DNA of 64,000 nucleotides from Nitrospirota bacterium (GCA_963721805.1 CAVRJY010000001.1:96001-160000); one strand, 5' to 3'. Positions 1 through 64,000 are shown, counted from the first letter of the stretch. Numbers and translations are program-made. The notes: generated by a model from the sequence alone, not told the origin.

Positions 1-259
1 CTACCCGGTGCAGGGCCGCGGCGGCAAGGGCGTGATCTCGATCAAGACGACCGAGAAGGGCGGCAAGGCCTTAGGGCTCATAAAGGTTATCGACGACGAC
101 GAGATCGTCCTGATCTCGAACGCCGGGAAGCTCATACGTATGCGCGCCGGGGATATCACGACGCTCGGCCGCAACACGCAGGGCGTCAAGCTCATGTCGA
201 TCTCGGAAGACGAGCGCGTGATGGGCCTGAGCCGCGTGGCCGAACGCATGACCGACTAG
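1..259 (+). CDS. gyrA: DNA gyrase subunit A, C-terminal end (partial)
   Basis: GyrA beta-pinwheel repeats QGRGGKGVISI and LGRNTQGVKLM; the ORF runs in from the window edge. Confidence 0.92.
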   Translation, partial: YPVQGRGGKGVISIKTTEKGGKALGLIKVIDDDEIVLISNAGKLIRMRAGDITTLGRNTQGVKLMSISEDERVMGLSRVAERMTD

Positions 260-284
260 GGGGGCCACTGGCCCCCTTTATTTT
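260..284 (+). terminator. Intrinsic terminator after gyrA (also a copy of the GGGGCC-N3-4-GGCCCC hairpin family)
   Basis: GGGGGCC-ACT-GGCCCCC followed by TTTATTTT. Confidence 0.7.
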
Positions 285-337
285 CTGCATTTGTAACCGG
301 GGTGCGATTAGCACCCCCTTCCACATAGGAGGTTTTT

Positions 338-880
338 ATGCTGCCGATAGGCCCCCTGATGATAGAGCACAGGCTGATCGAGCGGGCCATCGCCCTGATG
401 GTCTCGGAACTCGGGCGCATAGAGGCCACCGGCACGGTCGATACCGGCCGCATCGGCATGATAGTGGATTTCATCAAGACGTACGCGGACCGCTGCCACC
501 ACGGCAAAGAGGAAAACATCCTCTTTAAGGAGCTTGCCACAAAGCCCCTGACCGCCGAGCACAGGGGGATGATGGACGCGCTGACCGCCGAGCACGAGCT
601 CGGCAGGACCGCGACTCGGAGGCTCGTCGCCGCGACCGCGAGCTACGCCGGGGGCGATCCCGAGGCGCTCGCTCAGATCGTCGAGGCGATGGGGCTGATC
701 GTGGAGTTCTACCCGCGCCACATCGAGAAGGAGGACAAGCATTTCTTCATGCCGGTTATGCAGTATTTTTCCGAACAGGAAAAGGCGGATATGCTGAAAC
801 AAGGCTATGCGTTCGACCAGACGCTCATCCACGAAAAGTATAAGAACTTAGTCGAGGTTGCCGAACGAGAGGTTTCCTGA
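338..880 (+). CDS. Hemerythrin-like (HHE cation-binding) domain protein
   Basis: EH, HHGKEE, EHELGR and HIEKED motifs; AGGAGG RBS. Confidence 0.85.
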   Translation: MLPIGPLMIEHRLIERAIALMVSELGRIEATGTVDTGRIGMIVDFIKTYADRCHHGKEENILFKELATKPLTAEHRGMMDALTAEHELGRTATRRLVAATASYAGGDPEALAQIVEAMGLIVEFYPRHIEKEDKHFFMPVMQYFSEQEKADMLKQGYAFDQTLIHEKYKNLVEVAEREVS

Positions 881-964
881 CAGTTGCGCGAAATACGCGG
901 GGGCGACTGCCTCTCTCCAATATACGTTGACAAGGAAAGGGGCTGACTGGCCCCCCCTTCTTTT

Positions 965-3370
965 TTAGAGCTTTGCCAACTCCTCTATATTTTTGATTAC
1001 CTCTTCTGTGGTCTCTCTGAGTTCCTCGCCCATGCGCTTGTACTCGTTTGGGTATTCGTCCTCCATGAAGTGCATCAGCGCGTAGTATACCGGCCTCATC
1101 CTGTCCTTCAGGCCCAGCGCCTCATCATCGAATAAGCCCTTTACATAGTGGTACTGTCCTTTTGCTATCAGGAACTGAATAATTATAGGTGTTTGACTAT
1201 CCTCCAGCGCTTCTTTGTCCCTGAGGTGCTCCTTCAATAATTCGAAAGCTTCTTCAAGCCTGTTGTTCCATATGAATGCAAGAATAAGCGGTATCCTAGA
1301 CATATAGCTAGCCACTGCCGCATACTCCATAAGCGCATACTCAAGCGCCTTTTCTTTTTCCTTTTTCTGTGCCCAGTAAGCGTAAGATAACAGTGAATAT
1401 GCTTTTGGGCTGCCTTTTTCTATAGCCTTGAGGTAATATGGCTCAGCTTCAGCAAACCGGCCCTGCTTAGAGTAGAGGATACCGAGTCTGTTAAAAGCCT
1501 TATCATCTCCTTTTTCTATAGCCTTGAGATAAAAAGTTTCGGCCTCATCAAACCGGCCCTGCACAGAGTAAAGGACTCCGAGGTTGAGAAATGTCTTGTC
1601 AGTCCCCTTTTCTATAGCCTTGAGGTAATAGAACTCGGCCTCATCAAGCCGGCCCTGTTTATGGTAAAGGGCTCCTAGGTTGTTCAACGCCTCATTAACT
1701 CCTGCTTCTATGGCCCTGAGATAATATGTCTCGGCCTTATCAAACCGGCCCTGATCATAGTAAAGAACTGCGAGGGCGTAAGAAGCCTTATCGTTTCCTT
1801 TTTCAATGGACTTGAGGTAGAGTGTTTCTGCCTTTTCAAGATCCCCGAGATTGCTGTACGCAATTCCAAGCCCAGATAAAACAATAGGGAGTTCGTTTAA
1901 CCGGGCATTGTTTTCAAGCAGGCCTATGAATCCCTGAACATCTTTGGCCTCAAGGAGGTCTACTGATTTGTTTAATATCTCAATATCAGATTGCATAAGC
2001 TCTTTGGCAAGGGCCTCATCCTTACTTTTAAGGAACTCCCTTGTTGCGGTGATGAGTTCATGCTGTTCTTTCATGGGAAGTCCCGCGAGCGCAAGGGCTT
2101 CGGTGAAATAATACGCATGCCCGGCATAGAACCCATCGTTTGAAAGCGCCGATATATGGCGGTTGGCTCTCTCTACAAGCTCGTCCTTGCTACACCACTC
2201 TGAGAGGAACTTCACTAGCCACTTCACCCTCTGGTTCTCTACCCCACCCCTCCTCCCAAAACGCATCAAATACCAGATATTAAAAAACCGTTCAGTGATC
2301 ATGTAAAGGTGGTTCTTGGTAGTGGTCTTTATCCTTGTAACCAGACCGCTTCGTAATAACTGATTTAGCTGGGCAGAGACTGCCTTGCTGTCGAGGCGTA
2401 CTTTCTTTGCGATCTCTCCGGTGCTTATGCCGTCCCAGTGCATGGCCATCGCATCGACTATCCTCTGCTGCTGCACCGGTAGGTCGTCCATGCGGTGCTT
2501 GTAAAGAGGGGTGACCCTGTCGAGTACGACTTCAAGATCACGAAACGAGTCGCCGGATGCGTCGTCCGCGAGTATCTCAAAAAGCAGTATCACCGTCCGG
2601 GGGATTCCTCCGGTAAGCCTTCGGAGGGTCTCGATGCGTTCGGGCTGGCGCTCCACTATCTCTTTGACCGCTTCGTTCTTGTAGTTCTCGGCAAGCTTAA
2701 GGAGAAGTTCTGTGGTCTCGGTGCGATTCAGCCCCCTAAGCTGCACCATCTTGAAAAACTCGAAAAACGGCTTTCCGTAGTCATAGGTATGCTCAAGCAT
2801 CCCGGCAGAGGCCCCGACAACGCGGAAGTCCGGCGAGGTAAGCAGTATCTCACGGAACCTGTGCTGCTCGGTCTCGTCTATCCTGTCAAGGACGTCCCCG
2901 ATGTTGTCAATGAACAGCACGAGTTTTTTGCCGTTTGCCCTGAGCGCGGCTTCAAGGATGCCGAAGCACTCCTCGTCATACCGTTCATGCCCGCGTGCTT
3001 CCTCAAAGCGTGCGCCAAGCCCCGCGAATCCATCTGTCTGCGCGAGCTTTTCCGCCGCGCCCTCCCACAGGTCGCAGAGCGAGCCCATGTTATAGTGCTC
3101 CTCAGGGAACATCACCGGGATGAGCCAAGCTTGAAGGCCGGGGCCTCTTTTGATCTCGTGGTAAATGCGCAGGAGGAGCGTGGTCTTTCCGGTGCCCCTC
3201 GCGCCCTGGATAATATAATGCTGCTCTGGGTTTTCCATCTTCGAGCTTTTTATGTCATCGAATATCTGGCGGAATTCTTTCAACCTTATGACAAAGCTGT
3301 TTATCAGTTCCTCTGGCGTCTGGTTGTCGGGGTTGTAGATATGCGCGATCTTAGTTTGCGCAGTTTTCAT
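965..3370 (-). CDS. STAND-like P-loop ATPase with winged HTH and C-terminal TPR/Sel1-like repeats
   Basis: Walker A GARGTGKT, Walker B LVLFIDN, GGIPR motif, HTH-like STGEIAKKVRLDSKAVSAQLNQL, about six 32-aa repeats NLGxLYxxQGRFDEAExYYLKAIEKG; AT-richer than the flanks. Confidence 0.8.
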   Translation of the reverse strand: MKTAQTKIAHIYNPDNQTPEELINSFVIRLKEFRQIFDDIKSSKMENPEQHYIIQGARGTGKTTLLLRIYHEIKRGPGLQAWLIPVMFPEEHYNMGSLCDLWEGAAEKLAQTDGFAGLGARFEEARGHERYDEECFGILEAALRANGKKLVLFIDNIGDVLDRIDETEQHRFREILLTSPDFRVVGASAGMLEHTYDYGKPFFEFFKMVQLRGLNRTETTELLLKLAENYKNEAVKEIVERQPERIETLRRLTGGIPRTVILLFEILADDASGDSFRDLEVVLDRVTPLYKHRMDDLPVQQQRIVDAMAMHWDGISTGEIAKKVRLDSKAVSAQLNQLLRSGLVTRIKTTTKNHLYMITERFFNIWYLMRFGRRGGVENQRVKWLVKFLSEWCSKDELVERANRHISALSNDGFYAGHAYYFTEALALAGLPMKEQHELITATREFLKSKDEALAKELMQSDIEILNKSVDLLEAKDVQGFIGLLENNARLNELPIVLSGLGIAYSNLGDLEKAETLYLKSIEKGNDKASYALAVLYYDQGRFDKAETYYLRAIEAGVNEALNNLGALYHKQGRLDEAEFYYLKAIEKGTDKTFLNLGVLYSVQGRFDEAETFYLKAIEKGDDKAFNRLGILYSKQGRFAEAEPYYLKAIEKGSPKAYSLLSYAYWAQKKEKEKALEYALMEYAAVASYMSRIPLILAFIWNNRLEEAFELLKEHLRDKEALEDSQTPIIIQFLIAKGQYHYVKGLFDDEALGLKDRMRPVYYALMHFMEDEYPNEYKRMGEELRETTEEVIKNIEELAKL

Positions 3371-4520
3371 ACCACCACCTCCTAAGGACCGGGGAGTTGA
3401 AGCGATAGACCTCCGGGCGGTCGTTGTTGTTTATGTATCCGTCGTGGATGAGCACACGCATGACCTGTTTATAATCGTCCCTCAAGTCGTGCTTCACGGC
3501 AAGGTCGAGCACCTCATTAGTAGACAGCGAGTGTTTGCGGGAGATGATGTCAAGAACCTCCTCAGCGAACTTGTATTCAGGGCGGCTCAGGGATTTCTTG
3601 AGCCTGTTCTGCCAGAGGTCGAAGTGATTGCGGTGCTGAAGCATGCCATCGAAGGCCAGATCGACCATCTTTTTGGTGACCTTTGTCGATCTGTCCTCTG
3701 CAGCCAAATCGCCGATCTCCTGCACAAGGGCCTGTAGGTGGAATGGTATCAGCCATTCTATCTTTTTGATCGCATAGCTGATGCTTGGGGCTTCGGCACG
3801 GAGGCCAAGCCCCTCAAGCAGAAGACCAAGCAGAATGGATGCTTCCTTATCTTTTAACGGCGCAACCTTTATGGACGTGAGGTCGGATATAAGGTCGGAG
3901 GCCTCAATGCGGCCTGCGACGTTTTCAAGGCCAACTGAGCCTGTGAACACGAAGAGCAGGTTATCCCTTAGCGCTTCGTCATGCCTGAGTTCCCTGAGCG
4001 CCTGAAGAAAACTCAGCGCCTGCTCTTTTCCGCCGGACCTTACGATATTCTCAACGGTCTGAGTGAATTCGTCAACGAGGATTACAATTTTTCGGCCTTC
4101 AAGAGGCAGTGTGCGCATGGTATTGAAAAATCGTTCCCTGTAGTCAGTGCCTTTGCCCTCTCGAATCTCGACGCCTTTGACGCCTTTTATCCTGTTTAAG
4201 GCCGCGCTTACAAAGTCCCTCGTCTTATGCCCAATCCTTGTGGTTCTAGAGGCAACCGCGTCGTCATCTATGATGGTTTCGTAAAGCCGTCTGTAGAAAT
4301 CGTCTTCGGTCTTGATCGATTGAGTGATGATATATAAGAAATGGAATCCCTCGATATCAGAGTCCACGAGCTTGAAGAGGATAGAGGTCTTGCCTATCCT
4401 TCTTGGCGAAGATATCAGCACATTCGCATCATTCCTTAGTGCTCTTATGATTTTATTCTGCTCTGACGGCCTGTCAAAGTAGTCCTCTCCGCTTACCGCT
4501 TGCCCCACCTTGTTTTTCAT
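3351..4520 (-). CDS. AAA+/archaeal-type ATPase with probable C-terminal winged helix
   Basis: Walker A SPRRIGKTS, Walker B VILVDEF; overlaps the next gene by 20 nt; AGGAG RBS. Confidence 0.8.
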   Translation of the reverse strand: MKNKVGQAVSGEDYFDRPSEQNKIIRALRNDANVLISSPRRIGKTSILFKLVDSDIEGFHFLYIITQSIKTEDDFYRRLYETIIDDDAVASRTTRIGHKTRDFVSAALNRIKGVKGVEIREGKGTDYRERFFNTMRTLPLEGRKIVILVDEFTQTVENIVRSGGKEQALSFLQALRELRHDEALRDNLLFVFTGSVGLENVAGRIEASDLISDLTSIKVAPLKDKEASILLGLLLEGLGLRAEAPSISYAIKKIEWLIPFHLQALVQEIGDLAAEDRSTKVTKKMVDLAFDGMLQHRNHFDLWQNRLKKSLSRPEYKFAEEVLDIISRKHSLSTNEVLDLAVKHDLRDDYKQVMRVLIHDGYINNNDRPEVYRFNSPVLRRWWYENCAN

Positions 4521-4533
4521 CTCCTTAGCCTCC

Positions 4534-4608
4534 TGACAATGAATATATTGTGATCATATCATGGCTATATTATTTTTGTCAACACTAATGACAAGATTTA
4601 TTTTGTTA
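4534..4608 (-). promoter_or_regulatory. Sigma70-type promoter overlapped by three TGACAA-N8-TTGTCA-like palindromic boxes
   Basis: Minus strand TTGACA-N18-TATGAT with extended TG; boxes at 4534-4553, 4562-4581 and 4589-4608. Confidence 0.6.
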
Positions 4609-4714
4609 TTTAAGTGGGCTCGTGGATGCTATTGATGGGGATGGGGAAGCTATCCCTCAAAAAGAAAGAGGGGCCTGTCGGCCCCTCGGAATGATCGTGC
4701 GCTATAACCGACAA

Positions 4715-6307
4715 CTAAGTCTTTATGTTCGCCGTGGTCTGCGACAGCTCTTCCGCGATCTCCGCCAGCTTTTCAACTTCCTGCGCCACGTTGCCGGACA
4801 GCCCTTCCAGCTCGCGCGATATGTTAGATGTGGACTCGATGTTAGAGGCGACCTCAGAGGCGGTGGCCGACTGCTCCTCGACCGCGACCGCGATCTGGTT
4901 GATCTGGTCCTTAACCCTGCTGATCGACTCGACGATTGTATCGAGGACGTTTTTGAGGTTCAGTATATGCCCGGTGGACTTCGTGACGCCCTTTGAGGCC
5001 TCGGCCATCGACTCGGCCGTGCGTGCGGACTCGGACTGCACAGTGCCGATCTCGGCCGAGATCTCGGCCGTGGCCTTGATCGTGCGCTCGGCGAGTTTCC
5101 TGACCTCGTCGGCCACGACCGCGAAGCCGCGGCCCTGGTCCCCGGCGCGCGCGGCCTCGATCGCGGCGTTGAGCGCCAGCAGGTTCGTCTGGTCCGCGAT
5201 GTCCTTGATAACGGTGACGATCTTGCCGATCTCCTGCGCACGTTGGCTCTGCTTCTGGATCATATCGGCGAGCGATACGGTCGAGGCGTTGACCTCCTTG
5301 ATCGTCTCGGCCGAGATGTCCGTGATGTGCTTGCCGCCCTCGGCTATTTCCATGGCCTCGGTCGAGGTCTCGGCGGACTCTGCCGCGTTTCTGGCGATGT
5401 CGATGATCGTCTGGGTCATCTCCTCGGCCGCGGTCGCGATCATGTGCGCCTGGCCGGACTGCTTGCGCGCGCCTTCCAATGTCGCGTCGGCGTGCTCCTT
5501 GACGTTCCTGACCGCGGGCAGTATCCCGGAGGACGCCTCGATGATGCTGTGGAGCATGCGCGAGAAGTGCTTGACGACCAGGTCGACGCTCTGCGACATC
5601 TGCGCGATCTCGTCTTTGCCCTCGATGTGCAGCGAGGTGTCGGTATACCCCTCGCCCACGCGCCTGACCTTCGCGATCAGGGTCTTGATCGGCGCGTGTA
5701 CCAGATGTATGAGCACGGGGACGATCACGGCCATCGCGACCACGCCGAGCAGCCCCAGCAGGGCGAAGAGGTACTGCATCGAGCGTATCCGGGCGAACGA
5801 CTCGCGCAGCGGCAGGCGTATGCTCACCGCGCCGAGCACCGTGCCCTCGCTGACGCTGTGGCACGAGAGGCAGTTCTTGCCCATGAACTTTTCCTTCGCG
5901 ATGTAAGGGTATACGCCGCGTATGGCCTCGCCCTCGATCACGACCTTCTCCTTGCCGCTCTGGATGACGTCCTTCTCTATATCGTCGGAGGCGTAGTCGG
6001 AGGCCTCGCCCCTGCCGAAGTCCTTGTCGAGCACCTCGCTCCTTATCACGCGAAGGTCGACCAGCGTGCGCATCTGATCGACGAACGGGCCCTTGGACTG
6101 CTTCATGTTGCCCGCGATCATCATGGTCGTAAGCGCGTTGAGCACGGTGTCGCGGTATCCGGGGAGCGTGGAGTGCTCGGCCTCGTGCAGGACGATGGCC
6201 TCGGTCTGATATCCGGTGACGAGCGTGGTGACCGTGACGCCGAGCGTGACGAGGATGATGATGGGCACGGCGAGCTTCCACTTGATCGAGATGTCTCTAA
6301 GCCTCAT
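4715..6307 (-). CDS. Methyl-accepting chemotaxis protein with a periplasmic c-type heme motif
   Basis: Two TM segments, [46 protein letters not shown]; start moved to ATG at 6307. Confidence 0.92.
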
Positions 6308-6408
6308 GGGACAACCTCTGGCATGACATGTCGAGCCCTCCCCGTGCACTTAGTCTATGCGGGGCGGGGATGCGAAGTCAATGTAAATTTACAGATAGAG
6401 GGTGCGTG

Positions 6409-7533
6409 TTAGTAGAGCGCGTATTCGAGCAGGCGGCACTCTATCGGGCCGTTGTACATCGCGAGCCGCCGCGAGGTGCGCAGCCCCACGCGCTTGCCGA
6501 GTGTTGGATTGCCCGTGAAGACGTAGCCGCGATACCCCGTGCAGCGCTGCTTGAAGAAGTCCCCGATGCGCTTGTACACCGGGCCGAGGGCCTCGGCATC
6601 GCCCATCCGGTGGCCGTATTCCGGGTTCAGGACGACCACCCCTCCGCCTTCGGGGACCGTGGTCTGGTCGAACTCCGAAACGCCGAACTCGATCAGGTGC
6701 TCGACGCCCGCGGTGCGCGCGTTCTGGCGAGCGGCCTCTATCGCGGCCGGGTCGCGGTCGGTCGCGATTATGCGGCCTGTTAGCGTCTTTAAGCTCGCGC
6801 CGCGCGCCTCGTCGCGCATCGTGCGCCATGCGCTGAGGTCGAAGCCCTTGAGGTGCATGAACGCGAAGTTGTCGCGCAGGAGGCCGGAGGGGCGATTCAA
6901 TGCGATCAGCGCGGCCTCGATCGCGAGCGTCCCGCTGCCGGTCATTGGATTGACGAACGCGCCCTCGCCATGCCAGCCGGTGGCCATCACGACGGCCGCC
7001 GCGAGCGTCTCGATCATCGGGGCCTTGAACGGCATCTTCCTATACCCGCGCTTGCTCAGAGGCTCGCCGGAGGTGTCGAGGTATATCGCACAGCCCTCGT
7101 CGCGCCAGTATACGTGCACGACCGCGCCGCGTGAAAGCTCGGGGCCGGAGTCCGGCCGCCTTCCGGTGAGTTCGCGGAACCGGTCGGCGATCGCGTCCTT
7201 GGCCCGCACGTTTACGAACCTTGAATCGCGGATCGAGGGGTGCTCGACCGTGGAGGTAACGCTCACGTACCCGTCAGGGGACATGTGGTCCTCCCACCTG
7301 ATCCCGTGTACGAGGCTGTATAGCTCGTCCGGGCTGTTTATCTCGGCGCGCTTAAGCAGGACGAGCACGCGGTGGCCGGTGCGGAGGGTCAGGTTCAGGC
7401 GCATCACGTCGAGCGCGCCGCCCTGGAGCGTGACCGTGGTCTCGGTCTCGGAGACGACCTCGAGGCCGAGCGAGCGAACCTCGGCCGCTACGTATGGGAC
7501 GAGCCCGCGCGCCGCCGTGATCAGGATGTCCAC
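6409..7533 (-). CDS. THUMP-domain SAM-dependent RNA methyltransferase (RlmL-like)
   Basis: [31 protein letters not shown] and NPEYG motifs. Confidence 0.85.
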
Positions 7534-7611
7534 TATGCCCTTGCCCCGCCTTCCGCAGTTTTGCTAGAGTTACGTGGATATCATAGCGCATTTCCGAAGG
7601 GGGAAACTCAG

Positions 7612-7932
7612 ATGGCTGACGAATTTAGCGGCGTAACGGTGATAAAGAAGGCCAACGTGTATTTTGAGGGCAGGGTGACGAGCCGGACGGTTTTATTCCC
7701 TGACGGGTCGAAAAAGACGCTGGGCATAATGCTGCCGGGCGAGTATGAGTTCGGCACCGCTGACCCGGAGATCATGGAAATCATCTCAGGCGAGCTAGAG
7801 GTGATGTTGCCCGGAGCGATCGCATGGCGCGGGATCAAGGGCGGCGAAACCTTCAACGTCGCGGGGAACTCGAAGTTCCAGCTGCGCGTGAGCGTCGTAA
7901 CGGACTACTGCTGCTCGTTCATCAAGAAATAG
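7612..7932 (+). CDS. ppnP: Pyrimidine/purine nucleoside phosphorylase (DUF1255)
   Basis: [14 protein letters not shown]...[15 protein letters not shown]...YCCSF; start at ATG 7612. Confidence 0.9.
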
Positions 7933-7951
7933 CTTTATCGTACGCCGGTGG

Positions 7952-8110
7952 AAAGCCGCGCGAAACTCGCGTGGGGCCGACTGGCCCTTTCCCTATTCGC
8001 GGTGACGGGCACCGCTCACTCCGGGCGGTCTTCTCGCCCTTCCTTGTCTGACACGATTTCTCGTGCTTTAATGTGGCCCCTGCCTAATCGTGCGAGCGGT
8101 CAACGGCATT
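7952..8110 (-). repeat. Hairpin element family A, copy 1 (mosaic; centre replaced by short hairpins)
   Basis: Reverse complement matches both ends of the copies at 11330-11491 and 51442-51602 (ATGCCGTTGACCGCTCGCACGATTA...AAAGCACGAGAAATCGTGTCAGACAAGG). Confidence 0.75.
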
Positions 8111-8116
8111 GATGAG

Positions 8117-10867
8117 CTAACGCGACTGACGCTTCTTGCCCTTTTTGGGTTTATCCTCGGGCAGAAGCGAGGTGAGCTTTTGATACAACGAAAACAGAAA
8201 TGCTACGCGCTCGGCCTCTGACGCGAATGAGGTCTTGCCATATGCCTTGTCCACCTCGCGGTCGAGCGCCTGATGAGCCTTGCGGAGTTCAGGCGGCATG
8301 GCGATTGGGTCATAGAGGTCAGCTAGTGTCGAGTCAGGGAACTTTAGCCGGGCATCCAAGACTCCTTGCGCGGCCTTTTCTATCGCCTCGCGCTGCTTGT
8401 CCGTAACCTCCGGCCACGGAAAGTTGTTGTAGACTATCCCAGCGGAGTATTGATAGTCGCTCTTAAGCCTCCCGCATACCGAACGAACCCATGCCATATG
8501 CATGGTAGAGGACAAGACGCCAAAGTGAAACGCTTTAGCCCCAGCAATTGTGTATAGTTTGTTTGAGGCAATTGTTGCAGAAGACAAAAAGCCTATGGGG
8601 ATGAATGGGCGATTCACGGATGAGACTTCTGGAACCGCAAGATAATCTGATAAAGGTTGCCGAATTTCTCCAAACAATGTTGGGTTATTCGAAAGCGCTT
8701 GTGTTGTAGCTCTTGTGCTTCTGAGCCTAGCGCGGTTAACAGCTTCAACTCGTTCAACAATAGCGGGCATGGAGCGTAACACATCCGGGGAAATCCCTAT
8801 TAGCCATAAACACCAACGCTCTTTGCTGTTGATAAATTCCTCGCTACCCAAAAGAGGCCGTATCCAGCGCTTAGCATCAGGGTACGCTGAAAGTAATTCA
8901 TCTTTTTCTTGTGTAGAAAGTAAAAGATGCCCTCCATCGTTAGGCATCGAACCGAAAGCCATTCTAAGTTCATTACCACAAATTGGAGCTCGCCTTTTGT
9001 TAAGAAAAACTGATGGAGCATCAACAAGATAGGGATTGATGTTGATTGCATTGATAGCGTGGGGTTCAGATTTTAAAGTCTCGTACTCGAATATCCATTT
9101 TTCGGGCTCATCCTCAAGCGCAAATCCAATAATCACACAATGGACAGCGGCCTTGCCGCGCGCCTCGCTCTGCCACTGAAACGTCCTGTGAGCAAAGTTT
9201 ATCTTTACCCCTGATGCAAAGAGCACTGGCCACAAAATGCCTACCTGTTCACCCTGAGTAATGGAGTTCGTCGATACGAAAGCCGCGCGTATGGCGTGAT
9301 TTCCTCCCATATGAGCAGCGGCCTTCCGATACCAGCATGATACATAATCAAGAACCCCGGCACCTCTCACAGTCCTAAAAATATCATCCATATCCGCCCG
9401 TTGTTCATCAGTCCTATACTGTCTGCCCACAAACGGCGGGTTGCCAACGATATAACTAAGCGCCTCAGGCTTCACGACCTCGCGCCAGTCGATGCGGAGG
9501 GCGTTTCCATTAACGATAGTCGCGGCCTTCTTAAGCGGGAGCCGGACGAAGTACTGCCCGAACTCCTCCGATACGCGCAGGTTCATCTGATGGTCCATGA
9601 GCCACATCGCTACCTGCGCTATCTGGGCCGGGAACTCCTCTAGCTCGATGCCATAGAACTGGTCCACGTCCACGCGGATCATCTCGCCCACGCTCAGGAA
9701 ATCGGCCTTGTCCTTGTGAAGCGCCCTAAGCACCTCAAGCTCAAGCAGGCGGAGTTCCCGGTATGCGATGACGAGGAAGTTTCCGCATCCACATGCGGGG
9801 TCGAGGATGCGGATCGATGCGAGTTTTTTGTGGAACTCAAGGAGGAGCTTTTGGTTCCTTTTTATCCGCTCGAACTCGGCCCGCAAGGAATCAATAAACA
9901 GGGGGTGGAGGGCCTTTAGGATATTCGTCTCGGTCGTGTAGTGAGCGCCGAGGTTGCGGCGGGCCTTCGCGTCCATGATCGACTGAAACAGCGAGCCGAA
10001 GATGGCGGGGCTTATGCGGCTCCAGTCGAGCGCGCAGCACTCAAGCAGGCTATCGCGCATCTTGCTGTCAAATGACGCGAGCGGCAGGGCCTCCTCAAAC
10101 AGCCTGCCGTTGACATATGGGAAAGCGGCGAGCTGCTCGTCGAGGTTCCGCTGGCGCTTCTCGGCCGGCGTGTTTAATACCTGAAAGAACTGGGCCATGT
10201 GCATGCCCAGGTCTGAGCCGTCTTCGGAGGTGCGCTGCTCTATATAGTCCTGAAACTGGCTGCGCTCGAATATCGAGGTGTCATCTGAAAACAGGCAAAA
10301 CAGGAGGCGCACGAGCAGGATCTCAAGGGGGTGGCCCTCGTAGCCCGTGGCCTTGAGGAGGTCGTGCAGGCGGCCAAGCCGCTCGGCGGCCTTTATGTTC
10401 ACGGGGTCTTCCTGCCCGAACGAGCGCGTCTGGTATCCGGCGATAAAACCGAACAGCCGGACGTTCTTGTAAAACTCGGTCAGCGGGAAATTGTGTGTCT
10501 TGTCTTCGTCCAGGTCATATAGCCTAATACGCGCGAAGTCCGAGACGACCACATAACGCGGCAGGTCGCGCTCCTTTAGACCGGAAAAGTAATCAAACGC
10601 CTGACGCTTTGCGCGGTCGAGGTCCTTGTCGCGAGATTTGTGCTCTACCAGCAAAACACCCTTCCAGAGCAGGTCGATAAAACCACCTGCGCCGTCGTCC
10701 TTTTTGACCGGCTTCTCGAAGCTCGCGACCTTTCGGCGGTTGATACCGAAGACATTGAAAAATTCGTTCCAGAAGGTCTGGGCCTCGGCCCCCTCGGATG
10801 TCTCGTCTTCCCATTCCTTCGAGAACGCGAGCGCGCGGCCCTTTATCTCGTTCCAGCTAAGCGGCAT
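8117..10867 (-). CDS. MmeI-family Type IIL/IIG restriction-modification enzyme (endonuclease + N6-adenine MTase + TRD)
   Basis: N-terminal FIDLLWKGVLLVEHKS nuclease motif, LGAHYT, ILDPACGCGNFL, GNPPF, CGRLKSDYQYS...YNNFPWP. Confidence 0.9.
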   Translation of the reverse strand: MPLSWNEIKGRALAFSKEWEDETSEGAEAQTFWNEFFNVFGINRRKVASFEKPVKKDDGAGGFIDLLWKGVLLVEHKSRDKDLDRAKRQAFDYFSGLKERDLPRYVVVSDFARIRLYDLDEDKTHNFPLTEFYKNVRLFGFIAGYQTRSFGQEDPVNIKAAERLGRLHDLLKATGYEGHPLEILLVRLLFCLFSDDTSIFERSQFQDYIEQRTSEDGSDLGMHMAQFFQVLNTPAEKRQRNLDEQLAAFPYVNGRLFEEALPLASFDSKMRDSLLECCALDWSRISPAIFGSLFQSIMDAKARRNLGAHYTTETNILKALHPLFIDSLRAEFERIKRNQKLLLEFHKKLASIRILDPACGCGNFLVIAYRELRLLELEVLRALHKDKADFLSVGEMIRVDVDQFYGIELEEFPAQIAQVAMWLMDHQMNLRVSEEFGQYFVRLPLKKAATIVNGNALRIDWREVVKPEALSYIVGNPPFVGRQYRTDEQRADMDDIFRTVRGAGVLDYVSCWYRKAAAHMGGNHAIRAAFVSTNSITQGEQVGILWPVLFASGVKINFAHRTFQWQSEARGKAAVHCVIIGFALEDEPEKWIFEYETLKSEPHAINAININPYLVDAPSVFLNKRRAPICGNELRMAFGSMPNDGGHLLLSTQEKDELLSAYPDAKRWIRPLLGSEEFINSKERWCLWLIGISPDVLRSMPAIVERVEAVNRARLRSTRATTQALSNNPTLFGEIRQPLSDYLAVPEVSSVNRPFIPIGFLSSATIASNKLYTIAGAKAFHFGVLSSTMHMAWVRSVCGRLKSDYQYSAGIVYNNFPWPEVTDKQREAIEKAAQGVLDARLKFPDSTLADLYDPIAMPPELRKAHQALDREVDKAYGKTSFASEAERVAFLFSLYQKLTSLLPEDKPKKGKKRQSR

Positions 10868-10970
10868 GGGTGGATACCACGGGTTGCGTTGTCATGTCGG
10901 GACAGTTTAACACTCATAGGCGGATGGTTGGAAGACCCCCGGAACCCCCTCCCCGGAACTGTTTCCCCTT

Positions 10971-11329
10971 TTCACTAACCATAGTTAATCGTAAGTTAAT
11001 AGAAAACGCACGAACCTCAATTTTTCCTATCAACTTCGGTTTATATATAAACCAAAGTTTGGTATTCTTTGTTGTATAGTGGTGCAATGAGTAAGATATG
11101 GTCATATTGGATGGGCTGGGCGGGGGAGGTTGGAGGGTTCCGCGCGTGTTCGGATAAATCGGCAAATACCGCGTTTTTTATCCGAACATCCGAACAAGGG
11201 AAAAACAGAAAAGCCAAATTATCCGGCGTGTTATGCCCGATTTTGCGCCCAACATCCGAACAAAAAAGGCAAAAACGCGCGCGCACGCGCGCGAAATGCG
11301 TAACTATGCCTAAGCGCGGACATCAGAAC
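10971..11329 (+). repeat. Family B ~360-bp motif array, copy 1
   Basis: Collinear with 28619-28976; GGTTTATATATAAACC palindrome, repeated ATCCGAAC, CGCGCGCGCACGCGCGCG. Confidence 0.85.
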
Positions 11330-11491
11330 ATGCCGTTGACCGCTCGCGCGATTATGCTGGGGAAGCTTAAAGCGCGAGAAATCGACTTCAGACAAGGAAC
11401 GGTGAGGAAAACGTCCGACGGTGTACTTGAGCGTACTCCGAGGACGGATTTCCGAAGCCGTGACGCAGTATCAAGCGATTTGGCGCGCTTT
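11330..11491 (+). repeat. Hairpin element family A, copy 2 (core 11369-11491, 123 bp)
   Basis: AAAGCGCG...AAATCG and CGATTTGGCGCGCTTT termini; central GTAC-N6-GTAC. Confidence 0.85.
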
Positions 11492-11508
11492 CACCCTTTG
11501 GAGCGCTT

Positions 11509-12447
11509 TCACCCCGCCGCTCCTCCCATCAGCCCTGTTATGATGAGGTCGACCGCCTGTTCCGGCTTAAGCCCGTGCGCCATCAGCGTCTCCATCTGCC
11601 GCTTGTCCACGCTGCCGATCGCGGCCTCGTGCGTGACTTTGGCCTCGGGGTGGGTGACCGCGACTATCGGCACCGCGCGCGCGACCGCCGAGTCGCGCAC
11701 GATCTCGATGCAATCGACGTGGCCCCGGCTCCCGGCCGCGTTGCCTACGGCGCCGCCCGTGACCTCGGCCCGCGCGTTGCCCGAGACCGCTACGCGGGAC
11801 TTCACGATCCCCCGCGCCCCCGCGCCGTCGAGCGATACGAACTCCCTGATCTTTATCTCGTCCGTGGCGCTGCCCATCACGCGCGTGAGCAGCTCGACTA
11901 CCGCGCCCTTCGCCGCATGCACCTCGTAGTCGATATCGAGCCTTCCGACCCGTCCTTTCAGGAGCGAGAACTCCGCGGTGTACCGCGAGTCCTCATCCAT
12001 CGTGACGACCGCCTTCGGGATCACCTCCGCCCCGCCGTACGGGCCGTGGAAGTGGTGCTCGGCGTAGTTTAGCATGGCCCCTCGCCCCACGTGCACGCGG
12101 GCGTCCATCGCGTGCAGCACCTTGCGCGCGGTAGGGAATATGCAGTGCGCCACGAGCGATGCGGATGAGCCCGCCCCGGCCTCGACCTCGATGTCCAGCC
12201 GCTGCACACCGTCCTCGCGGAGCATGCCGATGCAGAGCCTTACGGGACGCTCGATCCGAGCGCCGGGGGCTATCGTGATGCGGGCATAGTATTTATCCCC
12301 GGCCTGCCAGCTTTTGAGGCTCAGGCCCTCGACCTCGGTCGCGTCGAGCAGTTGCATGCCCTCGAGCACGAACCGGCCGCCCTCTGCCCCGAGCTCCTCG
12401 GCCCCGGAGTCGCGGAGCGCGCAGTTGATAAGCGCAATGTCAGACAT
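11509..12447 (-). CDS. smsB: SufB/SufD-family Fe-S scaffold (SmsB-type)
   Basis: Beta-helix; GHVDCIEIV...KVTHEAAIGSVDKRQMETLMAHGL. Confidence 0.85.
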   Translation of the reverse strand: MSDIALINCALRDSGAEELGAEGGRFVLEGMQLLDATEVEGLSLKSWQAGDKYYARITIAPGARIERPVRLCIGMLREDGVQRLDIEVEAGAGSSASLVAHCIFPTARKVLHAMDARVHVGRGAMLNYAEHHFHGPYGGAEVIPKAVVTMDEDSRYTAEFSLLKGRVGRLDIDYEVHAAKGAVVELLTRVMGSATDEIKIREFVSLDGAGARGIVKSRVAVSGNARAEVTGGAVGNAAGSRGHVDCIEIVRDSAVARAVPIVAVTHPEAKVTHEAAIGSVDKRQMETLMAHGLKPEQAVDLIITGLMGGAAG

Positions 12448-13171
12448 GGACGCAGACCGGTTCGGTGCAGGATACGCAGCGCTTCTCGCGGTAGAACTCC
12501 GCGACGTTTGCGGGGCTGCCGGTGCAGACTATGCGGCCGAAGCACAGCAGCGATGCCGCATCCGCCATGAGCGCGACCTCGACGCGGTGAGTGATCAGGA
12601 GCACCGCCGCGCCGGAGCGCTTGAAGGCGCGTATCACGCCCTCGACGCGCTCGAGCGAGAGCATGTCGATGCCGGAGTCCGGCTCGTCGAGCACCGCGAC
12701 GGACGGCCCGAGCGCCAGCACCGATGCGAGCTCGATGCGCTTGCGCTCCCCTCCGCTTAAGCAGCCGTCGACCATGCGGTCGAGGTACAGCGCCGGGTCG
12801 AGCCCCGCAAGCGAGAGGCAGTCCGAGGGGTCCAGCGCGCTATCCGCGCGGGGGCCGAGCTTTCCGAGCGAGAGGTACTGGCCCACGGTGATGCCCTCGA
12901 ACCTGACCGGCTCCTGCCATGCGAGCGTTATGCCGAGAGCCGCGCGCTCGTGTATCGCGAGGGCCGTGATGTCAGTGCCGCCGAGCGTGATGCTGCCTGC
13001 GGTCGGCGCGTGGGTGCCGATCACGAGGGCCGAGAGCGTGCTCTTGCCGGTGCCGTTGGCGCCGAGCAGGGCGTGGACCTCGCCGGGGCGGACATCGAGG
13101 TCGAGGCCGTCGAGGATTATCCGGCCCGTAGCCTCGAATTTGAGACCGCGTATCTGGAGCGCGCCGTCCAT
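12440..13171 (-). CDS. smsC: SufC-like ABC ATPase with C-terminal Cys motif (SmsC-type)
   Basis: GANGTGKST, LSGGERKRIELA, LDEPDSGID, C-terminal C...CVSC. Confidence 0.85.
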   Translation of the reverse strand: MDGALQIRGLKFEATGRIILDGLDLDVRPGEVHALLGANGTGKSTLSALVIGTHAPTAGSITLGGTDITALAIHERAALGITLAWQEPVRFEGITVGQYLSLGKLGPRADSALDPSDCLSLAGLDPALYLDRMVDGCLSGGERKRIELASVLALGPSVAVLDEPDSGIDMLSLERVEGVIRAFKRSGAAVLLITHRVEVALMADAASLLCFGRIVCTGSPANVAEFYREKRCVSCTEPVCVHV

Positions 13172-13254
13172 GGCCTAATCATAGTCCGATGCGGGGCCGG
13201 GCGCAACGCGCAGAAATCTTGACTTCGGGGCGCGGGGCCGTGTTAAGCTTTCTG

Positions 13255-13605
13255 ATGGGGGCCATCGCAAGAAAGCTTATCCTCTGCCTGCTCGCGGGGT
13301 TCTATCTCGTGGGCATCTCCGGCCTCGCTGTCTCGGGCCGCTCGTGCTGCTGCGGCAAGTCAGGCGGGCTGCTCCACTACTGCTGCGTGACGCACGCGGC
13401 GGCCTCCTGCTGCGACGGCAGGCCCGGCATCGGCAGATGCAACTCCACCGAGACCGCAAAGGAGTTCACAGGCCCGCTGGCCGCTCTTCAGGCGATGCCG
13501 CGCAGTGCCCCAATAGTGCGGCCCGCGGTATCGCATATCCAGACCGATCCCCTTCCCTCGGAGGGGTTCACCAATCTCCCCGAGCGCCCTCCGATACCGG
13601 CCTAG
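13255..13605 (+). CDS. Small exported Cys-rich protein with a C-terminal PERPP motif (DUF2946/CutF-like leader candidate)
   Basis: Hydrophobic N-terminus; CCCG, CC and CC clusters; ends NLPERPPIPA; lies directly upstream of a metal transporter. Confidence 0.6.
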   Translation: MGAIARKLILCLLAGFYLVGISGLAVSGRSCCCGKSGGLLHYCCVTHAAASCCDGRPGIGRCNSTETAKEFTGPLAALQAMPRSAPIVRPAVSHIQTDPLPSEGFTNLPERPPIPA

Positions 13606-13652
13606 CCCTCACGCCGCCCCGGACTTACCCTAAAAATTAATCGGAGGGACTA

Positions 13653-15074
13653 ATGAAGAGACCTTTTTTCGCGCTCGTCTGCGCGCTCGTATTTATACTC
13701 GCGTTATGTGGCATCGCGCTTGCCGCCGGGGACTGCATGCACTGCGGGATGGACCTCGCTTCCTACCAAAAGAGCCGCATGACCGTGACGTTCGATGACG
13801 GCAGGGTGCTCGAGCTATGCAGCATCCACTGCGCCGCGCTCGAGCTGCGCGCCAACTCCGGCCATTCCGTCCGCTCGGTCACGGTCGCTGACTACGATAC
13901 CGGCCGGATGACCGACGCCCGCGCGGCCTCATGGGTGATCGGCGGCAACCTGCGCGGCGTGATGAGCCCTGTAGGCAAGTGGGCCTTTGCCAGCGCCGAT
14001 GACGCTAAGAAGTTCGCCACGGAGCACGGGGGCCGCGTCGCGACATATGACGAGGCGCTCGTGGCTTCGTTAGCAGAGGTTGAGGAGGGAGGGGGCCCTG
14101 CCCCCATGCGCCACGGCCCGCCGATGCCCGCGTTCGGCGACGACATATACCACCCGCACCCGGCCGGGATGTGGATGGTGGGGTACCAGTTCATGCACAT
14201 GGAGATGTCCGGGTTCATGGACGGAGATTCGTATGTCGGCCGCCACCGCCTCGGGTTCAAGCGGGGCTCCGACTACGAAGAGATGATGATCCCTACCAAC
14301 ATGGACATGGACATGCACATGGCGATGGTGATGTACGGCGTGACAGACCGCCTGACGCTCATGGCGATGGCCCAGTACGTCGGCAACAGGATGGACATGC
14401 TGATGGACATGGGCCCGATGATGACGCCGACGCCGGTGCGCCAGGACCCGATGTCCACCAACGGGATGGGCGACACCGAGCTGCGCGGCATAGTGAAGAT
14501 CACGGATGCCTTCACCGGGAGCCTCGGCGTGAGCATCCCCACCGGGAGCATCGACCGCAAGGTCGAGATGATGGGCATGTACATGCGGGCCCCGTATGAC
14601 ATGCAGCTTGGCACCGGCACCTATGACCTCTCGCCCTCGCTCACGTACGCCGGCGGTACGGCCGACGGCAAGTGGGGCTGGGGCGGGCAGGCCTCGTACA
14701 AATACCACATCGGCAAGAACGAAAACGGCTGGGCCTATGGCGACAGCCTGAAGCTGCAAGGCTGGCTCGCGCGCGTCTTCGGGCCTTTCTCCTCGTGGGC
14801 GCGCCTTGCCTATACCGACACGGACCGCATCCGGGGCCATGACCGTCAGGTCGACCGCATGCTGGACCCCGCGTCGATGGCCTACATGCCGGAGCCGGAC
14901 GCCGACCCGGGCCATTACGGAGGCCAGAGCGTGGACGGCGCGCTCGGGCTGAGCTATTCGGTCGGGAAGTTCACGGTAGGGCTCGAGGCCGGGGCGCCGC
15001 TTTACCAGTACGTCAACGACCTTCAGATGAAGCAGGTCTGGCGCCTGAGCACCGGGGTCTCGATGATGTTCTAA
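13653..15074 (+). CDS. NosL-like metal-binding domain fused to a Met-rich outer-membrane beta-barrel transporter
   Basis: Signal peptide, CMHCGM, CSIHC, GVMSP..WAFAS; barrel with MDMDMHMAMVM, GMGD, PTGS, MQLGTGT; terminal Phe. Confidence 0.75.
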   Translation: MKRPFFALVCALVFILALCGIALAAGDCMHCGMDLASYQKSRMTVTFDDGRVLELCSIHCAALELRANSGHSVRSVTVADYDTGRMTDARAASWVIGGNLRGVMSPVGKWAFASADDAKKFATEHGGRVATYDEALVASLAEVEEGGGPAPMRHGPPMPAFGDDIYHPHPAGMWMVGYQFMHMEMSGFMDGDSYVGRHRLGFKRGSDYEEMMIPTNMDMDMHMAMVMYGVTDRLTLMAMAQYVGNRMDMLMDMGPMMTPTPVRQDPMSTNGMGDTELRGIVKITDAFTGSLGVSIPTGSIDRKVEMMGMYMRAPYDMQLGTGTYDLSPSLTYAGGTADGKWGWGGQASYKYHIGKNENGWAYGDSLKLQGWLARVFGPFSSWARLAYTDTDRIRGHDRQVDRMLDPASMAYMPEPDADPGHYGGQSVDGALGLSYSVGKFTVGLEAGAPLYQYVNDLQMKQVWRLSTGVSMMF

Positions 15075-15228
15075 GAAAAAGCCTCGAGTTCATCCCGGCC
15101 TGCCGCGCGGGGGGATGCCGCCCCTCCCCCCGCGCGTCAGGGCCGGCATTGCCCGCCCTGCCTCCGTTGATTTCATATGCTGCTATAATATGCCGATAAG
15201 TTATATAGCCAATAAGGAGGCTTGTTCT

Positions 15229-16449
15229 ATGATGAATGTCGAGATTAAGCCGGGCATATTCTGGGTCGGGGCCGTGGACTGGGCCATCCGGGACTTTCAC
15301 GGGTACATCACCCCGCGCGGATCGACATACAACAACTACCTGATCATGGATAGGGACGTCACGCTCGTCGACACGGTGCACGCCGAGCACACCGGCGACA
15401 CGATCCGCAACATCAGGCGGCTGACCGAGTTCGGGAAGATCAAGAACATCGTCGTAAACCACATCGAGCCGGACCACGCCGGGGGGCTCGTGAGCATCAA
15501 GCTCCTCGCCCCGGATGCGGTCATATACTGCACCGACAAGGCCAAAAAGGGCCTCGCGCGCATGTTCGACATCTCGGGCTGGGACATCCGCATCGTCAAG
15601 ACCGGAGATACGCTCTCGACCGGGACCAAGACGCTTAGCTTCATCGAGACCCCGATGCTCCACTGGCCGGACTCGATGATGACCTACGTTGCCGAAGACA
15701 GGCTGCTTATAAGCCAGGACGTCTTCGGGCAGCACCTGGCCTCGGCCCAGCGGTTCGACGACGAGTTCGTCGGCTGCTCCTCGATGGAGGTGCTCGAAGA
15801 CGCGGTCTGGGACTACTACGCGAACATACTGATGCCGTTTGGCTCGCTGATCTTAAGCAAGCTTAACGAGGTCGAGAAGCTCGGGATCGAGATCGACATG
15901 ATCGCCCCTGACCACGGCGTCATCTGGCGCGCCCACCCCGGCAAGATCATGAAGACGTACGCAGATATCGCATCGGGGTACGCCGAGGAGCGCGTCGTCG
16001 TGATCTACGACACGATGTGGCACAGCACCGAGAAGATGGCCCGCCCGATATCGGACGGCGTGAAGGCCGAGGGGATGGACGTGCGCGTCTTCAAGCTCCG
16101 CTCGACCTCCGCGAGCGAGGCCGCCAAGGAGATGTGGCGCGCCCGCGGCTGCCTGATAGGCTCGCCGACGCTCAACAACACCGTATTCCCGGAGGTCGGC
16201 AAGTTCATGGACCTGCTGCGCGGCCTCAGGCCCAAAAACCGCATAATAGGGGCGTTTGGGAGCTGCGGCTGGGCCGGGGGCGCGATAAAGGAGATCCTCG
16301 ACGACGCAAAGACGCTCAAGCTCGAGGTCATGGAGCCGGGGCTTCAGATAATATCCGCCCCCTCGTCTTCGGACGAGGAGGCATGCTACGAGTTCGGCCG
16401 CGAGTTCGCGAGGCGCACCCGCGAATACCACAAGAAGTTCGCCCGGTGA
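15229..16449 (+). CDS. fprA: Flavodiiron protein (FprA/ROO, NO/O2 reductase)
   Basis: GSTYNNYLI, NHIEPDHAG, HWPDSM, APDHG, YDTMWHST flavodoxin domain; AAGGAGG RBS. Confidence 0.92.
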   Translation: MMNVEIKPGIFWVGAVDWAIRDFHGYITPRGSTYNNYLIMDRDVTLVDTVHAEHTGDTIRNIRRLTEFGKIKNIVVNHIEPDHAGGLVSIKLLAPDAVIYCTDKAKKGLARMFDISGWDIRIVKTGDTLSTGTKTLSFIETPMLHWPDSMMTYVAEDRLLISQDVFGQHLASAQRFDDEFVGCSSMEVLEDAVWDYYANILMPFGSLILSKLNEVEKLGIEIDMIAPDHGVIWRAHPGKIMKTYADIASGYAEERVVVIYDTMWHSTEKMARPISDGVKAEGMDVRVFKLRSTSASEAAKEMWRARGCLIGSPTLNNTVFPEVGKFMDLLRGLRPKNRIIGAFGSCGWAGGAIKEILDDAKTLKLEVMEPGLQIISAPSSSDEEACYEFGREFARRTREYHKKFAR

Positions 16450-16532
16450 GACGGCTCTTTGGCTGACCGCGCGCGGGGAGGGGCTAGGGCCAGTCTCGAA
16501 GGCAATGCCGGGACGGGCCCCGCGAAAGGGAG

Positions 16533-17570
16533 ATGCTCAAGGTCCGCACAGAAAAGTTAAGGTCCGGGATGGTCACGGCCGCCCCGGTGATGGACCCCAA
16601 GGCGCATGACGGCCTGCCTCTGCTGAGCGAGGGCGTCGAGCTCGTCGAGGGCTATATCCTGCGCCTGCTGAAGCACGGCGTCGAGTTCGTGTACGTCGAG
16701 ATCCCGGAGGGCTACACCGGCAAGTCCGGCGAGAACATAGAGGTCGAGCGCCTGAAGCGGGACATCGTATTCAAGGGCAGGCTCTCGGTGGTCGGCAACG
16801 TCCCGGCGGGCATTAACGTCGAGGCGGGCGAGAGGCTCGCCATCATGGGCGACATCGAGAAGGGCTCGACGATAGCGTGCCGCGAGGGCTCTATAGTCAT
16901 AAGGGGCTCGGCCTTCGGCACGGCCGACGAGCCGACCACAATCAGCATCGCCCAGAACGTCATCTTCCAAAACGCGCGGTACCTCGACGTAAAGGCCGGA
17001 GGGGTCATAAGGGCCACCGGCACGGTCAGCAACTCCACGCTCACGACCGGGAGCTCGGTGCGCATAGAGGGCCCGGTCTCCTCGACCCGGATAAATGCGC
17101 AGGGCCTCGTACACCTCAGCGCCGCGCACTCTCAGGGCGGCCCGGTGCATGCAACCGTAAGGCCCCGCGAGGTCCAGGCCCTGCTTCAGGAGATCATACG
17201 CACCGATGCGCGGCTTGGCGAGATCGCCACCGAGAAGGAGCGGCTCACGACCGGCATCGAGGCCGTCCGCAAGCTCACGGGCTCGCTCACCGATCTGCCG
17301 CCTGAGAAGCGCGCCGCGATAGCCGAGGACGTCAAGCGCTACAAGGCGCTCGACCAGGAGGCCGCAGCGCTCTCGGCGCGCAAAGACGCGGTCGTGGACG
17401 AAAACAGGCGCATACTCTCGCGGACCTGGGTCGCGGTGCCGGGCTTCATCGCCAAGGGCACGCGCATCACTATCCTCAACAGCACCTACGAGGTCCCGAT
17501 CGACACGAGGCACAAGGCCTTCTCCGTCAGGGACTTCAATATATTCATGTCCGAGTACTCGGCCGCCTAG
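16533..17570 (+). CDS. FapA/DUF342-like beta-helix and coiled-coil protein
   Basis: IVFKGRLSVVGNV..G..VEA beta-helix repeats, coiled coil, C-terminal GTRITI. Confidence 0.6.
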   Translation: MLKVRTEKLRSGMVTAAPVMDPKAHDGLPLLSEGVELVEGYILRLLKHGVEFVYVEIPEGYTGKSGENIEVERLKRDIVFKGRLSVVGNVPAGINVEAGERLAIMGDIEKGSTIACREGSIVIRGSAFGTADEPTTISIAQNVIFQNARYLDVKAGGVIRATGTVSNSTLTTGSSVRIEGPVSSTRINAQGLVHLSAAHSQGGPVHATVRPREVQALLQEIIRTDARLGEIATEKERLTTGIEAVRKLTGSLTDLPPEKRAAIAEDVKRYKALDQEAAALSARKDAVVDENRRILSRTWVAVPGFIAKGTRITILNSTYEVPIDTRHKAFSVRDFNIFMSEYSAA

Positions 17571-17680
17571 CGGTGCGGCCCCGTGAGGGGGCGCGGTCAA
17601 AAACCACCCAAAACTGATACAATAATGGACGCATACGCGCGCGCCGTATCTGATAAAGCACGCATCTGCGCATATAAAAA

Positions 17681-18433
17681 ATGGGAAAGATCATAGCCAT
17701 AGCAAACCAGAAGGGCGGCGTGGGCAAGACCACGACCGCGATAAACCTCGCGGCCTCCCTCGCGCTTGGCGGGCAGGAGATACTGATCGTCGATAGCGAC
17801 CCGCAGGGCAACGCATCGAGCGGGTTGGGCGTCATCGACGGCTCGCGCGGGCTCTATGACGTATACGCCCGGGGACTTACGATCGAAGATGCTATGGTCC
17901 GGACCGAGGTCGACGGCCTGTGGCTCGTGCCCTCGACCGTGGACCTGATCGCCTCGGAGCTGGAGCTCGTGGACCGCCCTGACAGGGAACTTATACTCAA
18001 AGACCGGCTGGCCGCTATCAGAGACAGGTTCCGGTTCATATTCATCGACTGCCCGCCGTCGCTCGGGCTCCTGACGCTGAACGCCCTGGTCGCGGCCGAC
18101 TCGCTGATGGTCCCGGTGCAGTGCGAATACTACGCGCTGGAGGGCCTGGGGCGGCTTACGCGCACTATATCGCTCGTCCGCGACTCTTACAACCCAGCGC
18201 TCGAACTCGAGGGCATCGTGCGCACGATGTACGACCCGCGCAATACGCTTTCGAGGCAGGTCGAGGAGGAGCTGAGAACACACTTCGGGGCGAAGCTCTA
18301 CAACACCGCTATACCGAGGAACGTGACGCTGGCCGAGGCCCCGAGCCACGGCAAGCCCGCGATCCTCTACGACGCCCGCGCCCGTGGGGCGCAGGCATAC
18401 CTGTCGCTTGCAAAGGAGATGCTTGGTGGCTAA
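17681..18433 (+). CDS. parA: Chromosome partitioning ATPase ParA/Soj
   Basis: NQKGGVGKTT, DSDPQGNAS, IDCPPSLG, PVQCEYYALEG, LAEAPSHG. Confidence 0.95.
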   Translation: MGKIIAIANQKGGVGKTTTAINLAASLALGGQEILIVDSDPQGNASSGLGVIDGSRGLYDVYARGLTIEDAMVRTEVDGLWLVPSTVDLIASELELVDRPDRELILKDRLAAIRDRFRFIFIDCPPSLGLLTLNALVAADSLMVPVQCEYYALEGLGRLTRTISLVRDSYNPALELEGIVRTMYDPRNTLSRQVEEELRTHFGAKLYNTAIPRNVTLAEAPSHGKPAILYDARARGAQAYLSLAKEMLGG

Positions 18434-19274
18434 GGCAGCGCTCGGACGGGGGCTTGACGCCCTGATCCCCGAAAAAAAGGGGCGCGAGATAGTAGAGATC
18501 GAGATCACTCGCATTGCGGCAGGCCGCGAGCAGCCCCGCAAGAGCTTCAACGACGAGCGGCTGAAGGACCTCTCGGAATCGATTCGGGAGCGCGGGGTGC
18601 TGCAGCCCGTGCTCGTCAGGCGCGAGCCTGACGGCTCGTTCAGCCTGATAGCGGGCGAGCGCCGGACGCGCGCCGCGATGATGGCCGGTCTCAAGAAGAT
18701 CCCGGCGATCATACGCGAGGACAACCCGGCCGACATACTGGAGATCGCGCTTATCGAGAACATCCAGCGCGAGGACCTGAACCCTATCGAGACCGCGTCC
18801 GCCTTCGACCGGCTTATCAAGGAGTTCGGGCTCACGCAGGAGGCCGCCGCATCGCGCGTCGGCAAGGAGCGCGCCACGGTGGCGAACTACCTCCGCCTGC
18901 TTTCTCTGCCCGAGGAGATCAAGGCGCTGGTGGCCGACGGCGCGCTCACGATGGGACACGCCCGCGCGATTTTAGCAATCGAGGGCAGGGCAAGCCAGAT
19001 CGAGGCTGCGCGCGTTATCATCAAAAAGGGCCTGAGCGTCCGCGAGGCCGAGCGCATGGCAAAGAATCCTCCGGTGGCCGGGGCGGCCCCCCGGGCGAAG
19101 AAGGCCGCGCCCACCGACCCGCACGCGGCCGAGGTCGAGCAGAAGCTCATACGCGCCCTAGGCACGAAGGTCAGACTCAAGCACAATACCAGGACGAAGC
19201 GCGGGGCTATCGAGATAGAATATTACTCCTTGGAGGAACTCGACAGGCTCCTCGATATAATGCTCGGATTGTAG
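18426..19274 (+). CDS. parB: Chromosome partitioning protein ParB/Spo0J
   Basis: ALGRGLDALI, QPRK.F, IAGERR.RA, ALIENIQREDL, HTH; GTG start at 18426. Confidence 0.95.
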   Translation: MAKAALGRGLDALIPEKKGREIVEIEITRIAAGREQPRKSFNDERLKDLSESIRERGVLQPVLVRREPDGSFSLIAGERRTRAAMMAGLKKIPAIIREDNPADILEIALIENIQREDLNPIETASAFDRLIKEFGLTQEAAASRVGKERATVANYLRLLSLPEEIKALVADGALTMGHARAILAIEGRASQIEAARVIIKKGLSVREAERMAKNPPVAGAAPRAKKAAPTDPHAAEVEQKLIRALGTKVRLKHNTRTKRGAIEIEYYSLEELDRLLDIMLGL

Positions 19275-19285
19275 GAGGCGCAGCC

Positions 19286-19420
19286 ATGGGTTCAGAGAAA
19301 AAATCGCTTGAAGTGAAAAAGGAAAACACCCCGGCGGTGCGGCCCTCTGGCACCCCCGCGGTGAAAAAGGATAACAAGCCGGCAGTGAAAAAAGACCACA
19401 AGGTCATGGTTAAAAAGTAG
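19286..19420 (+). CDS. 44-aa Lys-rich repeat peptide (not in the ORF track)
   Basis: AGGAGG RBS; MGSEKKSLEVKKENTPAVRPSGTPAVKKDNKPAVKKDHKVMVKK; fills the parB-fmdE gap. Confidence 0.6.
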   Translation: MGSEKKSLEVKKENTPAVRPSGTPAVKKDNKPAVKKDHKVMVKK

Positions 19421-19428
19421 CCGCGATA

Positions 19429-20019
19429 ATGGATTCGTTCGAGGCATTGCTCGAGGAGTCCGTGGCGGCTCACGGCCACCTCTGTCCGGGGCAGATACTG
19501 GGCGTGCGGATGTCGATGCTGGGCCTCATCCGCATTGGCATAACCGACCCGCGCGGGGCACAGCGCAAAGACCTCATCGTTTATATCGAGACCGACCGCT
19601 GCGCGGCCGACGCTGTGCAGTCCGTGACCGGATGCCGCCTCGGCAAGCGCACATTGAAGTTCATGGACTACGGCAAGATGGCCGCGACGTTCGTCAACCT
19701 GAATACCGGCAAGGCCGTGCGCGTCCTCTGCCGCGAGGACGCCCGCGAGAAGGCCAAAGAGCTGTTTCCCTCCATGGAAGATAAATATAAAGCCCAGGCC
19801 GAGGCCTACAAGGTCATGCCCGACTCGGAGCTATTCGATATCATGCCGGTGCGCGTTAAGCTCCGCGACTGCGACATGCCCGGCCGTCCGCTGAGCCGCG
19901 TGGTATGCATTAAATGCGGCGAGCACGTGCAGGACTCGCGCGAGGTGCGCGGCGCGTATGGCGAGGCGCTATGCCGCGTGTGCGCGGGCGATGCGTATTA
20001 CGAGGTGCAGGATGTGTGA
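19429..20019 (+). CDS. FmdE-family protein with C-terminal zinc finger
   Basis: HGHLCPG, ETDRCAADAVQSVTGCRLGK, CIKCGE...CRVC. Confidence 0.9.
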   Translation: MDSFEALLEESVAAHGHLCPGQILGVRMSMLGLIRIGITDPRGAQRKDLIVYIETDRCAADAVQSVTGCRLGKRTLKFMDYGKMAATFVNLNTGKAVRVLCREDAREKAKELFPSMEDKYKAQAEAYKVMPDSELFDIMPVRVKLRDCDMPGRPLSRVVCIKCGEHVQDSREVRGAYGEALCRVCAGDAYYEVQDV

Positions 20020-21052
20020 TACAGATAAGGGCGTCCAGCGCACCGTCGCTGTGGGCGATGCGGTCGGGATGGTGCTCGGCCATGACATCACCGAGATCGT
20101 ACCCGGCGGGCGCAAGGGCCCGGCGTTCAAGAAGGGCCACGTTATTGCCGAGTCGGACGTCGAGAAGCTCAAGAGCCTCGGTAAGGAACGGATATACGTC
20201 CTCTCTATCCCGCCTGAGATGATGCACGAGGACGAGGCCGCCGCCGCGCTCGCGGCCGCGCTTTGCGGCGAGGGCGTAAGGCTCAGCGGCGAGCCCTCCG
20301 AGGGCAAGATTAACCTGATCGCGGCCCGCGACGGGCTATTGAAGGTGAATGTTCAGGCCCTTTATGAGTTCAACATGCAGGGCGAGGTGATGTGTGCCAC
20401 GCTCCATACTAATACCATAGTCAAAGAGGGCCGCACGGTCGCCGGGACGAGGGCGATCCCGCTCGTCGTCGAGCGCGCGCTCGTCGGACGCGCCGTGGCC
20501 GCGGCACAGGGCGGCGTGGTAAGCGTCATCCCGATACGCTCGCCGAAGGCCGGGCTCGTTGTAACCGGCACCGAGGTCTTCGAGGGCCGGATCAAGGACG
20601 CCTTCGCCCCGGTTATCACCCAGAAGGTAGCTGAGTTTCAGGGCTCGATGGTCGGGATCAGGTTCGCGCCCGACGACGCCGAGAGGATAGCCGCCGAGAT
20701 AAGGGGCCTTATAGCTGCCGGGGCGGACCTGATAATCACGACCGGCGGGATGTCCGTGGACCCGGACGACGTGACGCGCCATGCCGTGAGGCTCGCCGGG
20801 GCGACCGATATGACATATGGCTCGCCGGTGCTGCCGGGCGCGATGCTGCTCGTGGCATACATAGGCGAGATACCCGTGATCGGCATACCGGCCTGCGGGA
20901 TGTACAGCAAGCGGACGGTGCTGGACCTCGTCCTGCCCCGCGTACTTTCAGGCGAACATATCACTCGCGCCGAGATAGCGGCCATGGGACATGGCGGTTT
21001 ATGCCTCCATTGCACCGACTGTAAGTACCCTATTTGCCCATTCGGGAAGTAA
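20012..21052 (+). CDS. Molybdopterin-binding (MoeA/CinA-like) protein
   Basis: GMVLGHDITEI, TGGMSVDPDDVT, PVLPGAM, C-terminal CLHCTDCKYPICPFGK. Confidence 0.85.
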   Translation: MCDTDKGVQRTVAVGDAVGMVLGHDITEIVPGGRKGPAFKKGHVIAESDVEKLKSLGKERIYVLSIPPEMMHEDEAAAALAAALCGEGVRLSGEPSEGKINLIAARDGLLKVNVQALYEFNMQGEVMCATLHTNTIVKEGRTVAGTRAIPLVVERALVGRAVAAAQGGVVSVIPIRSPKAGLVVTGTEVFEGRIKDAFAPVITQKVAEFQGSMVGIRFAPDDAERIAAEIRGLIAAGADLIITTGGMSVDPDDVTRHAVRLAGATDMTYGSPVLPGAMLLVAYIGEIPVIGIPACGMYSKRTVLDLVLPRVLSGEHITRAEIAAMGHGGLCLHCTDCKYPICPFGK

Positions 21053-21060
21053 CCTCTTTC

Positions 21061-21245
21061 AAAGCGCTCCAAATCGCTTGATACGTCGTCACCATTTGAA
21101 AATCGCCCTCCAGAGTACATCTCAGTACACTTGCGGGCTATTTTCAAACGATTCCTAGTCTGAAGACGATTTGGGCGCGCTTTCGGGGGTGGGGAAAAAG
21201 GATGGGGCCAGTCGGCCCGCCCCCCGCGCCCCCAAGGTCAACGGC
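21061..21245 (-). repeat. Hairpin element family A, copy 3 (core 21061-21183)
   Basis: AAAGCGCTCCAAATCG...CGATTTGGGCGCGCTTT; inner stem TTTGAAAAT/ATTTTCAAA. Confidence 0.85.
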
Positions 21246-21432
21246 TTAATTAGAAATGAGCGCTAAGGCGCGAATAGTGAGAGGGGTCCGCGACCCCGCG
21301 AATATGAGCCTGGGGGCGCTGCCCCCCTGCCCGTGGCATCCCGCTTAATGAATATTTTACTAATAGTGTAAACTATTGCCCTATTCAGCCATATGGAGTG
21401 CTCGCAAAAATATTGACTCACTGGGGGAACGG

Positions 21433-22266
21433 ATGGGACAGGGAATTCGCAGGCCGGGGATCATAACCGCCATAATCTTATTGATTTCGGTATTTTGTTT
21501 ATATGCGCCCGCCTTTGCCGAGTCCGAGCCGTCTATCTACATAGCGGACGTGGACGTCTCAGCTAAGACCATCGCCATCTACGGCACTCACTTCGCACCG
21601 AACGGCTCAAATCACCCCGCCTTTCCCAAGGCGTTCCTCGGCGGCGAGCAGCTTACTATTGATTCGTATGATGACGGCCTGATAAACGCCACGCTGCCCG
21701 ATGACATCACGGACGGGAGCTATCTGCTTGAGGTCCTAAGGACAAGGGACAAGCATGGCACGTTTATGGTGACCATCGGCGCGACCGGACTGCAGGGGCC
21801 AAAGGGCGACAAGGGCGACACGGGGGATACAGGGGCTAAGGGCGACAAGGGTGATAAGGGTGACACCGGAGCTACCGGCGCAACAGGCGCAACAGGCGCA
21901 ACAGGCGCGACAGGTGCCACCGGGACTAACGCAACGTCCATAACCGTGGGCCGCTTTGTGACCGCTACCAGTGGGAATGTTACCTGGGGAATGACGAGCG
22001 CGGATGCAACGTGCACTTGTCCGTCGGGCTACACATTGTACGGGCAGACAATAAATAATTGGTATGCTGACGATGGCGTGAGCGTAACATCCACAACTGT
22101 ATCCATAGGCAGTTACTTATGGTATACGTCGGGTGCACAGCATGCCGCGGTGCCAAATACCGCGACGTGCACTATCCAACGTGGCGCGGACGTGGCTTTC
22201 TCTGGCGTTGCCAATATCGAGTGCATGTGCTTCTGCATGGGAGGCCCAACAATTGAGTATCAATAG
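21433..22266 (+). CDS. Secreted protein: Ig/TIG-like N-domain, 17 collagen Gly-X-Y triplets, Cys-containing C-domain
   Basis: Signal peptide ending [19 protein letters not shown]...GAT repeats. Confidence 0.8.
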
Positions 22267-22527
22267 CCTGGACTGCCCCATCTGATCAGCCAAAGCTTAA
22301 CACGCAACCCAGCATAGAGGGGGGCCGATTGGCCCCCTTTTTTTGCCAGCGAATAACCCCGCGAAGAAGTGAGCGAAGCGAATAGATGAGCGCGTAGCGC
22401 GAACATTTGCCGGGGGGCGCTGCCCCCGGCACCCCCTAGCCGGACGGGTTAAAAAGGTGTAAGCTTCGACTATACGGAAGGTCGAGACTCATCTAACCAA
22501 CAAATTCCGACTGAAAAGGGGGAACAG

Positions 22528-23154
22528 ATGGGACATGGTATTCGCAAAACGGGGATCATAACCGCGGCCTTAGTATTGTTCTCGGTGTTCTGCTTTTGCA
22601 TGCCCGCCTTTGCCGAGAAGGCCCCTGCGATAGCCGTTGTGGCTGTAGATTTAACCAACCACAGCATGCTCATCAACGGCGCGCGGTTCGAGCCGGGTTC
22701 AGATCACATTGCTTTCCCCAAGGTCTTTCTCGGTGGCGAGAAGCTGACTATTGTCTCACATTCAGACGGCCTGATAAACGCCACGCTGCCTGACGACATC
22801 ACTAATGGGAGCTATCTGCTTAAGGTCTTCAGGACTTCGGACAAGTCTGCCGCCTTCGAGGTGACTATCGGCACCGCAAGCTTCGGCACCGACACGAACC
22901 AAGCGGCCACCGGTGCCGGGGCAGAGTGTACGGTGGGTGAGATCCTGCTGACTGCCGGCGCTGTGGCAAACGGGATGCCGGCCAGCGGGCAGATCCTTCT
23001 TATCAATGATTACGATGTCCTCTTTTCCCTGTTGGGCACAACATACGGCGGAGATGGCGATACCACATTCGCCCTGCCCGACATGCGGGCTATAGCGCCC
23101 AATCACATGACGTACTCGATTTGCATTTTTGGGGTCTATCCCAGTCAGAATTGA
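22528..23154 (+). CDS. Secreted paralog of the preceding gene, with a phage tail-collar domain
   Basis: Shared N-domain ([32 protein letters not shown]); VGEILL...LFSLLGTTYGGDGDTTFALPDMR collar motif. Confidence 0.8.
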   Translation: MGHGIRKTGIITAALVLFSVFCFCMPAFAEKAPAIAVVAVDLTNHSMLINGARFEPGSDHIAFPKVFLGGEKLTIVSHSDGLINATLPDDITNGSYLLKVFRTSDKSAAFEVTIGTASFGTDTNQAATGAGAECTVGEILLTAGAVANGMPASGQILLINDYDVLFSLLGTTYGGDGDTTFALPDMRAIAPNHMTYSICIFGVYPSQN

Positions 23155-23201
23155 ACCAGTGGCGCCATGGGCCTCTTTTCTAGTGAAAGGTGCCTGTGGC
23201 G

Positions 23202-23894
23202 CTATTTTAACAGCGGAGTTTCCTTTTCGAAGACATGCTTGAAGATCTCAAACAGCTCCTTGCCTTCCTGAGTATTTAAGTACAAGGCAGTCGAGATGCT
23301 GATCAGGCTCGATAGCGCGACCCCGCGCCAATCGAACCGGTTGAGCCTCTCGGCCGCATCTGACAGGTATGACAGCCTCTCGTCGATTACCGACAGCGCA
23401 TCCGCCGAGGGCCCGAATCTCTCTGCGACTAGCGACCGGAACTCTTCCATGGAGAGTTTCATCTGCTGCTTTTCCGCGGCCGAGAACTGCCGGGGCTCTG
23501 GATCGCCGATCAACAGATGGCCCGCTGGCTGAAGGCTGCCGCCGATCTGGCTCCAGAGGTCGGGCTCCGATAAATCGCTTATGTATGGCAGCGCGTAATC
23601 CGTAAGCCATTTCCTGAAATAACCGTAGATGATCTTGATCGGCCTGGTACCTTGAGTATAGCTCGATTCGGTCTCGGGGTTACGCGCGGATGGCGACCGG
23701 TTGAACCTGCAGTCGAAGCCATCGGGATTGTCAGGCAGGTTCCTCGTCTCGAAGGTAAGCTCAGTGCCCGCGACCCTGATGATGAACACGCTGTCGAGGT
23801 TCGCGTGCTGCACTTCCTCCCCGATGAAGACACTGGGATCGAGGCCATATTCTTTAATTATATCGATGAAGCCGTTTTTGTATTTCTTGAGCAT
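23202..23894 (-). CDS. Hypothetical protein (230 aa)
   Basis: Long ORF with protein-like composition and GAAGG RBS; no motif recognised. Confidence 0.65.
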   Translation of the reverse strand: MLKKYKNGFIDIIKEYGLDPSVFIGEEVQHANLDSVFIIRVAGTELTFETRNLPDNPDGFDCRFNRSPSARNPETESSYTQGTRPIKIIYGYFRKWLTDYALPYISDLSEPDLWSQIGGSLQPAGHLLIGDPEPRQFSAAEKQQMKLSMEEFRSLVAERFGPSADALSVIDERLSYLSDAAERLNRFDWRGVALSSLISISTALYLNTQEGKELFEIFKHVFEKETPLLK

Positions 23895-24000
23895 AATCAG
23901 CCTTCATCTTGTCCATATGGCTGCTTTATCTCATAGATGCGCCCCATGGCCTAAATATATCACATAATATAGGGGACCGCTCCCCCGCTTACATTAATCA

Positions 24001-24200
24001 ATGCCTTTGACCACGGGGGTGCGGGGGGCTGTCAGTTGTCGTGCCCCCCGAAAGCGCGCCCAAATCGTCTTCAGACAAGGGGGCCGGTTGGCCCCTGTCT
24101 TTTAGGAGAAGTGCCCGTGGCACCCCGATGGTGTACTGTGACGTACATAGAGGGCGAGTCTTTGATGCCCAACGACGTATCAAGCGATTTGGCGCGCTTT
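24001..24200 (+). repeat. Hairpin element family A, copy 4 (core 24051-24200, enlarged by an inserted GGGGCC hairpin)
   Basis: Same termini and GGTGTAC..GTACATAGAGGGCGAGTC centre as copies 5 and 6. Confidence 0.85.
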
Positions 24201-24221
24201 AAAAAGAGGGGCTGATTGCTG

Positions 24222-25388
24222 TTATGGTTGTGAAGGCAGCTCAATCGTAAACGTCGTCCCCTCCTGGGGGTTGGACGTGAAGTAAACCTTCCCGCCAAGC
24301 AGCTTCTCGCCGATGTACTTCATCGAGTGCGTGCCTATGCCCCTGCCGCCGCCGGGCTTGGTCGAGTAGAACCTCTGGAACATGCGCTGCGCCACCGGAG
24401 GCGGGATCAGGGCTCGGTTCCAGACGCTGATCCTGAGCGTCCCGTCCGCCTCCCGGCCAGCCCGGAGCCTGACGGTATCGTCGTCCTCCGAGGCCTCCAG
24501 TGCGTTTAGGAGCATGTTCATCAGGACGCGGTAGAGGAGGTTCGGGTCGGTCCTCAGGCTGATCGAATCAAACGGCCCCTCGGCGAGCAGTTCGATGCCG
24601 CGCCGCCCGGCCTTGACCGCGAAGTAATCCTGCATGTCCGCAAACACGCTGCGGAGCTCGACGGCGCGGACCTCCAGCAGCGGGCTGCCGGAGCCGCCCG
24701 TGCCGGACAGGACGCGCTGGACCTTCATGTCCTTGACGAGCTGCGTGGAGAGGAGGTTGATCATCTCCAGCAGCCGCTCGCGCTTCTCCTCGTCCGAGGC
24801 CCTCTTGATCATCTTGTAAGAGGAGATGATCCCGGTCAGGGTGTTTAAGGCGTCGTGGTAGAAGATCGACTCGACCATGGTCTTGTTCTCGGCGTCGGTG
24901 ATGTCGCTGATGTACAGGAGGGTGAACTCGTAGCCCTCGATCCGAAGCGGGCAGGCGCGGACGTTCAATATGATGTCTGAGGTCGCGCCTCCCCCGTCCG
25001 ATGCGCTAATGCGTATCGGGCATTTGTGCTCGACCGCGGCGCCCGAGTCCTGGCTCTCGGCTATCGCGTTGGCCGCCCCGCAGGTCGCGCAGTAGCTGCT
25101 CGTGCCGCAGCCCCCGGCGCAGACCGAGGCGTATACGCAGTGCACGGCCTCGCCGGGCCTGATCCCCAGCAGCTCCGAGGGCTCGGCGATGCCTACGTAT
25201 CTCTGGAACTCGCGGCTGTAGGCCACGATCTGGCGCTGGTGGTTTAACACCGCGACCGGCGCGCCCAGCAGCTCGAGCAGCTCGTGGACGAGAGCGCTTT
25301 GGAGCGCGAGCGCGATCTGGCGCTCCACCTCATCCGGAGCGGCGAGTTCGGCGGGGAGGAATTCAGTATGCAAGGAGGCGTCGGGCAT
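24222..25388 (-). CDS. Cytoplasmic sensor histidine kinase with a Cys-rich PAS-like input domain
   Basis: HDALN H-box, NMLLNALEA N-box, STKPGGGRGIG G-box; CVYASVCAGGCGTSSYCATCG. Confidence 0.85.
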   Translation of the reverse strand: MPDASLHTEFLPAELAAPDEVERQIALALQSALVHELLELLGAPVAVLNHQRQIVAYSREFQRYVGIAEPSELLGIRPGEAVHCVYASVCAGGCGTSSYCATCGAANAIAESQDSGAAVEHKCPIRISASDGGGATSDIILNVRACPLRIEGYEFTLLYISDITDAENKTMVESIFYHDALNTLTGIISSYKMIKRASDEEKRERLLEMINLLSTQLVKDMKVQRVLSGTGGSGSPLLEVRAVELRSVFADMQDYFAVKAGRRGIELLAEGPFDSISLRTDPNLLYRVLMNMLLNALEASEDDDTVRLRAGREADGTLRISVWNRALIPPPVAQRMFQRFYSTKPGGGRGIGTHSMKYIGEKLLGGKVYFTSNPQEGTTFTIELPSQP

Positions 25389-25419
25389 GATTAATTTTAA
25401 CAGAATCCGCGGCGCGTTT

Positions 25420-26589
25420 TTAATGTTTCGTGAAAAACGGCGACATGGCCTGGAGCCTCTGCACCGCGGGCACGAGCAGCCCGAGGCAGTAGTCGACCTC
25501 CTCCTCGGTGTTGCCGGGGCCGAGGCTGAACCGCACCGCGCCACGCGAGCATACCGCGGGGAGCCCCATCGCGGTGAGCACGCGTGAGGGCTCGCTCGAG
25601 CCGGACGAGCAGGCCGAGCCGGAAGATACCGCTATGCCGAACATATCGAGGACAGTGAGCAGGGCCTCGGCCTCGATGAAGTTGAAGCTGATGTTGCAGG
25701 TGTTATATGCGCGCCGCGAGGGGTGGCCGTTGAGCTGCACCTCTTTAAGCTGCCTGAGTATGCCGCGCTCGAGCCTCTCCCGGAGCGCGCCTATGCGTTC
25801 GGCCTTCTGTCCGATCTCGCGGGCCGCGACCTCGCAGGCCGTTCCGAGCCCTACGACTCCGGGGAGGTTTTCCGTGCCCGCCCTCTGGCCGCGCTCCTGC
25901 GAGCCGCCATAAAGCAGAGGCGGTAACTCAAGCCCATCGCGGATAAATTGAAACCCTATGCCCTTGGGGCCGCCGAACTTGTGGCCGGAGGCGCTCAGGA
26001 TGTCGACGCCGAGCGCATGGGCGTCTATGGGCAGCTTGCCCACTGCCTGCACCGCGTCGGTGTGCACGAGCACTCCCCGCTTGCGGCCCATAGCGGCTAT
26101 CTCGGCTATGGGCATGACGTTGCCGGTCTCGTTGTTTGCGTACATGATGCTTATAAGAGCGGTGTCCGGCCTGATAGAGCGCCGCACGTCCTCGGGGTCG
26201 ACCATGCCGCTTGAGTCCACGCCCACGACCGTCAGCTCGCAGAGCCCCTCGGCCTCCATCGTGCGCAGGGTCTTGTATACGGCCGGGTGCTCGACCGAGC
26301 AGGTGATTGCGTGGCGGGCTCCGGGGCGGGCCTTGAGCGCCCCGCGCAGCGCCATGTTGTCGGCCTCCGTGCCCCCGCTCGTAAATACGATCTCGCCGGG
26401 TGCGGCGCCTATCAGCGAGGCGCACCTGGCGCGGCCGGCCTCGAGCGCGGAGGCGGCCTCTCTTCCCGCCCAGTGCGAGGACGAGGGGTTGCCGAACAGC
26501 CCGCCCAGGGGCTGGAGCATCGCCTCGCGCACCTCCGGGTGCACAGGGGTCGTCGCGTTATAGTCGAAATAAATGCGCCTCATACCCAT
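25420..26589 (-). CDS. iscS: Cysteine desulfurase, IscS/NifS type
   Basis: YFDYNATTP, FTSGGTE, SGHKFGGPKG, SSGSACSSG; start may instead be 26583. Confidence 0.9.
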   Translation of the reverse strand: MGMRRIYFDYNATTPVHPEVREAMLQPLGGLFGNPSSSHWAGREAASALEAGRARCASLIGAAPGEIVFTSGGTEADNMALRGALKARPGARHAITCSVEHPAVYKTLRTMEAEGLCELTVVGVDSSGMVDPEDVRRSIRPDTALISIMYANNETGNVMPIAEIAAMGRKRGVLVHTDAVQAVGKLPIDAHALGVDILSASGHKFGGPKGIGFQFIRDGLELPPLLYGGSQERGQRAGTENLPGVVGLGTACEVAAREIGQKAERIGALRERLERGILRQLKEVQLNGHPSRRAYNTCNISFNFIEAEALLTVLDMFGIAVSSGSACSSGSSEPSRVLTAMGLPAVCSRGAVRFSLGPGNTEEEVDYCLGLLVPAVQRLQAMSPFFTKH

Positions 26590-26693
26590 AAGATATTCCC
26601 CCGGCCCTTGAAAATGCAAGGCCCGCGGGCGCGGGATTTATTTTCAGCGCATGGTTATGTTATAAAGAAAGACTATCTTCGCAACTAAGGAGA

Positions 26694-27374
26694 ATGCTGA
26701 TGAAAAAGGCGTTTTTATTTCTGCTGGTATTTGTGGCGCTCGTGGCGTGCAACAAGGCCGCGGTGCCCGGCGCTTCCGGCCCCAAGGATGCGGGCAAGGT
26801 GCTCGCGAACATTAACGGCATGCCGATCACCGAGGGTGACCTCAAGCGCGAGATCGGCTACCTGCAGCCCGAGGCCCGCGAGATGTTCGCGGAGGAAGGC
26901 GGCCTGAAGGCCGTGCTCGAAGAGGTAATCAAGAAGGATATGCTCTACCAGGAGGCCAAGAAGCTCGGCCTGCAGGACTCCCAGGACATAAAGGACCGGC
27001 TCGAGGAGTACAAGAAGCGCGCGACCATCGAGCTGCTGCTTGAAAAGAATATCATGGATACCGTGAAGGTCGACGACAAGGAAGTCCGCGACTTCTATGA
27101 CAAGAACATCGACAGTTTCGTGATGCAGTCCCCGGACGGCAAGGGCAAGCCCCGCACGATAGAGTTCGACAAGGTCAAGGGCCTCATCAAGGAGCGCCTG
27201 ACGCAGGACAAGCAGAAAGAGGCGTTCGACAAGTACATGGACTCCCTGAAGTCGAAGTACAAGGTCGAGGTCAACCAGGCAGCGCTCGACCAGCTCCCGC
27301 CGATCAAGGGTGGCGGCGCCGTTACAAACGCTCCCTCAGGGATGAACGAGCCCGCGATGCCGGCAGGCAAGTAG
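26694..27374 (+). CDS. SurA-N/PrsA-like periplasmic chaperone lipoprotein
   Basis: Lipobox LVAC, VLANING.PIT, LYQEAKKLGL; no obvious parvulin catalytic domain. Confidence 0.7.
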   Translation: MLMKKAFLFLLVFVALVACNKAAVPGASGPKDAGKVLANINGMPITEGDLKREIGYLQPEAREMFAEEGGLKAVLEEVIKKDMLYQEAKKLGLQDSQDIKDRLEEYKKRATIELLLEKNIMDTVKVDDKEVRDFYDKNIDSFVMQSPDGKGKPRTIEFDKVKGLIKERLTQDKQKEAFDKYMDSLKSKYKVEVNQAALDQLPPIKGGGAVTNAPSGMNEPAMPAGK

Positions 27375-27380
27375 GGGCGC

Positions 27381-27599
27381 ATGCCGATGAATTGCTGGGA
27401 GTTCAAGAAATGCGGGCGAGAGAGGGGCGGCGCGCACGAGGCTGAATTCGGGCCATGCCCGGCGTTTCCGTCCGGCGGGCGCAAGTGCGCTAAGGTCGCG
27501 GGCACTATGTGCCACGGCAAGGTCGCGGGCACCTTCGCGATGAAGCTCGCAAGCTGCATGAGCTGTGATTTCTACAAGAGCAAGGACTACGACAGGTAG
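27381..27599 (+). CDS. Two-CW-domain small Cys-rich protein
   Basis: NCWEFKKCGRE...CPA...C..VAGT.C...CMSCDFY. Confidence 0.8.
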   Translation: MPMNCWEFKKCGRERGGAHEAEFGPCPAFPSGGRKCAKVAGTMCHGKVAGTFAMKLASCMSCDFYKSKDYDR

Positions 27600-27623
27600 G
27601 GTTTCAATCATAACGCATACCGG

Positions 27624-27666
27624 CCGGGGCCGGGCTCGCACGCTGCGGGTCCGGCCCCGGTTTTTT
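27624..27666 (+). terminator. Intrinsic terminator
   Basis: CCGGGGCCGG...CCGGCCCCGG followed by TTTTTT. Confidence 0.7.
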
Positions 27667-27679
27667 GCTATAATCGCGG

Positions 27680-28399
27680 ATGGCGCTATGGAGCGTGAGG
27701 ATGAGGGCCGAGGGCCGCAAGGGCGAGCACGTCTCGGGGGCCGAGGGCATATATAAGGAGGCTGAGGTCGCGGCCGCCGCTGCGCGATACATCGAGCGCG
27801 CCCGCTCACACCCGCGCGGGGCCGCGCTGCACGTCACGGTCACGGTCGAGCCGATACCCGGCAGGCCGCGCAAACTGCCCCCGCTCAAGGTCAGCACGCT
27901 CGATACCCACACGCCCAAAGAGGCGCGCGCCTCGGCATCCGGGATGCTCCGCGACCTCGGCGTATCGGAGGCCGCGATATCGGCCGCGTTCGGGGTGCTC
28001 GGTGCGCCGGGCAGGATGCGCGGGGCGGCCCTGATCGACGCCGGGACAGGCCGCAGGCTCGAGCCGGATCAAGGGCGCGGCGTGCGCGCAAGCAGGATCG
28101 GGGCTGGCCCGTCGATAGGCCCCGCTCTCGGGGAGCTGGATACGCCGACCGTGCGTGAGGCGCTCGTGCTGGCCACGAAGGTGGCCTCCGCGCCCGGCGT
28201 GATCGCTGAACTCTGCGCCTCGGACGACCCTGACTACACGACCGGATACCTGGCGTCCCGGAGGTTCGGGTACGTGCGGCTGCTGAATATTAAACGTCTG
28301 CGGAGCAGGCGCGGCGGGCGGGTCGTCTTTGTCAGGCCGGGAGCGGACGTTGAAAAACTCATTGCATACCTCGAACTGAGGCCCGTGCTGGTCGGATAG
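27680..28399 (+). CDS. bioW: 6-carboxyhexanoate-CoA ligase (pimeloyl-CoA synthetase)
   Basis: SVRMRA, HVSGAE, RARSHPRG, GVRASR, EALVLATKV, ELCASDDPDYTTGY. Confidence 0.9.
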   Translation: MALWSVRMRAEGRKGEHVSGAEGIYKEAEVAAAAARYIERARSHPRGAALHVTVTVEPIPGRPRKLPPLKVSTLDTHTPKEARASASGMLRDLGVSEAAISAAFGVLGAPGRMRGAALIDAGTGRRLEPDQGRGVRASRIGAGPSIGPALGELDTPTVREALVLATKVASAPGVIAELCASDDPDYTTGYLASRRFGYVRLLNIKRLRSRRGGRVVFVRPGADVEKLIAYLELRPVLVG

Positions 28400-28449
28400 G
28401 GGCAACCCGATAGAAGCAAAATGCGGTTTCAGGGATTGTCTTAAGATTG

Positions 28450-28505
28450 GGTTGCTGCTGCCCGTTAGGGGACGGGCAGCAGCTAGGGGAGGTAACGAAA
28501 AGCTG
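28450..28505 (-). ncRNA. Candidate small RNA (anti-SD-like seed plus 12-bp hairpin)
   Basis: TTGACA(28539-28534)-N17-TATCAT(28516-28511) promoter with no credible downstream CDS; UACCUCCCCU then GCUGCUGCCCGU/ACGGGCAGCAGC stem. Confidence 0.45.
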
Positions 28506-28618
28506 GATTAATGATATGCCGGTTTCCCGGCCTTGTCAAGCAAATATTTAGGTTGCATGATAATTATAGTTATAGGTTTAAAAAATATATGAATCCCTAG
28601 GAACCGCTGCTGGCCCGG

Positions 28619-28976
28619 TTCATTAACCGTAGTTGACCGGAAGTTAGTAGAAAACGCACGACCCTTAATTTTTTCTATAAGCTTCGGTTTATATATAAAC
28701 CAAAGTATATGGCTTTTTGGTGTATAGTGGTGCATGGGCATGATATGGTCATGTTTGGAGAGCGGAACCGAGGAGGCTGAAGGTCTAGCCGCATGTTCGG
28801 ATGATGGGCCGAAAATAGAGGTTTTTATCCGAACATCCGAACGGTGCGCAGACAAACAAATGAGCCTTTTCAAGATGTTAGCTCCTGTTTTGCGCCCGGC
28901 ATCCGAACAGAATCGGCAAAAACGCGCGCGCACGCGCGCGGAATGCGTAACTATACCTAAGCGCGAGCATCCGAAC
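28619..28976 (+). repeat. Family B ~360-bp motif array, copy 2
   Basis: Collinear with 10971-11329; same motifs at near-identical spacing. Confidence 0.85.
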
Positions 28977-29159
28977 ATGCCTTTGACCTTGTGGGGCGCG
29001 GGGGGCGGGGCCGACTGGCCCCCTTCTCTCCCCCCGAAAGCTCGGCCAAATCGGCTTCAGACTAGGCAGGGCGAGAAGACCGCCCGATGGTGTACTTGGA
29101 CGTACATAGAGGGCGAGTCTTTGAAGCCCAACGACGTATCAAACGATTTGGAGCGCTTT
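28977..29159 (+). repeat. Hairpin element family A, copy 5 (core 29037-29159)
   Basis: Near-identical to the reverse complement of 32541-32663. Confidence 0.88.
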
Positions 29160-29172
29160 GAAAAGAGGATGA

Positions 29173-29220
29173 TTGACAACGGCGATATGGTAATATTACT
29201 CTATTGCGATAGAGCGATAT
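29173..29220 (+). promoter_or_regulatory. ars promoter and probable ArsR operator
   Basis: TTGACA at 29173; imperfect inverted repeat ATATTACTCTAT-TGCG-ATAGAGCGATAT abutting the arsR start codon. Confidence 0.55.
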
Positions 29221-29562
29221 ATGGATAACTTTATAGTTCAGGCCAAGGCGGTCGCCGATCCCACGCGCTTGAGGATGCTCAAGCTCCTCGCTGGCGGCGA
29301 ACTCTGCGTCTGCGAGATCATGGCGGTCCTGGGCCTCGGACAATCGACCGCATCGAAGCACCTAAACATACTTAAGGCCGCGGGCCTTGTCGAGTCGCGC
29401 AAGCAGGGGACATGGACTTATTACCGCCTCGCGAGGCCGCGCGATACAGCGCGCGATTTCCTCAGGCTCGTCTCGGCAAGGCTCGATGGCGACGCGACCA
29501 TCGCCCATGACCGAAAGGTGCTCGCAAAGAGGTGCGCCGGTGGCTGCGGGGCGGCGCGATGA
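29221..29562 (+). CDS. arsR: ArsR/SmtB repressor
   Basis: KAVADPTRLRML, ELCVCEI, SKHLNILK. Confidence 0.92.
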   Translation: MDNFIVQAKAVADPTRLRMLKLLAGGELCVCEIMAVLGLGQSTASKHLNILKAAGLVESRKQGTWTYYRLARPRDTARDFLRLVSARLDGDATIAHDRKVLAKRCAGGCGAAR

Positions 29563-29969
29563 GCCGCGGGATCACTGGACGGCTCTCGTTTTATATGGCA
29601 GCGCTAACAGTCCTTCTGCTGATGCTGAGTATCTGCGGGTGTTCCAAGGCGGGCACTCCCCCCCTGGACAGTGCGCTAAAGACGGCAAGGCAGGAGGGCA
29701 AGCTCGTCATGCTTGAGCTCGGCTCTGTGGGATGCATTCCATGTGAGAACATGAAGCCCGTGATGGAGCGGTTGAGGCAGAGCTATGGCGGGCGGCTTGC
29801 GGTAATCTTTGTCGATGTGAAGCGGGATCAACAGGCCGCGAACCGCTATGGCGTGCGCATGATTCCGGTACAGGTCTTCCTTGACGGGCAGGGCAGGGAG
29901 TTTTACAGGCATCTGGGCTTCTTTCCCTATGAGGAGATCGTGCCTGTGATAGAGGGGCGCGTGAAATAG
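29559..29969 (+). CDS. Thioredoxin-family exported/lipoprotein
   Basis: CIPC active site, cis-Pro IPVQ; ATG at 29559 overlaps the arsR stop. Confidence 0.85.
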   Translation: MSRGITGRLSFYMAALTVLLLMLSICGCSKAGTPPLDSALKTARQEGKLVMLELGSVGCIPCENMKPVMERLRQSYGGRLAVIFVDVKRDQQAANRYGVRMIPVQVFLDGQGREFYRHLGFFPYEEIVPVIEGRVK

Positions 29970-30022
29970 CCATGGCGCGAGTGATATCCTGCGGCCTTGA
30001 TACAGTGAAGGGTTAGGCCGGA

Positions 30023-30709
30023 ATGGAAGCCCTGCTCGGCGGTTTTCAGCAGACCATCCAGCACCAATATGCATTAAGCTATATCGTGGTTTTTGCCGCG
30101 GGGCTGGTCTCGGCGTTCAGCCCGTGCGTCCTCGCGGCGGTCCCTCTGATCATCGGCTATGTCGGCGGGTACTCCGGGGGCAACAGGAAGCGCGCCGCGC
30201 TCTATTCGTTCGTGTTCGTGCTGGGGCTGTCTATAACCTTCACGGCGTTGGGCATCGCGGCGTCATACCTGGGCAGATTCCTGGCGCTGATGGGCAACGC
30301 CCTCCCGGTCGCCATAGCAGCCATCGCGGTTCTGATGGGGCTTCAGCTGCTTGGGATACTCAACATACCGCTGCCGTTTCAGAGATCGCGCGAGGTCAAG
30401 GCCAAGGGGATCGCGGGAGCCCTCCTGCTCGGCCTGCTTACCGGGGCGGTCTCATCCCCATGCGCGACCCCGGTGCTTGTGGTGATACTTGCATATGTCT
30501 CGGCCAAGGGGAGCATGCTCTATGGGGGCACGCTTTTGTTTGCCTATGCCGTCGGACACTGCGCGCTGATCTTCATCGCGGGGCTGTCCATAGGGCTGAC
30601 CGAGAGTATAATCAACCTCAGGGGCATGAAGGGGTTATCGGTGTTTTTGAGGAAGACAAGCGGAGCGGTACTTGTTGGGGCGGGGGCTTACCTCGCCTTC
30701 AGCATTTAA
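30023..30709 (+). CDS. ccdA: CcdA/DsbD transmembrane electron transporter
   Basis: FSPCV and SSPCATP motifs; six TM segments. Confidence 0.85.
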
Positions 30710-30726
30710 CGTATCGGAGGGATAAT

Positions 30727-31800
30727 ATGGCCGTTTCGGCAAGGCTCTCATTCTTGGATCGCTACCTCACGCTCTGGATATTCCTGGCCATGGCGGCCGG
30801 GGTCTCGATAGGCTATCTCATGCCCGGCGCGGAGGCCTTCGTCGGCAGGTTTCAGGTGGGGACGACGAACGTGCCGATAGCGGCGGGCCTGATCCTGATG
30901 ATGTACCCGCCGCTTGCGAAGGTGCGCTACGAGGAGATGGGCGAGGTGCTCAGAGACCGCCGCGTGCTCGCGCTCTCGCTCATACAGAACTGGGTGATCG
31001 GCCCGGCGCTGATGTTCGCGCTCGCCGTGATATTCCTGCGCGGATACCCCGAGTACATGGCCGGGCTCATAATGATAGGCCTCGCGCGGTGCATAGCGAT
31101 GGTGATCGTATGGAACGACCTCGCCTGCGGCGACCGGCAATACGCGGCCGCGCTCGTCGCGCTCAACTCGATATTCCAGGTCCTGTTCTTCTCGGTCTAC
31201 GCCTGGTTTTTCATGACCGTTCTGCCGCCGATGCTCGGGCTCAAGGGCATGGCCGTAAGCGTGACGATGGCCGAGATAGCGAGGAGCGTGTTTGTATACC
31301 TCGGAGTCCCATTCATCGCCGGTGCGGCCACGCGCCTCGTCCTGCTGAGGCTCAAGGGCCGCGAGTGGTACGAAGGCGAGTTCATACCGCGCATCAGCCC
31401 GCTTACGCTTTGCGCCCTGCTGTTTACGATAGTCGTGATGTTCACGCTCAAGGGCAACTACATCGTCCGGTTGCCGCTTGACGTCCTGCGCATCGCGGTG
31501 CCGCTGCTGGTCTATTTCGTGGTAATGTTTGCCGTATCGTTCTGGCTTGGGCGGAGGGCCGGAGCGGGGTATGAGAAGACCGCGACGCTCTCGTTTACGG
31601 CCGCGAGCAACAACTTCGAGCTGGCTATTGCGGTTGCGGTCTCGGTCTTCGGGATCAACTCCGGCGAGGCCTTCGCGGCCGTGATAGGCCCGCTCGTCGA
31701 GGTCCCGGCCCTGATCGCGCTCGTAAACGTCGCGCTGTATGCGCAGAAGCGATGGTTCCCGAGCCCGTACTGCAAGATCACCGGAATCAGGACGCCATAG
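30727..31800 (+). CDS. acr3: Acr3-family arsenite efflux transporter
   Basis: [55 protein letters not shown]. Confidence 0.95.
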
Positions 31801-31810
31801 GGAGGCAGCC

Positions 31811-32527
31811 ATGAAGATAGCGGTGCTTGGCGACATACACGGAAACGTCGATGCTCTTAAGGCGGCGTACAAGGCCGCGCTCGCTCGCGGCGCCGAGAAG
31901 CTCTATCACCTCGGGGACATGGGCGGGTACGCCCCGTTCGTCGACGAGGTCGTGGAGTTCATAGTGGAGCACGGGATCGAGGGCGTGCAGGGCAATTACG
32001 ACGACACGGTCGGCAATGACGCCGAGCACTGCGGCTGCAAGGCCGAGAACCCTGAGCAGGCCGCGCTCGCGGAGCGGTCGTTTAGCTGGACCAAGGAGCA
32101 TGCCTCGGCGCGGAGCAAGGCCTTCATGCGCTCGCTGCCCGCTGAGATCACGCTTTCGATCGAGGGCTGGGGCATCGCGCTCTTTCACGCCTCGCCGCAC
32201 AAGAACAACCTCTACTGGTACGAGGACCGGCCGGATAAGTTCTTTTTGGAGATGGCGGAGAAGACGAGGGCGGACGTGCTGGTCTACGGCCATACGCACA
32301 AGCCCTACCGCAGGGACATCGGCGGCAGGGTCTTCATCAACGCCGGGAGCGTCGGCAAGCCCAAGGACGGCGACCCGCGCGCGTGCGCGGCGCTGATTAC
32401 GGTCACGCAACATTCCATCGAGCACGAGTTCCTGCGCGCGCCTTACGATCTGGAGAAGGTAGGTGCGGACATAGTGGCCAGCGGGCTGCCGCCGGAGTTT
32501 GCCTGGAAGCTAAAAGAAGCAAAGTAA
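31811..32527 (+). CDS. Metallophosphoesterase (calcineurin-like)
   Basis: DIHGN, LGD, GNYD, GHTH, NAGSVGKPKDGD. Confidence 0.9.
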   Translation: MKIAVLGDIHGNVDALKAAYKAALARGAEKLYHLGDMGGYAPFVDEVVEFIVEHGIEGVQGNYDDTVGNDAEHCGCKAENPEQAALAERSFSWTKEHASARSKAFMRSLPAEITLSIEGWGIALFHASPHKNNLYWYEDRPDKFFLEMAEKTRADVLVYGHTHKPYRRDIGGRVFINAGSVGKPKDGDPRACAALITVTQHSIEHEFLRAPYDLEKVGADIVASGLPPEFAWKLKEAK

Positions 32528-32540
32528 GGGAACTTTTTGG

Positions 32541-32711
32541 AAAGCGCTCCAAATCGCTTGATACTTCGTTGGGCATCGAATACTCGCCCTCTATGTACGC
32601 CCAAGTACACCATCGGGCGGTCTTCTCGCCCTGCCTAGTCTGAAGACGATTTGGGCGCGCTTTCGGGGGCACGGAAGAAGGACGCCCCCCGCGCCCCACA
32701 TGGTCAACGGC
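32541..32711 (-). repeat. Hairpin element family A, copy 6 (core 32541-32663)
   Basis: Inverted partner of copy 5. Confidence 0.88.
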
Positions 32712-32794
32712 TTTGATTAGAAAGGGGCCGGATGGCCCCTTTTAGGTGAGAGGTGCGATAGCGCCACGAATATTTGCCCGGGGGCGCTGCCCCC

Positions 32795-33139
32795 TCAGCC
32801 GGGGGGCCAGCCGAATTTGCGGCCGCCGAGCAGGTGCAGGTGCAGGTGCCACACGCTCTGGCCGGCGTCGAGGTTGCAGTTCGTGACGATGCGGAAGCCG
32901 CCCTCGGCCACTCCGCGCTCGCGAGCGATCTTGTTGGCGACCTGATAGAGGTGGCCCACGAGGGCGTTGTCTTCGGGCGTGAGGTCAAGCGTGCGGCTGA
33001 TGTGCTTGCGCGGGATGATGACCACGTGGGTCGGGGCCTGCGGGTTGATGTCGTCGAACGCGACCGCGAGGTCGTCGGAGTATACGAGTTTGGCCGGTAT
33101 CTTCCCGGCGGCTATCTTGCAGAATATGCAGTCCGTCAC
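32795..33139 (-). CDS. hinT: Histidine triad nucleotide-binding protein (HINT)
   Basis: [25 protein letters not shown]. Confidence 0.93.
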
Positions 33140-33492
33140 TCGGCCCCCTTGAGGATCTCATCGGTATCCTCCGGGTTGAGCTTGCGGTAGAAGCAGGTGC
33201 GCTCGCCCGTGTGGCACGCGCCCGCTCCGTGCTGGATCACCTGCACGAGCAGCACGTCCGAGTCACAGTCATAGAGGACTTCCTTGACCTCCTGCAGGCA
33301 ACCCGAGGTCTCGCCCTTTTTCCAGTACTTCTTGCGCGAGCGCGACCAGAAGTGCGTGTACCCGGTCGTGAGCGTAAGCGCCACGGCCTTCTTGTTCATC
33401 CAGGCCATCATCATGACCTCGCCGGTGCGGGCCTCCTGCACTATCGCCGGTATCAGGCCGCTTGCGTCGAACTTAAGCTCGCTTATCTTCAT
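33136..33492 (-). CDS. hisI: Phosphoribosyl-AMP cyclohydrolase
   Basis: [27 protein letters not shown]. Confidence 0.95.
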
Positions 33493-33532
33493 ATGGATGT
33501 CCCCCCTGATCGGACTATTTTAACACTTTTTT

Positions 33533-34222
33533 TTAAAGCTCGCCCTTCCACGAGCCCGGCCTGCCGGGCAGCGCGAGCGCGGCGTCCAGCCTCTCGATGA
33601 ACTCACGAAGCGGGATCTCACGCGCGCCTAGGCTCACGAGATGCCCGGTCCTCACCTGGGCGTCGATCAGCTCGAACCCCCAGGCGTAGAGCAGTCTTAC
33701 GAGCGTGACGAACGCTACCTTCGATGCGTCCGTCTCGCGTGCGAACATCGACTCGCCGAAGAACATCCGGCCCATCGCGATGCCGTAGAGCCCGCCCACG
33801 AGGTTGCCCTCGCGCCATGCCTCGACCGAGTGCGCATAGCCCATCTCGGCCAGCCGCGTGTAGGCTGCGATCATCTCCTCGGTGATCCAGGTGGCGCCGT
33901 CGCGCTCGGTGTGCGTGGCCGCGCACGCGCGAATCGTGGCCTGGAAATCCTCGTCCATCGTCACCGTGAACTGCCCGCGCCTGATGCGAGACCCCAGGCT
34001 CCTCGATACCTTCAGCTCGCACGGGAAGAGCACCAGCCTCGGGTCAGGGCACCACCAGAGTATCGGCATCCCCTCTTCGTACCACGGGAATATGCCCATC
34101 GAGTAAGCAAGCAGGAGCCGTCTGGGCGAGAGGTCGCCTCCGACCGCTATCGGGCCGGCCGCGCAGTCCATCCCCAGCGGGGACGGAAACGCGATCGCGT
34201 CAGTTAAGCGCTCGATCCTCAT
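33533..34222 (-). CDS. aat: Leucyl/phenylalanyl-tRNA-protein transferase
   Basis: GGDLSP.RLL.AY..GIFPW, WWCPDPR, AHSVEAW, FFGESMF. Confidence 0.95.
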   Translation of the reverse strand: MRIERLTDAIAFPSPLGMDCAAGPIAVGGDLSPRRLLLAYSMGIFPWYEEGMPILWWCPDPRLVLFPCELKVSRSLGSRIRRGQFTVTMDEDFQATIRACAATHTERDGATWITEEMIAAYTRLAEMGYAHSVEAWREGNLVGGLYGIAMGRMFFGESMFARETDASKVAFVTLVRLLYAWGFELIDAQVRTGHLVSLGAREIPLREFIERLDAALALPGRPGSWKGEL

Positions 34223-34261
34223 AGGTTCCTGATTATAACCGATTCGAGGATGAGCGCCTTT

Positions 34262-35389
34262 TCATCTAGTCCCGATACGGTAGATCTTTCCGGATGAATA
34301 ATCAGCAACGTATATCTCCCCGCGTTCGTCAAGCCCGAACGTGCTGATGGCCAGGTGTGACTCCAGGAGCACCGCCGAGCGCCACTCGCCGCCCTCCCGC
34401 CTGAGCCCGCGTATCCGGCCGGAGCAGAAATCCCCGAAGAGGTAGATCCCATCAAGCGCGGGGAAGTCCTTCCCCGTGTATGCATACCCGCCCGTGACCG
34501 AGCAGTCCCCGGCCGAGTGGTCGTATGTCGTCACGGGCATCACGAGCCCTGTGCGGTCGCATGCCGGAGCGCCGAAGCAGCTCGCGCCCTCCATTATGTT
34601 CCAGCCGTAATTCGCCCCGGCAGCGCTTTTGTTCGATGGCTGGTAGTCGATCTCCTCGTATGTGTCCTGACCGACGTCCGCGATATAGAGCGCATCGCGG
34701 TCGAATGAGTACCTCCACGGGTTTCTGAGCCCTATGGCCCAGACCTCCGTGCCGTATGGGTTTCCGGGCGGGATGCCGTAAGGTTTCTTCCCGCCCTCTG
34801 TGTCTATGCGCAGGAGCTTGCCCAGGAGCACGCGCGGGTTCTGGCCGTTTCTGTGCGGGTCGCCTCCAGAGCCCCCATCCCCGATGCCGATATAAAGGTA
34901 TCCGTCCGGGCCGAAGACGATCTGCCCCCCGTTGTGGTTGCGGTATGGCTTGGCCTGGGTGAAGATCACCTCGCCGCTCGCCGGGTCCGCAAGGTTCAGA
35001 TCGCTGGCCGAGACTCTGTATCTAGCCACCACTACCGCGCCGTCCGAGGCGCGCGTATAGTCCACGTAGAAATACCGCTTCGACGCATACGAGGGAGGAA
35101 ACGCCAGCCCGAGCAGGCCCTGCTCAGCCCCCCGCGTCGCGATCAGCCCGGATACGTCCAAGAATGGGATAGGCCGCACCATGCCGTCTTTTATTATGTG
35201 CACCGTGCCCTTGCGCCCGACCACGAACAGCCGCCCGGAACCATCCCGCGCCGACTGTATATCGGTCGGAGAGCTAAGGCCGCTGGCATAGAGCGATATC
35301 TTTATCCCCGGCCAGCCCGCGCCCCACGCAAGCGCTCCGGATGCAAGCACCGCAACGATCGCGACGGCCCAAACGATGACCTTCTTCAT
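34262..35389 (-). CDS. PQQ-dependent sugar dehydrogenase (GSDH family), exported
   Basis: Signal peptide; EQGLLGLAF, NHNGG, FGPDGYLY, GLRNPWR. Confidence 0.9.
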   Translation of the reverse strand: MKKVIVWAVAIVAVLASGALAWGAGWPGIKISLYASGLSSPTDIQSARDGSGRLFVVGRKGTVHIIKDGMVRPIPFLDVSGLIATRGAEQGLLGLAFPPSYASKRYFYVDYTRASDGAVVVARYRVSASDLNLADPASGEVIFTQAKPYRNHNGGQIVFGPDGYLYIGIGDGGSGGDPHRNGQNPRVLLGKLLRIDTEGGKKPYGIPPGNPYGTEVWAIGLRNPWRYSFDRDALYIADVGQDTYEEIDYQPSNKSAAGANYGWNIMEGASCFGAPACDRTGLVMPVTTYDHSAGDCSVTGGYAYTGKDFPALDGIYLFGDFCSGRIRGLRREGGEWRSAVLLESHLAISTFGLDERGEIYVADYSSGKIYRIGTR

Positions 35390-35504
35390 CGCCCATTATA
35401 GGCCTCTTTGTGTCGAACGGCAAATACGATTTTTTAAAAAGGGAAAGGCGCCCGTGGCGCCCCTCACGCGCTAAGCCTTTGCCGGAGCCGATCCGCAGAG
35501 GGGC

Positions 35505-35572
35505 GGAACTGGCTCCTGGGAACTGGTTCCTAGGAACCAGTTCCTGGGAACCGGTTCCCATGGACGCGTTCC
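35505..35572. promoter_or_regulatory. Tandem palindromic GGAACYRGTTCC boxes with a 14-bp period upstream of the virion operon
   Basis: Copies at 35505, 35519, 35533 and 35547, plus a degenerate one at 35561. Confidence 0.7.
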
Positions 35573-35599
35573 GGCATGCCGTTTTAAGCTCGGTGCAGG

Positions 35600-35827
35600 A
35601 TGAAACGCGATAAGTCGATAGAGCTCACCCCCCGAAAGGCGGCGGCCCTTTTTCCGGTCACGGATGGGCAGCGCCCACCGGCCCGTTCATGGGCCGCCGC
35701 CCCCTCCCCGCAGGGCGAGGGCAATCAGGGGTTCGCCGCCCACCGTTGCTGCATTGAGCCGTCACTGGTCTGTCTCCCCCTTGCGGGCGACCCGATCTGC
35801 GACGCCTGTCTGGAGGGGACACTATGA
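35600..35827 (+). CDS. Hypothetical 75-aa protein with Cys-rich C-terminus
   Basis: ATGA overlap with the next gene; otherwise weak. Confidence 0.35.
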   Translation: MKRDKSIELTPRKAAALFPVTDGQRPPARSWAAAPSPQGEGNQGFAAHRCCIEPSLVCLPLAGDPICDACLEGTL

Positions 35828-36220
35828 TCCGCCTTCGCCGCATAGCCATGACCGATGATGTTTCGCTGGGTGTCCTGATCGGCGAGGCCGGCCTCCCGCT
35901 CGCGCTCACATTAGAGAGGCCCTGGCGCAACAACGCCCCTGAGGTCTCGTGCATACCGCCGGGCAGCTACACGGCCCGCCGCGTGACATCGCCGAAGTTC
36001 GGCGAGACGTTCGAGGTTACAGGCGTTCCGGGCCGCAGCCACATCCTCATGCACAAGGGCAACACCCCGGCCGATACCGAGGGATGCATATTGGTAGGGG
36101 CCCAGTGGGGCACGATAGCGGGTTGCCCGGCGGTGCTTGATGAGCAGCCAGGGCTACGGTGCGTTCATGACAGCGATGAGGGACAAACAGGAGTTTCAGC
36201 TCCTGATCGAAAACCAGTAA
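35824..36220 (+). pseudogene. DUF5675-family (L,D-transpeptidase-like) putative endolysin, apparently frameshifted near 36139
   Basis: TLERPW.NN...SCIP.G.Y...SPKFG...VPGRSHILMHKGN...DTEGCILVG; a family-like tail MSSQGYGAFMTAMRDKQEFQLLIENQ* lies in the +1 frame. Confidence 0.6.
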
Positions 36221-36253
36221 GGAGATGCATATGAAACAGGCAGGGACGCTCAT

Positions 36254-36562
36254 ATGATGGACGCAGAGACGTTGAGGCACGTGGCCGAGTGGGGCCCGGG
36301 GCTCCTGATCGGCGTGATGATACTGGCCGGGCTTTTCAGGCTCGCAGACCGCGTCGGGATGAGGATGGTCGCGGCCTCCGAGAGGCAGGCCGAGGCGCTT
36401 GCGGCGCAGGCCGAGGCGATGCAGGGCCTGACGACCTCGATCAGGGACTTCGTTACGCGGGACAACTCCGAGCACCGCGAGATGCTCGTGCTTTTGAGGT
36501 TCATCGCGCAGGAGCAGCAGCACTCACGCGAGCAGCAGGAGGAGGAGAAAGTTGAACACTGA
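36254..36562 (+). CDS. Holin-like single-TM coiled-coil protein
   Basis: One TM helix followed by a coiled coil; position after the lysin. Confidence 0.55.
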   Translation: MMDAETLRHVAEWGPGLLIGVMILAGLFRLADRVGMRMVAASERQAEALAAQAEAMQGLTTSIRDFVTRDNSEHREMLVLLRFIAQEQQHSREQQEEEKVEH

Positions 36563-36848
36563 GACCGCACGCAACAGGCGCATCCGCCACGCCCTGCTTC
36601 GGATACTGAAGTCCGAGTACCCCGGGGCGATAGACACCAAGGCACTGAGGTTCGCGCTCGACAACCTCGGCTATCCCATGCCGGGCCGGGTGCTCGGGGC
36701 GCACTTGGCGTACCTCAGCGAGGGCGGCTACGTCCGCGTCGAGCAGAAGGCGGGTTTCGGGTACAGGATCGAGTTTGCGTACCTGACCAAGGAGGGCTGG
36801 GACCTCCTCGACGGCCATATCGGCGAGCGCGGGGTGGACTCCGAATGA
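36552..36848 (+). CDS. Mu gp26-like winged-helix protein
   Basis: R..LLRIL...LAYLSEGGYV...AYLT.EG.DLLDG pattern; syntenic position before the terminase genes. Confidence 0.6.
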   Translation: MNTETARNRRIRHALLRILKSEYPGAIDTKALRFALDNLGYPMPGRVLGAHLAYLSEGGYVRVEQKAGFGYRIEFAYLTKEGWDLLDGHIGERGVDSE

Positions 36849-37093
36849 GCCTCCCGAGCGAGGAAAGCATGGTGCGGGCCCTCATGAGGCAAAAACGCGC
36901 TTATGAGCTGCACTTCAAGACCAAGTCGCCCGAGATCGACAACACGGCCAATACCGCGTACGTCGCGCTGATTAAGATGATCGTCGATATCGTGCGCAAA
37001 TCCAACGAGGCCGGCCCTGAAGGCCGCGACCCCGGCGAGGCCCGCCGCAGCGTGGACGAGGTCTTGAGGACCGAGTATGGGATCGAGCGATAA
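36845..37093 (+). CDS. Short protein in the small-terminase (Mu gp27-like) position
   Basis: Overlaps both neighbours; helical; ends EYGIER; only 82 aa. Confidence 0.5.
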   Translation: MSLPSEESMVRALMRQKRAYELHFKTKSPEIDNTANTAYVALIKMIVDIVRKSNEAGPEGRDPGEARRSVDEVLRTEYGIER

Positions 37094-38345
37094 GTTGATA
37101 CTCCTGCCCTACCAGCGCCGATGGGTCAACGACCGCTCCGCGATGAAGATATGGCTCGCCGCGCGCCAGATCGGCAAGTCCTTCGCCGTGGCGATGGAGG
37201 CCGTGGACGAGGCGCGCGCGGAGAAGTGCGACAACCTCATACTCTCGTCTTCCGAGCGGCAGAGCAAGGAGGTCATGAAGAAGGTCTCCTCGCACCTCCG
37301 CGTGCTGAATGTCTTAAGCGCCGACTCGCTCGACGCCAGCCGCGAAAACCGCGAGGAGGTCGAGCTCCTAAACGGCTCGCGCATCATCTCGCTTCCGGCC
37401 TCGCCGGATACGGTGCGCGGGTTTTCAGGCAACGTCTATCTGGACGAGTTCGCTTTTCATCAGGATTCGCGCGAGATATGGCGCGCGATGTACCCGACCG
37501 TGACGCGCGGCTACAAGGTGCGCATCACCTCGACCCCCAATGGCCGCCTCAATATGTTTTATGAGCTGTATAACGCGGATGCGCGGTTTTCGCGCCACCG
37601 CACGAACATACACGACGCCGTGGCCGACGGCCTGTGCGTCGATATTCCGCTTCTAAGAGACGGGATCGGAGACCCCCAGAGCTGGGCGCAGGAGTTCGAG
37701 TGTGAGTTCGTGGACGAGGCCACCGCGCTCATTACGCTCGATGAGATCGCCTCGTGTGAAGGGGACTGCGGGCAGCTAAAAGATACGACAGGTGAGCTAT
37801 ATCTGGGCGTCGATATCGGCCGCAGCCACGACCTTACGGTCATATGGATTTTAGAGCGCGTGGGCGACGTCCTCTGGACGCGCGGGGTGCGCGAGCTGCG
37901 CAATGCCTCATTCAGCTCTCAGCGCGAGACGCTGTTTTCGCTGATCGAATCCCCAGCCGTGAAGCGCTGTTGCATGGACTCCACCGGCATCGGGGCGCAG
38001 TTAAGCGAGGAGGCCCGCGAGCGGTTCGGCACGCGGGTAGAGCCTGTGCAGTTTACGCTCCAAAGCAAGGAGGACCTCGCCGTGACCGCGCGCCGGGCGT
38101 TTGAGGACCGCACCGTGCGCATCCCCCAGGACGCCACGATCCGGCGCGACATACACAGCGTCCGGAGGTATACGACCTCGGCCGGAAACGCCCGGTTCGA
38201 CGCCAGCCGCACGACGGAGCACGCCGACCGCTTCTGGGCGCTGGCCCTCGCGCTTCACGCCGCAAAGTCCCCGGCCTTGACTCAGCCCCAATACGAGCAG
38301 ATAAGCACGCGGCAGGCTGCTATGCACCGTGCTGGCTGCTGGTAA
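37077..38345 (+). CDS. Terminase large subunit (Mu gp28-like)
   Basis: LLPYQ, ARQIGKS, VYLDEFAF, ITSTPNG, LGVDIGR..D, HADRFWALALA. Confidence 0.93.
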   Translation: MGSSDKLILLPYQRRWVNDRSAMKIWLAARQIGKSFAVAMEAVDEARAEKCDNLILSSSERQSKEVMKKVSSHLRVLNVLSADSLDASRENREEVELLNGSRIISLPASPDTVRGFSGNVYLDEFAFHQDSREIWRAMYPTVTRGYKVRITSTPNGRLNMFYELYNADARFSRHRTNIHDAVADGLCVDIPLLRDGIGDPQSWAQEFECEFVDEATALITLDEIASCEGDCGQLKDTTGELYLGVDIGRSHDLTVIWILERVGDVLWTRGVRELRNASFSSQRETLFSLIESPAVKRCCMDSTGIGAQLSEEARERFGTRVEPVQFTLQSKEDLAVTARRAFEDRTVRIPQDATIRRDIHSVRRYTTSAGNARFDASRTTEHADRFWALALALHAAKSPALTQPQYEQISTRQAAMHRAGCW

Positions 38346-38424
38346 ATGCCGATGCAAATCATCGCTTCGCTCGATTTGCATCGGGGCTATAAGGCAAATC
38401 ACATCAGGATAAGGAGGTATTAAG

Positions 38425-39645
38425 ATGGCTGTTAAAGATTCATCAGGAAAGGGCCGGTCCGGCCCCCCGCCATTGGGCGGGGTGGTGGTGGCCCCGCATT
38501 TGGGCTGGCCGACGTACCCCTCGTCCGGGCTCACGCCCGAGCGCTTAAGCGCGATATTCCGCGAGGCCGACGCCGGGGACATCTCACGCCAGATCGAGCT
38601 TTACGAGGAGATGGAGGAAAAGGACGCGCATCTTGGCGCGGTGCTCCAGACTCGCAAGCTCGCTGTGGCCGGGCTTCAGTGGGAGGTCACCCCATCAGGC
38701 ACGAGCGAGGATGCGGCTATCTCAGCCGCACTCGTTAAGGACGCGCTTGCGCATGCTGCCGGGTTTGACGAGGCGATCCTCGCTCTAGTCGACGCCGTGG
38801 GCAAGGGTTTCTCTGCGGTCGAGCTTATCTGGCGAGCGGATGCTGGCCGCGTTGCGCTCAATGCGCTTCGGCCGGTAAGCCAGCGGAGTTTTTCCTTTCT
38901 CGCACCCGATGGCCTGCCCTCTGGCGAGCCGCGCCTTTTGACCGAGGCCAACCCGGTTCGCGGCGAGGCGCTCACGCCCTTTAAGTTCGCGGTTCACGCC
39001 AACATGTCCCGCACCTCATGCCCCCAGCGCGCCGGGGTGCTCAGGCCGTGCGCATGGATGTACCTGTTTAAAAATTACACGCTCAAGGACTGGCTGATCT
39101 TCAACGAGCGGTACGCGATGCCGATGCGCATTGGCAAGTTCGGCCCGTCCGCGTCCGAGGCCGACCGCCGCGTGCTCAGAAACGCGGTCTTCAACTTGGG
39201 CGCGGACGCCGCGGCCGTGATAAGCGAGGGCACGGTGATCGAGCTCCTGGAGAGCCCCGGCAAGGGCGGCTCGGCCGACCTCTACCAGAGGCTCGCCGAG
39301 TACTGCGACGCCGCGATCTCGAAGGCCGTCCTGGGCCAGACGCTAACGACCGAACAGACCGGCGGGACGTACGCCACCGCGCGAGTCCACGAGGGCGTGC
39401 GCGAGGACATCACCGCGGCCGACGCCCGCGCGCTCGAGCGCACGATAACGAGCCAGATCATCAGGCCGCTCGTGGAGTTCAACCTCGGCCCCGGCGCGCC
39501 GCTTCCCCGCTTCAGGTTCCTTATGGCGGAGGAAGAAGACCTAAAGACGCTGGCCGAGACCTACTCGACCTTAAGCGCGATGGGGGTCTCGATCCCTGAC
39601 GCCCACATCCGCGAGCGCTTCGGCATACCCGCAGGAGGCAACTAG
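38425..39645 (+). CDS. Portal protein (Mu gp29/DUF935)
   Basis: GLTPERL..I.READ.GD...Q.EL.EEMEEKD.H, DAVGKGFS, ISKAVLGQTLT. Confidence 0.92.
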   Translation: MAVKDSSGKGRSGPPPLGGVVVAPHLGWPTYPSSGLTPERLSAIFREADAGDISRQIELYEEMEEKDAHLGAVLQTRKLAVAGLQWEVTPSGTSEDAAISAALVKDALAHAAGFDEAILALVDAVGKGFSAVELIWRADAGRVALNALRPVSQRSFSFLAPDGLPSGEPRLLTEANPVRGEALTPFKFAVHANMSRTSCPQRAGVLRPCAWMYLFKNYTLKDWLIFNERYAMPMRIGKFGPSASEADRRVLRNAVFNLGADAAAVISEGTVIELLESPGKGGSADLYQRLAEYCDAAISKAVLGQTLTTEQTGGTYATARVHEGVREDITAADARALERTITSQIIRPLVEFNLGPGAPLPRFRFLMAEEEDLKTLAETYSTLSAMGVSIPDAHIRERFGIPAGGN

Positions 39646-39647
39646 AC

Positions 39648-40610
39648 ATGGACGAAACACTGGTAATGCGCTCTGCCGCGATCGAGGGCGCTCCGGCCGA
39701 GATCCAGGTGATCCCGTTTGGCGGCCACGAGACCACGCAGGGCAGCTTCGTGCTCGACGCCGAGGGGATCAGGCAGATCATCTCAGAGTTCGAGGCGAGA
39801 AAAAACGAGATGGTGATCGACTACGAGCACCAGACGCTCGGGGGCTCCGAGGCCCCGGCCGCCGGATGGATCAAGCGGCTTATAGATAAGGGTGCGGACG
39901 GCCTCTGGGCCTCGGTGCAGTGGACCCCGCGCGCGCTTCAGTACCTAAGGGGCCGCGAGTACCGCTACCTCTCGCCGGTGTTCATGAAGCGCATCGCTGA
40001 CGGCCGCGCGGTGCGCCTGATCAACGCCGCGCTCACAAACCAGCCAGCCATAGACGGCATGGTGCCGGTCGTAAACCGCGCCGCCGTGAACTCGCAAAAG
40101 GAAGGAGGAGGAAAGAAGATGGAAAAGATCATGGAAGCCCTCGGCCTTGATAAGGCTGCAGGGGAGGCGGAGGTCATCGCCGCAATAGGGGCGATGAAGT
40201 CACGCATCACGTCCGTGCTCGACTCTCTCGGGGTCGGGACGGACGCGACGGACCCGGAGCTTTCGGGCACCGTGGCCGCGATGAGACAGGCTTACGAGCA
40301 GCTGCCCGCGATAGCCGCGCGCCTGGCCGAGCTCGAGGCCGCGCTTGGCGGCAAAGAGTCCGCCGGGCTCGTCGAGCAGGCGATGGCCGAAGGCAAGCTC
40401 ACGCCCGCGCAGAAGGCGTGGGCCACGGACTATGCGGCCCGCGACACCGAAGGGTTCCGCGTATTCGTGGCCAAGGCCCCGGTGGTCGTCCCGGTGGCCG
40501 ACGCCCCGAGAGCCGGAGCAAGGAAGGTTCAGGCATTGGACGAGACCCAGCAAAGGGTAAACGCTCATCTCGGCATATCGGCCGAGGCATTCGGCCTTTA
40601 CGGCAAATAG
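39648..40610 (+). CDS. Mu-like prohead protease/scaffold (gpI)
   Basis: VIDYEHQT, APAAGWI, V.WTPRA, EYRYLSPVF, ALTNQPAIDGM, GKLTPAQ..WA. Confidence 0.92.
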   Translation: MDETLVMRSAAIEGAPAEIQVIPFGGHETTQGSFVLDAEGIRQIISEFEARKNEMVIDYEHQTLGGSEAPAAGWIKRLIDKGADGLWASVQWTPRALQYLRGREYRYLSPVFMKRIADGRAVRLINAALTNQPAIDGMVPVVNRAAVNSQKEGGGKKMEKIMEALGLDKAAGEAEVIAAIGAMKSRITSVLDSLGVGTDATDPELSGTVAAMRQAYEQLPAIAARLAELEAALGGKESAGLVEQAMAEGKLTPAQKAWATDYAARDTEGFRVFVAKAPVVVPVADAPRAGARKVQALDETQQRVNAHLGISAEAFGLYGK

Positions 40611-40622
40611 GAGGATCGGCAC

Positions 40623-41030
40623 ATGGCACTCACTTCAGACAGGAACACGCCTCGCCGTGACGGCGAGCTCGTAACTCTCCCGGTCGCGGCCGCAAAACTC
40701 ATCTACGCCGGGTCGCTGGTGGCCAGGGATTCAAGCGGCAACGCCACCCCGGGTGCGGCCGCAACCACGCTTTTGGGAGCCGGCCGCGCCGAGGCGCGTG
40801 CGGATAACTCCGGCGGCTCGGCCGGGGATATCACGGTCGACGTCCGCAAGGGCGTCTTCAGGTTCGGCAACTCCGCCTCCGCGGACGCGATCACGCGCGC
40901 GGACATCGGCGCCAGCTGCTACATCGCCGACGACCAGACGGTCGCCAAGACCAGCGGATCGAGCACGCGCTCGGTAGCCGGAACAGTCTTCGACGTGGAC
41001 TCAGACGGCGTCTGGGTCAAGTTCGAGTAA
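40623..41030 (+). CDS. Capsid decoration/cement-like protein
   Basis: ALT.DRNTP, IYAGSLV, CYIADDQTV, DGVWV; lies between protease and capsid genes. Confidence 0.7.
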   Translation: MALTSDRNTPRRDGELVTLPVAAAKLIYAGSLVARDSSGNATPGAAATTLLGAGRAEARADNSGGSAGDITVDVRKGVFRFGNSASADAITRADIGASCYIADDQTVAKTSGSSTRSVAGTVFDVDSDGVWVKFE

Positions 41031-41043
41031 GGAAAGGACAGAT

Positions 41044-41922
41044 ATGATAATCAACCAGTCAGCGCTTCAGGCCCTGTACAAGGGCTTCAGGACGATATTC
41101 AACGAGTCGTTCGACGCGGTAAAGCCGCAGTACGAGGGCGTGGCGATGGTCGTGCCCTCGACCGTGCGCGAGGAGACCTACGCATGGCTCGGCGCGTTCC
41201 CGTCGATGAGGGAATGGATCGGCGAGCGGCAGGTCAGGAACCTCGACCTGCAGAGCTACAGCATCCGCAACAAGGACTGGGAGGTCACGATCGAGGTCGA
41301 CCGCAACGACCTCGAGGACGACTCGGTAGGCATCTACCGCCCGATCATAGCCGAGCTCGGCCGCTCGGCCGCGATGCACCCCGACGCGCTCGTATTCGGG
41401 TTAATGGGCACCGGGTTTTCCACCGCGTGCTACGACGGGCAGTACTTCTTCGACTCCGCCCACCCGGTAGGCTCCGCCACGGTGAGCAACACCGGCGGGG
41501 GCTCGGGCTCGGCCTGGTATCTGCTCGATACGACGCGCTCTCTGAAGCCTTTCATCTTCCAGTCGAGGCGCGACGTGGAGTTCGTCTCGAAGGACCGGCC
41601 GGACGACGAGCAGGTCTTCATGCGCAAGAAGTACGTCTATGGCGTCGACAGGCGCGACAACGCCGGGTTCGGGCTCTGGCAGCTGGCGTACGGATCGAAG
41701 CAGACGCTGGACGCGGCGAGCTACTCGGCCGCACGCGCCGCGATGATGGCGTACACGGACAGCGAGGGCAAGCCGCTCGGGATCACGCCCAGCGTGCTCG
41801 TCGTGCCGCCTTCTTTGGAGGGCGCTGCGCGCGCGATCGTGACGGCCGAGCGCGACGCCTCGGGCGAGACGAACCCCTGGTTCAATACCGCCGGGCTCCT
41901 CGTGAGCCCGTGGCTTGGGTAG
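41044..41922 (+). CDS. Mu-like major capsid protein (gpT)
   Basis: YAWLG.FP.MREWIGER, CYDGQYFFD.AHPV, WYLLDT.R.LKP.IFQ.R, GFGLWQLAYGS. Confidence 0.93.
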   Translation: MIINQSALQALYKGFRTIFNESFDAVKPQYEGVAMVVPSTVREETYAWLGAFPSMREWIGERQVRNLDLQSYSIRNKDWEVTIEVDRNDLEDDSVGIYRPIIAELGRSAAMHPDALVFGLMGTGFSTACYDGQYFFDSAHPVGSATVSNTGGGSGSAWYLLDTTRSLKPFIFQSRRDVEFVSKDRPDDEQVFMRKKYVYGVDRRDNAGFGLWQLAYGSKQTLDAASYSAARAAMMAYTDSEGKPLGITPSVLVVPPSLEGAARAIVTAERDASGETNPWFNTAGLLVSPWLG

Positions 41923-41928
41923 ACCCCG

Positions 41929-42360
41929 ATGCCCTACAGCACCCTTGATGAGATCGTAAAGCTCCTGCCTGAGGCAACGCTTATCGAGCTTACGGACGAC
42001 ACGGGCGCCGGTACGGTCGACGGGGCGGTCGTCGCCGAGGCCATAGCCCAGGCCGACGCGGAGATCGACTCTTACTGTGGGGGGCGCTACGGCGTCCCCC
42101 TCAGCCCCGTCCCCGAGATCGCAAAAAAGCTCTCGGCGGACATCGCGCTCTATCACCTGTATTCGCGCCGCGTGGCCCAGATGCCGGAGGCCCGCAAGGA
42201 CCGCTACAAAGACGCGGTGCGCCTGCTTGAGGGCATCGCCAAAGGCGCGGTCACGCTGGGCGCCGATACGCCCGCTTCATCGGGGCAGCCGGGCACGGCC
42301 GAGACGAACAGGCCGGACGACGAAAACACATTCACCCGCGACTCGATGCTCGGGTTCTAA
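41929..42360 (+). CDS. Head-tail adaptor (Mu gp36/DUF1320)
   Basis: LIELTD, A.AEID.Y..GRY.VPL, DIALYHLY, YKDAVR.LE.IA.G. Confidence 0.88.
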   Translation: MPYSTLDEIVKLLPEATLIELTDDTGAGTVDGAVVAEAIAQADAEIDSYCGGRYGVPLSPVPEIAKKLSADIALYHLYSRRVAQMPEARKDRYKDAVRLLEGIAKGAVTLGADTPASSGQPGTAETNRPDDENTFTRDSMLGF

Positions 42361-42419
42361 GAAAGAAGGAGACGCTCACAATGCCTGTAAACGACGCATA
42401 TAAGGCCGGGGCATAGCGC

Positions 42420-44924
42420 ATGTCCATCTCGATAGCCTTCCCGCCCGTCTCGGGCTGGGCCCTTTCGGATCCGGCGAAGCTGCTGCTGGCGGGCAACTCA
42501 AGCCGCATGCAGCTCGCCCTGCTGGACGACTTCGCGAACGGCTCGATGGGCGGGCAGTGGAGCGTGGCGACATCCGGGTACTGGGGCCTCTCGACCACCG
42601 GCTCCATCACGGAAGCAGGCGGCGTGCTCGGCATCTCGCACCCCGGCTCCGGCTCGCAGCAGACGCGCGCGTGGGTGACGCCGAACATACTGTCGGGCGA
42701 CTTCGACATCCAGATAGACGTCGCCTCCTTCACTGGCGGCGGCGGTGACGCAGGGATGAAGTTCGGCTTCTACATCGACGCCGGCAATTACTTTTACCTC
42801 AACGCCTACGGCCCGAACTCGGCCTCTATTGCGTACTTCAGCACCATACGCCACGGAGGCGCCAACACGACCGCCAGCTCGGCGTTCGCCGGAGCCGCAT
42901 CGGGCAGGCTCAGGATAGTGCGCGCCGGGACTGCGGTTACCGTTTACTATTACTCAGGCGGATGGGTGCAGCAGAACTCCTATGCCGGCTGCTCGACGTC
43001 CTCCGGCGCGGTGACGCTCAACGGCTGGTGGACATCGGGGGCGTCATGGAACGCCGCGCTTGACAACTTCACGATAAACAGCGGGGCATACGGGGGCGTC
43101 ATGTTCTGCCCGTCCGATTCCCCCACCGCCGAGAGCCCGTGGATAGCGTTGCCGTGCAAGACGCTCGATGCGAGCGCGGCGGTAGCGGCGTTTGAGAACA
43201 CCCAGGGCGGCTCGGGAAACATAAAGTACCAGTACGCGCTTAATAACGGCTCGTACAACGGCTCGTGGCTTACGAAGTCCGGCCTCAACGGCTCGCTTGC
43301 CTCCGCCTCGATCACGGACCCGGCAAACAGCATCAGGCTCAAGGCGCAGCTCAACAGCGACGGCACTCAGATGGCGGATTTCGCGCCCGGATGCATCACA
43401 GCGGGCGATCTCGATTATCCGGCCTCAGGCGACGTAAAAAACGGCGTGGCGTATGCGCTCGGGCAGTACACCGGGACTTACTCGGGCGGAGGGAGCTGCG
43501 ACTACCCCGCGGTTGAGGACGTGCGCGAGGGCGTAAGTTATAACGGCGGCCTGAGCACAGGGACACTCGACCTGCCTTCGATATCCGACGTGCGCCACGC
43601 GACGGCGTTTGACCACAATACAAAGACCGGCACGGCCTATATCCCGGCCGCGGCGGACGTGCGCTCCGGGACGAACGTGGACGCCACGGCCGGGACTCTC
43701 AACCTCCCGGCAGTGGCCGACGTGCGTGCGGCTACGGCCTTCGACGGAGGCACGAAGACCGGCCTGCTCGATCTGCCATCGATATCCGACGTGCGCCACG
43801 CAACGGCGTTTGACCACAACACGAAGACCGGCACGGCCTATATCCCGGCCGCAGGCGACACGCGCTTCGGCGTCGCCGTCGATAGCGGAAGCGGCAGTTG
43901 CAGGGTGCCGTCAAAGGCCGATGTCCGTGCAGGCGTGGCAGTGGACGTCAGCGATACCGGCCAGATCGACCTCCCGGCCGCATCGGATGTACGAAGCGGC
44001 GTGGCCTATGACCACAACGCCCAGACCGGCACGTACGAAGCACCGGCCTGCGATTACCCGCAGGCCGCGGATGTACGCGACGGAGTCAGTTATGACTTCG
44101 GGGCGCTGACCGGCACGCTGGCAGCCGAGACTTGCGACTACCCGCAGGCCGCGGATGTCCGCGACGGGGTCAGTTATGACCATGGCGGACTTGTCGGCAC
44201 GCTGGCAGCCGGGACTTGCGACTACCCGCAGGCCGCGGACGTACGCGACGGGGTCAGTTATGACCATGGCGGACTTGTCGGCACGCTGGCAGCCGGGGCT
44301 TGCGACTACCCGCAGGCTGCGGACGTACGCGACGGGGTCAGTTATGACTTCGGGGCGCTGACCGGCACGCTGGCAGCCGGGACTTGCGACTACCCGCAGG
44401 CCGCGGATGTCCGCGACGGGGTAAGTTATGACTTCGGGGCGCTGACCGGCACGGCGGCGTTGCGGGGCTCTGCCCCGGCGCAGCTCCAGAGTTTCCGGGA
44501 CATAGAGGCCGCGATCATCTCGAAGCTCAAAAGCGATGTCCCGGCCCTGCGCACGGTCGAGTCCTGGGCCGGTCAGATCGCGGACCGGATAGATTCGCTT
44601 ACGGTGCCGCTTCCGGCCGCGTTCGTTTCATACGGGGGCTCGGGCTTCAGCCCCATAGACGGCCCCTCGCACCGCGAGCAGCCCGCCTTTACGGTGCTCG
44701 TCGCGGCTCGCAGCATGCGCGGCGACGGCTCCGAGCGCACATCGGCAAACGGGGCGTACGGGCTCGTGCAATCCGTGCTCTCGGCGCTCGCCAACGAGGA
44801 CTTCGGATATAGCGGCCTTGAGCGGCTCGCGCCCTCGCGCGTGGCGCTCATAGCGAGCGAGGGCGGCGCGGCTGTATACGGAGTTACGTTTCAGACCGCG
44901 TTTGACACGCAATACAACTGGTAA
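42420..44924 (+). CDS. 834-aa fusion: beta-sandwich N-region, 14 fibre-like repeats and a C-terminal Mu gp37/DUF1834-like tail terminator
   Basis: P..xDVR.G..YD repeats; C-terminal IEAAII.KLK...LRTVESWAGQ...PAAFVSY.G...VLVAARSMRG...GAY.LV. Confidence 0.75.
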   Translation: MSISIAFPPVSGWALSDPAKLLLAGNSSRMQLALLDDFANGSMGGQWSVATSGYWGLSTTGSITEAGGVLGISHPGSGSQQTRAWVTPNILSGDFDIQIDVASFTGGGGDAGMKFGFYIDAGNYFYLNAYGPNSASIAYFSTIRHGGANTTASSAFAGAASGRLRIVRAGTAVTVYYYSGGWVQQNSYAGCSTSSGAVTLNGWWTSGASWNAALDNFTINSGAYGGVMFCPSDSPTAESPWIALPCKTLDASAAVAAFENTQGGSGNIKYQYALNNGSYNGSWLTKSGLNGSLASASITDPANSIRLKAQLNSDGTQMADFAPGCITAGDLDYPASGDVKNGVAYALGQYTGTYSGGGSCDYPAVEDVREGVSYNGGLSTGTLDLPSISDVRHATAFDHNTKTGTAYIPAAADVRSGTNVDATAGTLNLPAVADVRAATAFDGGTKTGLLDLPSISDVRHATAFDHNTKTGTAYIPAAGDTRFGVAVDSGSGSCRVPSKADVRAGVAVDVSDTGQIDLPAASDVRSGVAYDHNAQTGTYEAPACDYPQAADVRDGVSYDFGALTGTLAAETCDYPQAADVRDGVSYDHGGLVGTLAAGTCDYPQAADVRDGVSYDHGGLVGTLAAGACDYPQAADVRDGVSYDFGALTGTLAAGTCDYPQAADVRDGVSYDFGALTGTAALRGSAPAQLQSFRDIEAAIISKLKSDVPALRTVESWAGQIADRIDSLTVPLPAAFVSYGGSGFSPIDGPSHREQPAFTVLVAARSMRGDGSERTSANGAYGLVQSVLSALANEDFGYSGLERLAPSRVALIASEGGAAVYGVTFQTAFDTQYNW
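44049..44453 (+). repeat. Five 84-bp in-frame tandem repeats (28 aa: CDYPQAADVRDGVSYDxGxLxGTLAAxx)
   Basis: Units start at 44049, 44133, 44217, 44301 and 44385. Confidence 0.95.
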
Positions 44925-44940
44925 CGAGGAGAGACAAGAA

Positions 44941-45984
44941 ATGGGCATAAGCGCATCAGGGACCGAGCTTCGGGCGGCGGCCGCGAGGGCCGCGATATGG
45001 GGCACGGCGGTTCAGTGCGGCGCGGCGGACGGGGTGCTCGTCCTTCCGTCGGAGATCAAGAAGACCCGCGAGGCCCTCGCGGAGGACTCGCTCGGCACGC
45101 TGTTTTCGAATTCGTCGGACGCAGGTGCGGTAAAGGTCGAGGGCGAGCTCAAGGCCTACCTGCGCTACGACGGGCTGGACCTCCTGCTGGCGCTCGCGAT
45201 GGGCGCAACCGGAGGGGCTCCGGTGCGGCAGGGGACGAGCGCGGCCTACGGCCAGACGCTTAAGTTAAACGGCTCGCTCGACGGCCTGTTTGCCACGCTC
45301 GCGATCAACAACGGCGTGAACGTCGACGAGTTTGCGTCGGTGAAGCTCAGCGGGTTTCAGATCAAGGGCGAGGCCGGAAAGCCTGTCGAGGCCACGTTCA
45401 GCCTGATCGCGAACGACCGCACGACCGGCTCGACCGTCAACACCACAGCGACGTTCAGCGCGGTCACGGATTTTGAGACATCAAACCGCACCCTGTTCAG
45501 CCAGGCCGTGTTCCGTTGCAACGCCCGCTTTGGCGCGGCGCTCGCCGATACCGACAGGATATACCCCTCGGCCTTCACGCTTAAGTTCGTCAGAAAGCTC
45601 CTTGGCGTGCGCACGCTGGGCTCGGGAGCGGATACGGTCGACGAGCCTTCAAACGACGGCCTGCCGGACTGCACGCTATCGCTGACGTTCCCGCGCTACA
45701 CCGGGGCCACGCACTTCGCGGACTGGGACGCGGCCGCGCCCAAGAAGCTCGACCTCGCGTTTACGGGCGCGGTGATCGAGGGCTCATACCGGCGCGCGCT
45801 GAGGTTTTCGTTCCCGAACCTCGCGTACAAGGGCGTCGAGCTCCCGATCAGGCGCGGCCTGCTCGAGCACCCGGTCGAATTTATATGCCTCGGCACGGAG
45901 CTGGCCTCCTCCGGGATGGACGGGATCATGGAGCCCTTCGGGCTTGAGCTCGTAAACCGCCAAAGCGCGGACGTGCTCGGATAG
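44941..45984 (+). CDS. Tail tube (major tail) protein
   Basis: Syntenic position after the terminator; beta-rich; GAGGAG RBS before ATG 44941; no sheath gene present. Confidence 0.65.
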   Translation: MGISASGTELRAAAARAAIWGTAVQCGAADGVLVLPSEIKKTREALAEDSLGTLFSNSSDAGAVKVEGELKAYLRYDGLDLLLALAMGATGGAPVRQGTSAAYGQTLKLNGSLDGLFATLAINNGVNVDEFASVKLSGFQIKGEAGKPVEATFSLIANDRTTGSTVNTTATFSAVTDFETSNRTLFSQAVFRCNARFGAALADTDRIYPSAFTLKFVRKLLGVRTLGSGADTVDEPSNDGLPDCTLSLTFPRYTGATHFADWDAAAPKKLDLAFTGAVIEGSYRRALRFSFPNLAYKGVELPIRRGLLEHPVEFICLGTELASSGMDGIMEPFGLELVNRQSADVLG

Positions 45985-45988
45985 GGCG

Positions 45989-46405
45989 ATGGATATCGAG
46001 GCCCTGGAGAGCGACGACTATGCGGTGTGGGTAAGGTTCATGGACGCCGAGGTGCTCGTGCGCCACGTCCCGGCCGGCGAGCTCCTGTCTATCCGGGAGC
46101 GCAGCCTGAGGCGGGCGTGGGACATCTCGAGCGGGGGCCGGCCGGCCGAGGGCATCGATGCGGCCGAGGCTGCCAGGCTGCTGGGCCGGGCGGCGGTGCG
46201 CGGCTGGCGCGGCCTGAGCATGCGCGGCGAGGACTACCCCTACTCGCCCGAGCGGTGCGACTTCCTTATGGCGCGCTGGGCCGAGTTCGGGCGGTTCGTA
46301 AACGAGGCCGCGACGAGCCTTGCGCGCCTCGCTGAAGCACAGCGGAGGGACGAGTCAAAAAACTCCTCTCTCACATCCGGGCCCGGCTCGACTTCCCGGG
46401 TGTGA
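45989..46405 (+). CDS. Tail assembly chaperone (G-like)
   Basis: AVRGWRGL...PYSPE; ends with the slippery S-K-N codons. Confidence 0.75.
   Translation: MDIEALESDDYAVWVRFMDAEVLVRHVPAGELLSIRERSLRRAWDISSGGRPAEGIDAAEAARLLGRAAVRGWRGLSMRGEDYPYSPERCDFLMARWAEFGRFVNEAATSLARLAEAQRRDESKNSSLTSGPGSTSRV
46357..46363 (+). other. Programmed -1 frameshift site A AAA AAC
   Basis: In-frame X XXY YYZ heptamer; the -1 frame is open to the stop at 46644. Confidence 0.75.
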
Positions 46406-46644
46406 GCTGCGCTTCATGCCGGGAGATAGAGGCATTGGATCAGGTCAGGCCGGACTGCGAGAGCGGCGGCTGCCCGATCCCTCGGGCAACGGGGCGCGGC
46501 ATGCGGGCGGTCGCCCTCAGGTCGATGATAAGGCGGCTTAAGCGGATAGTCCCTGCGGGCGAGGTGCTCCGCCTGATGGGCGCGACGGCGCGTGACCTCG
46601 AGTTGCTGGCCCTGATCGAGGACGAGATAGGAGGCAGGGGATGA
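46402..46644 (+). CDS. Tail chaperone T-like extension (CxxC...C-x4-C)
   Basis: Lies in the -1 frame of the previous ORF. Confidence 0.65.
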   Translation: MSCASCREIEALDQVRPDCESGGCPIPRATGRGMRAVALRSMIRRLKRIVPAGEVLRLMGATARDLELLALIEDEIGGRG

Positions 46645-47048
46645 TAAACATCGAAAGCGACATGGACAAGCTCGCGGCCGCGATCGGCACCGGCGCGTTG
46701 GGCGCGATAGTCGAGAGTGTGACCGAAGAGGCAAAGGCGCTCGCCCCTGGCCGCAGCGGCACCCTTAGGGACTCGATAGAGGGATTCATAACCGGCGCTG
46801 GGTCGGGCTCGATAGACGCGGCTGCGCCCTATGCCTCGTTCGTGCACGACGGCACAGGGCTTTACGGGCCGTCCGGTGCGGCATATGCCGTAAGCGCGCG
46901 CATTAAAAAGGCCCTGTGCTGGCCGGGTGCGAGCCACCCCGTGCGCACGGTGACCGTGCGCGGCATCGAGGGCAGGGAGTTCATCACCCGGGCGCTCGAG
47001 GGCCCGGCACCGGATCAGGCAGTGCAAGGGCTGATCGACAGACTATAG
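46641..47048 (+). CDS. HK97 gp10-like tail-completion/neck protein
   Basis: AP.RSGTLRDSI, PYASFVHDGTG, KKALCW, F..RAL. Confidence 0.8.
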   Translation: MINIESDMDKLAAAIGTGALGAIVESVTEEAKALAPGRSGTLRDSIEGFITGAGSGSIDAAAPYASFVHDGTGLYGPSGAAYAVSARIKKALCWPGASHPVRTVTVRGIEGREFITRALEGPAPDQAVQGLIDRL

Positions 47049-47061
47049 AGGAGGCAACCAG

Positions 47062-47595
47062 ATGGCTGAAGTGGTTATAAACATCAAGGCCGAGGACGCC
47101 GCGACCCCGGTGATCGAGGCGATCTCGGCGACGCTCGACGCGCTCGGCGCCGGGCTCGCGGCGATGGACAGCGGGCTTAGCAAGACCCTCACGCTCGACG
47201 TCTCGGGCGCGCTTTACGGTGCGGCCGAGGTAGCCTCGGCCATCGGCGCGATACCGGACGTGACCGAGAAGAGCGTGGTCATCGAGTACCAGACGATGGC
47301 CTCTCCGGTGAGGCCGTTTACCGAGGGCATCGCGTACATAAAGGACAAGATGGACTCGCTCCCGACCGAGGGCTCATACACCGTGAAGTATGCGACCGAT
47401 GGCTCACCGGCGCAGGGGCAACCGAATGTGCCGGCGCAGCCGGGGCCGGTCACGTTCTCGCCGGTGATCAACGTCAACGCCCAGGCGGGCGGGGCTGCCG
47501 CGGATGCCGCCTCGTTGGCGCGCTCGCTCGATGAGGAGCTTGCGCGGATGTGGCGGACCAACCGCTCGGAACTTAGGAGGGCAGCCACCCTATGA
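47062..47595 (+). CDS. Miniature tape-measure-like protein (177 aa)
   Basis: TMP-like start EVVINIKAEDAAT and end FSPVINVNA...LARSLDEEL; occupies the TMP position. Confidence 0.55.
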   Translation: MAEVVINIKAEDAATPVIEAISATLDALGAGLAAMDSGLSKTLTLDVSGALYGAAEVASAIGAIPDVTEKSVVIEYQTMASPVRPFTEGIAYIKDKMDSLPTEGSYTVKYATDGSPAQGQPNVPAQPGPVTFSPVINVNAQAGGAAADAASLARSLDEELARMWRTNRSELRRAATL

Positions 47596-48332
47596 GCGCG
47601 ATAATCACGGCATGGCAAAACCTGCTCGAAAGCTCAACCGTTACGCTTACGGCCGGCGCGGAGGACCCGGACTACCCGCTATACCGCCTCTGCGACCGCA
47701 ATACCGGGCGCGCGTTTCGCTCAAGCGCAGCCGGAACGCTCGAGATCTCGATAGACCAGGGCGCATCGGGCGCGATGGCCGCAGACCGCCTCCTGATCCC
47801 CTCCGGCCACAACCTTGGCGGTATGACGCTCGACCTGCTCCACTCAGGCGACGGTGTCGCATATATCTCCGCCACGCCGCAGTGGACCGGCGCTGACGGA
47901 GTTATCGAGATGTCATGGGCGCCGCTCACCGCGCGGTACTGGAAGTTCAGGGTCACAGCGCCATCGGTGGCGCCCTCGCTGGGCGAACTGTTCCTGAGCA
48001 GCTCGTACGAGTGGGAGCGCCAGCCAGCGCGGCCCTCCGGCGCGATGGACACGGAGTTTAACGCGCTAAGCGATACGACCTCCTCGGGCGAGGACAGATT
48101 CCTGGTGATGGGCCAGCCCAAGAGGCGGCGCACCTACCGGGTGCCGCGCTGCGGCGCGGCGATGCGCGATGAGATCGAGGCGCTCTATGGCGCATGGGCC
48201 GGGGCATATCCGTTTTGGATGCGGGACCACGAGGGCTCCTGGATATTCGGGCGGATCGTCTCGCCGCCCCAGATAGCGGAGCAGGGGCCCGGAGCATGGG
48301 GCTTCTCGCTCGACTTCAGGGAGGTCTTATGA
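47592..48332 (+). CDS. Distal-tail-like protein with a discoidin/galactose-binding-like domain
   Basis: ISIDQG...DRLLI..HNL...ARYWKFRV...LGELFL; follows the TMP. Confidence 0.55.
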   Translation: MSAIITAWQNLLESSTVTLTAGAEDPDYPLYRLCDRNTGRAFRSSAAGTLEISIDQGASGAMAADRLLIPSGHNLGGMTLDLLHSGDGVAYISATPQWTGADGVIEMSWAPLTARYWKFRVTAPSVAPSLGELFLSSSYEWERQPARPSGAMDTEFNALSDTTSSGEDRFLVMGQPKRRRTYRVPRCGAAMRDEIEALYGAWAGAYPFWMRDHEGSWIFGRIVSPPQIAEQGPGAWGFSLDFREVL

Positions 48333-48757
48333 ACGTGCTCTCCCGTGTCCGCCCGGTCTATCTCGTCAAGATTACCCTTCAGGGCTCCGGCCAGACGCTG
48401 TACCTCTCGGACCGGAACGTGACTGTGGGCGGGCAGGAGTACGAGGACTATATCTCCGCGGTCACGACCCCGGCCGAGGAGGCCAGGCGGCCAACCAGCG
48501 AATCTTTAAACGCGCCGCTTTCGATCGAGTTTCGAAACGAGCCCTGGCGCGGGTTCAGCCGGCTGATCGAGGCCGGGGCCGAGCACCCCTTTGAGGGCGG
48601 CCGCTGCACGCTCAGCGAGGCGTACATCGACGACGCGGGGATGTCGGGCGAACCCGTGGCGCTCTTTACCGGCACGCTCGACGCCCCCGCTGAGATCGAC
48701 TTGCGGGGTTTTAGTTGCGCGGTCTCCGCGCTCGATTATGCCGCTGACAACAGATAA
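48329..48757 (+). CDS. Tail hub/baseplate N-terminal-like protein (142 aa)
   Basis: PVYLVKI...TLYLSDRNV...YEDYI...LFTG; ATGA overlap and GGAGG RBS. Confidence 0.55.
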   Translation: MNVLSRVRPVYLVKITLQGSGQTLYLSDRNVTVGGQEYEDYISAVTTPAEEARRPTSESLNAPLSIEFRNEPWRGFSRLIEAGAEHPFEGGRCTLSEAYIDDAGMSGEPVALFTGTLDAPAEIDLRGFSCAVSALDYAADNR

Positions 48758-48797
48758 GGGATAGGGGCCACAGGCCCCCAAGGAGGAGCAGGAAAAA

Positions 48798-49250
48798 ATG
48801 GGCATAGCATTTGACCACGTGCAGTACGTATCGGACGTCCGGCTGATGCTTGGCGAGTCGACCTCGACGATCACGCTGGCCGCCCCGTTTACGGACAAGG
48901 AGTTCTACCGCTCGGAGATCGACCCCGGATTCGGCGGGGAGATAAGCTTTATCGACGCGGACCTGTATTTCGACCACTACTCGAGCCTCACGCAGAACGT
49001 CACATGGCGCTGGCAGATCAGGGGCAAGGGCCAGGCCGCCTGGACCGACCTCAATACGCCAAAGACCGAGAGCTGGGCCAGCCAGGCCCAGTCGCGCCTC
49101 CGCGTGATCGTCGAGGCCTCCGCCCTTGACGTCAATACGGCCGTGCCGTTTGAGATCCGCATGCTCGCGACCGCGGCCACGGCGGCCACGGTCTATATCG
49201 TGATCGGGACGTATACGCCCTCCATCCGCGTGCTGGGTACGAGCGCATGA
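48798..49250 (+). CDS. Hypothetical beta-rich virion protein
   Basis: Strong RBS; ATGA overlap with the next gene. Confidence 0.6.
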   Translation: MGIAFDHVQYVSDVRLMLGESTSTITLAAPFTDKEFYRSEIDPGFGGEISFIDADLYFDHYSSLTQNVTWRWQIRGKGQAAWTDLNTPKTESWASQAQSRLRVIVEASALDVNTAVPFEIRMLATAATAATVYIVIGTYTPSIRVLGTSA

Positions 49251-51382
49251 TGCCCGCACCGCTTTCGCGCTCGCTGTATCCCGCGCTCGATCCGGCATCG
49301 GCCGGTGAATACCCGCCGGTCGGGTACGGGAGTGTCGACGGGGTCCCTGCGCCATGCATCGTATCGGGCGCGGCGATGCGGCTCGCCTCCGGGATCGGCG
49401 CGGCCGAGACCTCACTTGAGGTCGATGACGCCCCGGCGCTCCCCTCGCCGCCGTTTACGGTGCAACTGGCAGGGGAGCGGATGCTCGTGGCTTCGGTTAC
49501 GGGCAATACACTAGGCGGGCTCACCCGCGGGGCGGATGGCACGACGGCCTCGGCGCACCCGGCGGGGCGCAGGGTGTTTGAGCTGCGGCCGGAGTACGTA
49601 TATCTGATAAGCCCCGAGCCGATAGCCGCGATACGCGGCGTCGTGGTCGACGGCGTGGCGCAGCAGTCGGGCTTTAGCGCATACACGGGCCGCCCGGGCG
49701 ACGAGCACCCGGACTGGCCGGGCATGGCGGTGGTCGCGTTCGAGGCACAGCTCAGCGCGTCGGCCCAGCGCAATATCTCTGCCGCATCGACCTGCTCGGT
49801 GGACGCAACGATGCTTGAGGCCTCGCACCGCGAGCTCATGGCCTCTGGTGGCGCGGCCCCGGTTTTGATATCAGGGAAACGCGCTCGCCCGGCGTGGGTC
49901 GCATTTACAGGCTCGGGCCCGCTCACGTCTCAGGCGTACTGCGCGTCCGTCCATAATACCGGCGCGTCCGATGCGGTCGTGCGCGCGTTAGTCAAGGTCA
50001 GCGCGACTGACGAGGTACTCGCGACAGAGTGCGTGCTTGTCCAGGCATCCGCGGCGGTGGCGGTCGGGCTCTCGCACGACGGCGGGCCGTGGGAGACCTG
50101 CTTCATGCTGTTCGCTGGCGCTGGCGCATCCACACTGGAGATTAGCGGGATCAAGAAGACCGTTACGGCCGTAAACCCGGCCGAGGGCGACAAGAGCTCG
50201 TCGTATCTGCCTGCGCCTTCTATGCTGTCGTACCGCGGCCTCGGGATCGAACGCACCGCGACGCTCAAGCCCAAGGGCAAGCGGCTGGCATGGGCCGCGT
50301 ACAGCGCGGACTCATTCGGGCCGGTTCTCTGGCAGACCCACCGCGCCGCTGTAGCTAACACCGGCGCGACGGACTCCGTAGTGCGGCTGATCGCATCGGC
50401 CCCAACTGGCGAATGCGCGGCCATGGCCGACTTTACCGTGAGAGCCGGGGATGCCACCACGCTTGAACTCACGCACCCGGGCGGGGGCTGGGACACGATG
50501 AGCAGGGTTGCGGTGCAAAGCGGGATGCTTAGAGTAGATGCGCTCTCAAAGGAGGTCAGGTACGTCACCGGGACCGACGGCCCCTCGGCGGGGTATAGCT
50601 CCACAGCGCGCGCTGTCATAGGCGATGAGGTCACGGTCGACGCCGACTGGTGCTGCGACGAGACTGGCGCGGTGATCGAACGGCCCGACAAAATTATGCG
50701 CCACTTTTTGGTCGAGCGCATGGGGTTTGCGGATACGGACATCGACAGCGCCTCCTTCGCCGCGGCCGACGCGGCGTACGCGGGCTACGTAAGCGGGGGC
50801 TACCGCTTCGGGTTCGTGATAAACGATAAGGTCACGCCGTCCGGGTTCGTGCGCTCACTGGCCGCACAGTGCAGGTCTGTGCTCAGATATGCGCGCGGGC
50901 TCTGGCGGCTCGACGCGGTGCCATCCGCGGCCCCTGCGCCGGTGCGCACGATATCGGCGGGCGAGCTTGCCGGAGAGGGCGCGATGTTCCGGTTTAAGCG
51001 CGTGCCTCTTGAGGATATGGGCAACAGCCTTCGTGCATATTACGGCGCTGTCTACTCAAAGGGCGGCGGCTGGTCGTCCATAGCCTCGGTCAATGACGCG
51101 GGCTCGATAGAAAGGCTCGGTCTAATCACGAGAGAGTTCAGGTTCCCGGCGATACGCGATAAGTCCACCGCAGAGGACGTGCTCGGCCTCATGCTCCTTG
51201 AGCGTGCGGCCTCGCTCCTGATCGTCAATTTCACGGTATTCTACGAACACTTCGACCTGAATGTCGGCGATACGATCTCGATAGACAACGAGCTTTATAA
51301 CGGCGCGCTGTTCTTCATCGAACGCATCGAAAGGCCGGACTCATTCAGGGCGAAAATTACAGCTCGCCAGTGGTGGGGATGA
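49247..51382 (+). CDS. Tail tip/baseplate hub protein
   Basis: PPVGYG.V, LTRGADGT.A..H.AG, IDSASF, SIERLG, LNVGD.I C-terminal tail-protein pattern; internal duplicated domain. Confidence 0.65.
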   Translation: MMPAPLSRSLYPALDPASAGEYPPVGYGSVDGVPAPCIVSGAAMRLASGIGAAETSLEVDDAPALPSPPFTVQLAGERMLVASVTGNTLGGLTRGADGTTASAHPAGRRVFELRPEYVYLISPEPIAAIRGVVVDGVAQQSGFSAYTGRPGDEHPDWPGMAVVAFEAQLSASAQRNISAASTCSVDATMLEASHRELMASGGAAPVLISGKRARPAWVAFTGSGPLTSQAYCASVHNTGASDAVVRALVKVSATDEVLATECVLVQASAAVAVGLSHDGGPWETCFMLFAGAGASTLEISGIKKTVTAVNPAEGDKSSSYLPAPSMLSYRGLGIERTATLKPKGKRLAWAAYSADSFGPVLWQTHRAAVANTGATDSVVRLIASAPTGECAAMADFTVRAGDATTLELTHPGGGWDTMSRVAVQSGMLRVDALSKEVRYVTGTDGPSAGYSSTARAVIGDEVTVDADWCCDETGAVIERPDKIMRHFLVERMGFADTDIDSASFAAADAAYAGYVSGGYRFGFVINDKVTPSGFVRSLAAQCRSVLRYARGLWRLDAVPSAAPAPVRTISAGELAGEGAMFRFKRVPLEDMGNSLRAYYGAVYSKGGGWSSIASVNDAGSIERLGLITREFRFPAIRDKSTAEDVLGLMLLERAASLLIVNFTVFYEHFDLNVGDTISIDNELYNGALFFIERIERPDSFRAKITARQWWG

Positions 51383-51441
51383 GGGGCCGGGTGGCCCCAT
51401 TCCCCATTCGCGGGGCAAGCGGCCCCGCTCACTTTCAATTA

Positions 51442-51602
51442 ATGCCGTTGACCGTTCGCACGATTATGCATCAGAAATTTAAAGCGCGAGAAATCGTGTC
51501 AGACTAGGAACCGGGTGAAAAACGACCGGAGGCGTATATGGACATACGTCGAGGATCGTTTTTCGGACGGTGACAACGTATCACGCGAGTTTCGCGCGCT
51601 TT
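51442..51602 (+). repeat. Hairpin element family A, copy 7 (core 51481-51602)
   Basis: Same termini; inner stem GAAAAACGA/TCGTTTTTC; centre CGTAT/ATACG. Confidence 0.85.
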
Positions 51603-51617
51603 GAAGAGGATTACAGG

Positions 51618-53123
51618 CTAAAGTGAGGAGATATCGTACTTCTCTTGGTGTAAGTTCTGGTCTGCGGTTACTATGATCTTGAGGTTATGCTTCGCCTCGA
51701 TCTCCTCCAAGCCCTGCCGTTCCTCGTCGCTGAGCAGTTCGGCCACGTCCGGGTGCGCGGTGATAACTATGCTCCGCGTCCCTGACTGCGCGGCCTTGCT
51801 GACTTTGCGGAATATCTCGTAGCAGAGCGTCGCGGCTGATTTCACGAACCCCTTGCCCTCGCAGTACGGGCATGTCTCGCAGAGTATCCGGCCCATGCTC
51901 TCTCTGACGCGCTTTCTGGTCATCTGCACCAGCCCGAGCTCCGAGATCTGCGATATAGTCTTTTTGGCCTTGTCCCTGGCCATCGCCTCGATGAAGGTAT
52001 TCAGGACGCGCGTGCGGTTCTCTGCGCGCTCCATGTCGATGAAGTCCACGATGATGATGCCGCCCAGGTTTCTAAGCCGGATCTGGCAGGCTATCTCCTT
52101 TACGGCCTCGATGTTCGTGCGCAGGATCGTGTCCTCGAGGTCTTCCTTGCCCACGAACTTGCCGGTGTTTACGTCTATGACGGTCATGGCCTCGGTCTGG
52201 TCGAGCACGATATACCCGCCGGACTTAAGCCATACGCGCCTGCCCAGCGCGCGGGCGAGGTCGACCTCTATGCCGAATGAGTCGAATATCTGGTCCGTGC
52301 CGTCGTATAGCTCTATGCGGTCGGCGAGTTTCGGGAAGTACGTCTCGGCGAAGTCGCGTAGGGCGCGGAACTCTTTTTCGTTGTCGATGATGAGCTGGTC
52401 GAGGCTCTGCCCGAGCATGTCGCGCACGGTGCGCAGCACTATGTCGAGGTCGCTGTAAAGCAGCGTCGGCGCGCCGACGCGGGCCTCTTTCTGGATGATG
52501 TTCTCCCACAGCCGGGTGAGGAACCCGAAGTCGCTCCGAAGCTCCTCCTCGGTCGCGCCCTCGCTCGCCGTGCGGATAATCAGCCCCGTATCCGCCGGCC
52601 TGATCTGCTCGACTATGGATTTGAGGCGGGCGCGCTCCTCCTCCGACTCTATCCGGCGCGATATGCCGACGTGATCGACGTTCGGCATCACGACGAGGTA
52701 TCGGCCGGGTATGGTCGCGTATGACGTGACGCGCGCGCCCTTGCCGCCTATCGGGTCCTTCGATACCTGCACGAGGAGCTCCTGCCCCTCCTGAATGAGT
52801 TCGTCGATGTGGAGCTCGTGGCGGCGGCGCTTCTGGAGCTGCTCGAGCCCCTCGGCCTGGTCGCGGTCGAGCAGGTCGGTGTAGTCTTCGAGTATGTCGG
52901 TGCGGATGTCGCCGACGAAGAGGAACGCGGACTTGTCGAGCCCAATGTCCACAAACGCGCTCTGCATGCCGGGGAGTATCTTCACCACGCGGCCCTTGTA
53001 GATGTTGCCTACGAGGCTCAGCTCCTTCTCGCGCTCGATGTAGCACTCCGCGACCTGCCCGTCTTCGAGCAGGGCCACGCGGGTCTCGCCGCGAGTAATG
53101 TTTATCAGTATGCTCCTGTTCAC
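51618..53123 (-). CDS. rng: Ribonuclease G (Rne/Rng family)
   Basis: GNIYKGRV..ILPGMQSAFVDIG, IDVNTGKF, LRNLGGIIIVDFIDM, CPYCEG. Confidence 0.93.
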   Translation of the reverse strand: MNRSILINITRGETRVALLEDGQVAECYIEREKELSLVGNIYKGRVVKILPGMQSAFVDIGLDKSAFLFVGDIRTDILEDYTDLLDRDQAEGLEQLQKRRRHELHIDELIQEGQELLVQVSKDPIGGKGARVTSYATIPGRYLVVMPNVDHVGISRRIESEEERARLKSIVEQIRPADTGLIIRTASEGATEEELRSDFGFLTRLWENIIQKEARVGAPTLLYSDLDIVLRTVRDMLGQSLDQLIIDNEKEFRALRDFAETYFPKLADRIELYDGTDQIFDSFGIEVDLARALGRRVWLKSGGYIVLDQTEAMTVIDVNTGKFVGKEDLEDTILRTNIEAVKEIACQIRLRNLGGIIIVDFIDMERAENRTRVLNTFIEAMARDKAKKTISQISELGLVQMTRKRVRESMGRILCETCPYCEGKGFVKSAATLCYEIFRKVSKAAQSGTRSIVITAHPDVAELLSDEERQGLEEIEAKHNLKIIVTADQNLHQEKYDISSL

Positions 53124-53130
53124 CTTGTCC

Positions 53131-55585
53131 CTATTTTCTCCGGGTTTCCATCGCGCCTGCCCAGCGCTTCGAGCGGTCCATGCCCCAAAGCGCGGTGCGC
53201 GTTATATCCAGCTCGTCGGCCGACATCCCGCATACCGCGAGCGCTATCTCGTCGAGCCTGACCTTCTTCTCGCCGGTGTCTAACAGTGTAAGCCTTACGG
53301 AGTTCGGGGTCAACTGCTCGGCCGCCTCGACCATGGGCCGCAAGTCGACCGGACCCTTCTCGCGCTTCACTATCACGCTTTCCTTCGCCATGAACGCAGC
53401 GGCGTCTATCTCTTGAGGCGAGCTGAACTCGTATTCGTAGCGGTTTAGGAACCCCTGAAGCGACGGCTCCTGCATGGATATCGCGACTAGCTCCATGACG
53501 CGGACTCCCTCTCCGAGCTGGGCGTTCAGGCGGGCCATGACGTCCTCAAGCGGTATGACCGGGATGATCTCCATGTCGAAGTGCTCACTGGTCCCGGCGA
53601 CCCCAACGCCAAGCGGGGGGCCGAACGCGACCTTCGGAGACGGGCTGAAGCCCTGCGTATGCTCGAGCCTCACCCCGGCGCGGCGAAGCGCGCGGGTCAT
53701 GTGCGTCATCAGCTCGCGGTGCGAGAGGAAGCGGAGCACGCCGGTCTTCGTAAACCGCGCGCGCACCCGGATCGCCCTGCGCTGCGGCGCGTCGCCAGGC
53801 TGCTGGCGCGCAGGGTATGATGAGTCAGCGGACGGCGCGAGGTTCAGCGGCTCGCCCTCGGGGCGGCATTTAAGCCCGCAGCCGGTGCATTTAAGGTTGC
53901 AGTTCGGCGTCTTGGACGCTTCAATTGCATGCGCCTTCTCTTTTAGCAGGTACTGCTTGCTCACGCCCGGATCTATGCGCTCCCACGGAAGCGGCTCGTC
54001 GTCTGAGAATGTGCGTCCGGCGACCACTGCGGCGTCAACGCCTGTCGCCTCCATCGCGCGGAGCCAACGGTCGTAGCTGAAGCACTCGCTCCAGCCGTCG
54101 AGGCGCGATCCGGCGCGGTATGCGGCCTCGACGAGCCCGGACATCTGGGAGCCGCCGCGCGCAAACGCGCCTTCGAGCATGCTCGTGCGCTCGTCATGCG
54201 AGCGGACGTTGAACTTCCTTAGCTCGCGCTCAAGCCGGGTTCGGACCTCGGCGATGCGCTCCATCGGGGCCATCCCGAACCACTGAAACGGGGTGTGCGA
54301 CTTGGGCACGAACGGCGAGAACGATACGCTTATGTTGACGTACCTGCCGGTGTGGCGCTTCGCGCTCTGTAGCGCGGTCTTCACCATCGCGGGGATCGCA
54401 TCTATGTCCTCGTCGGTCTCCGTCGGGAGGCCGACCATGTAATATAGCTTGAGGTTGAGCCAGCCGTTTTTAAAGAGGCTTTCAAGCGCAGCCTCGTAGT
54501 CCTCGGCCTCGAAGTCCTTGTTGATCACCGCGCGCAGCCGCGCTGTAGCGGCCTCGGGCGCTATAGTGAAGCCGGTCTTCTTCACGGCCTTGATCTCGCG
54601 AAGGATCTCGTCTTTAACGGCCTTCACGCGCAGCGACGGCAGCGAGAGCGCGATCTTGCTCGAGCCGAACCTGCGGTTCATGCCCTTAAGCAGAGGCAGC
54701 AGGCCGCTGTAGTCCCCGGCGCTCAGGGAGGTGAAAGATATCTCCTCGTAGCCTGTGTTTTTGAGCGTCTCTTCGGCGAGCGCAAGCACCTTCTCGGGCG
54801 AGCGCTCGCGAAGCGGGCGGTAGATCATCCCGGCCTGACAGAACCGGCACCCCATCGTGCAGCCGCGCGAGACCTCGATGTTCACCCTGTCGTGGACGAT
54901 CTGCGTATACGGTACCGCAGGGCACGTGGGGTATGGTGCATCCTCTAGGCTCTCGACATAGCGGCGCAGGATGCGCGTATCCGAGGCGTCGTGAATGGAG
55001 GGCACGTATACGCCCGGGATCTGAGCGAGCGCGGCAAGCGCGGAGGCGCGGTTCGGGCGGTCGTTTGATTTCCATGCCTTGAGCGCCGCGATGATCTCCA
55101 GTATCGCGTCCTCGCCGTCGCCGATCAGGAAGGCGTCGATAAACGGGGCCATCGGCGCGGGGTTCACGGTGCACGGCCCTCCGGCCATCACTATCGGGTG
55201 CGCCCCTGTGCGCTCGGCGGAGCGAAGCGGTATCCCGCTTAGATCCAGCATGCTCAGGACCGAGGTGTACGAGAGCTCGTACTGCAAGCTGAAGCCGAGC
55301 ATGTCGAACTCGCCCAGAGGGGTCGAGCTCTCAAGCGAGCGAAGCGGATCGCCGGTCTCGCGCAGCGCGGCCTCGAGATCCACCCAGGGATGAAACGCGC
55401 GCTCGGCCGTTGCGCCCCCGGTTGAGTTGATTATGTGGTAGAGGACCTTCAGGCCGAGGTGCGACATCCCGATGTCGTAGACGTCCGGAAACGCGAGCGC
55501 GACCCGCAGTCCGCCATCGCGGTGGATCGAGCCGAATTCGTGGTTTATGTAACGGCCGGGTCTCTGGAAAGCGTCCGAGGCGCAT
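53131..55585 (-). CDS. B12-binding radical SAM protein fused to DUF2344 (TIGR03960/TIGR03936-like); apparent +1 frameshift at codon ~6
   Basis: RGCTMGCRFCQAG, FLSHRE; upstream in-frame FQRPGRYINHE...FPDVYDIGMSHLG has no start codon, while ATG 55585 (MRLGRF) is one base out of frame. Confidence 0.8.
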
Positions 55586-55648
55586 CCGACTAAAATACGA
55601 TTATCGCACGGTTTATAGCAAGCAAGACAGTAGTGCGGGCGCTGACTC

Positions 55649-56019
55649 CTACTGGCTGACGAGCCAGTCCTTGGCGTCGTCCGCGTCGTCGAAGAGCTTG
55701 ATGTTGTCCCTGCCCGACGCCCTCAGCGCGACTCTGTAGGCGATCTTCATGAATCCCGTAACCCCGAGCACCGCCCCGGCCTTTACGTGGGACTCGTTAT
55801 GGTGCAGGAATTCCTTGAGCATCTCGGCCGCCTCGTGCATGAGGTGCAGGCCCCCGGTGAAGTCCGTAAGCATAAGCACGGAGCCCTTGGGCTCCGTGCT
55901 TGTCGCGGAGTTGGCTTTCTCTATGATCTCAGCGACCTCCTCGATGCCCTCGAGTGCGCTGAGAAGTCGAGATAGAGGATCTTGCTGCCTTCGTGTTCGA
56001 TGAAGCTCACTCGTTGCAT
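55649..56019 (-). pseudogene. STAS/SEC14-like small protein, frameshifted near 55960
   Basis: MQRVSFIEHEGSKILYLDFS in one frame continues as LEGIEEV...VLMLTDF...FDDADDAKDWLV in another. Confidence 0.6.
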
Positions 56020-56066
56020 GGGGTTAATTATAGATCATGAAAATCGGCCTCCGCAAACGACGGCCC

Positions 56067-57743
56067 TTACCGCTTGCCCATCAGCCGCGCGAGCCCCTCG
56101 GGGTCTACGGCCTCCGCGCGGCGCAGCATCTCCCCGGCGCGCGCCGGATCCCCCGCACGGCTGTACATGAGCCAAAGGTTAAACAGCGGTATTACGGCGT
56201 CGTCGTGGTATGGCGCGCCGGGGATTTCTATGCCCGGCGGAAAGAGCGATACCGCGGCCTCGAAGGCCTCGGCCGCCTTGTCCGTCTCGCCCTCCCGGAT
56301 ATATGCGATCCCGAGGCTGTTAAGCACGTGGACCCTGTTTGCCGGGTTCAGATTGACGTCGCTCTCGGGGCTCAGGCCGGGCGGGAAGAGCGAGACCGCG
56401 CGCCCAAGCGCCCCGGCGGCCCCGGCGTAGTCCCCTGCTGCAAGCCGCGCGCGGCCGAGCTCATCCAGCACTATCAGCTTTTGCGGGCTCTTGCTGGCGG
56501 CATCCTCCCAAAAGGCCACGGGATCGCTATACAGCGAGTTTCGCGCGTAGGTCGCTGCCATCAGCACCAGCACTGCCGCGGCAGCCACCACGGTTACGGC
56601 CTTGCGGTGCGTGCTATGCATAGCGATGGCCGATATCGAGAGCGCGACCCCGGCCAGCGGCAGGTAGAGCCTGTGCTCGAAGATGAGGTCGCCAAGCGGG
56701 ACTATGCTCGACTCCACCGAGAGCGTCAGGTAAAACCAGACGATCCCGAACGCGGCCCATCTTGCCGTCACGGACGGCCTCCTATAAAACCAGACGGCTA
56801 GAGAAAGCAGGCTCAGGTTGACGAGTACCGCGACCAGCACAGGCCACTGGAGAAGGGAGGTATAGAGCGGATAGTCGTAGCCGAAGTTCTGGCTGACGGG
56901 CAATGCTATGAGCCGCATATATGTGAGCAGCACGCGCTCGGACGTCAGGAAGTACGCGGCCCGCCCGATCTCTGAGGTCGCGCTCGCGGCCCCGGCCATC
57001 CCCCTGTTTATAAGCAGCGTGGCCGGGATGACCATCACGACCGCGATCCACGGCAGAAGCCGCGAGGGCCGTACGCTTCTGATCCCACCGAGGAAGCAGG
57101 CATCGATAAGCACCATCGCCGCCGGCAGCGTGAAGGCGGTCTCTTTCGAGCGCGCGGCCAGCAGCACGCATACGAGCGAGAGCGCGTACAGCCGGAGCGA
57201 GCGGCCTCGGCCGGGCTCGAGCCTCGAGCGGACGTACAGCGCGAGCGCCAGCAGGTAGAAAAGCGCGGCCATCGAGGCGAAGCGCTGCGATATGTACGTG
57301 ACCGCCTCGGTCTGGATCGGGTGGACTGCGAACAGGAGCGCGGAGAGCAGGGCCGCGCCCCGGTCTTTAATCAGCATGAGCCCGAGCCAGTACAGGGTGA
57401 GAGCCGCTGCGATATGCACGGCGAGGTTGAGGACATGATACCCGGCCGGGGCCACGCCCCCGAGGGCGTGGTTCAGGGTGAAGGTCGCGAATGCGACGAT
57501 ACGGTCCTGGAAGTGCATGGCAAGGTTCCCGGTGAGTTTAAGCCTTCCGGTGGCTGCGTCAATGAAGCCGCCCCAGCTATTGATCGCAGGATCGCCGGTG
57601 ATGTAGCCGGCGTCGTCCGCGATGAGGGGGGCGTGAAAGGTGTTTGAATATGCGAGCACGGCCGCGAGCGCTATCAGCGCGATGTGCCCGAGCCGCGCCG
57701 AGGCGGGCTTCCCTGTCGCGCTGAGTGGTTCGGCCGATTCCAT
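56067..57743 (-). CDS. TMTC-like GT-C membrane glycosyltransferase with TPRs
   Basis: ADD motif after TM1, LFAVHPIQTEAV, SKE, EHRLYLP, C-terminal TPR. Confidence 0.82.
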   Translation of the reverse strand: MESAEPLSATGKPASARLGHIALIALAAVLAYSNTFHAPLIADDAGYITGDPAINSWGGFIDAATGRLKLTGNLAMHFQDRIVAFATFTLNHALGGVAPAGYHVLNLAVHIAAALTLYWLGLMLIKDRGAALLSALLFAVHPIQTEAVTYISQRFASMAALFYLLALALYVRSRLEPGRGRSLRLYALSLVCVLLAARSKETAFTLPAAMVLIDACFLGGIRSVRPSRLLPWIAVVMVIPATLLINRGMAGAASATSEIGRAAYFLTSERVLLTYMRLIALPVSQNFGYDYPLYTSLLQWPVLVAVLVNLSLLSLAVWFYRRPSVTARWAAFGIVWFYLTLSVESSIVPLGDLIFEHRLYLPLAGVALSISAIAMHSTHRKAVTVVAAAAVLVLMAATYARNSLYSDPVAFWEDAASKSPQKLIVLDELGRARLAAGDYAGAAGALGRAVSLFPPGLSPESDVNLNPANRVHVLNSLGIAYIREGETDKAAEAFEAAVSLFPPGIEIPGAPYHDDAVIPLFNLWLMYSRAGDPARAGEMLRRAEAVDPEGLARLMGKR

Positions 57744-57805
57744 GTCTTGTGAATAATAGCGCTACGGCCGCCGTAATTACAATAAATACGCGGAGGTGCG
57801 GCCCT

Positions 57806-59524
57806 TCACTTCCGTCGCTGCAGCAACCTTGCCAGCTCATCGGAGTCGATCAGGGAAGCGCGCTGGATCGCGGAGTCCGACCTTTCGGTGTCGCCGGTCG
57901 CGCTGTACAGGAGCGCCAGATTATACAGGGGCCAGACCGCATCGTCGTGATAAGTGGCCCCCTTGCGCTCTATGTCAGGCGGGAAAAGGGAGACCGCCTT
58001 TTCGAGCGTCGAGATGGCCTTTTGCGCCTCCCCGGTGCGCATGTAAGCGACCCCGAGGGTGTTGAGCATCTGGACCCTGTTTGTAACGTTCTCCCTGGTG
58101 TCGTCCTCGGGCCGGAGCCCTGGCCGTACGAGCGACAGGGCGTGCTCGAGGACCGGGATGGCGCGCCCTGGGTCGCCGGACGAGATATAGGCGTTGGCAA
58201 GGTTGTGAAGCACCAGGGGCTTGTCCGGGCTTTCCTCGGCCGCGTCGGTCCAAAACGCCACGAGGTCCTGGAAGACGGGATTGCGGTTATATGTGGCGAG
58301 CGATAACGCAAGCACCGCGGCCGCGGCCGCGAGCGCAAACGCCTTCCCGGAGGGGGCGCCTCCGAGCCGCCCGTAAAAACGCACTCCCAGCGCGGATAGG
58401 GCGAGCGCCAACCCCGCTATCGGCAGGTAGAGCCTGTGCTCGTAGATCAAGTCGTCCAGCGGCACGATGCTGGACTCCACCGAGAGGGTCAGATAAAACC
58501 ATAAGATCCCGAACGAGGCCCACCGCAGGTGGCCGCTGCCCTCACGGCGTGAGCGTAGGTAGAGATAGCCCGCGGCAGCGATGAGCGAGAGATTGACCGC
58601 GGCCGGTAAAAACACCTGCCACTGCAGCAGTGAGCCGTAAATCGGGTAGTCGTACTGTACGTTTTGGTTCAGCGGCAGCACGAGGAGCCGCATGTATGTG
58701 AGCATCACGCGCTGCTCGGTGAGGAGGTACTCCCACGACGAGATATTGCGGAAATTGGCCGCGTTCACTATGTCATGCTTGACCGTGAAGAAAAGCGTGG
58801 CAGGTATGATCATCACGATCGCGGTCCATGGGAGGATGCGTTTCAGGCTCAGGCCCCGGGGGCCGTCGAGGAAGCATACCTCGACCAGGACCATCGCGGC
58901 CGGCAGCGTGAAGGCGATCTCCTTTGAGCGCGCGGCGAGCAGCACGCAGACGGCCGATAGCGCGTAGAGCATGATCGAGCGCCTCCGGTCGCCTTGCAGC
59001 CTCGAGCGCACGTACAGCGCGAGGCTCAGCAGGTAGAAGAGCGCTGCAAGCGATGTGAAGCGTTGCGAGATGTCCGAGACCGCATCGGTCTGCAGCGGGT
59101 GCACCGTGAAGAGCAGCGCCCCCCACAAGGCGATGATGCCGGGCGATGCCGAGGACCGAAACAGCATGAGCCCGAGCCAGTAAAGCGTCAGGGCCGCGGC
59201 GATATGGATGGCGAGGTTGACCGCGTGATAGCCAAGCGTGGCGTTGCCGTGGACGGCGTAGTCCGCCGCGAAGGTCGCAAATACGACGATGCGGTCCTGG
59301 AAGTGCGTGATAAGGTTAGAGTTCGCGAGCTTCTGCCTTCCCAGGGCGGCGTCCATAAAGTTGTGCAGGCTCATGATCGCAGGGTTTGAGGCGACATAGT
59401 CGAAATCGTCGAAGATCATCGGCCCGTGCAGCGAGTTTGAATAGATCACCAGCGCGGCAAACGCGATAAGCATTGCGTGGGCGGCCCGCGATTCGGCGAT
59501 CTTATTCCATAAGGGTTCTGTCAT
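57806..59524 (-). CDS. TMTC-like GT-C membrane glycosyltransferase with TPRs (tandem paralog)
   Basis: FDD, HPLQTDAV, SKE, EHRLYLP. Confidence 0.82.
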   Translation of the reverse strand: MTEPLWNKIAESRAAHAMLIAFAALVIYSNSLHGPMIFDDFDYVASNPAIMSLHNFMDAALGRQKLANSNLITHFQDRIVVFATFAADYAVHGNATLGYHAVNLAIHIAAALTLYWLGLMLFRSSASPGIIALWGALLFTVHPLQTDAVSDISQRFTSLAALFYLLSLALYVRSRLQGDRRRSIMLYALSAVCVLLAARSKEIAFTLPAAMVLVEVCFLDGPRGLSLKRILPWTAIVMIIPATLFFTVKHDIVNAANFRNISSWEYLLTEQRVMLTYMRLLVLPLNQNVQYDYPIYGSLLQWQVFLPAAVNLSLIAAAGYLYLRSRREGSGHLRWASFGILWFYLTLSVESSIVPLDDLIYEHRLYLPIAGLALALSALGVRFYGRLGGAPSGKAFALAAAAAVLALSLATYNRNPVFQDLVAFWTDAAEESPDKPLVLHNLANAYISSGDPGRAIPVLEHALSLVRPGLRPEDDTRENVTNRVQMLNTLGVAYMRTGEAQKAISTLEKAVSLFPPDIERKGATYHDDAVWPLYNLALLYSATGDTERSDSAIQRASLIDSDELARLLQRRK

Positions 59525-59820
59525 CGTTTATTCATTCGCCGGACGCGGTTGGCATTTATTCCCTTGGGATCATATTAGCAACCGAATATGGCGCAAATGT
59601 GGAAGAAATATGGAAGAAATGAGGAAATCCGGCGGGGCAGCGGGCGGTCATCTTTGAGATGATGGAGATAGACATAAATTTACCTGAACCCGCAAAGATG
59701 CCTTATGCGTTTTGAGTGCCCCGCGGAGAACGTCCCTTCACAGTCCGGCTTTACGGATGCGATTCCTTTGTGTGGGGGGGGAGACCCCTGCCGCGGACCG
59801 CTGGGGTATAATATCCAGTC

Positions 59821-61437
59821 ATGGATTTTTTGAAAGATAACCCCTTTAGGGGACGGGTGCTTGCCGCGGTACTGCTCGTTGCGGCGGCTGCCGTATACCT
59901 GGGCTCGCTCGGAGGCGGGTTCGTATGGGACGACGATGCCGTGATACGCCAAAACTTAGGCCGGAGCGGCGTGAGCATCGGCGCGATTTTTCTGGAGCGC
60001 GACACGGCCCTGCCTGAGAGCATGAGCCCGTATTACAGGCCGCTTACCTACCTCTCGTTCTATCTCGACTCGCGGCTCTGGGGCGCGAACCCCGCCGGAT
60101 ACCACGCCGAGAACCTCATGCTGCACATGGCCGCCGTCCTGCTGCTCTTCCTCCTGCTGCGCCGGGCGTCGGGTGACGAGCGGGCGGCCTTCTTCACCGC
60201 GCTCCTCTTTGCGGTCCATCCGGCCGGGGTTGAGCCGGTGAGCTTCCTGGCCGGGGGCAGAAACACGCTCCTGTGCGCGGTCTTAATGCTCGGCTCGGCG
60301 TACGCGTTTCAGCGCATGGAGCGGGGGAGCGGGTTTAGGAAGTGCGCCGCGCCCGGGAGCCTGTTATACGGCCTCTCGCTCATCTCGAAGGAGTCCGGCG
60401 GGGCGCTCCTGCTGTTCGTCCCGTGGTGGCTCTGGCGGAGGCGTCATGCCAAAGAGGCGCTGATCGCTGCCGGGGGGCTCGCCCTTGTCACCGCGGCCTA
60501 CCTCGCGCTTCGGACGAACGCGCTGGGGTTTTTGCTGACCGGCGGCAGGGGGGCGACGAGTCCGGCCCTGGTCCTCCGGAGCCTCTATGAGTACTTCAGG
60601 CTGTTTTTCTGGCCGGTGCGGCTTAACGCGTTTTACCGGATCGGACAGGGGCCGGAATACCTCAAGTGGGCTGTGGCTGTAATCGGAGCCGGCGGGCTTC
60701 TCTGGCTTGCATTGAGGCGGCCTGCCGGAGACGGGCAAGCGCAGGCGCCGCTTTATTGGGGTGCGGCCTGGGCGGTGCTCGGGTTCCTGCCGGTCATAAA
60801 CATAGTCCCGATCCCGAGCGCGCCGGTGGCCGAACGGTACATGTACATCCCGCTGATGGGCCTGTGCTCGATCGCGGGGTACGCCCTTGCCGGGGCGGGC
60901 AGGCGCTGGCCGCGGACCGGCACGGCCCTTGCGCTGTTGATAGCCCTCGCGCTTGCCGGCCGCACCGCGCTGCGCGTCCCTGCATGGCACGACAACCTCT
61001 CGCTCGGCCGGAGCATGGTGCAGTCAGATCCTCAAAGCGGGACCGCCCATGGCTTCCTGGGCGTGGAGTATATGAAGCGCGGCGATTACGGCCCGGCGGC
61101 CCCGGAGCTGAGGGCCGCCGTCTCACTGATGCCGTCCGACCCGCGGGGGTACGTAAACCTGGGCAACCTGAGCTTCCGCACCGGAGACGCGAGGGCGGCG
61201 CTCGAATACTACGGCGAGGCGCTGGCCCTCGGCGTACGCGACAAGCGTATCTACTACAACCTCGGCCTGGCCGCCGAGAAGGCCGGCCTTAAGAGCAAAG
61301 CCGCTGAATATTATGCGAAATTCGTCAATTCCCCCGGCGTCGCACAAGACCCGCTCTACGCCGAATCGCTCGATACGGCCCGCAACAGACTCGCCGCCCT
61401 GGCGGCCCCTCAGCCGCCGGACGCCCCCGGACGATGA
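59821..61437 (+). CDS. TMTC-like GT-C membrane glycosyltransferase with TPRs
   Basis: FVWDD, YYRPL, LFAVHP..VEPV, SKE, AERYMYIP. Confidence 0.82.
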   Translation: MDFLKDNPFRGRVLAAVLLVAAAAVYLGSLGGGFVWDDDAVIRQNLGRSGVSIGAIFLERDTALPESMSPYYRPLTYLSFYLDSRLWGANPAGYHAENLMLHMAAVLLLFLLLRRASGDERAAFFTALLFAVHPAGVEPVSFLAGGRNTLLCAVLMLGSAYAFQRMERGSGFRKCAAPGSLLYGLSLISKESGGALLLFVPWWLWRRRHAKEALIAAGGLALVTAAYLALRTNALGFLLTGGRGATSPALVLRSLYEYFRLFFWPVRLNAFYRIGQGPEYLKWAVAVIGAGGLLWLALRRPAGDGQAQAPLYWGAAWAVLGFLPVINIVPIPSAPVAERYMYIPLMGLCSIAGYALAGAGRRWPRTGTALALLIALALAGRTALRVPAWHDNLSLGRSMVQSDPQSGTAHGFLGVEYMKRGDYGPAAPELRAAVSLMPSDPRGYVNLGNLSFRTGDARAALEYYGEALALGVRDKRIYYNLGLAAEKAGLKSKAAEYYAKFVNSPGVAQDPLYAESLDTARNRLAALAAPQPPDAPGR

Positions 61438-61491
61438 TCCGGGCTTTTAGTAACTATAAGAAAATTTAATCTTACAATTTTAAAATTTACC

Positions 61492-61520
61492 TTGAAAAAA
61501 CCGGATGGAATCTATACTAT
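61492..61520 (+). promoter_or_regulatory. Sigma70-type promoter for adk-sat-apr
   Basis: TTGAAA-N17-TACTAT with an AT-rich upstream tract. Confidence 0.55.
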
Positions 61521-61607
61521 GGGTACTTCGACGAATCGGTTTGTCCCGTTACGGAGACAGTTGTTGTCCGAGTGCGCCGAACGAATAAATATGCGGGGAG
61601 AGCGATT

Positions 61608-62252
61608 ATGAGAATAGTTTTGCTGGGAGCGCCGGGTGCCGGCAAAGGTACGCAGGCGAAGCTTTTGATCGAGAAGTACAAGATTCCGCAGATCTCCACG
61701 GGCGACATGCTCAGGGCTGCCGTTGCAGCCGGGACGCCGCTCGGCAAAGAGGCCAAGGCGATCATGGACAAGGGCGAGTTCGTCTCCGACGCGATCGTTT
61801 TAGGCCTCGTCGAGGAGCGCGTCAAGCAGCCTGACTGCAAGGCCGGGTTCATCCTCGACGGCTTCCCGCGCAACACGAAGCAGGCCGAGGCCCTCGACGC
61901 GCTGCTGACGAAACTGGGCATGCCGATCACGGCAGCGATCAGCGTCGACGTCCCGCTTGACGACCTCATGAAGCGCCTCACCGGCCGCCGGACGTGCAAG
62001 AGCTGCGGCCAGATGTACAACGTCTATTCCACGCCCCCCAAGAAAGAGGGCGTCTGCGACAAGTGCGGCGGCGAGCTCTTCCAGCGCGGCGACGACAACG
62101 AGACGACGATCAAAAAGAGGCTCGACGAGTACGAGAACAAGACCGCGCCGCTCGCCGGCTACTACAAGGCCCAGGGCAAGATGAAGTCCGTCGCCGGCAC
62201 CGGCTCGATAGACGACATATTCAAGAAGATGTGCGCCGCCATCGGCGCTTAG
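61608..62252 (+). CDS. adk: Adenylate kinase (zinc-binding LID)
   Basis: LLGAPGAGKGTQA, ISTGDMLR, LDGFPR, CKSC/CDKC. Confidence 0.96.
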   Translation: MRIVLLGAPGAGKGTQAKLLIEKYKIPQISTGDMLRAAVAAGTPLGKEAKAIMDKGEFVSDAIVLGLVEERVKQPDCKAGFILDGFPRNTKQAEALDALLTKLGMPITAAISVDVPLDDLMKRLTGRRTCKSCGQMYNVYSTPPKKEGVCDKCGGELFQRGDDNETTIKKRLDEYENKTAPLAGYYKAQGKMKSVAGTGSIDDIFKKMCAAIGA

Positions 62253-62282
62253 GCATTTTAAACAAAATTTAAGGAGGACTCA

Positions 62283-63497
62283 ATGGCACTTGTTAATCCG
62301 CATGGCAAACTGAAAAAGCTCATGCCCCTGATGCTCGAGGGCAAGGAGCTGGAGGCCGAGAAGGCCAAGGCTAAGGGGCTGACCCAGGTCAGGATCTCCT
62401 CGCGCGAGGCCGGCGACCTCATAATGCTCGGCATCGGCGGCTTCACGCCGCTGACCGGTTTTATGGGCTATGACGACTGGAAGGGCGTATGCGCCGAGTA
62501 CAAGATGAAGGACGGCACCTTCTGGCCGATCCCGATCACCGTATCGACGACCGAGGGCCAGGCCGACAGCATCAAGATCGGCTCTGAGGTTGCGCTCGTC
62601 TCTGAGGAGTCCGGCGAGATAATGGCCACCATGAAGGTGACCGAGAAGTACAAGATCGACAAGGAGTACGAGTGCAAGCAGGTATATAAGACGACCGAGA
62701 TGGAGCACCCCGGCGTCGTGATGGTAATGAAGCAGGAGGCCGTGAACCTCGCCGGCCCTGTGAAGGTCCTCTCAGAGGGCACCTTCCCGAAGGAATACCC
62801 CGAACTGTACCAGCGCCCGGCCGAGACCCGCAAGTACTTCGAGGACAAGGGCTGGTCCACGGTCGCCGCGTTCCAGACGCGCAACCCCATGCATCGCTCA
62901 CACGAGTACCTCGCCAAGATCGCGGTCGAGATCTGCGACGGCCTCTTCATCCACATGCTGCTTGGCAAGCTGAAGCCGGGCGATATCCCATCTGACGTCC
63001 GCCAGGAGGCTATTGACGTGCTCACCGAGAAGTACTTCGTGAAGGACACGGTCATGGTCGGCGGCTACCCGCTCGACATGCGTTATGCCGGCCCGCGCGA
63101 GGCTCTGCTGCATGCCCTGTTCAGGCAGAACTACGGCTGTAGCCATCTTATTGTTGGCCGCGACCACGCCGGAGTCGGCGAGTACTACGGCCCGTTTGAC
63201 GCCCAGAAGATATTCGACGAGATCCCGAAGGGCGCGCTCGAGACCCAGGCGATGAAGATCGACTGGACGTTCTATTGCAACAAGTGCGAAGGCATGGCCT
63301 CGATGAGGACCTGCCCGCACGGCAAAGAGGACAGGCTCATGCTCTCCGGCACGAAGCTCCGCAAGATGCTCAGCGAGGGCACCGAGGTGCCGGATCACTT
63401 CAGCCGCCCCGAGGTGCTCGCGATACTCCGCAAGTACTACCAGGGACTTACCGAGAAGGTCGAGATCAAGGTCCACAAGTACTCGGAAGGCGTTTAA
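62283..63497 (+). CDS. sat: Sulfate adenylyltransferase (dissimilatory type)
   Basis: [35 protein letters not shown]. Confidence 0.96.
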
Positions 63498-63624
63498 TTT
63501 AAAGAACGAACGGGCTCCGGTCCCGGACGTGGGGTGACGGGAACACCCTGCGGCCGGCCCCGGGGTCTAGAACGTAAATGGCGCCAATAAGGCGCATAAC
63601 TTAAGCAAGGAGGAACACCAAGGA

Positions 63625-64000
63625 ATGCCGAGTTTTGTTATCACCGAAAAGTGTGACGGCTGCAAGGCACAGGACAAGACCGCGTGCCAGTACATCTGCC
63701 CGAACGACCTCATGGCCCTCAACAGGGATCTCATGAAGGCCTACAACCAGGAGCCGGAGCAGTGCTGGGAGTGCTACAACTGCGTAAAGATCTGCCCGCA
63801 GCAGGCGATCGAGGTCAGGGGCTATGCCGACTTCGTTCCGCTCGGGGGATCGGTCATCCCGATGAGGGGCACCGACTCCATCATGTGGACCATCAAGTTC
63901 CGTAATGGCAAGGTAAAGAGGTACAAGTTCCCGATCCGCACCACCCCCGAGGGTTCCGTACAGGCGTACAAGGGGCTTCCCGAGGCCGACCTGGCCAACA
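63625..64000 (+). CDS. aprB: Adenylylsulfate reductase beta subunit (partial)
   Basis: MPSFVITEKCDGCKAQDKTACQYICPNDLM...CWECYNCVKICPQ...KFPIRTTPEGS; AGGAGG RBS. Confidence 0.95.
   Translation, partial: MPSFVITEKCDGCKAQDKTACQYICPNDLMALNRDLMKAYNQEPEQCWECYNCVKICPQQAIEVRGYADFVPLGGSVIPMRGTDSIMWTIKFRNGKVKRYKFPIRTTPEGSVQAYKGLPEADLAN

Follow-up and report, generated by a model that had tools for sequence, protein, structure and literature searches.

A compact block of phage-like genes lying between ordinary host genes raises the question of whether it is a prophage, a decaying remnant or a particle that the host lineage has taken over. The window analysed here is a stretch of 64,000 nucleotides from a Nitrospirota bacterium (GCA_963721805.1, CAVRJY010000001.1:96001-160000), and the genome that holds it (G000) is 94% complete. 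An earlier note, made from the sequence of this stretch, had proposed a gene transfer agent (GTA)-like system built from a Mu-like head and a small tail.

Genomic context and composition

ORF calls and family matches delineate an operon of 21 ORFs on a single strand (window 35,600-51,382), encoding lysis and packaging functions together with a head of Mu type and a tail of siphovirus type. It is flanked on the left by host genes for GSDH and a Leu/Phe-tRNA transferase and on the right by the host RNase G gene (rng) and a radical-SAM gene, in agreement with the earlier description of a single-strand cluster between two host genes. The ATGA-type overlaps described at that time are also found, six gene pairs overlapping by 4 nt. 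The operon start had been placed at 35,505, but this position belongs to an insertion-sequence-linked palindrome array outside the operon. Both junctions are occupied by repeats:

35505..35572, no strand: GGAACnnGTTCC palindrome array at the left junction, repeating every 14 bp, outside the operon proper
51435..51605, no strand: structured repeat of ~170 bp (SRE), one copy, filling the right junction before rng

Four overlapping matches to the GGAACnnGTTCC palindrome lie at the left junction (0 expected), and the genome contains 23 arrays of this type. A 344-aa ORF sits 56-132 bp from 10 of the 22 other arrays, and both of the 344-aa ORFs scanned (n=2) are rve/HTH_32 DDE transposases; the left-junction array is a solo copy of a repeat found elsewhere beside an IS481-like transposase gene. 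This solo array occupies the promoter side of the cluster, and no sigma-70-like promoter was found for the cluster in the window. The SRE is abundant in the genome (105 matches of at least 60 nt).

The base composition, previously judged host-like, is so in part: GC3 is typical across the cluster genes with the exception of the capsid gene (GC3 = 0.915), but the GC content of the cluster (65.2% vs 60.4 +/- 3.0% in 16-kb windows of the genome) falls in the top percentile and its tetranucleotide distance in the 95th percentile.

Lysis and packaging genes

The operon opens with the following genes:

35600..35827, plus strand: o75, small Cys-rich protein, no family match
35824..36234, plus strand: DUF5675 protein in the endolysin slot (PF18925, E 1e-23)
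36254..36562, plus strand: o102, N-terminal membrane helix and charged coiled tail, no family match
36552..36848, plus strand: o98, small phage protein (family match to phrog_436)
36845..37093, plus strand: o82, 82 aa, gene overlapping the TerL start
37077..38345, plus strand: large terminase TerL (Terminase_6N and Terminase_6C)

The clusters of relatives begin with a conserved counterpart of the C-terminal ~25 residues of o75. The holin-like gene of the earlier reading is unproven: o75 has no membrane segment; o102, which is 47-52% identical to its homologues in relatives, has one such segment and is a candidate holin or spanin-like lysis protein. In the DUF5675 gene, a 1-nt insertion near 36,139 shifts the conserved C-terminus to the +1 frame (end at 36,219). 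Residues H77, G87 and C88 of the protein are invariant and its modelled fold weakly matches Pgp2, Csd6 and L,D-transpeptidases (E 0.017-0.7), suggesting that it is probably a YkuD-fold L,D-peptidase; in relatives, the lysin slot is occupied by an M15 peptidase.

Three small ORFs precede the terminase gene. Among them, o98 (57-67% identical to relatives' homologues) resembles a winged helix by eye and is a possible DNA-recognition partner of the terminase, and o82, with 15 invariant columns in an alignment of six family members, is a candidate short small-terminase subunit. The Pfam scan of the cluster, o82 included, gave no match to Phage_Mu_Gp27 (gp27), whereas the nearest full phage-like record, provirus G041, has a 203-aa gp27. 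TerL is the sole Terminase_6N match in the genome.

Head genes

The head module is of Mu type and is complete for the portal gp29, gpI, gpT, gp36 and gp37, the last of these lying in the fusion protein described below:

38425..39645, plus strand: Mu-type portal, 406 aa (PF06074, E 6e-111)
39648..40610, plus strand: Mu gpI-type head protease/scaffold (PF10123, E 2e-77)
40623..41030, plus strand: phrog_1731 virion structural protein (E 6e-52)
41044..41922, plus strand: Mu gpT-type major capsid protein (PF10124, E 2e-125)
41929..42360, plus strand: Mu gp36-type head-tail adaptor (PF07030, E 1e-37)

The portal has the length of 406 aa given earlier, and the reported lack of gpF is matched by a Pfam scan of the cluster without any PF04233 match. 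The major capsid gene is present as a single copy in the genome, and the phrog_1731 protein is possibly a decoration or scaffold-like head protein.

Fusion protein, tail and tail tip

The remainder of the operon is composed of the following genes:

42420..44924, plus strand: 834-aa fusion protein with lectin-like N-terminal domains, repeats and a gp37/tail-terminator domain
44902..45984, plus strand: tail tube-like protein (PF18906, E 6e-14)
45989..46644, plus strand: tail assembly chaperone pair, o138 (45989-46405) and o80 (46402-46644) (phrog_313)
46641..47048, plus strand: HK97-gp10-like tail-completion/neck protein (PF04883, phrog_5)
47062..47595, plus strand: o177, Ala-rich, in the tape-measure position, weak match to RcGTA_tape
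47592..48332, plus strand: o246, tail-tip protein with a CBM32/discoidin-like sugar-binding half (predicted structure matches)
48194..48757, plus strand: o187, N-terminal part of the relatives' tail-tip gene
48798..49250, plus strand: o150, inserted into the tail-tip gene and separating its two parts, 4-nt overlap with o711
49247..51382, plus strand: o711, central tail-tip/host-contact protein, last gene of the cluster (Phage-tail_3 PF13550, E 3e-6)

The gp37/tail-terminator domain has no start codon of its own and is fused to a 690-aa repeat protein, the whole staying in frame over 834 codons and including about 14 'DVRxGxxY' repeats, six of which are 28-aa tandem units. The terminator listed earlier is hence present as a domain but is confined to the last ~145 residues of this ORF. 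In relatives, the slot between gp36 and gp37 holds variable separate ORFs (F5/8 type C, BppU_N), and the chaperone pair is kept in the same order.

The NCBIfam scan of the cluster yielded no GTA model besides RcGTA_tape, which o177 matches with 17.8 bits (cut-off 220, E 0.002). The TMP-like label of the earlier note rests on this weak match; o177, which is 48% identical over its full length to its homologue in G005, is a weak candidate for a very short tape measure.

Five ORFs were assigned to the tail tip, the final one being the Phage-tail_3 protein. The model of o246 (pLDDT 83.9) matches CBM32 structures at E 1.5e-6 and aligns over its full length with unnamed phage proteins (TM up to 0.78), and its 38 sequence homologues are each at least 46% identical. 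The counterpart of o187 in G005 and G001 is part of one tail-tip gene of ~800-840 aa, and the true start of o187 is probably the ATG at 48,329, overlapping the o246 stop. No homologue of o150 was found in any relative's locus, this ORF being unique to G000. Host genes lie directly 3' of the o711 homologue in G005 and G001.

Regulatory switch and search for mobility genes

A repressor and a Mor activator had been reported as missing, which holds for the cluster but not for the genome. Indeed, a switch composed of a CI-like repressor (S24-type), a Cro-like protein and a Mor activator is encoded ~190 kb from the cluster on the same contig. The switch is conserved across the family and present in full in 8 of 10 relatives; it is contiguous with the cluster in G005 and G008, whereas at least five genomes besides G000 have intact clusters without linkage to it. 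This phage-derived module provides the sole candidate regulators found, no host regulator having been identified; the genome also has a canonical LexA gene at another site. Since the particle genes are split over loci ~190 kb apart, one headful cannot carry them all, whatever the head size.

Profile searches with DDE_2 gave no match in G000, nor in any other genome searched. Mu-transpos_C matched neither G000 nor any of the 10 other family genomes; this search is the stronger test because DDE_2 matched nowhere, and it was positive in 2 of 41 genomes (G013, G026). In tblastn searches of G000 with 20 proteins of provirus G041, 17 of them from its early half, matches were obtained for Mor and, weakly (20-23%), for AAA_22, the weak matches being surrounded by host genes of the chemotaxis and TPR types. 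Neither in nor beside any family cluster with flanks was a gene for a transposase, an integrase or replication found. The lack of MuA and MuB seen earlier in the cluster thus extends to the genome, where neither a MuA-type DDE transposase nor a MuB-type ATPase was found and the profile and tblastn searches for a Mu transposase were negative. The idea that a missing early module lay elsewhere applies to the switch, but not to a transposase or replication module, neither of which was found in the genome. A functional Mu-like transposable prophage was rejected on the absence of the MuA-type transposase and MuB-type ATPase; regulators linked to late genes, as in such a prophage, are seen in G005 and G008 but not in G000.

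Distribution, phylogeny and selection

The relatives are all draft MAGs. As the earlier note had suggested looking for, the cluster recurs in related genomes, its portal gene being present in 9 of the 10 other genomes of the family and its capsid gene in 8 of 10; across 27 genomes representing 11 further families in the order, no capsid gene was found. The same cluster ends adjoin host genes in G000, G003, G005 and G001. Family clusters are mosaic in lysin type, gp36-gp37 slot, tail-tip genes, tube/chaperone loss (G001 and G009) and capsid replacement (G003 has the whole cluster but a swapped capsid gene), and G006 carries two copies. Conservation at the GSDH-rng locus was not borne out: the cluster occupies that position in no relative examined, and its locus differs in every genome examined. 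The host gene order around rng is also scrambled among relatives, so the differing loci say little.

Ten family capsids form one clade (SH-aLRT 98) with no viral or other-taxon rows inside; the best IMG/VR capsid match is only 60% identical, and capsid rows labelled Desulfobaccales form a clade separate from this Nitrospirota family. The host tree contains (G005,(G001,G004,G009)), supported at 99/99 and 100/100, and G007+G008 (100/99); the cluster tree, built on seven genes, contains (G005,(G001,G004,G009)) at 99/99 and 87/98, and G008+G010 (100/100), G010 and G007 being of the same genus. Every well-supported host-tree clade recurs in the cluster tree with similar branch lengths (for G000, 0.42 against 0.45 between the two trees), and of the 945 unrooted trees for the 7 taxa in common, 9 contain both shared clades (hand count). 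The comparison of phage-gene and species trees proposed earlier therefore points to co-divergence, and the dN/dS check to purifying selection (0.15-0.21 for G008-G010, the least diverged pair).

Comparison with known systems

RcGTA is likewise a head-tail cluster of ~15-16 kb without replication or integration genes. In the parts of the sources that concern it, RcGTA-type agents of Alphaproteobacteria are described as co-evolving vertically with their hosts (PMC6854486; PMC10883770), with a short TerS-like gene directly 5' of TerL (PMC6854486) and further loci elsewhere in the genome (PMC5026251). The window also has a short TerS-like candidate 5' of TerL, genes at further loci, a very short tape-measure candidate and a Phage-tail_3 tip protein. 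It differs in its head genes (Mu gpT, gpI and portal, without homology to the RcGTA head), in lysis genes inside the cluster, in host phylum and in the lack of conserved locus synteny. The presumed control here is a phage-type CI/Cro/Mor switch, whereas that of RcGTA involves CtrA, GafA and quorum sensing. Membership in the RcGTA-like homology family was rejected, the head genes matching Mu families only, which supports the proposal of a distinct lineage.

Among Mu-like transposable siphophages (B3/D3112 type), the nearest record found is G041, an IMG/VR provirus of 37 kb (98% complete according to CheckV). It shares the order Mor, lysis, packaging, portal, protease, capsid, gp36, gp37, tube, chaperones and tip, with identities of 57% for the capsid, 68% for vsp, 43% for the tube, 42% for the chaperone and 28% for TerL. 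G041 additionally encodes a CI repressor, a protein of 601 aa that weakly matches rve, an AAA_22 MuB-like ATPase, a small terminase of the Mu gp27 type and a tape measure of 941 aa (TMP_3), none of which occurs in the window or in the family's clusters.

PBSX of Bacillus subtilis is a chromosomal, SOS-inducible late-gene cluster with lysis genes and an Xre/CI-type repressor; it is not self-propagating, and its particles package host DNA and kill rather than transfer DNA. The window resembles it as a fixed late cluster with lysis genes and an Xre/CI-type repressor that would presumably be inducible, unable to propagate itself and able to package host DNA. The tail of PBSX is contractile, its head is not of Mu type and its regulator is linked to the cluster, in contrast to the Mu-type head, non-contractile tail and unlinked regulator found here. 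Capsid-forming phage satellites (cf-PICI) have an integrase, replication genes and their own capsid and packaging genes, but no tail genes; this type was rejected, as the window has tail genes and no integrase or replication genes. VSH-1 (BhGTA) of Brachyspira appears in part of its source as a prophage-like GTA with a divided genome (PMC11841831); head, tail and lysis genes and the divided genome are shared by description only, and the host phylum differs. No paper on a Mu-derived domesticated particle locus was found in the published literature.

Interpretation

The locus is probably an anciently domesticated, Mu-derived and GTA-like particle locus with putative packaging and transfer of host DNA and, judged from its sequence, a strong candidate gene transfer agent of a new type. 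It encodes a complete tailed-phage-like particle and its release (the lysin being frameshifted here and the tape measure a weak candidate), has no replication, integration or transposition genes of its own in a genome 94% complete, and shows vertical inheritance, host co-divergence and purifying selection. A GTA-like viriform of independent Mu-type origin, inherited vertically after losing its early genes, is on balance the probable explanation. The host-domesticated particle of the earlier note is thus supported by its occurrence in 9 of 10 relatives, co-divergence and selection, but not by a shared GSDH-rng locus, nor by the possible frameshift and the gene fusion carried by this copy.

Several observations weigh against the viriform. 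Family mosaicism and the two G006 copies resemble a phage more than they do RcGTA, the cluster sits at a different locus in each genome examined, GC exceeds the genome mean, and control seems to lie with a phage-type switch rather than with known host regulators; furthermore, a head of standard Mu size would have room for all 16 kb of the cluster, unlike a classical GTA. The same mosaicism, duplicate copies, shifting loci and raised GC, together with the existence of G041, a full phage-like relative that shares the tail type, would suit a still mobile virus or helper-dependent element spreading horizontally within the family, with replication or transposition in trans or hidden in unannotated small ORFs. 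Such an element is very unlikely, given that no transposase, integrase or replication gene lies in or beside any flanked cluster, that the switch lies far from the late genes on a single contig of G000, that host and cluster trees are congruent with host-like branch lengths and that no viral contig falls inside the capsid clade; the argument from differing loci is weakened by the scrambled rng region.

Decay in this genome, with the switch cut off by an IS-linked rearrangement and the lysin broken, would explain the 1-nt frameshift in the DUF5675 gene, the fused gp37 domain without its own start codon, the unique o150 splitting the tail-tip gene, the solo array and SRE at the junctions, the lack of a sigma-70-like promoter and the ~190 kb to the switch. 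However, each of the other ORFs aligns over its full length with relatives, the six 4-nt overlaps are preserved, the fusion is in frame through 834 codons, o246 and o187 are adjacent in one G006 copy as well, and the switch is unlinked in at least five other genomes whose clusters are intact. An assembly indel may account for the frameshift; in 61 host-gene comparisons there were four breaks of frameshift type, and metA is split too. A defective remnant is judged unlikely, although this copy may be nonfunctional in this species, with its frameshifted lysin, fused terminator, IS-associated repeat and lack of a promoter match. Domestication for a purpose other than transfer (a PBSX-like killer or another particle of benefit to the host, through adhesion, DNA release or biofilm lysis, with DNA packaged just incidentally) draws on the same comparative evidence of presence, clade, co-divergence and selection as the viriform; it is quite unlikely. 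The S24-domain Xre/CI-type repressor and lysis genes recall PBSX, and the variable lectin-like and CBM32-like surface domains suit target binding and DNA delivery equally well, but the terminase, portal and entire head module are kept under selection family-wide, which argues that filled heads matter, and the short, non-contractile tail is unlike those of known killer particles.

For the vertically inherited GTA-like viriform, the origin would be the late half (lysis, packaging, head and tail) of a Mu-like transposable siphophage, whose transposase, MuB-type ATPase and other early genes would have been lost no later than in the ancestor common to this Nitrospirota family; as a host locus, the cluster would then have passed down vertically. 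The S24-type repressor would be inactivated by DNA damage or a comparable signal, allowing expression of Cro and of Mor, which would activate the late operon in trans. The Mu terminase natively packages by the headful, and the TerS-like protein and TerL would fill Mu-type heads in this way directly from the chromosome. Short tails bearing the sugar-binding tip and neck proteins would then be attached, and the YkuD-like lysin would free the particles, which could deliver host DNA to kin.

As a separate observation, a truly decayed remnant occurs in a neighbouring family, as a 6.5-kb head fragment between two IS3 copies.

Gene content and genomic setting of the cluster

The window corresponds to positions 96,001-160,000 of contig C1 of the source genome (G000; 2.78 Mb, nine contigs, 94% complete). 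The cluster spans window positions 35,600-51,382 on the + strand and comprises 21 closely packed ORFs, with 4-nt overlaps in six gene pairs. The identities of its components, listed below, were assigned by Pfam and PHROGs searches.

Components of the particle cluster (window 35,600-51,382)
+ strand, DUF5675 protein, in the lysin slot
+ strand, phrog_436 protein
+ strand, TerL (Terminase_6N/6C)
+ strand, Mu portal (E 6e-111)
+ strand, Mu gpI protease (E 2e-77)
+ strand, virion structural protein, vsp (phrog_1731)
+ strand, Mu gpT capsid (E 2e-125)
+ strand, gp36 adaptor
+ strand, 834-aa ORF, with the gp37/terminator domain confined to its final ~145 residues
+ strand, tube-like protein
+ strand, chaperone pair
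+ strand, HK97-gp10-like protein
+ strand, five tail-tip ORFs, the final one a 711-aa Phage-tail_3 protein (o711)

Host genes adjoin the cluster on both sides, namely a Leu/Phe-tRNA transferase gene and a GSDH-family dehydrogenase gene on the left, and the genes for RNase G (rng) and a radical-SAM/DUF2344 protein on the right. The ORFs, the Pfam and PHROGs matches and these flanks confirm the phage-particle operon between host genes that the earlier note had described. The GC content of the cluster is 65.2% versus 60.4 +/- 3.0% for the genome, and GC3 is typical across the cluster genes except for the capsid gene (0.915). No tRNA gene was detected in the window by ARAGORN. For window 34,900-52,100, at least 60 families of direct repeats were listed, and the 20 largest of them included no att-like repeat bracketing the cluster.

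Absence of the early module

The G000 genome encodes a single gpT capsid gene and a single Terminase_6N gene, both inside the cluster. Among full phage-like relatives that share the tail type, the nearest is the IMG/VR provirus G041 (37 kb, 98% complete), which differs from the cluster in carrying a CI repressor, an AAA_22 MuB-like ATPase, Mor and a 601-aa protein with a weak rve match. Its small terminase is a 203-aa Mu gp27 protein and its tape measure is 941 aa long, whereas the cluster is devoid of gp27 and contains only a short tape-measure candidate. When 20 G041 proteins (17 of them from the early half) were compared with G000 by tblastn, Mor alone matched, besides two AAA_22 matches at 20-23% identity on contigs C3 and C6; these were rejected as a hidden MuB, their neighbours being host chemotaxis, GGDEF and TPR genes. 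The Mu-transpos_C domain gave no match in G000 or in any of the ten other genomes of the host family; this search is effective, since it found the domain in 2 of 41 genomes (G013 and G026). DDE_2 also gave no match in G000, in a weak search whose control matched nowhere. The negative tblastn and domain searches therefore indicate that the early module is not hidden elsewhere in the G000 assembly. The lack of early genes reported in the earlier note thus extends to the rest of the genome for the Mu transposase, and does not for Mor, a homolog of which lies ~190 kb away.

An unlinked regulatory switch

The Mor homolog belongs to a phage-type switch located outside the window:

G000 contig C1, 321457-322837 (locus L126, 9457-10975): three-gene phage-type switch

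Indeed, a Mor-family gene (129 aa; C1:321,457-321,846) adjoins a 64-aa XRE/Cro-like gene, and a 215-aa HTH_3 and Peptidase_S24 repressor is encoded divergently from both, followed by tRNA-Ala(cgc). The neighbour of the Mor gene, metA/HTS, is divided between two frames. The S24 protein of the switch is not the host LexA, since a canonical LexA (LexA_DNA_bind and S24) is encoded elsewhere in G000 (C1:1,025,830-1,026,396).

The repressor is full-length in eight of the ten relatives (51-67% identity), and in all eight the Mor gene adjoins it; the G001 match carries one in-frame TAA, only a 40-residue piece was found in G007, and none was found in G010. The switch directly adjoins the cluster in G005 and G008, in the order repressor, divergent (Cro), 109-aa ORF, Mor, lysis and packaging genes; this is the gene order of Mu with A, B and the remaining early genes left out. 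A distance of ~190 kb on one contig separates the two parts in G000, and Mor is followed in G001, G002, G003, G004 and G006 by opposite-strand genes that do not belong to the cluster. The intactness of both parts after their separation, together with the scatter of the split genomes over the tree, argues for trans-acting control and host-level selection. No sigma-70-like promoter was found ahead of the cluster operon.

Distribution, phylogeny and selection

The search of related genomes proposed in the earlier note recovered the cluster widely. The Mu portal family is present in 9 of the 10 other family genomes (absent only from G007, 91% complete) and the capsid gene in 8 of the 10 (68-78% identity); the capsid gene also occurs in all three genomes of one other family (54% identity) and in none of 27 genomes from eleven further families of the order. 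G003, which has no gpT match, keeps the whole cluster, with vsp and capsid replaced by unrelated ORFs of 173 and 312 aa. These replacement ORFs (locus L219, G003:C52, 7817-9336) have no Pfam match, and the Mu protease is retained together with the rest of the cluster genes, which looks like a capsid-gene swap within a conserved cluster.

In the capsid tree (72 rows), the ten family copies group in a single clade (SH-aLRT 98) that includes neither viral contigs nor other taxa; capsids labelled Desulfobaccales form a separate clade, and the best of 596 IMG/VR capsid matches reaches 60% identity. The grouping (G005,(G001,G004,G009)) was recovered both in the host tree (RNase G and radical-SAM protein; 99/99 and 100/100) and in the cluster tree (concatenated TerL, portal, protease, vsp, capsid, gp36 and o246, a 246-aa cluster protein; 99/99 and 87/98). 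The RNase G tree alone adds G007+G008 at 100/99 and the cluster tree G008+G010 at 100/100, G010 and G007 being of the same genus. Of the 945 unrooted trees that are possible for the seven shared taxa, 9 contain both shared clades (hand count), and end-branch lengths of cluster and host proteins are close (0.42 vs 0.45 in G000; 0.20 vs 0.20 in G005). The host and cluster trees, whose comparison the earlier note had proposed, agree. Neutral dN/dS, which by that note would speak against domestication, was not observed: in G008-G010, the least diverged pair, the ratio was 0.17 for both the capsid gene (dS 0.53) and gp36, 0.15 for vsp and 0.21 for the protease, synonymous sites being saturated in other pairs.

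Boundaries and variation among relatives

Wherever flanks were available, host genes adjoin the same cluster ends: the o711 homologue is followed by PilZ in G005 and cytochrome c in G001, and the lysis genes are preceded by an Exo_endo_phos gene in G003 and, in G004, by NYN/PAP2 genes and then a few small ORFs including Mor. The locus itself differs in every genome. All eight relatives examined retain the rSAM-rng pair, each with another gene downstream of rng, and neither GSDH nor the cluster lies there in any of them; a cluster at the GSDH-rng locus, which the earlier note had proposed to look for, was not found. Synteny is therefore uninformative at genus-level distance, and this outcome is neither for nor against vertical descent at such divergence.

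The tube and chaperone genes are missing in G001 and G009, and tail-tip genes vary among the family clusters. In G001 (L018) and G009 (L020), gp37, tube, chaperone and gp10-like genes are all lacking and the o246 homologue directly follows gp36; judged from gene content, this form may be a tube-less, short-tailed particle variant. Two diverged cluster copies occur in the G006 MAG (contigs C152, C274 and C284), with capsids that are 78% identical and sister in trees; either a duplication or a bin made up of two strains could account for them. In a neighbouring family, locus L025 (G024:C1:344000-363999) carries at 6330-15343 a 6.5-kb Mu head fragment, from portal to gp37 plus two ORFs, without terminase or tail and bracketed by two IS3-family copies. 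These copies have equal predicted lengths and near-identical Pfam scores, in an arrangement like a composite transposon. The fragment is a true remnant and looks different from the clusters of the family.

Condition and junctions of the G000 copy

The G000 copy of the cluster may be impaired. The final ~30 codons of the DUF5675 gene are out of frame owing to a 1-nt insertion near 36,139, the conserved C-terminus being found in the +1 frame; this may be an assembly indel, because four frameshift-like breaks were seen in 61 host-gene comparisons (three of them on contig C9) and metA is also split. The gp37 domain has no start codon of its own in G000, and a tail-tip gene that forms one continuous ORF in G005 and G001 has been interrupted in G000 by a unique 150-aa ORF.

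Both junctions carry repeats:

Window 35505-35572: palindrome array GGAACnnGTTCC, 14-bp period, solo copy at the left junction
Window 51435-51605: copy of SRE, the abundant ~170-bp structured repeat of the genome (105 matches of at least 60 nt), filling the gap between cluster and rng

There are 23 GGAACnnGTTCC arrays in G000. Ten of the 22 outside the window lie 56-132 bp from a 344-aa ORF, and both copies of this ORF scanned (of the ten) are IS481-like rve transposases; the array is thus a dispersed repeat adjoining such transposase genes, may be either the end of the IS or its target, and was rejected as an operator. For nine of the 23 arrays, an SRE repeat lies about 110-510 bp away. With an array on its left and an SRE on its right, the cluster therefore stands between two kinds of repeats that elsewhere are a few hundred bases apart, and these junctions fit an IS-linked rearrangement having parted the operon from the switch.

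Packaging, tail and lysis proteins

The Mu terminase natively packages by headful from integrated copies. Mu gp27 was not found in the cluster by Pfam search; an 82-aa protein encoded just upstream of TerL is conserved in alignment. In the mechanism proposed here, Cro and Mor would be released once the S24 repressor is cleaved, the late operon would be switched on by Mor, and packaging would be carried out by TerL with the 82-aa protein and perhaps also the winged-helix-like o98. Two papers (PMC6854486, PMC11841831) describe the TerS proteins of known GTAs as short, helical and without a DNA-binding domain.

Among the tail genes, tube and chaperones are present and a long tape measure was not seen; the sole candidate, o177, has a weak RcGTA_tape match (17.8 bits vs a cut-off of 220). 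The o246 model (pLDDT 83.9) contains a CBM32/discoidin-like half and matches unnamed phage proteins end to end; o246 homologues are also found on long contigs, up to 274 kb. Both o246 and the DUF5675 protein have counterparts at 75-83% identity in close relatives. The 834-aa ORF combines lectin-like domains and ~14 DVRxGxxY repeats with the terminator domain fused to them, and variable sugar-binding ORFs occupy its slot in relatives. The lysin slot contains an M15 peptidase in G003, G004, G005 and G006 and DUF5675 in G000 and G008. The DUF5675 model (pLDDT 87.5) gave weak matches only, the best being YkuD-fold L,D-peptidases (E 0.017-0.7), and a His and a Gly-Cys are invariant in the alignment. 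A PDB sequence search with DUF5675, o246 and o711 gave nothing useful.

Interpretation and significance

The cluster is a particle locus of Mu origin, domesticated long ago and unlinked from its switch, and its sequence suggests that it is probably GTA-like. A fuller reading is that this Nitrospirota family carries an independently evolved GTA derived from a transposable Mu-like phage, with a split 'genome', a CI/Cro/Mor switch firing a distant late operon in trans, and chromosomal headful packaging as a Mu pre-adaptation; we put it forward tentatively, at somewhat below an even chance. Against a GTA stand the mosaic nature of the family clusters (loss of tube and chaperones, tail-tip variation, the G003 capsid swap and the two copies in G006) and a control that is apparently of phage type.

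According to two papers (PMC11841831, PMC6854486), the known GTA lineages are very few and were found by chance. In the literature searched on GTA, Mu-like phage, Nitrospir*, Dd1 and domestication, no report of a GTA from Nitrospirota or from a Mu-type ancestor was found. Should this family-wide locus produce particles that transfer host DNA, it would represent a new, independent origin of GTAs and a mechanism of gene exchange for an uncultured, sulfur-cycling lineage. It would also offer a natural series for the transition from virus to host organelle, with contiguous and split switches, long and short tape measures, and particles with and without a tube. Further such loci could be recognised by genomic criteria, namely co-phylogeny, the same cluster ends adjoining host genes, and loss of gp27 and MuA/B.

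Other features of the window

A parA-parB pair is encoded at 17681-19274 (+). Two paralogous signal-peptide proteins with N-terminal halves 62% identical are encoded at 21376-22266 and 22528-23154 (+), one with collagen repeats and the other with a phage tail-collar domain; these genes at 21-23 kb were rejected as unlinked fibre genes, no homologues being present in any locus compared, cluster loci included. A complete MmeI-type restriction-modification fusion gene with all five MmeI domains (8117-10867, -) and two neighbouring STAND/AAA ATPase genes (965-4520, -), one with MarR-like and many TPR domains, lie in low-GC stretches, and the latter stretch is possibly a defence island.
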